Source: Emiliania huxleyi CCMP1516 (Eukaryota). From it: a DNA stretch of 42,084 nucleotides. The stretch's first letter is position 1; every line of letters starts with the position of its first letter. The notes below the pieces were generated by a model that ran no database searches, had not been told where the DNA came from, and saw only the letters and a list, made by a program, of their open reading frames with translations. The stretch is taken from positions 250,426 to 292,509 of the forward strand of contig NW_005201191.1 of the NCBI RefSeq assembly GCF_000372725.1, given 5' to 3'. Position numbers and translations under genes: made by a program. This document shows, piece after piece, positions 1-42,084 of this stretch.

Positions 1-450
1 CGATCACTCCCTCCGCGGCGCGCAGAGAGTACAGCGGCGGGCACCGAGCCGACGCCGCGCTCCGAGGGTCGAGCCGCGGGGCTGGCGGGCGGACAAGGCT
101 GCTCTCGCCGGGGCGGCGCTCCTCGTCGGAGCCGCCGGGAGGCCGGAGCCGCCGAGAGGTCGCCGCTCCTTTCGCCGCCGTGGCCGGCCCGGCCTCGTCG
201 ACCTCCATCGCCCCGCCCTCGTCCACCTGCATCGCCTCGCCGCCCGCCTCAGCCTCGGAAGGCGCCTTGGGCGGCGCGGCGGTGGAGCGGGAAGCGGCCG
301 ACTGCGCACGTGTGGCGGTGTGTCGGTAAAGGAGGGCGGTTGGCGGTGGGGGGAGAGGGTGGAGAGTGCGGGCGGGGGGTGGAGTGGGGGGGTGCGGGGG
401 GGGGGGGTAGATGTGTGTGCATGCGCCCCCGGGGGGGGGGGGGGGGGGGG

Positions 451-550
451 NNNNNNNNNNNNNNNNNNNNNNNNNNNNNNNNNNNNNNNNNNNNNNNNNN
501 NNNNNNNNNNNNNNNNNNNNNNNNNNNNNNNNNNNNNNNNNNNNNNNNNN
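451..550. other. assembly gap
   Basis: run of N; the flanking poly-G looks like a low-quality read end. Confidence 0.99.
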
Positions 551-2014
551 TGGCGGCTCGGCATGATGGACGGCGTGCTGCTCGAGGAGGCGCACGATCG
601 CGGCGTGGCCCGCGTCGCGAGCCAGCCGTAGCGCGCTGCAGCCGTTGACGTCCTCAGCGTTGGCGTCGGCGCCCTTCTTCAGCAGCGCGTCGACCGCCCG
701 CCCCGCCCGCTCGCCGCCCACACTGGCAGCCTCCATCAGCGCGGTGCGGCCGACACTGTTCCGATGGTCGAGATTCGCGCCCGCCTCAATCAGCGCGAGG
801 ACGTTGTGCGTGGGGCCCGACATGGCGGCATACATCAGCGCGGTGCAGCCGTCACCGCACCGATGGTCGACCGCCGCGCTGTGCAGCAACAGCGCCTCGA
901 CCGTCGTAAAGCTGCCTTTGGCAGCCTCCATCAGCGCGGTGCGGCCGTCGCAGCTCTCGTGATTGATCGCCGCGCCGTGCCCGAGCAGCGCGACGACCGC
1001 CGGTGTCCCAATTAACGAGTTCCGGGCGGCAATCAACAGCGCGGTGCAGCCGCTGCCGTTCTGCTGGTCAACCTCGGCGCGGTGCTCCACCAGCAAGTCG
1101 ATCGCCCGCACGTCGCCGTTCATGGAGGCAATCATCAGCGCGGTGCGGTCACCCATCACCTTGGCCTCGGCGAGGTGGTGGACCTCTGCGCCGCGCTCCA
1201 GCAGCGCCTGGACCGTGTTGGTGTCGCGCAATCCGGTGGCGATCGTCAGGGGATTCCACCCCGCGTCCTGCTGGTTGAGAGAGAAGGCCGAGGCGCCGCC
1301 CGCGAGCAGCGGCCCGAAGAGCTGGCCGCTCAAGGCGGCGCGCACCATCTGACCTTGAATAGCGAACTCGAAGTCCTGCTGCCGCCCCCCCGCAGGCGAG
1401 ACCCAGCAAACCCGCTCGTCCGCCGCCGCGACGCGCCGCGGCTGCTGCAGCGCGTCAAATGCCGCTCCCCCGGCCGAGCTCGGGGCCGAGCCGAGCTCGT
1501 CTTTGGCCGTCTGCGGCGCGGCCGTGCTGGCAGATCCGCTCCCGCCCGCCTCGACGGCCTCGGAGGAGAGCCTGCGCTCGTCGGTCTCTGCTGCCGCCGC
1601 CTCCGCCGCGGGTATTGCAGCCTCCTCCGCCGCCGCCACGGCCGCGGGTACTGCAGCCTCCACCGCCGCCGCCGCCTTCCCCGCCTCCCGCGCGTAGGCG
1701 ACTGCCGCCTCGACCGCCGTATCAAAGTAGCCCAAGTCGGACGTCGTCCCGTCCTTGTTGCTCATCGCCCAGAAGCGGCCAGAGGCGTCAAGGGTCACGC
1801 CCTCGTAGCCGGTGTTGCTGCTGCGTGAGAGATGCAAGCTCAAACCCTCCACTGGCGCGAGCAGCGCGGCGTCCTCGGACTGCGAGCGGGCATGGGCCGA
1901 GGCGAGCTCACCGTCGGCGGTACCGCGTTCGGCGCCGCCGTGACCGCTCGCCCGCGCGGCAAACTGCTGCAGGCCGCGGTTGGGTCGAGAGACAGGAGGA
2001 TGCACGCCGCGCAT
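551..2014 (-). CDS. AP2-domain + ankyrin-repeat protein (runs into the gap at 451-550; may continue in an exon at ~1-300)
   Basis: Manual translation of the minus strand from ATG 2014 stays open to the gap. It contains the AP2-like segment EGLSLHLSRSSNTGYEGV...LGYFDTAVEAAVAYAR (~1850-1690) and about 7 ankyrin repeats (GWNPLTIA, DRTALMIAS, GCTALLIAA, GRTALMEAA, GCTALMYAA, GRTALMEAA, GCSALRLA, mostly followed by LL..GA.V[DN]-like segments). Absent from the ORF track. Confidence 0.85.
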
Positions 2015-2299
2015 GGAAATGCGCACCTCTATAAATATTTTTCTGAGACTTCTTTTAAATTCTTTTAGAGACCACTTCACAGCTGTATGCCTTGCTCCTT
2101 TAGATGCTCTTTGTATTTCTGACTCATCCGCTTGAGACTGCCTGAGTACATGCTCTTGTTATTCTTTTGTGCTTGGCGTCTTGTGTGGTGCGGGTTTCCC
2201 CCTCGTTGTACCCCCGTCCAGAGAGAGAGAGCACTGCTACATGTTGCCTTTTGTCTTCTCTCTGGTGCTTCCGCTCCTGGCCGGTGGATTCACACCGAC

Positions 2300-2999
2300 A
2301 TGGAGCCTCCTGCCGGGACCGAACCAACGCCTTGGCACCGACGAGGCCGCCGGGATGCTTTACCCCGGCACACGCTGAGGGAGGGTGTAGAGGATGTAGA
2401 GTGTAGAGCGCTGTAGAGTTGTAGAGCTGTAGAGCTGTAGAGCGCTGTAGAGCGCTGTAGAGCTTCCAGCCCGGCTGCGCCCGCCCGCCCCCGTCGGGGC
2501 CGTTATCCGAGACGAATGCGACGAGCGTCCTGGAATCGAGCCGCGAGGACTGTAGGGTGTCGAGCACCCGCCCGATGCCATCGTCGACCGCCTTCACCAT
2601 AGCCGCGTAGATGGCCTTTGGCTCGTTCCACAGCCGCGCGATAGTTTCGTTGCGATCGCTGAGCTTGGCCTGCCACGGGTTGTGCGGCGCGTTGTACGCG
2701 AGATAGATGAAGAAGGGAACGGCCTGGTCACGGCAGACACGGTCAAGACGCCCTTCACTGTTAGCCGGCGAGGGATGGGTGAAGAGCCGGGAGGCCTTGT
2801 ACTTCTTGATGAAGTCGACGGTGTGCCGCGTGAGCTTGTCCGTGAGGTACTCGTCGCCCGGCCGCTCCGGGCCCCAGTGGGGCAGCCAGTCCATACGATT
2901 GGCGCCCGGGCCGTCGTCCACCCCATTGAACCTGCCGTCCGCGTTCGGCCAGAAATCGCCCACCCAGTCCATGACGCCGTTCGCCTCGGTGAAGAGTTC
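2300..2999 (-). pseudogene. arylsulfatase-family (sulfatase) gene fragment, probably incomplete
   Basis: EYLTDKLTRHTVDFIKKYK|AVPFFIYLAYNAPHNPW...YAAMVKAVDDGIGRVLDTL...TLVAFVSDNG are sulfatase core motifs, with an in-frame GC-AG intron at 2795-2724. No N-terminal CxPxR signature is visible, and the C-terminal part is interrupted by the CTCTACA repeat. Confidence 0.7.
2375..2463 (-). repeat. CTCTACA(G)-rich dispersed element, copy 1
   Basis: ends ...CTCTACAGCGCTCTACACTCTACATCCTCTACACCCTCCCTCAG, the same terminus as 40830-40918 in opposite orientation. Confidence 0.85.
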
Positions 3000-3533
3000 C
3001 TGAACGGGCGCAAGCAAAAGCAGGCTGAAGCGGGGGAGGGCGGGCGCGAAAGTGGACGGTGGATTGCTTGCGCGCGAATGCCGCGCAGCCAGGGGCCCAT
3101 AGGGGTCACGCGGAGGGAGGCGCTGTTGGCGGCGGAGGAGGTGGAGGAGGCCGCACGGGCGGCGGAGAAGGCGCGGGCGGCGGAGGGGGGGAAGGGCGGC
3201 GGCAGCGGGCGGCAGTCCCGCGAGGCACGCCGGCGGAAGGGTTCGTCTTCGCGGGGGCGGGGTGCGCACTGCGCGCCGCGAGGATGAGGAGCCTGAGCCA
3301 GGGGAGGGTTGGGAAGGGGGGGCGAGGCCGGAGGAGTATGACGGCCTCTTCGACGGCCCATAAGGGGCCGTTGTCTGCTGTGCCTTTTATGGTGCTAGTT
3401 CGTGCCAGTCTGCTGTGAGAGGGGCTTTTGGTAGAATTCTTCTGGCAAAGGAAGTGGCGCCCGGCTCGACCACTGCTCCTTCCCGCTAGAAGTCCTCCAC
3501 CTCGACGCTCCCGCGGCCGGCTCCCTCCGGCCA

Positions 3534-4612
3534 ATGCTCACAACCCTCTCCTCTGCTGCTTGTTTTGCGCTTGCGCTCCCGCTCGCCGTAGCCCGCGCTG
3601 TCAGCGACACTCTGCTCTCCCTCCTGAATTCTCCCACTCAGCCGAGCGCCACCTTTGCGCTGCCCACCCCGCTCGGCCCGACGTCTAAGCTCGCAGCAGA
3701 GCACGCGGCCGAGCTCGCCTGGCTGCGAGATCGCCTCGGAGCCGACGGCGCCGCGGCCCGCGATAGCTGGCTGCTGCGCATGCTGTCGAGCTGCGATTGG
3801 GACCTGCAGACGGCGCTCCGCCGGTGCGAGGCTTCGCTGGCGCTGCGGAGGGAGGTCGGTTACGACGCGATTGCTGCCTTCGTGCGCGCGCACCCGGCGC
3901 CGGAGGAGTGGCCGCACGGCGAGGCGATCATGCGGCTGCTCCCACGATACATTGCAAGGACGAGCGCCGGAGTGGTCGTCGTGGCGATCGAGGACTGCGA
4001 CTACGAGCTGGCGCTCAAGTGCCTGAGTCCGGAGGCGGTGCGCCAGTTCTGGCTGCACAAGTTGGTGTACCTGCTCGAGACGCTCGCGGACCGAGACGAG
4101 GCGGCTGGCAACATCGACGGAGCAATCTACATGATCGTCGACTCCACCTTCACCACCTCGCGGCAGGGGATGCCGCTGCAGTGGGTAGCGCGGATGATGC
4201 CCGGCATGCGGGACGCCGCGACGCTAGCGGGCTACCAGGCACGTGTTCGGCAGCTGCTCGGAAGGGGCCGAGGGAATGGCGGCTGAGCTTCGCCTCCTCG
4301 TCTGGCAGGCGCACGTGGGCGGCATCTACTTTTGCGGCTCCATGCCTCGCCGAGCAAAGCTCCTCTTTGCTCTTGGCGAGCGCTCCACCTCGCGCGCCCG
4401 CTGAATAAGTGTGCCCCACCGCTGATTAAAGTCGTTGCCGAGCAGGCAAGCTCGTCGCTCGCGCCTACTTCCGCCTCCACCCCGCCCTCCTGCACGCGGG
4501 CAAGGGCCTTGGCTACCTCATCCAGCCGCAGACCGACCCGGACCAGGCGGCGGCACTCAGCCGCATCTTCGAGCCCAAGCCGCTCCCCGTCTCGCTGGGC
4601 GGCTTCTCGTGA
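3534..4612 (+). CDS. CRAL-TRIO (Sec14-like) lipid-binding protein with predicted signal peptide; exons 3534-4238, 4309-4375, 4446-4612
   Basis: CRAL_TRIO_N-like DSWLLRMLSSCDWDLQTALRRCEASLALRRE. After removing two 70-nt GC-AG introns the protein ends LSRIFEPKPLPVSLGGFS* (LPxxxGG terminus). Hydrophobic N-terminus. Confidence 0.8.
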
Positions 4613-4979
4613 GCCCGTGCTCCCTGAACCCCTCCTTCAATGAATGGAGACCGTCGCAGCACGGCAGTTTTGTGCGCTTGGTTATCTCCGACTCTGTCTA
4701 TTGGGTATTGCGACCAGGGGCGGTGCGTGTAAGGCACATGAAGATGAGGAGATGACGTCATGGGACGAGAGAGAAGGTTAATGTGCTGTTGTTTTCACTC
4801 AGTCTTTTACCACTGTCTATTCATGGATATTCGGACAACGTCTCATGTGAGATGTGTCGTGTGTGGGCATGTCACGAGGGGAAGGAAATACGCGGCCCGG
4901 CAGGACGCTCCGGCAGACGGCAAGAACCAAGATACGTCGCCGGCCCAGCGACAGGAAGCGCAGGAAAACAAAAAGAACA

Positions 4980-6240
4980 AGACCAAGAGCATGGAGACGA
5001 GGGAAGGCGCGAGGCGCTCCGCCGACAAGCAGCAGAGGCGGCGGCGAAGTAACGACGGCCATGCTAACGACGGGCGGCACGGTGGTAGGGGCGAAGGTAG
5101 GCCCCTCTAGCATATCCGTTTCAACTGCAGCTGCACCGGCACCTGTTGCTGAGGTGTCAGCAGCATCGAACGAGCCGAAGCAAGGCACGCGGGCGACGCA
5201 CTTCGTTCGCTACGAGGAGGTACAATTAGGCAAGGCAGCTGCGCAGGTGATGGTCCTATTCGCAGAGAAAGGAGTCAAGGAAGGCCAAGAAATCACATGG
5301 TCATATGGGGACTCATACAGGAGCAACCGCAAGGCGATGAGATACAAGGCGGATCCGAACGCAATAACACCCCAGCAAGCTCGGACGGCATTTGCGAGAT
5401 ACTGCAAAAAGATAGACGTGACGAAGGAGGAGCTAGCGTGGAACTTTGGATGCATATCGGCAAGCCAAAATAACGAGCCAGAGGCTGCCCTGGTGCGTGA
5501 GCTAATCCTGAGCAACAATAAGCGACTGTATCACGGAGCACAGAGCGCAGGCTGCAGCAGACAGGACGGCGGCGACGGCGGACATGGCAGAGACGAGTGT
5601 GAAACAAAGGGCGGCGGGGATGGAGGGCGGTAGCGACGGGGATGGTGACGGTGACGGTGGCGAGGGAGCGGAGGGGAAGGGGGTCCATTAACACCAGACA
5701 GCGAGAGGGGCAGGGAGGAAAGGAGGAGAGAGGAAGCCAACGGCGATGCCACCAGCAGCAGGGGACACGATGAACAAATAGACAACGACCAAGGCGATGG
5801 CGAGGACGAGGAGTCACGGGACGATGGCAGGCGAGACGAGGAGGACGGAGGCGAGGGAAGAGGCAGCGCCGCAGTCGACGGAGGCGACAACGATGGAGAT
5901 GGAAAGGGAGCGGCGACATGCGCAGAGGATGAGGATATAAACTGGGACGACGCAGCGGAGGGGATAGGCGAGGGAATCGAGGGGCCGGAGGGCTTTCGCG
6001 ACAGCGACGATGACGACGAAGGCAGGGGAGGAGACGGAGGGGCGACACGCAGGAGGAGCGAAATCGCGAACGGCCCGAGCAGAGAGAGCGACGACGGCGG
6101 AGCACGAGGGGGCAACGGAAACGCTACCGATGACGCGAACCGAGGCACGGGCGACGGCGGGGACGGGGACGGGGAGGGCGACAGCGACGTCGAGGTTGAC
6201 GCAACCGTATCGAGAGCGCCACCCAAAAGGAGACGAACCG
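4980..6240 (+). mobile_element. degenerate purine-rich repetitive element with a SET-domain-like fragment and an acidic coding tract
   Basis: 5680-6230 is largely duplicated at 29030-29425. The ORF contains NEP...VMVLFAEKGVKEGQEITWSYGDSY, resembling the SET C-terminal motif. Stops and frameshifts follow downstream. Confidence 0.5.
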
Positions 6241-6799
6241 ATTTGCTGTGGGGGGCGTCATCACCGCGCGCTCGCGTTCATATCAACGCCGTGTAGCGTT
6301 GCCCCACCAACGTAGTACGTGCCCTGCCTGCCCACCGCGGAGCCCACCAGCGCCCCGACCGCCGAGCGCTTCTTCCCCACCCGGCCTCGCCCCTCGCCCC
6401 CCGCGCGGCTTCGCCCCCTCGTTCTGCATATAGTGTAGCTTCACCTAGCGGATCACGGCGGCGGCGGGTGGAGCAGGAGCGGGAGGGCAGCGCTCCGCAA
6501 CGGATCTCGCCCACCATTTTGCGGTGGCTGAGCACCGACCAGGCGTTCCCCTCTCTTGTCGTACCGCGTCGTATTTTACCCCGCACACGGGTCAGCCTGC
6601 TAGCCACGTATCCACGCAAGCGTGGTCCGCGCGCATGGCAAGCGTGCGAGTCGCCAGCCAGCTGTGAAAAAGTCCAACGTGGGGGGGGCTGCTCGGAACC
6701 GAGCGTCTTTGCCAGTGCGCCACAGTTCCCGTGCCCAGTGTTGTGCGAGGGTACGCCACCGCTGTGCTCCTCGAGCGCGCTCTCGGCGCTCTCGCTAAT

Positions 6800-8716
6800 A
6801 TGGTTCGCTCCGGCGGCTCGGGCAGACCCTACTCCCGCGAAGAAATCTGCTGGGGCTCCTTCGAGCGCAACACGGGTGCGTGGTGTCCGTTCACCGAGCA
6901 GGACGCCATCGAGGCCGCCTATCAGGCGAACGAGGCGTCGATCCACCTCCCCGCCTGCTTTGACGCGACGGTGCACTTTTCTGAGCCCCATTGCTTCCAG
7001 CGGACGCCCGCGGTCGGCTCCAAGCCGTCGGGGTTCCGTTCCGTCCTTCGCGGCGAGGTGACTGCTCAACCTCCTCCATAATCCCCCTGCGACCCATTCA
7101 CCGCCGCGTCCCATCGCTTCGAGGTGGGCAGCGTGGTGCGGCTGCATTACTGGGCGAGCAGCAAGACGTTTCGGCTCGACGCGCCGACGAACGAGCCGCC
7201 CTCGTACGTGGTGGATGTCAAGATCGAGGCCGCGCCCCAGGAGCGGCCGGTTGCCTGGCAGTGGCTCGATCTCCCCCCGAGCGCGCTCGCGTCTGCAATG
7301 GACCTCAACTGGCACTCGTTCGCGCCGGAGCACTCGGAGGCGATCGAGCAGGCGTCGAGGGCGACGATGGGCCGTGTGGAGATCATCATCGGTCTGACCA
7401 AGTACGTCATCCAAAACTTCAACGGCGCGTATGCCGAGCAGCGAAACGAGAGGACGGGCGCGCGCAGGTCGGTGCGGCGTGGCTACGCGTCGGATGCAGC
7501 GCCGCCCGCGGTAGCCGCAGCGGAGCGCGTGTCGGCACAGGCTGTCCGCACGGCCCTCACCCGTCGCCCGCCGTGCCGTGTAGGCGCCCGACGATTTGGC
7601 CTCAGACTTTTGCGGGCGCAGAGCCGCGGAGCCTCACCCACAGACAACAGCCCCGCCGAGACGACGCCTCCCCGAGACGAAGCCACGAGACGGATCCTCG
7701 AGACGGAACCGCACACGCGCCTCCCTCCTCCCCCTCCTCCCCCTCCTCCCTCTCCCCAGACACCCCTCTCCCCAAACACCCCTCGCCACACACCCCTCCT
7801 CCTCTCTCTGACCCTCCCGTCCTCCCTCCCGTGCACCACGCCTCGCAAACTCTCTCGCCCTCGTCCCCTGCCCGCCCTTCCCCACCTCAGCCTCCTCCCC
7901 TCCCCCCCCCCTCCCCCCCTCCCCCCCTCCCCTNNNNNNNNNNNNNNNNNNNNNNNNNNNNNNNNNNNNNNNNNNNNNNNNNNNNNNNNNNNNNNNNNNN
8001 NNNNNNNNNNNNNNNNNNNNNNNNNNNNNNNNNNNNNNNNNNNNNNNNNNNNNNNNNNNNNNNNNNNNNNNNNNNNNNNNNNNNNNNNNNNNNNNNNNNN
8101 NNNNNNNNNNNNNNNNNNNNNNNNNNNNNNNNNNNNNNNNNNNNNNNNNNNNNNNNNNNNNNNAAAGGGGAAAAGGGGGGGCCCCCCCCCCCCCCCTCCC
8201 TCCTTCCCTTTTCTTTTTCTTGGGGGTTTTAAACCCCCCCCCCCCCCTTTCCCCTTCCCCCTTCTCCTGGGGGTTTTTACCCCCCCCCCCCCCCCCCGCC
8301 CAGGGGGTGCCCGCCGCCTGTCCGCAGCTTCCACCACTCTTGCATCCAGCATGTCCTCACCGCGCCGAACGCATACACGAGGAAGTGTCCGATCTGCCGC
8401 CGCACCCTGGCCCGCCCGCCCGTCGGACCCAGCTCCAGCATTGCGCAAGGACGACCGGCACCGGTCCGCGCCACTGTCATAGCCGAGAGAGAGCCCGGGA
8501 GGGACCGCCAGCTCGCACTTCCCCAGCTCTTCACGGCCCGAGGTAAGCCACACACCTCGCTACTCCCCAGAACTTGCTCGGAACCTTCCGGGCGCGAAGT
8601 CGGGCCGGGGCCCGGCACGGTTCACACGGCGTTGACGGAGCGTGGCATCCCCTCCCCCCCCCCCCCCCCTCCCCCATCCCCAAGGCCTTCAGGGCTCGCA
8701 CCTCAACCTCTCATAG
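6800..8716 (+). CDS. tandem WWE + RING-H2 E3 ubiquitin ligase (Deltex-like order); exons 6800-7057, 7124-7510, 7584-gap, 8328-8542, 8685-8716
   Basis: WWE1 ICWGSFERNTGAWCPFTEQDAIEAAY...FRSVLR and WWE2 AWQW...NWHSFAPEHSEAIEQA...QRNERTGARRSVRR. The exon after the gap reads FHHSCIQHVLTAPNAYTRKCPICR, the second half of a RING-H2. The middle is lost in poor sequence and the gap. Confidence 0.75.
7934..8163. other. assembly gap with low-quality flanks
   Basis: run of N with homopolymer-rich flanks. Confidence 0.99.
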
Positions 8717-9598
8717 ACTAGCGCGCAGCGCCATGGCAGGCATTTTCTTCTCAACAACAAGTTCTGTGAAACTAGGCGCCGCGGCCGGGGACGGGGGGCG
8801 GCGGCCGCGTGGGGATGGACCCCGACGAGGCCCGCCGCTTCGTCAACCCGCGCAACCTCGGCGACTACTCCTCGTCGGCACAGGACGCCTATGCCGGCCG
8901 AGGGCCGTCGGCGCGTACGCCGTCGTCGCGGCGGTGGTTTTGATGGACGCACAGCCGGGCCCGGAGTCGTATCTCTGACTCGTCGTACGTAGTTGTGGCC
9001 TCGAGCGAGGCGCGCGCTTAAGACGCCACACACCGCTCAGATCCTCTCTCAGCCGCTCCGCCTCCGGCGGTGCGGGACAGAGGCTCAGAGCGCATGTGAG
9101 CGCTGAATGATCGGCGCATAGTTGCTCGAGTTGTTTTCTTTGGCAGTAGCTCTGAACGCGCAAAGCGCGCGTGTGGCCGAAATTTAAAGTCTGCGTCGCC
9201 GGACGAAACCCGAGAGAGAATAAGCACACACTTTTGGACGTTGAATCAAGCCCACGTTGCTCGTTGGGGAGTGCAGTCGCGAGTCGGTAACCTCAGTCCT
9301 CACATCCATTCAAGCAGTTCGCCAAACGGCGGGGAATTCGTGGGACCAACCCGTCGGCGGAGCTCAAACTCACCTCAAACTCGTCAGTTACAATTACTCA
9401 GAGTAGACTCTGACTCACGCAGCGCGCTCTCGCTCCCCCCACGTACTCCAAATCTCTCTAATTCGCCAGAGTGTACTTTTGCGCAAGCCCAGCTTGCACA
9501 GCATGCAGCGATGCACAAGGCTCGCGCCCAGCATGCGCTACCCCCACCCCCGAATCCGTCACCGCGGCCGACGTCGCCACGTCTCGCGCCGGCCGGCG

Positions 9599-10316
9599 TC
9601 AGTTTTGGAACAGGAAGCGCAAGTCGTCCTCCGAGAGCTGCGAGAGCGAGCCGATGTCTCCGCCGACGGTGCCCTCGAAGACGAGCCGCTTCTTGTCCTG
9701 CAGGCGAATGATGCGCTCCTCCACGGTGTTGCGCACGACAAACCGAACCTGCAAAGCGCGGGCGAGGGTGGCGCTGGTGGCGCGGGGGGTTTTGGGGGTG
9801 GGTGGTGGGCGGTGGTGGGTGGGTGGAGGGTGGGTGGGGTGGGTGGGGGGCAGCTGCGGTGGGCCGCAGGGGGTTGGCAGTGGCGATGGCGCACCGCGCG
9901 GATGGGCTTGTGTTGGCCGAGGCGGTGGGCGCGGTCGATGGCTTGGTACTCGGCGGCAGGGTTCCACCACGGGTCCATCAGGTAGATGTGGGACGCGACG
10001 GTCAGGTTGAGGGCGACGCCGCCCGCCTTGAGGGAGATGAGGATCACCTTTGTGCCGAAGTCGTCCTTGAAGGAGTTGAGCACCCCCTCGCGCGCCGCGA
10101 CGCTCATCCCGCCGTTGAGCTTGACCACCTTGATGCCCGCGCGCTGGATCCGGTACTCGAGCAGGTCGAGGAACGAGACGAACTGCGAAAAGACGATCGC
10201 CTTGGCCGCCGGGTCAGCCTCGCTCATCGCGTGCAGCTCCTCCATCAGCGCCTCCATCTTCGTGCTCGAGCGGAACTGGGCCATGTCCAGCCGGCCGAGG
10301 ATGCCCTTGAGCCGCA

Positions 10317-10353
<37 letters not shown>

Positions 10354-19771: not shown

Positions 19772-21322
19772 CTATGCTGCAGGCCCAGCAAAGAGGTGGA
19801 AGATGAAGGCTTGCTCAATCTCATCAGCCTGTTTGCACCAATCGCCAAGGTTATATCGCCGCGGGAGCTCATGAACAGGGATTGATTTGTTGGCAAAGAA
19901 CGCCGCAAGAAATCCTTGGTCGCCCAAATCGTACGACCATAGCTCGCCCGCGAGCTCGATCATCTGAGCATGCACCAACGCGTCAGGCCTCACGACCATC
20001 ACCCCAGAGTTGAACGGCAGCAACGACGGTCGTTGTATGTGCTTCATACCATGCAAAAATTCGCCCGCAGAGGCCCACTTGGGGTCCATTGCGGCAGCGG
20101 GGGTCGGGATAGCCAACAAATGATCAACGTTGCGTCGGACAACGGTGTCCCCGTCGAGCACTACCACCTTGTCGAATTGCGTGAGACCCCAAACACTCAG
20201 TTTGCTGAACGTGAGCGCCTTTTTCTTCAACCCTCCATTTGGCAGCGTGAGCCCCTTTGGCAACGGCCCGAGAGGTAGCACTGTCACATTCTTGGTGATG
20301 AACAACGTGGCCTCAGCATCTGTGAGACCATCTGCTAACAGCACAGTCGGAAAGCGTGATTTCACGAGCTGCAGACTGACAACTGCACGAAGTGCTCCAC
20401 GGATCTTGCCAATCCGTGTATGCCTTCCAGTGGCCGGGGCTCCATGCGGGTTTGTCGTGTGATTTGCCATCAATCGCAGCACAAGCACGAAGGCAAACTT
20501 GCCCTTGCGGGGCACAGCTGGAAGTGCCGGTGCGACGGCGGACAGGGCGTCCTTCGGGCACAGTTGAGACCGGCGACACTCGGTGTAGCAGGGCAGACAC
20601 GCACAACCATCGCGTGGCACCATGTATCCGCACAGATAGTTCACAGCTGCGTTTGTCCGGCCCACAAGACCCTTGATCTTGCTGTAGCAACCGTGGCGTG
20701 ACAGCTCGAGTGAGCAAGAGGGGACTGTGTCGTTCATGGGTGCTGGCCGTTGCTGAATTGCTGCCAAAAAGTCTGGTGGACAGCTCTGACGCCGCCAGCA
20801 GGGCGCCACCGTATCCCTCTTCCAGCCAGACATGCAGAAGCGGTCAATGAACTGCGCGTACCTGGAGCCGTGCAGAGGGCCACCCGGTGGGAGCCACCAT
20901 TGTGTCCGAGCTGCTGCCAGTGCGCGCTGCTGTAACTCCGCACGATTGTTGAGAGGCTGGTGCCTGAGAGGCGCACGTGGCCTGCCTGATACTGTTGCGC
21001 GCACAAGCTTGCGCTGGCCGTCTGCTGCGCGAGACTGGAGATGAAGAGCCTTTCTGCGCGTGCCCTGGCGCGTCGATTTCCACGCCGCGCTGAGTATACA
21101 CGGTGGCAGCAACGTGGTGTTGCAAGACACGCCTGACCAGCCGCAGCATTGCTCCGCGCCTCCGGCTCGCAGCTCGCACCCTCGGCCACCGCACTGCCCG
21201 CAGCTGGGTGAACAGCAAGCCGGAACACCGTGCATTCCAAACCCAAATATGCTCGTGCCAGGGCATTGGCGCGACAAGCGGTCGGGGGGTTGACTGAAAG
21301 GGCACTGCGTCACCAGCAGCAT
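19772..21322 (-). CDS. glycosyltransferase family 8 (glycogenin-like) protein with Cys-rich N-terminal region; true C-terminus uncertain
   Basis: FSKLSVWGLTQFDKVVVLDGDTVVRRNVDHL (DxD motif), FNSGVMVVRPD, GDQGFLAAFF, LPRRYN; 516-aa uninterrupted ORF. Confidence 0.85.
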   Translation of the reverse strand: MLLVTQCPFSQPPDRLSRQCPGTSIFGFGMHGVPACCSPSCGQCGGRGCELRAGGAEQCCGWSGVSCNTTLLPPCILSAAWKSTRQGTRRKALHLQSRAADGQRKLVRATVSGRPRAPLRHQPLNNRAELQQRALAAARTQWWLPPGGPLHGSRYAQFIDRFCMSGWKRDTVAPCWRRQSCPPDFLAAIQQRPAPMNDTVPSCSLELSRHGCYSKIKGLVGRTNAAVNYLCGYMVPRDGCACLPCYTECRRSQLCPKDALSAVAPALPAVPRKGKFAFVLVLRLMANHTTNPHGAPATGRHTRIGKIRGALRAVVSLQLVKSRFPTVLLADGLTDAEATLFITKNVTVLPLGPLPKGLTLPNGGLKKKALTFSKLSVWGLTQFDKVVVLDGDTVVRRNVDHLLAIPTPAAAMDPKWASAGEFLHGMKHIQRPSLLPFNSGVMVVRPDALVHAQMIELAGELWSYDLGDQGFLAAFFANKSIPVHELPRRYNLGDWCKQADEIEQAFIFHLFAGPAA

Positions 21323-21413
21323 TGCCGAACTTCATGTTTTTCCATTGGCTGGTTGGCTCGACAGACCTTCTTGGGCAGACTATACGAGTAGTCGAGCGCG
21401 TCGGAGAGGTGTT

Positions 21414-21819
21414 TTTTTTGTTACACGAAAAAGAGGGCTACACACGGCCCTCTACGCTGGGGCGCCGGCGCCCTACTGGGCGCCCCCCGCTCCCTTCCCC
21501 TTAGAGCCCCCCATCCCACTAGCATTCCCCCGAGGTCCCTCGCGGTCGCGCGACGCCGCACCACAATGGCGCGCTGTGCCTCGTCCGCGAGCGCCGTCCA
21601 GAGCTGCACCGACAGTCGCTGCAGCGCAAACGGCATCCACTCGCGCGCCGACCACGACGTCTGGTCGTACTGCCACCACGTGAGCTTCCGGCCCGCCACC
21701 TTAGCCACCCGCATCAGCAGCTCCTCCACCCCCGCGCTCATTGCGCCGAACTCCTCGAAGAGCAGCGCCTCCACGCGGCACTTCCCCTCTGCGTCGGTGT
21801 ACTGGCCCTTTACATGTAC
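21414..21819 (-). mobile_element. 5'-truncated RLE/CRE-type non-LTR retrotransposon, family B, with poly(A) tail and 7-bp TSD
   Basis: KGQYTDA...LLFEEFGAMS...YDQTSWSAREWMPFALQRLSVQLW; 3' end GTAACAAAAAAA; AGGTGTT duplicated at 21407-21413 and 21820-21826. Confidence 0.8.
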
Positions 21820-21879
21820 AGGTGTTCCGGTGGGGGGGACCCACCTCCCCGCGCGGGGCCGCTCCGGGGCGACCCGGGC

Positions 21880-24110
21880 GCCCTCCGACCAAACTGCTCT
21901 ATTACTATCATATAACAGTACCTCGTCAACGACATTGCACCTGGACTAACAACGTCGGGGGGGCAGGCGATGATGGCATACGCCTGCTGTGTGAAGAGGC
22001 GAGTGGCATCGGCGGGCCCCCGTTGTCCGAACACAACTCGGCCTTCGATATTCGGGCAGTGCGGGAGCGGATCGAGGGAGATCGGGTGAACGAGGAAGCG
22101 ACGCGACTGATAGACAGCCTGCGACCTAGCGGAGCGCGAGGGGGAGGAGAGGCGAGGCCAGCGGCGAGCCCGGGCCCTGCCCCCCTACCTCCTTGGGGGG
22201 AAGCAAGGGCTAGATCCCCCCCCCGGAGCGCGGTGAACGATCGGTGCGTGGAGCCGCGGCTGGAGAGGCCGCAGGGTCGTGGGGCCGCCCCCGAGGCTCC
22301 ACACCAGGCGTCGCGGCCGCCAGTACCGCCACCGTACCCGCCCCCCCCACCTCCGCCTCCGCCCCCGCCGTTGGGACGACCGCAGGGTCAAGGGGCCGCC
22401 CCTGAGGCTCCACACCAGGCGTTACGGCCGCCAGTGCCGCCACCGTACCCGCCCCCCACCGAGGGTGGTGCGGGGCCGGCCGTGGGAAGGCCGCCGGCCT
22501 TCGGGCCCGCCCGGAAGCCGGGACCTGAGGGCCCCGGTCGAGACCTGGTATCTACTTCCGGGGGGGGGAAAAATCGAGTTGACTGTGCCCCGGTGGTGGG
22601 ATCCGNNNNNNNNNNNNNNNNNNNNNNNNNNNNNNNNNNNNNNNNNNNNNNNNNNNNNNNNNNNNNNNNNNNNNNNNNNNNNNNNNNNNNNNNNNNNNNN
22701 NNNNNCCTCACGGAATCGGTCCCTCGTTGTACAGCAATCGATCCTTCACACTGCCCGCGCGCTGCCAAACTTGGGGTCGAGAATCGGTCCCCAGGTTACC
22801 TGTGGCGCGAAGCTGCGATATGTCTCCCGCCCTCGGCGCGCCGACCGCGCAGCGGCGGCAGACCACCCTCCGGTTCGAGGGGCGCCTGGGGCTGAGCGGG
22901 CTGCCTCCGCCAGAGTTTGGCTCGCCCACCGGCGGGCTGTCACCCTGCCACGGGTCGCAAGCCCTCTGCCGGCCGGAGCGCAGGCTTCGCAGGCTTCCAG
23001 CAATTGGTCCCTTGGCAAGTGCGAATCGGTCCCCCTGGCTCCAGGAACTGATCCGGCACTACACCCGGATCTATTGCTGTTTACCTCATCTTAAAATAGA
23101 GACCCGACGGTACGGCCGCCAGTGCCGCCACCGTACCCGCCCCCCCCACCGCCGCCTCCGCCCCCGCCGCCGGCGTGGCCGTCACCGTACGGACCCGCAC
23201 GGATTCTGGGGGATCCGGAGCCGGCCCGCCGGAGGCTGGAGAACCCGAGGGAGGGGACCGAGGGGGGGGGGGGGGGTGCCGTGGGAAGACAGCGGGTCAG
23301 CCGGCGAACCGGAAGGCCGGGACCGGAGGGCCCCGGGTGAGACCTGGAGTCAACTGTCGGAGGGGGTGAGAGCCGAGCTGACTCGGCCCCTGCGAGTGGG
23401 GTCGGGACATACGAGCTCTCCAGGGGTAGACCCGTCGCGGCGGCAGCTGGACCACCGGGATCTGCGACAAGGAGGGCCACGCCTCCCCGAGCTCGATGAG
23501 GGGCCAGCGGAGGGGAGGGGCGAGCCGAGAACGATAGAGAGGCCGCGGATGCGGGTGCGACTCGTCGACTAGGGAGAGCCGGCCCGACCTCCCTGGGCGG
23601 GGAGGCGACGCGACCCTATGCCACCGCCCTCGCCCGGGGAAGCCTCGGCCGGGCCGTCGACACTCTCGGAACCGGTGGAGCCGGGAGCTGGCGAAGACGA
23701 AAGGCGGCAGCGGAGAAAGCGACACCAACAACGAGGGAAACGAGGGGGGGACCACACCGGCCGTCGTATGACGCTCGGCAAGCGAACAAGAGAGCGAATC
23801 GGGGAGAACCGGAGCCCCGGGAGGATGGAAGGTGGAGCTCCGGGACCGCGGACTAAGCAAGTGTCTGTCGGTTTGGGCGTGGTGTGAAGTGTAATGCTGG
23901 TGTAATGTGTCCACTAGCTCCGAGTAGAGGGGGGGCGTCCTGCAGTTAAGGGGAAACCCGGTACGCGGGTCCTCAACCCTCGGAGAACCGTGTTTACCTT
24001 ATGGCCCGCCCTTCCCCTGCGCGAACCCCCCCCCCCCCCCCAGGGGTCAGGGCTCTCTAGCCCGTCGCCCGATGCCGATCATCCCCGGCCCGCCCCCGCG
24101 CCAAATCTTC
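21880..24110 (+). mobile_element. degenerate repetitive element with Pro-rich internal tandem repeats; 3' part homologous to 32310-32892
   Basis: Internal repeats CGGCCGCCAGT[AG]CCGCCACCGTACCCGCCCCCC at ~22313, ~22425 and ~23113. 23473-24100 aligns by eye with the reverse complement of 32892-32310 (GPRLPE...TIERPR...DPMPPPSPGE plus a shared UTR-like tail). Confidence 0.6.
22606..22705. other. assembly gap
   Basis: run of N. Confidence 0.99.
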
Positions 24111-24317
24111 CCTACACACGCCAACGGAACCGACAAAGAAACGCCGCAGCACGCTAAAGCTGCCCGAATGCGCACACGGCAGCATGGACCGTACGAGTAG
24201 TGGATCCGACAGAGGACAAGGGACATGCACGCGCTTCTACGTTCGCATATCAGCTGTGCTTGGGCCCGCCAGCAAGTTGGACTCTCGGGAGCGCGGGGGT
24301 CTCAGCCCCAGGCCAGC

Positions 24318-24933
24318 CTACTGACCCAGCTGCTCGCGCCCGCACGCCCTCCGGTGCGAGAGCATGCTGAGCTGCACGGCCCGGTGCGTCGCGTTGGTGC
24401 TGTGAGACTCGTAGCGCACCCTCTTCTTCTTCGCGACCGGCTCCCCGACCACCCGCGCGTACGCCACCGCCGCCTCCACCGCCGTGTCGAAGATGCCCAC
24501 GCTGCGCACTTTCTTTCCGCCCTTGTGCCGCACTCGAAAGCGGCTGCCCAACTTGTCCACGCCCTTGTAGCCGGTGCTGCTGTGGCTCGAGAGGTGCAGG
24601 CGCAGCCCCTCCGCCTCCGCCACGACGCCCGCCCGCAGGAGCGCCGCTGCCGCCTCGTCGGAGTCCGTCTGCGCGGCGGCGGAGTCCGCGCTGCCATCGC
24701 CGCCGTGGAACGGCAAGCCCATGCCAGAGAGCACGACCGCCACCTCCTCGGAGGGGCCCGCCCCGCCAGCCTCTGGCGCCAATGCGTGTGGCGGCTCGAA
24801 CGCGTCGGCGTCAGCGGCGGCGTCGGCGTCAGCGGTGGCGTCGGCGTCAGCGGCGGCGTCGGCGTCAGCGGCGGCGGCGGCGTCAGTGGCGGCGTCAGTG
24901 GCGGCGTCAGCGGCGGCGTCAGCGGCGGCGGCA

Positions 24934-24975
<42 letters not shown>

Positions 24976-26192
24976 GCGTCGTCGGCGGCGACCGCCTTCG
25001 CGTACGCCACCGCCGCCTCGACCGCCGTGTCAAAGGAGCCGAGGCAGACCGACCTCGCGGTGCCTCTGGGGCCCACCTTGCGATGCGCCAGGAAGAGAAA
25101 CCTCTCTGGCTCGCCGTGGGCAATGGACAAGCTGCGCCGGCTCACGCCCTTGTAGCCGGTCTTGGTTTGGTTGGAGAGGTGCAGGCGCAACCCCTCCGCC
25201 TCCGTCACCACCTCTTCTCCAGCGCATGCCACGGGGCAGCCCTCGCCGCCGGGGGCGGCGGGGGCGGCGGAGGCGGCGGCGGAGGCGGCGGAGGTGGACA
25301 ATTTCCCCCCCTCCCGGACCCTTGCCCAACCGGAAGTTTCGGAGGTGGCAGAGGTGGCGACGGCGGTGGCGGGGCCCGACAGCTGCTTGCCGCGTGCCGT
25401 CGTCGTCGTCGTCGCCTTTGCGTCGGCGTACGCGCGCGCGGCCTCCGCGGCGGTCGCAAAAGTCCCGAGACTCTTCCGCCTCCCGTCGACCGAGATTATC
25501 GCGCAGAAGCGATTGGAGCCCTGCATCTTCTGGACGCCCACGCCGTGCTGCTCCGACTTGCGCCGGTGGCGCTGCCGCAGCGACCCCGCGCCGCAGGCCG
25601 CCGCCGCCTCCGCCGCCTCCGCCGCGGCCTGACACGCCTCGACTCCAATCGCCCTCGCGTAAGCGAGCGCGGCTTCGGGAGCCGACAAATGGCTGCCGAG
25701 GTGCGTCCGCTTGCCGTCGATGAACGCCTCCGCCGTAAACTTCTTGTGGGAGGGGGTGACCCCGCGGTACCCAGACGCGCTATCGGAGCGAAGCAGCACG
25801 AGGCCCTCGGCGCGCGCGACTTCGTCGGCCTCATCGGCTGTCAACGGCTGCGTGTTCCGCTGGCGTGCCGCTTCGGCCGCCTCGGCCGCCGCGCGTGCAC
25901 TGCCCTCCGGGCCCATGATGGTGGCTACCGCGATGGCCGCTTCGGCGACGCTGTCGAACGTGCCGCCGTAAATCGCCGTCCCCTGCCAATGGAAGTGCGC
26001 CTTGAACTTGCCTTGGCATTCTTGGACGCCGCGGAAGCCGGTTGCGTTGGGTCCCGGCACGAGCGTGAGACCCTCGGCGGCGGCGCGCGCATGCGCCTCG
26101 TCGGCCGTGAGCGGCTGCTCCATGATGGCCGCGGCCGAGCCGAGCGCAGAGAGCATATGTAAGCGGGGTGGGATGTCAGCGGGTGGTACCAC
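24318..26192 (-). CDS. multi-AP2-domain DNA-binding protein (5 AP2-like repeats), intronless; start codon uncertain
   Basis: five repeats of the type G[FY][RK]GV...F.A......LG.F.TA.EAA.AYA, two preceded by AEGLRLHLS; Ala-rich linkers. Confidence 0.85.
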
Positions 26193-26268
26193 TCCAGGAG
26201 AGGGCGGCCACTCTGCTGAAAACGAGAAAACTCGAAGAAGAAATCGCGCTCCAGGCTCGCGCCGTGTG

Positions 26269-27267
26269 TGTACTTGTTACGTGAAAACCCGCTGGGACCC
26301 GGACGCCAGCACACACGGCTAGATTTCATGGCGGGCCGCCTAGGCCCTGGGGTCGGAGGCAGAGTCGGTGGGGGTGCCGCGCGCGGCGCGGGCTTCGCTG
26401 TCGGGGGCGTTTAGGGCGGGGTCGGGGAAGGAGGGTGGGGTCGGTCGCATTGGCGGCCGCGCGGCAGTGGCTGCAGGGGGGGCGGGAGGAGGTGGTGGCG
26501 CCGACCGCAATGGCGGCCGAGGACCCGACGTCGAGCGCCGGGCGAGATCGCGAGGGTCGAGGGTGAGCTCGAAGCCGAGGGCGGCGGCCGAGTTCTGGAT
26601 GGTGAGGGCGTCGGCGGTGACGATGGCGGCGGAGATGGCGGCGGAGTGGAAGGTGTAGTGTGAGCGGGTGGACGCGCGAGAGGTGCCATACGGCGTGTGG
26701 TCAATGGACCCACTAGCGCGTGCGGTCCTCGCAAGCTGGCGGAGGACGCGATCGAGGTCGGCGGAGAATGCTCCGGTCGACTCGGTCACGAGGAGGATGA
26801 CCGTGTGGCCCTTGGCGAGGGCGTCGGCATAATCGCCGTCCTTCGCTGCCACCCATCCGTCGCCGCTGACGCGGTCCAACTGCTCCTCCGTGTCCGGGTC
26901 ACCCCGTTGGGGGTGGCCGAGAACGACGACGGAGAGGTGCTCCTCAGTGTTGCCAAGCGCGATGAAGTGCCCGTCGGCACGGGAGGCGGCGCCTCCGCAG
27001 CGAGCAGAGCCGTTGCCCTTTGCGCCGGAGGGGAGGAACGGAGTGTAGCACTTGAACTCCCAGCATGTGGTCGTGGAGCCAAAGCGGATCATGTCTGGGA
27101 TGTGTCCCTTGTTGACGTGGGCGTAGTAGCCCCTCCGCTCAGCCTTGGAGGCGGGGGTCCCGTCGCCCTTGTCGGCCAGCTGGATCGAGCCAACTGGCAG
27201 GGCGTCGCTCGAAACGCTGGTGAGCGCACGGTGGACGGCTGCAAGTGCGGCGTTGTGGCGGTGGGTG
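26269..27267 (-). mobile_element. 5'-truncated RLE/CRE-type non-LTR retrotransposon, family C, with 10-bp TSD
   Basis: Intact frame with RHN...HIPD...WEFK (PD-(D/E)xK endonuclease pattern)...GDYADAL...LLVTESTGAF. GCGCCGTGTG is duplicated at 26259-26268 and 27268-27277. 3' end GTAACAAGTACA. Confidence 0.85.
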
Positions 27268-27320
27268 GCGCCGTGTGGTTGCCTAGTTTTGCCTGTTGTT
27301 GCCGCTCTCGCACTCTGTGC

Positions 27321-27936
27321 ATGCAGCAGTGCATTCACGACCACTTCTTCAACCACCGCGCCGAGCTTCTGCTACCCTGCGCGACCGCCGCCGCCGCCAC
27401 CGCCGCCGAGGGCGAGCCGCTCCTTTCCAGCGAGGCCTTCTGGCGTGTGAGCGGCCCGCTCACCGCGCTGCTGTCGCCCGACTTCCTGCTACCACACCTG
27501 CGAGGCGGGAGCCTGCTTGCGCTCGCGGCGACCGCGCTCGACGGAGGCGGCAGTCTCGCGCTCACGCCTCGCGGCGATCTCCTCATCGTGTGCAGTGCAC
27601 GCCTGTACGAGTCGCTCGGTCTGGCGGGCCTGGGCTCGGCGCACGGCGTTCGGGGCGAGCGGTACTGCGTGCGCCTGCGGTGCCTCGACCCCGCCTTTGC
27701 GCCGGGCGGCAAGGCGTGCGCGAAGCTGGTGCGCGCTGCAGCCGCAGCGCCGTCAGGCTCCGAGAGGGCCGGAGCCAGTGTGTTTCCTGCTCTAGGCGCG
27801 CGTCGCAGAGCGGCTCGGCCACGCGACGCTGCTGCTGACGTGGCACTTGGAGGGCGAAGCTGCCGCGCCGGCCTTCCCGCCCGAGCTCCGCGCCACCCGA
27901 TGCGACCTCGCCGCAGCGTCCCGACGGCTGGAGGGC

Positions 27937-27990
<54 letters not shown>

Positions 27991-28932
27991 AGGGTGGCGC
28001 ACGTCGTCCTTCCCTCTCCGACAGCCGCGCGGCCCCTCGCCCGCAGGCGTGCCGCTGCCGGACGTGTGCGCAGCACTCGGGGTCGCGTGGCCAGGCGGTG
28101 ATGGCGGTGGCGACGGCGGTGGCGGTGATGGCGGTGGCCGTGGCGACAGCGGTGGCGACGGCGGCGGCGGTGGCGATGGCGGCGGCGGCGGCGGCGGCGG
28201 CAGCGGCGGTGGCGGTGGCGACGGCAGCGGCGATGGCGCGGCGGACTTTATCGGCATCGTCGCCGCGCCGCCGCCGGCCGTCGCCGCGCGACCCGGCGGA
28301 GCTGCCGCCCTCCGCCAACTAGGTGCGTGGGCCTGCCATCTACTTAGGGCCCACCCGTTATTGATTATCAGAGAGAAGAGAGCCGCGAGTGGGTCGGCCA
28401 CGACGCTAATCAATGTTAGCTGAGGTTAGCTAAGTGTCAAATTATTGCTAGGCGAGTGGGTCGGCCTGGTGGCGCTCGACGCCCGAGAGGCTCTCGTGGC
28501 GGCGCCGCACCCGCCGCCAGTAGGTGAGGGCGGCGGAGGGAGGCAGGCACCGCAGACTTGGTGCGCCGCGCACACCTGTGGTGGGGAATAGGCGGGTGTG
28601 GCTTCCTGCACCTCGACGCGCTGCCATTCTGCGGAGGAGGAGGAGGAGGCGACGGCAGCGGCGGCACGCTGCTGGCTCGCTCCTTTGAGGGCCTGCTCGG
28701 CGAGGCTGCAGTGTGGCGGCTGGTGGCGGCGGCGACGGCGGCGATCGAGTCGGGGGAGGTGCCGTGGGCGGTCCTCACCGTGTGGGGCTTCGCCGACGCG
28801 CCCGTCAGCTGGGGCTTGTCGGAGCACGCTTGCGGCTCTGAGAATGACTTCACGTTGCTGCTGCTGCCCGGCTCGCAGCCGCGGGTGATGTACTCCGTCT
28901 CGCGCGATGCTGCCTTCCGGCCGCCGAGCTAA
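27321..28932 (+). CDS. RPP40: RNase P/MRP subunit p40; exons 27321-27728, 27796-27934, 28047-28322, 28452-28523, 28592-28932
   Basis: HFFNHRAELLLP, LLSPDFL..HLRGGSLLALA, LYESLGLAG, LGEWVGLVAL, VPWAVLTVWGFADAPVSWG.EH...ENDFT are characteristic of Rpp40; four introns restore the frame. Confidence 0.85.
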
Positions 28933-29029
28933 GCGCCTGGCGGCTCCACACTTTCCCTTCAGGGTAAAAACTGTCGCGGGCTCTTTCGGAACGAAGGAAA
29001 AAAAGTTTGGGCGCCAGCTCAGCACTCTG

Positions 29030-29760
29030 GGGGTCCATTAACACACCAGATCGACACACGACAGCGAGAGGCACTGCCAGAGGGGCGGGGAGGAAAGGGG
29101 GAGAGAGGAAGCCAACGCGACGTGCGCAGAGGATGAGGATATAAACTGGGACGACGCAGCGGAGGGGATAGGCGAGGGAATCGAGGGGCCGGAGGGCTTT
29201 CGCGACAGCGACGATGACGACGAAGGCAGGGGAGGAGACGGAGGGGCGACACGCAGGAGGAGCGAAATCGCGAACGGCCCGAGCAGAGAGGGCGACGGCG
29301 GGGCACGAGGGGGCAACGGAAACGCTACCAATGACGCGAACCGAGGCACGGGCGACGGCGGGGACGGGGAGGGCGACAGCGACGTCGAGGTTGACGCAAC
29401 GGTATCGAGAGCGCCACCCAAAAGGAGGAGGACAGCCATGGTGCATGGAGGTCACCGAATGGAGGGCGAACGGTACGATACGAAAAGGCAGGGCGAGGCG
29501 GATGGAGAAAGAAGTGCCGAGGAGGCCATGGTGGAGGGGAGGGACGGGAGGACGAAAGAAGGGCGAGGAGGACGAGCGGCCCGCACAGCGGACCGCGACC
29601 AGACAGCGCCTGTTGGCCATTTCGAGACATTCGCAAAGAACGCTAGCTACATGGGAGGGCTTCGTGAAGGATGGATTGAAACACATTCGAACAAAGAAGA
29701 GGCGACGAGAGGAACCGGCAGAGGATGCAGTGACGTGACCCCCCCCCACACACACACACC
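29030..29760 (+). mobile_element. second copy of the acidic-tract element (cf. 5680-6230), extending to a stop and a (CA)n tail
   Basis: near-identical CAEDEDINWDDAAEGIGEGIEGPEGFRDSDDDDEG...VDATVSRAPPKG coding tract; ends at TGA 29738, followed by CCCCCCCACACACACAC. Confidence 0.7.
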
Positions 29761-29845
29761 GCTCACCCACGCGCACGCACTGGGTGGGCCTTGCACTTTG
29801 AATGCCGTGGGGCTCCTGTCGTCAGACGTGGAGACGCGAACTACT

Positions 29846-29927
29846 CGCTTAGGCGGCTCCGGTGGTGTGCCGGTGTGTGTGCCAGTCCGCGCCAGTCCGC
29901 GCCCTTGTCGTGCCAGTGTGCTGTGAG
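29846..29927 (+). mobile_element. 3' UTR remnant of retroelement family A
   Basis: TCGCTTAGGCGGCTCCGGTGGTG...CCCTTGTCGTGCCAGTGTGCTGTGAG matches the reverse complement of ~15487-15569. Confidence 0.75.
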
Positions 29928-29931
29928 GGCG

Positions 29932-29991
29932 GAGCACTTGGAGCACTTGGAGTGCAGTCAGTAACCTCACATCCAGGGCCGGGGAGCTAAG
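29932..29991 (-). repeat. short dispersed element with (CCAAGTGCT)n terminus, copy 1
   Basis: GAGCACTTGGAGCACTTGGAGTGCAGTCA...CACATCCAGGGCCGGGGAGCTAAG also at 32252-32308. Confidence 0.75.
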
Positions 29992-30098
29992 GCGAGAATT
30001 TTTCTTGTTTTCCCCAGCTCGTAGACGGACTTGAGCACCACCGTACGTACTCGAGTACTTGAAGTCATCCATTTTTCTTCTTTCGTCTACGCGCCACG

Positions 30099-30577
30099 GG
30101 ATTCGGTACTTCAGCTTGGTATAGTATCATCGTATTGCAGATCATACCCCAGGGCTATACCCTGATATACCCTCTTGAGAGGACCCGCATTGGGCCCCTA
30201 GAGGATAGGCTGATACCCTGGTGGGTTACCCTTCACACCGGACACGACCCCCCTCTTCACACCTCTTCGCGCGCTGCGCGCGCGCCAAGACAGACAAACG
30301 CGCTCGAATGAGCGTCGCGCAGGAGGGAGGCGAGCGCACCACTAAGCAATGCGCTGGGAGGAGGGCGCTAATGGCGGCCGTCGTCGCGTTTGACGGGCCC
30401 GCGGCCGCAGCCGGTGCGGCTGCAGCCGCGCGAGGTGTGAATTGTCGCTTCGCTGCGCGGCCGCCGATGACACCTTGATACCCAGCCGAGATAAGTCCCC
30501 ACAGAGGCCTAGAGCATACCTTGATACCCCCTCGAGAACAATACGATGATACTATACCAAGCTGAAGTACCGAATCC
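30099..30577. mobile_element. MITE-like non-autonomous element with perfect 39-bp terminal inverted repeats
   Basis: GGATTCGGTACTTCAGCTTGGTATAGTATCATCGTATTG (30099-30137) is the exact reverse complement of 30539-30577; subterminal ATACC motifs; no clear TSD. Confidence 0.8.
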
Positions 30578-30602
30578 TGGGGCGGAAACGCGCAGGCCCC
30601 CT

Positions 30603-31820
30603 ATGGCGCCGAAACTCGAGCCGTACGACGGCTCGTACGAATGCCTCGTGTGTGGCAATTCAGTCCGCCACGCACCTGCGCTGAAGTGCACCAGCTGCTC
30701 CGCAAACCCGTACCACGTCACCTGCGCGGACAAGTGCATCAAGTGGGCAACGACGTGCCCGCAGTGCGAGCAGCCTTCGGTGCAGCCATGGCCAGGGAAG
30801 GCCCAGATTCCGACCGAGCATGTCGTCAAGTTGGAGCCCGCGGACGAACCGGCGGCTGCGCATGCGGTGTCCGCGACGCGCGTGCAGCGCCAGGCCGACG
30901 AGACGGCGACCGAACGGAGGGTGCGGCCTCGCCGGGCTGCGGTCTTTTGTCTGGAGCCGGGTGCCCGTGTCCGCGCTAAGTTCAGAGAGGGCTGGGCGCT
31001 TGGTGTGATCGAGAAGCGGAGCGAGCGCACGTGGATGGTGAAGTATGACGATGGCGAGAGGAGAGATGACGTATCGGACTACTTGCTCAAGGAGCCAGCG
31101 CCAGCGCCAGTGGCTGAGGCACCGGCACCGGCACCGGCACCGGCACCTGTGCCGGTGCGGGTGCCGGCACCGATGCCGGTCCAGTCCACGAGAGGGGCAG
31201 CGATGAGCTCAGCATCCACCGCGGTGAAGATCGAGGGCAAGGAGCCGTTGCAGAGGTACCGAGGACGCCATTGCTTCCGGCGCGACTATGACATCTCCCC
31301 AACTGTGGGAGGCAACAAGCAAATGGCGCCGTTCGTCAAGGTGGCGGACTGGCCTGCAAAGGCTACGTCGAAGATGCTGAAGGGGCGCGTCTACATGGTC
31401 GAGGACGGAACGTGGAGTCCGGAACGGCCTGCTGCCGCTGGCGAGAACGGCATGGTGCGCGAATGGGGGGGCAAGATGGAGGAATTGGGACTAAATGACC
31501 GCCTGGATGGCCCAAACGCTGAGGTCTTCCCTCTCTTTTGCAAGCGTGAGCAGCAAGCGTGGGCAAGCGAGGCCTGGTACGAGTACTGCGGCGAGTACCG
31601 GTTGCTGCCGGGCGACCCCGATGCGACCATCTTCAAGGTTCCAGACACTCAGCAAAAGCAGGCGCTCAAAGCGAGGGGAGTGGAGGACACGTGGGTTGCC
31701 AATGAGATAAACTGGAAGCAGCGTACCGTGCAGTTTGTCAGCTACGATGAGGAGCTCTACAAGGTCCTGCTTGAGAACAAGACGAAGCGCGGCGCACTAC
31801 ACGACGGGCTGCTCGACTAG
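30603..31820 (+). CDS. PHD-finger + Tudor-like + DUF6697-like (putative SRA/PUA-like) protein, intronless
   Basis: C4HC3 pattern CLVC..CTSC...YHVTC...CPQC; Tudor-like LEPGARVRAKFREGWALGVI...WMVKYDDGE; C-terminal FPLFCKR...YEYCGEY...VQFVSYDEELYKVL. The upstream ATG at 30546 lies inside the MITE TIR, so 30603 is preferred. Confidence 0.75.
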   Translation: MAPKLEPYDGSYECLVCGNSVRHAPALKCTSCSANPYHVTCADKCIKWATTCPQCEQPSVQPWPGKAQIPTEHVVKLEPADEPAAAHAVSATRVQRQADETATERRVRPRRAAVFCLEPGARVRAKFREGWALGVIEKRSERTWMVKYDDGERRDDVSDYLLKEPAPAPVAEAPAPAPAPAPVPVRVPAPMPVQSTRGAAMSSASTAVKIEGKEPLQRYRGRHCFRRDYDISPTVGGNKQMAPFVKVADWPAKATSKMLKGRVYMVEDGTWSPERPAAAGENGMVREWGGKMEELGLNDRLDGPNAEVFPLFCKREQQAWASEAWYEYCGEYRLLPGDPDATIFKVPDTQQKQALKARGVEDTWVANEINWKQRTVQFVSYDEELYKVLLENKTKRGALHDGLLD

Positions 31821-32251
31821 ATATCCGTCGGCGTCGCGTGCGGCGTGGCACTCTTTTGGTTTGCATGCCCGACATGTCTATTTCCCAACATATGATATTA
31901 AACAGTGGTCAGTGCTTCGTACGTAACTCAGAAAAATAATTGGTCTCGCCTCTTCCCTCCCTTCACTGACGAAGTGAGTTTACGTTTCGCTCGAGACGTT
32001 TCGGAGTATCCGGCGAGCTGGCGCAGATATCGTTGCATCCGGCGAGCTGGCGGTGGCGCAGATATCGTTGGGGATGGGGGGTGGTCGCAACCCAAATTGC
32101 CACCCAAAAAAGAAAGAAAGAAAGAAAACGGACAACCCAAGGGAGGGCGCGAGGGCCACCCAAGGCACGAGCCTCCATATAGGTCTTTTTCTTATTTTCC
32201 CAGGGTGGCGTGGCAGACGGTGATCGGTGAACGAGCGAGCATGTTTTCGTT

Positions 32252-32308
32252 GAGCACTTGGAGCACTTGGAGTGCAGTCATCCGCACATCCAGGGCCGGG
32301 GAGCTAAG
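32252..32308 (-). repeat. short dispersed element with (CCAAGTGCT)n terminus, copy 2
   Basis: matches 29932-29991. Confidence 0.75.
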
Positions 32309-32309
32309 A

Positions 32310-32892
32310 AGCGCACCCAGCGGGCCGGATGATTGGCATCGGGTTGCGGGCAAGAGAGCCCTAGCCCCGGGGGTGCGCGTTCGCAGGGAAAGGGCCTTAA
32401 AGTAAACACAGGTCTCCGAGGGTTGGTTCCGTGTACCGGGTTTCCCCTTAACTTCAGAACGCCCCCTCTACTCGGAGCTAGTAGACATGACACTGTACAC
32501 CACTCACGTACACAGGTCCTCACTCAGCATCCCGTCTCAGGGTTCCTCCGCGCGATTTCCCGGGGCTCCGGTTCTCCCTGATTCGCTCTTTTATTCGCCA
32601 GCCGAGCGTCGCCTGACGGCCGCTGTAGCCGTTTCTGATGTCTCTTCTTTGGTCGAGGTCTCGCCTCCGCTTCACCTCCGACTGGTACTGCCGCCTCCGA
32701 GAGCGTCGACTGCCCTGCTGAAGTTTCCCCGGGCGAGGGCGGTGGCATTGGGTCGTGTCGCCTCCCCTCCCAGAGAGGTCGAGTCCGCTCTCCCTGGTCG
32801 GCGAATCGTGCCCGCACTCGCGGCCTCTCTATCGTCCCTGGCTCGTCCCCCCCCTCCGCCGGCTCCTCTCCAGGCTCGGGGAGGCGTGGCCC
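32310..32892 (-). mobile_element. truncated copy of the 21880-24110 element family
   Basis: inverted homology to 23473-24100, including CTAGCTCCGAGTAGAGGGGG and GTTAAGGGGAAACCCGGTAC. Confidence 0.7.
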
Positions 32893-33272
32893 GTTGACAT
32901 GTAAATTCTTATTTTCCCAGGACAAGCCGTAGGGTAAATTCCAGGTATACACGGGTTCTCCGCAAAATTCCCGGCATTTTGCCGATTTTGCCTAAAATTT
33001 GGCTGATTTTGGGCCCAAACCAGCCTCAGACTCGGCTCAGCGCCCGGCCCGGGGGCCAAAAATTTGACGATTTCCACGGAGTTTTCCCGGGAAAATAGAG
33101 AGGAAAAGAGAGGAAAGAAAAAAGGAAAGGCAAAAACAGACGGGGTGCGAGAGGCAAACCTGCTTTCTTTCCAGAGGCGGCCCTCTGGCGTTTATTTTCC
33201 GAGGTCAAGCCACGCCGTCTACGAGCCCACACGAGCCCACGCGTTCTGCTCCCGATCCAACGCCTGCTTACC

Positions 33273-36200
33273 ATGAGCGACCTCAAGCCGGAGAAGACGA
33301 TCGCCAAGAAGAAGGACAAGAAGGACAAGGCGGAGAAGAAGGCTGCCAAGCTTGCCAAGGCCGCCGCCGCCGCCGCCACAACAGACACCGCCGACAAGGC
33401 GGCGAAAAAGGAGAAGAAGGCGAAGAAGAAGGAGGACAAGGCGGACCGTAAGCGGCCGCGCGATGAGGAGGCGCACGTGCGCCGCTCTCCGCGCCTCGCA
33501 CCCGCGACTACTGCCGCCGCGCCAGCCGTTCCAGAGATGGCTCTCGCAGAGGCGGTGCCGTCCGCCGAGTCGGCAGACGCGTGGCGGGCAAAGCACCTGA
33601 TCGAGTCGTCCGAGGCGCTTCCCGACCCTGTGCGGGCCTTCTCCGACGCCCCCTTCGACACGCGCATCCTGCAGCAGTTCCAGAAGCTCGGGTGGACCGA
33701 GCCGTCGCCTGTCCAGGCGCAGGCCTGGCCGATAGCGATGGGCGGCAGGGACATCATCGCGGTGGCAAAGACGGGGAGCGGCAAGACGCTCGGCTTCCTG
33801 CTGCCCATCTTCCACCGCGTCCGCGACGAGCTCCCGCTCGATGCGATGACCGGCCCGCTCGCGGTCGTCCTCGCGCCGACGCGGGAGCTTGCGGTGCCTG
33901 CCGCCACCGCCACCGCCTCGCGCCTGCCGCCACTGCCACCGCCTCGCGCCTGCCGCTGCTGCCACCGCCTCGCGCCTGCCGCCACTGCTGCCACCGCCTC
34001 GCGCCTGCCGCCGCCACCGCCACCGCCTCGCGCCTGCCGCCACCGCCACCGCCTCGCGCCTGCCGCCGCCGCCGCCGCCTCCCGCCCGCCGCCGCCCGCA
34101 CGCCGCCCGCCCGCCGCCCACCCAGCCGCCCGCCCACCCAGCCGCCCGCCCGCCCACCCAGCCGCCCGCCCGCCCGCCCGCCCGCCCGCCCGCGCGGTGC
34201 CCGAGGCTCGAGGCTGAGGGGCGAGAGGCGTGGCGTACGTCAGGTGCAGATCCACGTCGAGGCGGAGAGGTTCGGCACGCCCGCCGGAGTCAAGGTTGCG
34301 TGCGTGTACGGCGGGACGCCTAAGGGGCCGCAGATCGGTGTGCTCAGCCGCGGCCGGCCGGCGGTCGTCGTCGCGACGCCGGGCCGCATCAACGACATCC
34401 TCGCGCTCGACTCGCCGCCAGTGACCGACCTGAAGGAGCGCGCCTCTCTCTAGAACCCGAGAGAACCCGACAGTACCCGACAGGACCCGAGAGGACCCGA
34501 GAGGACCCGAGAGGACCCGAGAGGACCCGAGAGGACCCGAGAGGACCCGAGAGGACCCGAGAGGACCCGAGAGGACCCGAGAGGACCCGAGAGGACCCGA
34601 CCTGAAGGCGACCGGCCGCCTCTCTTCTAGATGGGAGAGAGGCGCGAGACGCTCGGTGTCGTGCCACGGCTGCGGCACCGACGCGCTGTGCGTGTGTGGG
34701 CGAACGAGGAGAGGGGGAGACGGGCCACTCTGGAGATATGGGGAGATATGGGGAGATATGGAGAGACGGCCCACACACCGGAGCGACACACAGACACACA
34801 CAGCGCCGCTCACCGGCCGAACTGGCCGCGCCTCCACCCCCCGACTCGGCGGGCGGTGAGCGGCGCCCCTCTTCTCTGTTGACGGCGGTGTGGGGCTGAG
34901 CTAGGCGTGCCGCTTTCTCGTGCTCGACGAGGCCGACGAGATGTAGCCGAGATGCAGCCGAGATGCAGCCGAGATGCAGCCGAGATGCAGCCGGGAGACA
35001 GCCGAGATTGGCGAGGCGGCGCCGGAGGCTCGCCGAGGGTCGTCGTGAGTCGTCAGAATGCATTCTCTGCGAGAGTGGACTAGCTAGAGCTCGCACTAGA
35101 GGCCGTCCTCGCATTCGCCTTCCTGGGACCCAGCGCTGGCTTCTGACTGCCCTCGCTGTCTCTCCCTTCTCGACTGTCTGCGCTTGTGCGTCGTGGGTCC
35201 CGGGGGTTGTGTTTTTGGGTGCACTCATAGGCGGGCCGGGACGCTCGACGGGGTCTCCTCGAGTGAACGGAGATGTTAACCTCTCCCTCAATGAGCAGGC
35301 GGACCGGATGCTCGACATGGTCACAGCAGGAGGTGTGAAGAGACGCTGTTCACCGCCGGAGGTGTGAGCAGGCGGACCGGATGCTCGACATGGTCACAGC
35401 AGGAGGTGTGAAGAGACGCTGTTCACCGCCGGAGGTGTGAGCAGGCGGACCGGATGCTCGACGTGTTCACAGCAGGAGGTGTGAAGAGACGCTGTTCACC
35501 GCCGGAGGTGTGAGCAGGCGGACCGGATGCTCGACATGCTCACAGCAGGAGGTGTGAAGAGACGCTGTTCACCGCCGGAGGTGTGAGCAGGCGGACCGGA
35601 TGCTCGACATGGTCACAGCAGGAGGTGTGAAGAGACGCTGTTCACCGCCGGAGGTGTGAGCAGGCGGACCGGATGCTCGACATGCTCACAGCAGGAGGTG
35701 TGAAGAGACGCTGTTCACCGCCGGAGGTGTGAGCAGGCGGACCGGATGCTCGACATGCTCACAGCAGGAGGTGTGAAGAGACGCTGTTCACCGCAGGAGG
35801 TGTGAGCAGGCGGACCGGATGCTCGACATGTTCACAGCAGGAGGTGTGAAGAGACGCTGTTCACCGCCGGAGGTGTGAGCAGGCGGACCGGATGCTCGAC
35901 ATGTTCACAGCAGGAGGTGTGAAGAGACGCTGTTCACCGCCGGAGGTGTGAGCAGGCGGACCGGATGCTCGACATGTTCACAGCAGGAGGTGTGAAGAGA
36001 CGCTGTTCACCGCCGGAGGTGTGAGCAGGCGGACCGGATGCTCGACATGGTCACAGCAGGAGGTGTGAAGAGACGCTGTTCACCGCCGGAGGTGTGAGCA
36101 GGCGGACCGGATGCTCGACATGTTCACAGCAGGAGGTGTGAAGAGACGCTGTTCACCGCCGGAGGTGTGAGCAGGCGGACCGGATGCTCGACATGTTCAC

Positions 36201-39200
36201 AGCAGGAGGTGTGAAGAGACGCTGTTCACCGCCGGAGGTGTGAGCAGGCGGACCGGATGCTCGACATGGTCACAGCAGGAGGTGTGAAGAGACGCTGTTC
36301 ACCGCCGGAGGTGTGAGCAGGCGGACCGGATGCTCGACATGTTCACAGCAGGAGGTGTGAAGAGACGCTGTTCACCGCCGGAGGTGTGAGCAGGCCGACC
36401 GGATGCTCGACATGCTCACAGCAGGAGGTGTGAAGAGACGCTGTTCACCGCCGGAGGTGTGAGCAGGCGGACCGGATGCTCGACATGCTCACAGCAGGAG
36501 GTGTGAAGAGACGCTGTTCACCGCCGGAGGTGTGAGCAGGCGGACCGGATGCTCGACATGCTCACAGCAGGAGGTGTGAAGAGACGCTGTTCACCGCCGG
36601 AGGTGTGAGCAGGCGGACCGGATGCTCGACATGCTCACAGCAGGAGGTGTGAAGAGACGCTGTTCACCGCCGGAGGTGTGAGCAGGCGGACCGGATGCTC
36701 GACATGTTCACAGCAGGAGGTGTGAAGAGACGCTGTTCACAGCCGGAGGTGTGAGCAGGCGGACCGGATGCTCGACATGCTCACAGCAGGAGGTGTGAAG
36801 AGACGCTGTTCACCGCCGGAGGTGTGAGCAGGCGGACCGGATGCTCGACATGCTCACAGCAGGAGGTGTGAAGAGACGCTGTTCACCGCCGGAGGTGTGA
36901 GCAGGCGGACCGGATGCTCGACATGCTCACAGCAGGAGGTGTGAAGAGACGCTGTTCACAGCAGGAGGTGTGAGCAGGCGGACCGGATGCTCGACATGCT
37001 CACAGCAGGAGGTGTGAAGAGACGCTGTTCACCGCCGGAGGTGTGAGCAGGCGGACCGGATGCTCGACATGCTCACAGCAGGAGGTGTGAAGAGACGCTG
37101 TTCACCGCCGGAGGTGTGAGCAGGCGGACCGGATGCTCGACATGCTCACAGCAGGAGGTGTGAAGAGACGCTGTTCACAGCAGGAGGTGTGAGCAGGCGG
37201 ACCGGATGCTCGACATGGTCACAGCAGGAGGTGTGAAGAGACGCTGTTCACCGCCGGAGGTGTGAGCAGGCGGACCGGATGCTCGACATGTTCACAGCAG
37301 GAGGTGTGAAGAGACGCTGTTCACCGCCGGAGGTGTGAGCAGGCGGACCGGATGCTCGACATGTTCACAGCAGGAGGTGTGAAGAGACGCTGTTCACCGC
37401 CGGAGGTGTGAGCAGGCGGACCGGATGCTCGACATGGTCACAGCAGGAGGTGTGAAGAGACGCTGTTCACCGCCGGAGGTGTGAGCAGGCGGACCGGATG
37501 CTCGACATGCTCACAGCAGGAGGTGTGAAGAGACGCTGTTCACCGCCGGAGGTGTGAGCAGGCGGACCGGATGCTCGACATGTTCACAGCAGGAGGTGTG
37601 AAGAGACGCTGTTCACCCCCGGAGTGTGAGCAGGCGGACCGGATGCTCGACATGTTCACAGCAGGAGGTGTGAAGAGACGCTGTTCACCGCCGGAGGTGT
37701 GAGCAGGCGGACCGGATGCTCGACATGCTCACAGCAGGAGGTGTGAAGAGACGCTGTTCACCGCCGGAGGTGTGAGCAGGCGGACCGGATGCTCGACATG
37801 CTCACAGCAGGAGGTGTGAAGAGACGCTGTTCACCGCCGGAGGTGTGAGCAGGCGGACCGGATGCTCGACATGTTCACAGCAGGAGGTGTGAAGAGACGC
37901 TGTTCACCGCCGGAGGTGTGAGCAGGCGGACCGGATGCTCGACATGTTCACAGCAGGAGGTGTGAAGAGACGCTGTTCACCGCCGGAGGTGTGAGCAGGC
38001 GGACCGGATGCTCGACATGTTCACAGCAGGAGGTGTGAAGAGACGCTGTTCACCGCCGGAGGTGTGAGCAGGCGGACCGGATGCTCGACATGTTCACAGC
38101 AGGAGGTGTGAAGAGACGCTGTTCACAGCACGGAGGTGTGAGCAGGCGGACCGGATGCTCGACATGCTCACAGCAGGAGGTGTGAAGAGACGCTGTTCAC
38201 CGCCGGAGGTGTGAGCAGGCGGACCGGATGCTCGACATGTTCACAGCAGGAGGTGTGAAGAGACGCTGTTCACCGCCGGAGGTGTGAGCAGGCGGACCGG
38301 ATGCTCGACATGCTCACAGCAGGAGGTGTGAAGAGACGCTGTTCACCGCCGGAGGTGTGAGCAGGCGGACCGGATGCTCGACATGTTCACAGCAGGAGGT
38401 GTGAAGAGACGCTGTTCACCGCCGGAGGTGTGAGCAGGCGGACCGGATGCTCGACATGTTCACAGCAGGAGGTGTGAAGAGACGCTGTTCACCGCCGGAG
38501 GTGTGAGCAGGCGGACCGGATGCTCGACATGTTCACAGCAGGAGGTGTGAAGAGACGCTGTTCACAGCCGGAGGTGTGAGCAGGCGGACCGGATGCTCGA
38601 CATGCTCACAGCAGGAGGTGTGAAGAGACGCTGTTCACCGCCGGAGGTGTGAGCAGGCGGACCGGATGCTCGACATGTTCACAGCAGGAGGTGTGAAGAG
38701 ACGCTGTTCACCGCCGGAGGTGTGAGCAGGCGGACCGGATGCTCGACATGCTCACAGCAGGAGGTGTGAAGAGACGCTGTTCACCGCCGGAGGTGTGAGC
38801 AGGCGGACCGGATGCTCGACATGGGCTTCCAGCCGCAGATCGACTCGGTCCTCGCCCGCATCCCTCCGGGCAGGCAGAGCCCCTCTCTCCTCGCCCTCGC
38901 ACCACGCGGCCCCTCCCCGCGACCTTCTGCCGAGCCGCCCCCCCTCAGCCCCGCAGGCAGACCCTCCTCTTCACCGCCACGTGGCCAAAGGAGGTGCAGA
39001 GGCTGGCCGCCACCTACCTCCGCCCCGACGCGGCGATGCTCTTCATCGGCGGCGCCGAGCAGAAGCTGGTCGCCAACGCGGCCATCACGCAGACGTTTGA
39101 GCAGACCGACGAGGCAGCCGAGAGACCGCCGAGATGTAGCCGAGATACCGCCGAGACACCGCCGCGACACCGCCGAGATACCGCCGAGATGTGGCCGAGA

Positions 39201-39983
39201 TGCACACAGGCTGGACGAGGCCCGCGCTGCGTCGCGGCCCGCGGCGGCGCAGCACCTCCACGGCACGCCAAGTGCACGTGCATGGTGTACGTGCATGTCC
39301 GCGTCGGCAGGGCGCCACATCCACGTCCACGACGCGCCCGTGACTCGGCCACATCACGCTCCGCGACGCGTGTCGCGCAGGCGTCCAAGCCGGAGCGGCT
39401 GAGGCAGCTCGTCGCGGAGCTGCCGGCGGGCAGCCGCACGATTGTGTTTTGCAACACAAAGATCAAGTGCGAGAGCCTCGCGCGCGAGTTCCGCTCGGCG
39501 GGCACCTGCGCCATCCACGGCGACAAGGACCAGCAGCAGCGCGAGTACGCGCTGCAGCAGTTCACGCGCGGCCGCTGCCCGATGATGTTTGCGACGGACG
39601 TCGCCGCGCGCGGCCTCGACATCAAGGGCGTCACCAACGTGATCAACCTCGACATGCCGCAGGGCGACGACGGCGTCGAGTCGTACGTCCACCGCATCGG
39701 CCGCACGGGCCGCGCGGGCGCGACGGGCAAGTCGCACACGCTGTGGGTGGCGAAGACGGACCGCAAGACCGCGCCGCAGCTCACCCAGCTGCTCGCCGAC
39801 GCGAAGCAGGAGGTGCCCGACTTTTTGGCGGCGGCCGCCGCGTCGGCGGGCAAGGGCAGGGGCAAGGGCAAGGGCGGCAAGGGCGGCCGCAGCTGGGGCG
39901 GCCGGGGCGGCGGCAAGGGGGGCGGTGGCAAGGGCAAGGGGGGCGGCAAGGGCGGCAAGGGCGGCGGGTGGCGCCGGTGGTGA
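33273..39983 (+). CDS. DEAD-box RNA helicase (DDX5/Dbp2-Dbp3-like); exons 33273-33893, 34244-34435, 34905-34931, 38803-38873, 38957-39113, 39381-39983
   Basis: Q motif GWTEPSPVQAQAWP, AKTGSGKT, LAPTRELA|VQI, VYGG, ATPGR, FLVLDE|ADRMLDMGF, R|QTLLFTATWP, IHGDKDQ, ATDVAARGLDIK, YVHRIGRTGRAG; Lys-rich N-terminus and GK/RGG-rich C-terminus. Confidence 0.93.
34451..34600 (+). repeat. 10-bp tandem repeat (GAGGACCCGA) x~15, intronic
   Basis: directly visible; the first copies are degenerate. Confidence 0.95.
35299..38823 (+). repeat. 73-bp minisatellite, 48 units, intronic; contains 49 copies of the splice acceptor plus first 21 nt of exon 4
   Basis: unit GCGGACCGGATGCTCGACATG[G/C/T]TCACAGCAGGAGGTGTGAAGAGACGCTGTTCACCGCCGGAGGTGTGAGCAG; 38803-35299 = 3504 = 48 x 73. 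Confidence 0.97.
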
Positions 39984-40740
39984 TGCGTCGGCGCGAGGAG
40001 CGGCGTCGGGCCAGCACATGTTCGACGCGCCCCCAGTTGTGTGTTCGGCTCGACCAACTGGTGGTGAGCCGCGCTGCTATTATAGATTGGGAGTTTAGGC
40101 ATTGTGGGGTTTGCACGGGGGCCCATCAACGTCACTCAACGGGCAATACCATACGGGACGCCACGCCCACACGCCACGCCTCGGGTGTGAACTGTGATGT
40201 TGACACGTCATGCACGCGTTGTCCTGTGGACTCAAGAAGCCAGGCCGTGTCATAGCCGATCGGCGCCTACGGGAGAGCTACTAACAAAGGGAGGGGGGCT
40301 CCGGGAAAGCCTTTCGACGTAGTGGGGGAAATGGTGATTTTTGAATGAACGCCTCGCGCAAAACCACCGCTACCATGCCACAGAAGACCCTTGTGGGCTA
40401 TCCAAAACACCTAAGATCATGCCCTAGCTCTAAAGTGGGCCCGAGATACGCCAGCTAAACCCCGGATTTTTCCGGCAGCGATCACACATGGCCGGCTACC
40501 CAAGCGGGTTGCACGGAGACACGGGAAGGCTGCCGCAAGCCGCCTTCGGGTGCAGGGGGCCGGCGCGGTGGGCGGGGGCAACGGCCCGGTAGCTGGCCGC
40601 GCCTCTCCCCCCCGCCCGTCGCCGCTGCACCCCCCTTGCCGCGGCCCTCGTCGCTGCTGTAGCGACGACAGCCGCGGCACGAGGTCAGAACGCGGCCTCG
40701 GAGAGCTCGAGCGAAGGCGCCGACGGTGGCAGCCGTGGTT

Positions 40741-40918
40741 GATGTAGAGTTTGTTGTAGAGATTTCACGTTGTAGAGCGCCTCTACATCGCTCTACAGGC
40801 GACTCACATCGTCACGCGGCGGATGTAGAGCTCTACAGCTCTACAGCGCTCTCCAGCGCTCTACATCTCTACAGCTCTACAGCGCTCTACACTCTACATC
40901 CTCTACACCCTCCCTCAG
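40741..40918 (+). repeat. CTCTACA(G)-rich dispersed element, copy 2 (longer, with internal TGTAGAG/CTCTACA inverted motifs)
   Basis: terminus identical to 2375-2463, reversed. Confidence 0.85.
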
Positions 40919-41034
40919 TCTCGTCCACCTCGTCAAATCTCTCCCGCGCTGCGCGTCTCCATGACAGTTAGTTGGAAAGTGATATGACCGCGCCGCGGCG
41001 CGAAACACTCGCGATTGTTCACGGTGTCCGCGGC

Positions 41035-41138
41035 GAGATATGGTGGGATACCGCGGGATACCGCGGGATACTGGGGGATACTGGGAGATACCGGGAGATA
41101 CCGGGAGATGCGAGATACGGGAGATACCGGGGGATACG
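41035..41138 (+). repeat. degenerate GGGA(GA)TAC tandem repeat
   Basis: repeated GGGATAC/GGGAGATAC units. Confidence 0.7.
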
Positions 41139-41258
41139 CTCGGTCGGCCTCGGGAGTCTCCCCTCTGGGCCAGCGCGGGGGGCCTAGAGGGTATCCATGC
41201 GGGGTGTCCACGCGGCGACCTGCGGTTTTTCTTCTTTTAGCCGGCGCTACCCGCAAAT

Positions 41259-41627
41259 GTGTATATGGCAGCCCGGGTCGGCACACTCGGCCTTCTCATC
41301 GGCCTCCTCAGCCTCGTCGGCTGCGTGCTCAGTCTTTCGCCGCCGCTCGCGCCGATCGCCACGCGACTTCCCGCGCGGATCACGACGCCGTTCGCGCTTG
41401 CCGCGCTGAACAGTGGCCGGCGACCGGCGAGAGTGGCTATGGCTGACGAGCCAGAGGAGTGGTCGCCGCCCGGTGTGTTTTCGAAGGAGAATGCGGGTCC
41501 GTGGGCGATCCTGGTCATCATCACCGCCTTTCAATACATGGCGACGCTGCCGCGGGACTCGCTGCCTTCGTGGCTTCAGACTCTGATCCCAGTCATCCTC
41601 GGACGGCAGTACGACGTGCCCATGTGA
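41259..41627 (+). CDS. small hypothetical membrane protein with probable bipartite (signal + transit) plastid-targeting leader
   Basis: hydrophobic signal GTLGLLIGLLSLVGCVLS, Arg/Pro/Ala-rich acid-free transit-like stretch ending VAMA, then an acidic start and one hydrophobic helix. Confidence 0.6.
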   Translation: MYMAARVGTLGLLIGLLSLVGCVLSLSPPLAPIATRLPARITTPFALAALNSGRRPARVAMADEPEEWSPPGVFSKENAGPWAILVIITAFQYMATLPRDSLPSWLQTLIPVILGRQYDVPM

Positions 41628-42084
41628 GCGGCCAAACACACCGCCGACTGTCCGCTAAGCGCCGCACGCCAAACACGCGTCGCGTTGTTTCTGCGAAAAT
41701 GGAGGCGCCTCTCCGTTACGGCCGTCTGGAGAGGTTTGGCCAGGGGCCGGGGCTGCTCCGCTTTTTTCTTCGCACATCACTTGAGAATCTCTCCCACTCG
41801 CGCCCCCGACGCCGCGAGAGATCCGCACCCAGCTCGCGCGCGACCGCCCGGTGACTAAATGGTGGTCACTTGTCGTTCATTGTCTTAGTAAGATGACCGT
41901 GCAGGTGCAGCACGTGTGGCTTGACTGACAGTGACACAACAGGCTTCGCGCACACACGTGACACACCCCCTCCCTCCCCCAGCACACGACCTAGTCACCT
42001 ACTCTCTCCTTGGCTCGCGCACCGGACTCGCACCGGCAGAGCCGCGTGCGGACGAGAGTCGCCTTCCACCCGCTCGCGCACACT

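Follow-up and report, generated by a model that had tools for sequence, protein, structure and literature searches.

Introns that arise by repair of staggered double-strand breaks have been described in Daphnia pulex, in which 33 cases among 90 new introns, of the GT-AG type, carry 4-12 bp repeats (PMC4202315; reviewed in PMC3443670). The introners of Aureococcus, Symbiodinium and Polarella bring their own 3' splice site and take the 5' splice site from the duplication (PMC9860276, 10.1101/2020.10.14.339549). For Emiliania huxleyi, the accessible part of the supplements of two surveys (including PMC12130899) lists introner families of 5-45 copies with 2-4 nt duplications, so that there is some earlier record of introns gained by insertion in this lineage. 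Where an AGGT segment undergoes tandem genomic duplication, the whole intron is a copy of exon (PMC3443670), and 4-30 bp direct repeats near the borders of 213 introns were read as insertion scars (PMC11782384). Replitron-1 of Chlamydomonas comprises 0.9-3.6 kb elements with a transposase, and the accessible portion of PMC10288648 reports no role for it as an intron source. GC donors, which make up 56-65% of those in E. huxleyi, were put down to high genomic GC alone (PMC4028052).

Here we analyzed a 42,084-nt stretch of E. huxleyi DNA (the window) and found that many introns of this alga open with a ~10-35-nt copy of the start of the following exon, after which comes a short repetitive filler. 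The window set comprised 27 introns, 10 of them RNA-verified and 16 defined by reading-frame continuity alone; two undefinable introns, one across a gap near 7900 and one after 18880, are not part of it. The splice joints of the 10 introns, including 4239-4308, 12787-12715 and 13127-13053, came from RNA contigs of two studies that cover 2400-13170. G stood on both exon sides of the junction in all 27 introns, and the donors were 14 GC, 12 GT and 1 GA. Intron positions 4-15 showed 46.6% identity to the intron's own next exon and 30.1% to other exons (permutation p 5e-5), and the excess persisted in the RNA-verified subset (40.0% vs 28.6%, n = 10, p 0.006). Across the 27 introns, positions 21-40 were at background level against the cognate exon, and so was the intron 3' end against the upstream exon (28.4 vs 29.2%).

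A sequence-only reading of the window had proposed a window-wide rule by which intron 5' ends are degenerate copies of the next exon start. All ten sequence strings that it quoted were present where it had placed them, and its central idea holds as a strong tendency but not as a rule, since a copy is detectable in about a quarter of introns. The excess over permuted exons extends beyond positions 1-3, both in the window and in independent loci. Taken one by one, eight of the 11 pairs that it named reached p<0.03, the exceptions being those at 27935, 17622 and 16743 (Table 1), and the 16 window introns that it did not list gave 37.0 vs 29.1% (p 0.016, or p 0.08 if positions 7-20 are compared).

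Table 1 Introns, copies and fillers in the window
Feature	Position	Strand	Observation
Sulfatase insert	2724..2795	-	72 nt, GC..AG; first 27 nt match next exon 17/27, p 0.012
GC-AG intron, 70 nt	4239..4308	+	RNA joint; start like next exon with 2-nt offset, p 0.012
GC-AG intron, 70 nt	4376..4445	+	RNA joint; weak resemblance
GC-AG intron of SNF2/RING helicase gene, 73 nt	12715..12787	-	RNA joint; Pfam SNF2, RING
Decayed next-exon copy	12766..12787	-	18/22 over 22 nt; provides GC donor of intron 12787-12715
29-mer-family filler	12715..12765	-	Ends in acceptor AG of intron 12787-12715
GC-AG intron, 75 nt	13053..13127	-	RNA joint in two studies; gapped next-exon copy, p 0.004
GC-AG intron, 72 nt	16743..16814	+	Frame only; resemblance at chance level, p 0.27
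GC-AG intron, 160 nt	17622..17781	+	Frame only; borderline, p 0.05
GC-AG intron of FG-GAP/Hint gene, 64 nt	18602..18665	+	Frame only; 18/22 copy, AT-richer filler
GT-AG intron of RPP40, 67 nt	27729..27795	+	Frame only; 10/13 copy; exon begins GC
GC-AG intron of RPP40, 112 nt	27935..28046	+	12/14 match within CCG run, p 0.07
GT-AG intron of RPP40, 129 nt	28323..28451	+	Older 11/15 copy at start
Nested younger unit of RPP40 intron, 67 nt	28385..28451	+	Perfect 15/15 exon-start copy and AT-rich filler ending AG
GA-AG intron of DEAD-box gene	34436..34904	+	Frame only; copy-like start, 10-mer repeats
GC-AG intron of DEAD-box gene, 3871 nt	34932..38802	+	9/12 start copy, then 11-mer repeats, array
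Array, DEAD-box gene	35292..38823	+	48.4 copies of 73-nt unit
GC-AG intron of DEAD-box gene, 83 nt	38874..38956	+	Frame only; gapped start copy, p 0.008

Several of these features show how copy and filler are put together. The nested unit of RPP40 shares its junction with the enclosing intron, and each 73-nt unit of the DEAD-box array consists of the last 7 intron nt, the first 21 exon nt and a 45-nt filler of the 29-mer family in reverse orientation. The sulfatase insert is in frame and stop-free, its host fragment matches Pfam Sulfatase, and among the matches listed there was no RNA joint for 2795-2724. It is missing in the DNA copies of runs X9 and X1 and in homologues P0002-4, P0006-10 and P0012-14, where the site is uninterrupted; this absence could reflect gain here or a loss from those copies. 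In two DNA-like runs, no RNA-verified intron of the 10 was absent among the matches listed. The name CRAL-TRIO, given earlier to the gene of intron 4239..4308, found no Pfam match.

The second test set was drawn from 120 metagenome loci of this species group. Removal of 5, namely 4 redundant ones and 1 with 43% GC, left 238 kb; the loci were picked via one repeat and may over-represent repeat-flanked events. A scan of genome contigs turned up 2 loci, both at contig ends of a bacterial assembly and both excluded, and two sequence patterns searched in viral contigs found no match. Locus introns were predictions of a gene finder used after one training round with a 58-nt minimum intron, which was exact for 13/15 on the window. 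Repeated self-training shifted donors beyond the copy, with 9-12 exact among 14-18 window predictions; gene-finder error of this kind moves donors past the copy, and therefore loses the signal rather than creating it. Under a permutation stratified by phase, donor and GC, identity to the cognate exon was 40.8% vs 31.6% with model B (n = 152 predicted introns, z 8.8) and 36.9% vs 30.9% with model A (n = 132, z 5.5), and the excess occurred at offset 0 only (0.40 vs 0.27-0.32 at the others). The 34 predicted introns carrying the repeat used for locus selection showed no cognate excess (27.7 vs 27.6%). A copy was detectable in 78 of 179 introns, with 34.7 expected, and scored >=8 in 36 of them against 1.5 expected.

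In young cases in the loci, near-perfect direct repeats of 13-38 nt enclose a filler of 38-74 nt. An annotation-free scan, to which repeats <13 nt are invisible, found 151 such repeat-flanked inserts, whose density peaks at a total period of 62-80 nt (4.6 per nt of period vs 0.4-0.7 at 40-57 and 100-130). The length of the duplication is continuous over 13-38 nt, and shorter perfect runs have no single peak. In 41 inserts the flanks, once joined, are coding; splicing in register was possible for 25 of these on the coding strand and for 5 on the other strand, and 16 had no register within the detected repeat. The splice junction fell <=3 nt from the left repeat edge in 19/25, compared with 41% in random simulation, and 8-24 nt inside the repeat in the other 6. 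Thus the asymmetry claimed earlier, that intron 3' ends rarely resemble the upstream exon, describes the window well but is a bias and not absolute. Among the copies, a gradation from young to old is seen. In 4 overlapping locus pairs compared for presence and absence, there was no intron-sized gap, the largest being 20 nt.

The fillers are made of 9-11-mer satellites, a 29-mer family that is also common to the 3' ends of other introns, telomere-like repeats and AT-rich sequence. Those of 87 high-identity events form at least seven classes, among them a telomere-like one (6) and an AT-rich one (8), and 33 match no class. Similarity between loci is limited to the repeat fillers, and the first 13-38 nt are locus-specific. 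A single introner family behind all introns is thus ruled out, because the fillers are of many classes and the starts belong to each locus. In 14 introns, one filler family stops at a shared AG, with a variable left end and microhomology at the junction; such a shared end would be expected of an element that has a defined end and equally under selection for a terminal AG. A stable hairpin was considered as a mark of this family but gained no support, as its short imperfect hairpin was not above shuffles in 3/4 copies.

The donors of young introns (GC:GT:GA 15:7:3) follow the frequencies of GGC:GGT:GGA in coding sequence (707:177:228), and donor type correlates with the first two bases of the exon (p 7e-9). 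This concordance supports the earlier suggestion that exon copying accounts for the abundance of GC donors. Donors taken from GC-rich coding sequence would be mostly GC at birth, and duplicated coding sequence as their source offers a mechanism for the high share of GC donors in this species.

Together, copy and filler likely mark a still-active insertion process that makes introns of ~70 nt. The origin that we favor, with moderate confidence, is the patching of a staggered DNA break, in which a target of 13-38 nt would be duplicated on both sides of a 40-55-nt insert. Insertions would strike widely, and those surviving in coding exons would splice out exactly one repeat plus the filler. The left copy would have to provide G|GY (or G|GA), the YAG would come from the end of the filler or from the repeat, and the branch point would probably be provided by the filler. 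A branch point in the filler would favor junctions at the left edge and so produce the asymmetry. After birth, the copy would decay and the repeats would expand. The most tentative step concerns the agent, which may be host break repair that copies abundant short repeats, with no single mobile element involved. Insertion with a long target duplication was one of two routes proposed from the sequence, and the near-perfect repeats around fillers, the copies that contain intron sequence and the absence of the sulfatase insert elsewhere speak for it; two details differ, in that some duplications begin elsewhere than at G|GY and the duplicate is often what supplies the AG.

An alternative that we consider unlikely is that mobile-element machinery drives the same target-duplicating insertion. 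Short RNAs, which could be repeat tails or 3' ends of other introns, would then undergo target-primed reverse transcription, or an enzyme like Replitron-1 would act. Long variable duplications and the 3'-anchored, 5'-variable filler family are what a non-LTR mechanism would give, but the combination fits one family, and selection for the terminal AG would give the same anchoring. In the DEAD-box array, the reverse-oriented filler ends <=1 nt from the same place, a single case. The window also has, at 26340-27371, a candidate ORF with a possible resemblance to the C-terminus of a restriction-like-endonuclease LINE; LINE-like ORFs, including this one, had no Pfam match and matched only unnamed Atlas clusters. 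Variable duplications and direct terminal repeats are described for Replitron-1, whose target is RG, in the accessible portion of PMC10288648. The heterogeneity of the fillers, more than a third of them classless, and the unexceptional hairpin stability argue against such machinery, and no autonomous element ending in the filler families was found in the DNA analyzed. A bolder version of the insertion reading, which we regard as doubtful, is a dedicated "intron mint" that is still running: a long-stagger enzyme would write 40-55 nt from telomere-like templates or the 3' ends of other introns, with ~70-nt products spliced or not, and would have made most of the introns of the genome and its GC-AG majority. 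Its products would escape introner screens because each begins with host exon sequence.

The second proposed route, in which the 5' ends of old introns were overwritten from the downstream exon or from cDNA (aborted intron loss) with length kept near 70 nt, is disfavored and in our view quite improbable. It would accommodate the anti-correlation of repeat and filler lengths (rho -0.64, partly forced by the period window used) and the serial copies at one junction (28323 and 28385 in the window; L049). However, copies in the array at 35292-38823 and in loci L009, L014 and L023 contain intron sequence, and some copies include upstream exon, so that cDNA overwriting cannot be their source. The junctions inside the repeat, the 33 of 87 high-identity units that have no splice register and the uninterrupted sulfatase site in homologues also speak against it; the case against overwriting is weakest for old introns. 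Simple tandem duplication of an exon segment containing AG|GY, after which repeat expansion replaced the remainder of the intron, would explain why both splice sites can fall inside the repeat and the small excess on the 3' side (score >=6 in 12/179 introns vs 3.2). We judge it very improbable, as perfect repeats enclose fillers that are foreign to the local exon and common to several loci, and the upstream exon often has no terminal AG. Chance resemblance through high GC, the G|GY...AG|G consensus, codon phase or the gene finder is hardly credible: it could account for the three named pairs that were not significant and the weakly positive unnamed introns, but for the set as a whole it is refuted by the stratified permutation, the offset control and the annotation-free scan.

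These introns bear on a wider problem, as most gained introns have no recognized source. In this alga, the stages of birth and decay and the repeat events are legible at high density. The alga is abundant and many strains have been sequenced, which opens the route to population comparison. The pattern also explains a practical failure of annotation, in which gene finders extend exons into the copy that opens the intron. Introns of this kind would also be overlooked by similarity screens for introners.

Compared with known systems, the introns resemble those of Daphnia in that, more often than by chance, an end of the intron and the adjacent exon share a direct repeat, and in having a filler of unclear source and serial events per site. 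The repeats here, in contrast, are 13-38 nt long and lie mostly at the intron start and next exon, the period is close to 70 nt, and certain filler classes recur; the Daphnia case rests on presence and absence among alleles, which is seen here only at the sulfatase site. As in introners, the intron start equals the next exon start, GC or GA donors are recruited from coding sequence and several registers are possible; co-option of one splice site from the duplication was found in 25/41 coding events and is reflected in the donor-exon concordance. Each introner family has a duplication of constant length, within 3-9 nt, whereas those here are variable and 13-38 nt (repeats <13 nt lie outside the scan), and introner bodies are alike end to end, whereas the fillers consist of diverse short pieces of repeats. 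One E. huxleyi family, 70 nt long with 10-bp terminal repeats in the part of the survey supplements accessible, may be identical with the 29-mer family. Both splice sites can derive from the duplicated segment, as in AGGT tandem duplication, but over half of the unit here is foreign filler of 38-74 nt. Insertion after RG and a duplication of variable length are shared with Replitron-1, as partly described, and one filler family has direct terminal repeats like those of Replitron-1. The repeats of PMC11782384 lie anywhere <=40 bp from the borders and come with no in-register test, and Emiliania and haptophytes are not mentioned there. The pattern in this alga differs from introners and from the break-repair introns of Daphnia, with their repeats of 3-12 nt, by much longer duplications.

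Pfam matches in the window (65% GC) comprise SNF2/RING helicase, DEAD-box, RPP40, FG-GAP, WWE and sulfatase; a Hint domain matched below the cut-off, and the CRAL-TRIO name is without Pfam support. We defined 27 window introns, ten from joints in RNA contigs of two studies (2400-13170 covered), one from a DNA joint and 16 from the reading frame, and the frames of the spliced genes are open. In two further runs, unregistered as DNA but keeping those ten introns, none of the RNA joints was among the matches listed. As the sequence-only reading had claimed, intron starts resemble the start of their own next exon: at intron positions 4-15 the identity was 46.6% vs 30.1% (p 5e-5), and the signal held for the ten RNA-verified introns alone (p 0.006) and for the 16 introns outside that reading's picks (p 0.016; positions 7-20, p 0.08). 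Eight of the 11 pairs it had named were individually significant, but three were not. Most of the signal lies in GC-donor introns (53.6 vs 30.3%), the others being marginal (p 0.047), and past intron position 20 there was no excess over other exons.

For replication, the repeat from the DEAD-box introns was used as a query and led to 120 metagenome loci from the same species group, of which 115 (238 kb) were kept; these have repeats in common with the window, many at 87-100%. Introns were predicted with two versions of our gene finder, which does not take the resemblance as input; model B was retrained once on the loci starting from window-trained predictions, and 13 of its 15 window predictions were exact. 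With pattern-bearing introns excluded and the permutation stratified by phase, donor and GC, identity was 40.8 vs 31.6% (z 8.8; 3' side, z 1.8) in the 152 locus introns of model B, and z was 5.5 in the 132 of model A, while the 34 pattern-bearing introns gave no excess in model B. The proposed comparison of cognate with permuted, GC-stratified exon starts returned a cognate excess among these predicted introns. This excess is limited to offset 0. Of 179 introns, 36 scored 8 or more vs 1.5 expected, and the excess at score 4, about 43 introns, is a lower bound because the gene finder skips the best copies. The asymmetry noted earlier stands in the window, where intron ends showed no excess over upstream exons, but the 179 introns have a small 3' excess (12 vs 3.2 expected at score 6). 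The intron-start copy is a real, widespread feature.

Several loci hold young cases, in which a near-perfect direct repeat flanks a filler (Table). An annotation-free scan found at least 245 repeat pairs, 151 once tandem arrays, short fillers and edges were removed, with a period peak at 62-80 nt. Joined flanks were coding in 41 of the 115 inserts with periods of 58-95 (repeat 13-38 nt, filler 38-74 nt, nine perfect). A splice register, that is, a junction pair removing one repeat and the filler, was present on the coding strand in 25 of the 41 vs 5 on the opposite strand; the other 16 had none within the detected repeat; on visual inspection, part of these have a decayed left edge and others are coding repeats. 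Of the 25 registers, 19 lie at most 3 nt from the left edge, vs 41% in a simulation with random targets and random filler ends (p 4e-4), and six sit 8-24 nt in. Since 19 of the 33 register-less events among 87 high-identity events keep periods of 62-79, there is a hint that the process itself contributes to fixing the insert length.

Fillers of the 87 events are mixed: the searched 11-mer (17, ascertained as the search pattern itself), a 29-mer family (9), AT-rich sequence (8), three other 10-11-mers (7, 4 and 3), telomere-like sequence (6) and unclassed (33). We take the telomere-like hexamer to be the telomere repeat of this alga; one such array stands at a contig end. The 29-mer family terminates 14 of 284 introns, and 5 of its 17 ends carry a strong upstream copy vs 0.1 expected. 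Mismatches in the copies pair exon A/T with intron G/C 66 times and the opposite 27 times, with no codon-position effect.

Coordinates of features (window positions unless a locus is named)
Position	Strand	Feature	Observation
1678-1850; 24318-26123	-	Intron-less ORFs	Repeated domains, presumably AP2-like; one fused upstream of ankyrin-like repeats
2375-2464; 40829-40918		90-nt repeated element end	Inverted copies; bin at contig depth several hundred times single-copy depth in two DNA-like runs
12787-12715		Intron	Terminated by 29-mer family
15979-16398	-	ORF fragment	Motif presumably of the C-terminus of restriction-like-endonuclease LINEs
16316-18880		One gene	Combines FG-GAP repeats, proline-rich stalk and Hint-like domain
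19772-21331	-	519-codon frame	Intron-less, lower GC, codon use unlike neighbouring genes; C-terminal half presumably glycosyltransferase-like
21421-21945	-	ORF fragment	Same presumed LINE motif; no Pfam match
26340-27371	-	ORF fragment	Same presumed LINE motif; no Pfam match; matches unnamed Atlas clusters, one haptophyte
28323, then 28385		Serial events at one junction	Also in L049
34436		Probable GA donor, DEAD-box gene	Intron holds second copy of upstream exon end near 34595-34607
35292-38823		Array, 48.4 units of 73 nt, 98% alike	Each unit closes with AG and the next opens with GC, so the array could be spliced out as ~48 back-to-back introns of modal length
L015		Young case	Copy 30/31
L043		Young case	Copy 19/20
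L049		Young case	Copy 31/32
L058		Young case	Copy 23/24
L049:229-1091		Cluster of five repeat-flanked units, <900 nt, within a single gene	One exon start occurs three times; four filler types
L001:10001-10030; L002:2-31		Algal 11-mer repeat in a bacterial assembly, at two contig ends	Probably a contaminant or a chance match

The sequence-only reading had left two routes, insertion with a target duplication or overwriting of 5' intron ends from the downstream exon or cDNA. Overwriting we consider improbable: each 73-nt unit of the array carries the 7 nucleotides that end the intron and the 21 that open the exon, with an inverted segment of the 29-mer family between successive copies, and since this copy contains intron sequence, cDNA cannot be its source. 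By appearance, three loci (L009, L014, L023) also carry intron sequence in the copy. Insertion is further favored by the sulfatase insert, a putative intron missing from the DNA contigs of both runs (two variants, shorter side 31-56 nt); 2 of 14 homologues read through it, 11 are without it, comprising relatives at 74-92% and at 50-57%, one named planctomycete, and one is unplaceable. This absence may instead reflect loss in the other copies, and among the matches listed in the two DNA-like runs no polymorphism of the ten RNA-verified introns was found.

Insertion at a staggered break would make the duplication, the filler would provide the branch point, and survival of an insert would depend on exact splicing. 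The agent is probably host repair; element-driven priming is a possible but rather unlikely one. We regard plain duplication as very improbable and chance as more improbable still. The inserts themselves display repeat, filler, period and a young-to-old gradation of the copy. The suggestion that such copying would explain the GC donors is supported: donor type tracks the first two bases of the exon (p 7e-9). Young donors (15 GC, 7 GT, 3 GA), set beside the coding supply (GGC 707, GGT 177, GGA 228), are consistent with donors taken from coding sequence under a degree of selection for GT. PMC4028052 gives a GC-donor share of 56-65% for E. huxleyi.

Intron-gain routes and repeats at intron borders in general are covered in reviews (PMC3443670, PMC11282704) and in PMC11782384, respectively. 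E. huxleyi is absent from the main text, as far as accessible, of two introner surveys; their supplements give 79 initial elements for it and at least three families, unclassified or LTR, with 5-45 copies and duplications of 2-4 nt where given. The accessible text of 10.1101/2021.10.25.465678 and PMC10290126 holds nothing on intron-start copies, and no title or opening among the papers listed in searches of largely open-access literature describes long in-register duplications in haptophyte introns. Replitron-1 has some marks in common with the present inserts (PMC10288648). By contrast with their 13-38 nt repeats, duplications of 3-9 nt are given for introners (PMC9860276; 10.1101/2020.10.14.339549) and repeats of 4-12 bp for Daphnia intron gains (PMC4202315). 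What is new relative to known insertion-born introns is the combination of long, variable duplications with mixed fillers.

Follow-up and report, generated by a model that had tools for sequence, protein, structure and literature searches.

How new spliceosomal introns originate is a long-standing question, and the possible routes have usually been argued from few cases. The window analysed here, a stretch of 42,084 nt from the Emiliania huxleyi CCMP1516 genome (contig NW_005201191.1), raises this question through an intron of a helicase gene that ends in 48 abutting intron-sized units with no exon between them: how did such an intron arise, and how could it be removed from the transcript? The reading that we favour, at a probability of roughly 60%, is introner-like gain with long target duplications followed by tandem amplification of 73-nt units, with piecewise splicing as its prediction. 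The array is likely an extreme case of a genome-wide intron-making route.

The host gene encodes a DEAD-box RNA helicase of E. huxleyi, DDX5/DBP2-like, and is both intact and expressed; its six exons lie on the forward strand. Exon 1 (33273..33893) and exon 2 (34244..34435) carry the Pfam DEAD domain, and exon 2 is followed by the GA donor of intron 2 (34436-34904), over which protein P0172 is continuous at the K/A junction. Exon 3 (34905..34931), 27 nt long and encoding ACRFLVLDE, is placed by orthologue alignment and by RNA coverage, with a depth of 36.6 in RNA run X9 and 118 in X11, the preceding 34770-34902 being uncovered in both. Exon 4 (38803..38873) begins with ADRMLDMGFQPQID, exon 5 (38957..39113) is placed by RNA contigs and the six-exon model, and exon 6 (39381..39983) carries Pfam Helicase_C and matches the E. 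huxleyi protein P0001 at 100%. The model encodes 556 aa with no internal stop, all six exons being intact, and its product is 71% identical to a Tisochrysis protein and 77% to an Isochrysis protein. The four other introns measure 350, 469, 83 and 267 nt, and all five exon starts after introns read AG/G[CT]. The sequence-only reading had allowed for a pseudogenised copy; RNA contigs of X9, X11 and X13, which start at 38801, lack introns 4 and 5, showing that the gene is transcribed and spliced downstream of the array. Exon 3, and with it the DE of the DEAD motif, is missing from the database model P0001, an example of the practical effect of 73-nt-type units, which disrupt gene models.

Intron 3 (34932..38802, forward strand, 3871 nt) splits DE/AD in the six-exon model, and its bulk is the array at 35299..38802. 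Here the predicted succession of 48 GC...AG units, with CAG/GC at every junction, is what the sequence and tandem repeat analysis (TRF; period 73, 48.4 copies, 98%) agree upon: 46 units are 73 nt long, one is 72 nt and one 74 nt. Each unit consists of a 21-nt copy of the start of the next exon and a 52-nt filler. The exon-4 start follows CAG in 49 copies, the 49th of which, at 38803, is the real exon, and all 49 junctions have the AG/G[CT] form of a ratchet site. In the last unit, the exon copy (38730..38750) gives the GC donor, and an 18-nt tail (38785..38802) repeats the filler start, forms a hairpin with it and ends in the acceptor. The segment 38748-38802 folds with a z of -3.38, no shuffle in 200 being equally stable, while the 73-nt unit taken as a whole is unremarkable in structure (z -0.5 to -0.9). 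Of 50 acceptors tried, 49 lead to a stop without re-splicing (after 22 aa in 46 cases, and after 11, 37 and 46 aa in the others) and 38803 alone gives a frame that stays open to the end, just as had been anticipated. The base after the exon copy does vary, being T in 21, C in 20 and G in seven of the 48 units; along the array these variants are not clustered (21 same-neighbour pairs, null 17.5, P 0.18). G-variant units are confined to the first 30 of the array (P 0.03, post hoc). The filler is identical over 34 of 34 positions to the reverse complement of a dispersed element of about 40 nt, here called E; in unit 47 the antisense element lies at 38678..38711 on the reverse strand, with 34/34 identity to E of locus L010.

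Upstream of the array, layer 2 (35231..35298, forward strand) is a decayed unit of 68 nt with a 19-nt copy of the exon start and a tail weakly resembling E in the sense direction. This likeness is reached by 109 of 5000 shuffles and the z of its fold is +0.7; together with the exon-start match, the tail fits the earlier proposal of an older member of the unit family. In the marine run X10, a single contig (35187-35317) covers it. Run X5 has no depth over 35226-35282, possibly from an allele lacking layer 2, although such a gap proves nothing. Layer 1 (34932..35230, forward strand) had been taken as a further exon-copy unit, of which the GC start and the AG end stand. Its start matches the exon at 9/12 bases (6-8/12 in the gene's four other introns) and soon runs into an 11-mer satellite, and as an exon copy it was rejected as too weak. 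Repeat and depth analysis shows that layer 1 is mostly satellite: behind its GC donor lie the 11-mer satellite (34937-35008, from a TRF-type repeat scan), very high-copy in the runs examined, and a second high-copy repeat (about 35074-35225), before the TAG end. A search of Rfam over 34900-35520 gave a single match at chance level (E 0.63).

An assembly artefact, which had been named as an outcome that would overturn the reading, is rejected for the existence of the array. The depth data come from assembled contigs in seven of 19 runs and are per-contig or summed depths, not copy numbers; by contig depth, the unit is multi-copy in three DNA runs, at 1039.7 against 15.4 and 11.4 in X1 (possibly the source of the window DNA itself), 1298 (summed) against 98-143 in X5 and 209.5 (summed) against 4-6 in X10. 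The sequence words searched for are absent from runs X17-X19, which were left out. The exact count of 48 is provisional, with depth ratios varying between runs.

Element E ends intron-sized units at other loci as well. Its 25-nt core occurs at 18 metagenome loci, with no chance match in 100 shuffles, and its summed depth in X1 is about 22,000 against 15; 16 of these 18 stem from a single assembly and were chosen by exact match, which biases the set to the youngest copies. E is followed by GC or GT in all 18 and ends in AG in 17. After setting aside L004 and L009, duplicates of L005 and L002, 13 of the 16 distinct loci had an upstream copy scoring at least 14, compared with 29 of the 887 AG/G[CT] sites used as controls, and a good copy was absent at L003, L006 and L007. 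The copies of the following sequence that precede E are 19-38 nt long and start with GC or GT, in units of 63-74 nt (sizes from 18 hand-picked units); copy and filler lengths are anticorrelated (rho -0.83), partly by arithmetic. E is nearly palindromic. The window filler has an 8-bp terminal stem, whereas in sense fillers the 5′ ends are ragged and the inverted repeats are all internal. Many unrelated fillers, some of them AT-rich, share the unit build. With 21 of the 73 nt local and 34 nt matching a dispersed family, the purely local duplication process originally envisaged is not supported. No match to the E core was found in viral contigs. A literature search returned no description of the E family in E. 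huxleyi in the accessible portions of the papers, with the caveat that the supplementary species tables of the introner preprints may list the species.

That such units behave as introns is best seen in a phosphoserine aminotransferase gene (L015). Once three units are removed from it, the encoded protein aligns colinearly with six homologues, some of them bacterial; it is identical to P0157 (MMETSP source) across the three junctions and also agrees with P0158, P0159 and P0161. One of these units (631-702) has an antisense filler like that of the window array. Unit removal thus restores the coding sequence in one gene plus the window's helicase gene, and the shared build of the array units and the single units that must leave L015 supports the view that the array units are intron-like. 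Traces of copying between loci come from foreign exon pieces (four matches of at least 8 nt in 334 pairs): the L001 filler contains 17 nt of the downstream exon of L008, and the L002 filler 9 nt of the downstream exon of L015, both absent from the carrier's own exons. Tandem units, two or three in number, occur at L002/L009, L015, L017 and L018, and one L015 site has three units against one, read through, in P0039. At least seven further head-to-tail E joints are present in X1 among the 12 listed of 33 (unit 63-72 nt, depth 69-1332, spacers of 30-39 nt read by eye). The proteins of relatives P0170 (15.8-kb contig) and P0169 are unbroken across DE/AD, which suggests that their genes have no intron at this position. 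An empty allele predating insertion turned up neither at any of the E sites examined nor in E. huxleyi, and insertion is therefore a step that we infer.

The favoured reading comprises three steps. Initially, 35-53 nt from the 3′ end of an intron already present, bringing a branch-point-like motif and an acceptor, would be copied in front of a G[CT] at a staggered break, the template being DNA, pre-mRNA or the excised intron. Filling of the staggered ends would duplicate 19-38 nt of the target, so that the first target copy would give the donor and the filler the acceptor, leaving the protein unchanged; the antisense filler of the window would work because E is nearly palindromic. The unit structure is observed, and the process is what it would imply. 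Units would then multiply as the two exon copies undergo slippage or unequal crossover, tandem duplication accounting for this amplification step only. A direct repeat of 21 nt suffices for misalignment, so that whole units would be added in register, and AG/GC would be reproduced at each junction because the duplicating unit is bounded by two exon-start copies. Finally, each acceptor would pair with the nearest donor at intron distance, which is the start of its own unit, and units would be excised one at a time or several together, with no set order. Piecewise removal is predicted with slightly better than even confidence. A broader version, in which E. huxleyi copies intron 3′ ends to AG/G[CT] sites with 20-40-nt duplications and no classical transposon, and in which arrays of dozens occur genome-wide, are spliced recursively unit by unit and possibly provide new templates, is tentative and rather doubtful.

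The strongest competitor, to which we would give about one chance in three, retains the same origin and has the 3871-nt intron removed in one step: the array would be an inert intronic minisatellite, with 49 upstream acceptors skipped because a downstream donor and enhancers would define the real exon 4 alone. No splicing intermediate appears in the contigs examined, although contigs drop rare forms, and such absences mean little. None of the three joints listed, all within the satellite, connects 34931 to 35231 or to 35299, a weak result with pieces of 27 and 22 nt, and the joint of exon 3 to exon 4 (34931 to 38803) was not found within one contig of the RNA runs examined. Unit contigs are present in RNA runs X9 and X11; in X9, depths of 62.8 for the spliced contig, 165 for the unit contig and 5.93 for the intron-5 contig indicate no excess of unit RNA if the sample carries tens of copies, a result that fits removal of the units under the favoured reading as well as one-step removal. 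The AG/GC-type junctions at the gene's other exons are evidently not re-spliced, which points to a possible block on using a junction again once it has been ligated. The junction motif itself is no evidence for recursion, since it follows automatically from duplication and GC donors are common, forming the majority in E. huxleyi (PMC4028052). Against skipping, the last unit shares its 21 exon bases, its acceptor and its hairpin with all the others, and in L015 units built in this way function singly as introns.

An improbable alternative for the origin makes E a conventional non-autonomous transposon, a MITE or a short non-LTR element, that serves as an introner and whose own enzyme produces the long target-site duplication. 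Non-LTR insertions are recognized by a fixed 3′ end, a truncated 5′ end and a variable duplication, a pattern that E units fit. The shared sequence, the use of both orientations and the donor supplied by duplication are also as in introners, whose duplications measure 3-8 nt, against 19-38 nt here, in the available portions of the preprints (bioRxiv 2020.10.14.339549, 2022.06.06.494994). The short, fixed-length target duplication of MITEs is not what is found, E has no fixed 5′ end, no poly(A), A-rich or simple-repeat tail occurs in the 18 E loci, and unrelated fillers, AT-rich ones included, share the same build. Still less probable is an origin without mobile copying, in which gene conversion spreads E among ordinary short introns and a local acceptor-spanning duplication precedes a precise loss of the intron upstream. 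Such a duplication alone explains the array fully, its geometry is that described for potato RdRp (PMC4974935) and no empty allele contradicts it, but two exact events would be needed at 13 of 16 loci, and the antisense fillers of the window and L015 as well as the foreign exon pieces in L001 and L002 are left unexplained. Quite unlikely, finally, is a poorly spliced or dead assembled allele, with mRNA derived from another allele in which units are few or absent: copy number seems to vary between runs, and exon 3, the array allele and exon 4 are not joined in any one contig (P0172 joins exon 3 to ADRMLDMGF and is a chimera, since paralogue sequence follows immediately), but all six exons are intact, unit contigs occur in X9 and X11, and in a second database model, P0163, exon 4 is likewise preceded by CEQ, the last nine bases of the unit.

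Several known systems resemble the favoured reading in part. Animal recursive (ratchet) splicing uses AG/GT zero-length exons that are sparse in very long introns. The array likewise has acceptors directly adjoining donors, but its sites are 73 nt apart and a by-product of duplication, their recursive use being predicted. Introners that carry their own 3′ splice site and obtain the 5′ site from target duplication are described in Symbiodinium, Polarella glacialis (classes 1, 4-6, 8 and 10) and Aureococcus (bioRxiv 2020.10.14.339549, 2022.06.06.494994). E units share with them a sequence common to unrelated introns, an acceptor in the element with a donor from the duplicate, and function in either orientation with the mRNA unchanged. 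They differ in a variable 19-38-nt duplication, as opposed to a fixed one of 3-8 nt, in a ragged 5′ end that can hold another gene's exon, and in amplifying into tandem arrays, of which the accessible text of the Gozashti preprints makes no mention. As in the potato RdRp case (PMC4974935) and the AGGT model (PMC3443670), the unit combines an exon start with an intron 3′ end, and the donor comes from former exon sequence; the potato case, as far as its available description goes, is a single local event that kept a real exon between introns, whereas the array has its donor at base 1 of the copy (a zero exon), about 48 repeats and a dispersed intron end. The insert between direct repeats made by gap filling recalls staggered-break repair in Daphnia (PMC3443670, PMC4202315), where, in the portions available, repeats are short and inserts mostly unique; E-unit repeats are long and their inserts end exactly at the AG of an intron.

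E. huxleyi appears to offer many young cases in which the source intron, the duplication and copy-number variants can be read, and it joins introner-like spread to tandem duplication, which are otherwise treated apart. The arrays also provide a natural test for the re-use of ligated AG/GC junctions by a short-intron spliceosome. Within the window, a second and older family member lies at 12715..12787 on the reverse strand, a 73-nt unit with a decayed 22-nt exon copy and an E-like tail (profile E-value 0.0014), in a gene that, from its motifs, is probably SNF2-like.

The array lies in intron 3 (34932–38802) of a six-exon DEAD-box helicase gene (Pfam), which encodes 556 aa without an internal stop, is 71–77% identical to Tisochrysis and Isochrysis proteins and matches an Emiliania huxleyi protein over its last exon with 100% identity. 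Counting of repeats and junctions bears out the tandem 73-nt array proposed in the sequence-only reading, with 48 units at 35299–38802 (46 of 73 nt, one of 72 and one of 74), each opening with a copy of exon 4's first 21 bases and each junction reading CAG|GC. Comparison with orthologues requires exon 3 to join 38803, and use of an earlier acceptor without re-splicing leads, as predicted, to a stop for 49 of the 50 acceptors tried. The sample data were assembled contigs (all 19 runs listed), and seven runs were used. In rough depth comparisons, unit-specific contig depth was 1039.7 against 15.4 and 11.4 for the flanks in DNA run X1, perhaps the source of the window itself, while summed depth at unit-specific bases was 1298 against 98–143 in DNA run X5 and 209.5 against 4–6 in the marine run X10. 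Unit depth so far above the flanks in these three runs argues against an assembly artefact. The array is present in more than one sample, X10 among them, and probably differs in length between samples; a single X10 contig links layer 2 (35231–35298) to the first exon copy.

The middle of the array unit is very high-copy and linked head to tail via other spacers in the contig data. A metagenome scan for it returned 18 loci, which share on the opposite strand an element of ~40 nt, E, with a branch-point-like motif. E terminates in AG at 17 of them and is followed by GC or GT at all 18; at 13 of 16 distinct loci, a 19–38-nt copy of the downstream sequence, starting GC or GT, lies 63–74 nt upstream, as against a comparable copy at 29 of 887 control sites. 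The window's filler, the unit part after the exon copy, is the reverse complement of E (34/34 identical) together with an 18-nt tail that ends in the acceptor, with a hairpin between filler start and tail (z −3.38). Unit variation does concentrate directly after the exon copy, at the copy–filler boundary, where G is the exon's base and T and C, matching two end variants of E among the units, would come from those variants. The same build with other fillers, some AT-rich, occurs among the matches listed. At 28385–28451 (+), a 67-nt unit combines an AT-rich filler with an exact 15-nt copy of the sequence that follows; fillers like it occur in L001, L007, L011 and L016, possibly forming a second family.

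Units of this build behave as introns. The phosphoserine aminotransferase gene at locus L015 has three such sites: a 72-nt unit whose E-like filler is antisense, a triple unit in sense orientation, and a 71-nt unit with a different filler. Once these are taken out, the protein is colinear with six homologues and also matches database proteins P0157–P0159 and P0161; P0039 carries one unit, read through, where L015 has three. The L001 filler contains 17 nt of an L008 exon and the L002 filler 9 nt of an L015 exon, an indication that intron sequence was copied across to a different site. At least seven further arrays were found in X1 (depth 69–1332, units of 63–72 nt). At L014 1026–1186, two E units stand 16 nt apart, with one unit's copy overlapping the other unit, and would be successive insertions in one exon. 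An older E-like 73-nt unit lies at 12715–12787 (−), in a gene taken to be SNF2-like on the basis of its motifs.

The relatives' proteins P0169 and P0170 continue unbroken across DE|AD on apparently genomic contigs, suggesting that the intron there is a lineage-specific gain. The proposal that it consists of unit layers of different ages stood in part: layer 2, whose exon copy has decayed and whose tail shows a weak likeness to sense E (a score attained by 109 of 5000 shuffles), is plausibly an older unit, whereas layer 1 (34932–35230) consists of an 11-mer satellite and a further high-copy repeat, its 9/12 exon likeness barely above the 6–8/12 of the gene's other introns. The dispersed repeat at 35074–35225 exceeds a summed depth of 100,000 in X5 and is abundant in RNA runs too.

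Beyond what is established (unit build, family, both orientations, copy-number difference and an intact, spliced gene), an intron 3′ end may have been copied into a staggered break, and the long direct repeat would then drive unit amplification. In both antisense cases (the window and L015 631–702), E's own end adjoins G[C/T] on E's strand, a hint (n = 2) that this motif may prime insertion. An RNA contig starting at 38801 and splicing introns 4 and 5 is present in all three RNA runs; X9 and X11 cover exon 3 and leave the intron before it uncovered, and P0172 follows the protein from its beginning up to and including DE|ADRMLDMGF, after which it becomes a paralogue. The 34931–38803 joint was seen in no contig of the runs examined, and no splicing intermediates were among the joints listed (contigs only). 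Array units are predicted, at about 55%, to be excised piecewise, since each acceptor has its closest donor at the start of the unit it belongs to, and units of this build function when they occur singly. Removal of intron 3 in one step has an appreciable minority chance, and keeps its place because AG|GC junctions formed by ligation at other exons of the gene escape re-splicing. Among the RNA runs, X11 contains a head-to-tail array of E, its spacer 38 nt long, at depth 4091 against 102 for the helicase gene; this array RNA would be retained, stable or circular.

In the sections consulted, E. huxleyi donors are GC in 56–65% and GA in about 4%, with frequent retention (PMC4028052), and introners with duplication-derived donors and both orientations have duplications of 3–8 nt (bioRxiv 2020.10.14.339549; bioRxiv 2022.06.06.494994). 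E units work as introners do, but their duplication is long and variable (19–38 nt) rather than short and fixed, and they add tandem amplification. Duplication spanning an acceptor has been described in potato (PMC4974935), and break repair in Daphnia (PMC3443670, PMC4202315). The main text of both Gozashti preprints does not name Emiliania; in the portions covered of two newer genome papers, introns come up once in each, without this feature (PMC10290126; bioRxiv 2024.05.26.595999), and no description of it was found in the literature searched, the 2013 genome paper being outside that scope.

Intron 2 (34436–34904) has a GA donor, and the K|A junction across it is supported by P0172; at about 34590–34610, after a 10-mer array (34455–34600), the final 13 bases of exon 2 recur within this intron, followed by GC. 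Two bases at 39370 (intron 5) are present in X9 and missing in X1, and two at 35064 are missing in X5 and X10; these are allelic or assembly differences. By eye, a block of several hundred bases is duplicated at 15440–16140, a related piece lies on the other strand at 29830–29930 (−), and 5680–6240 resembles 29030–29430.
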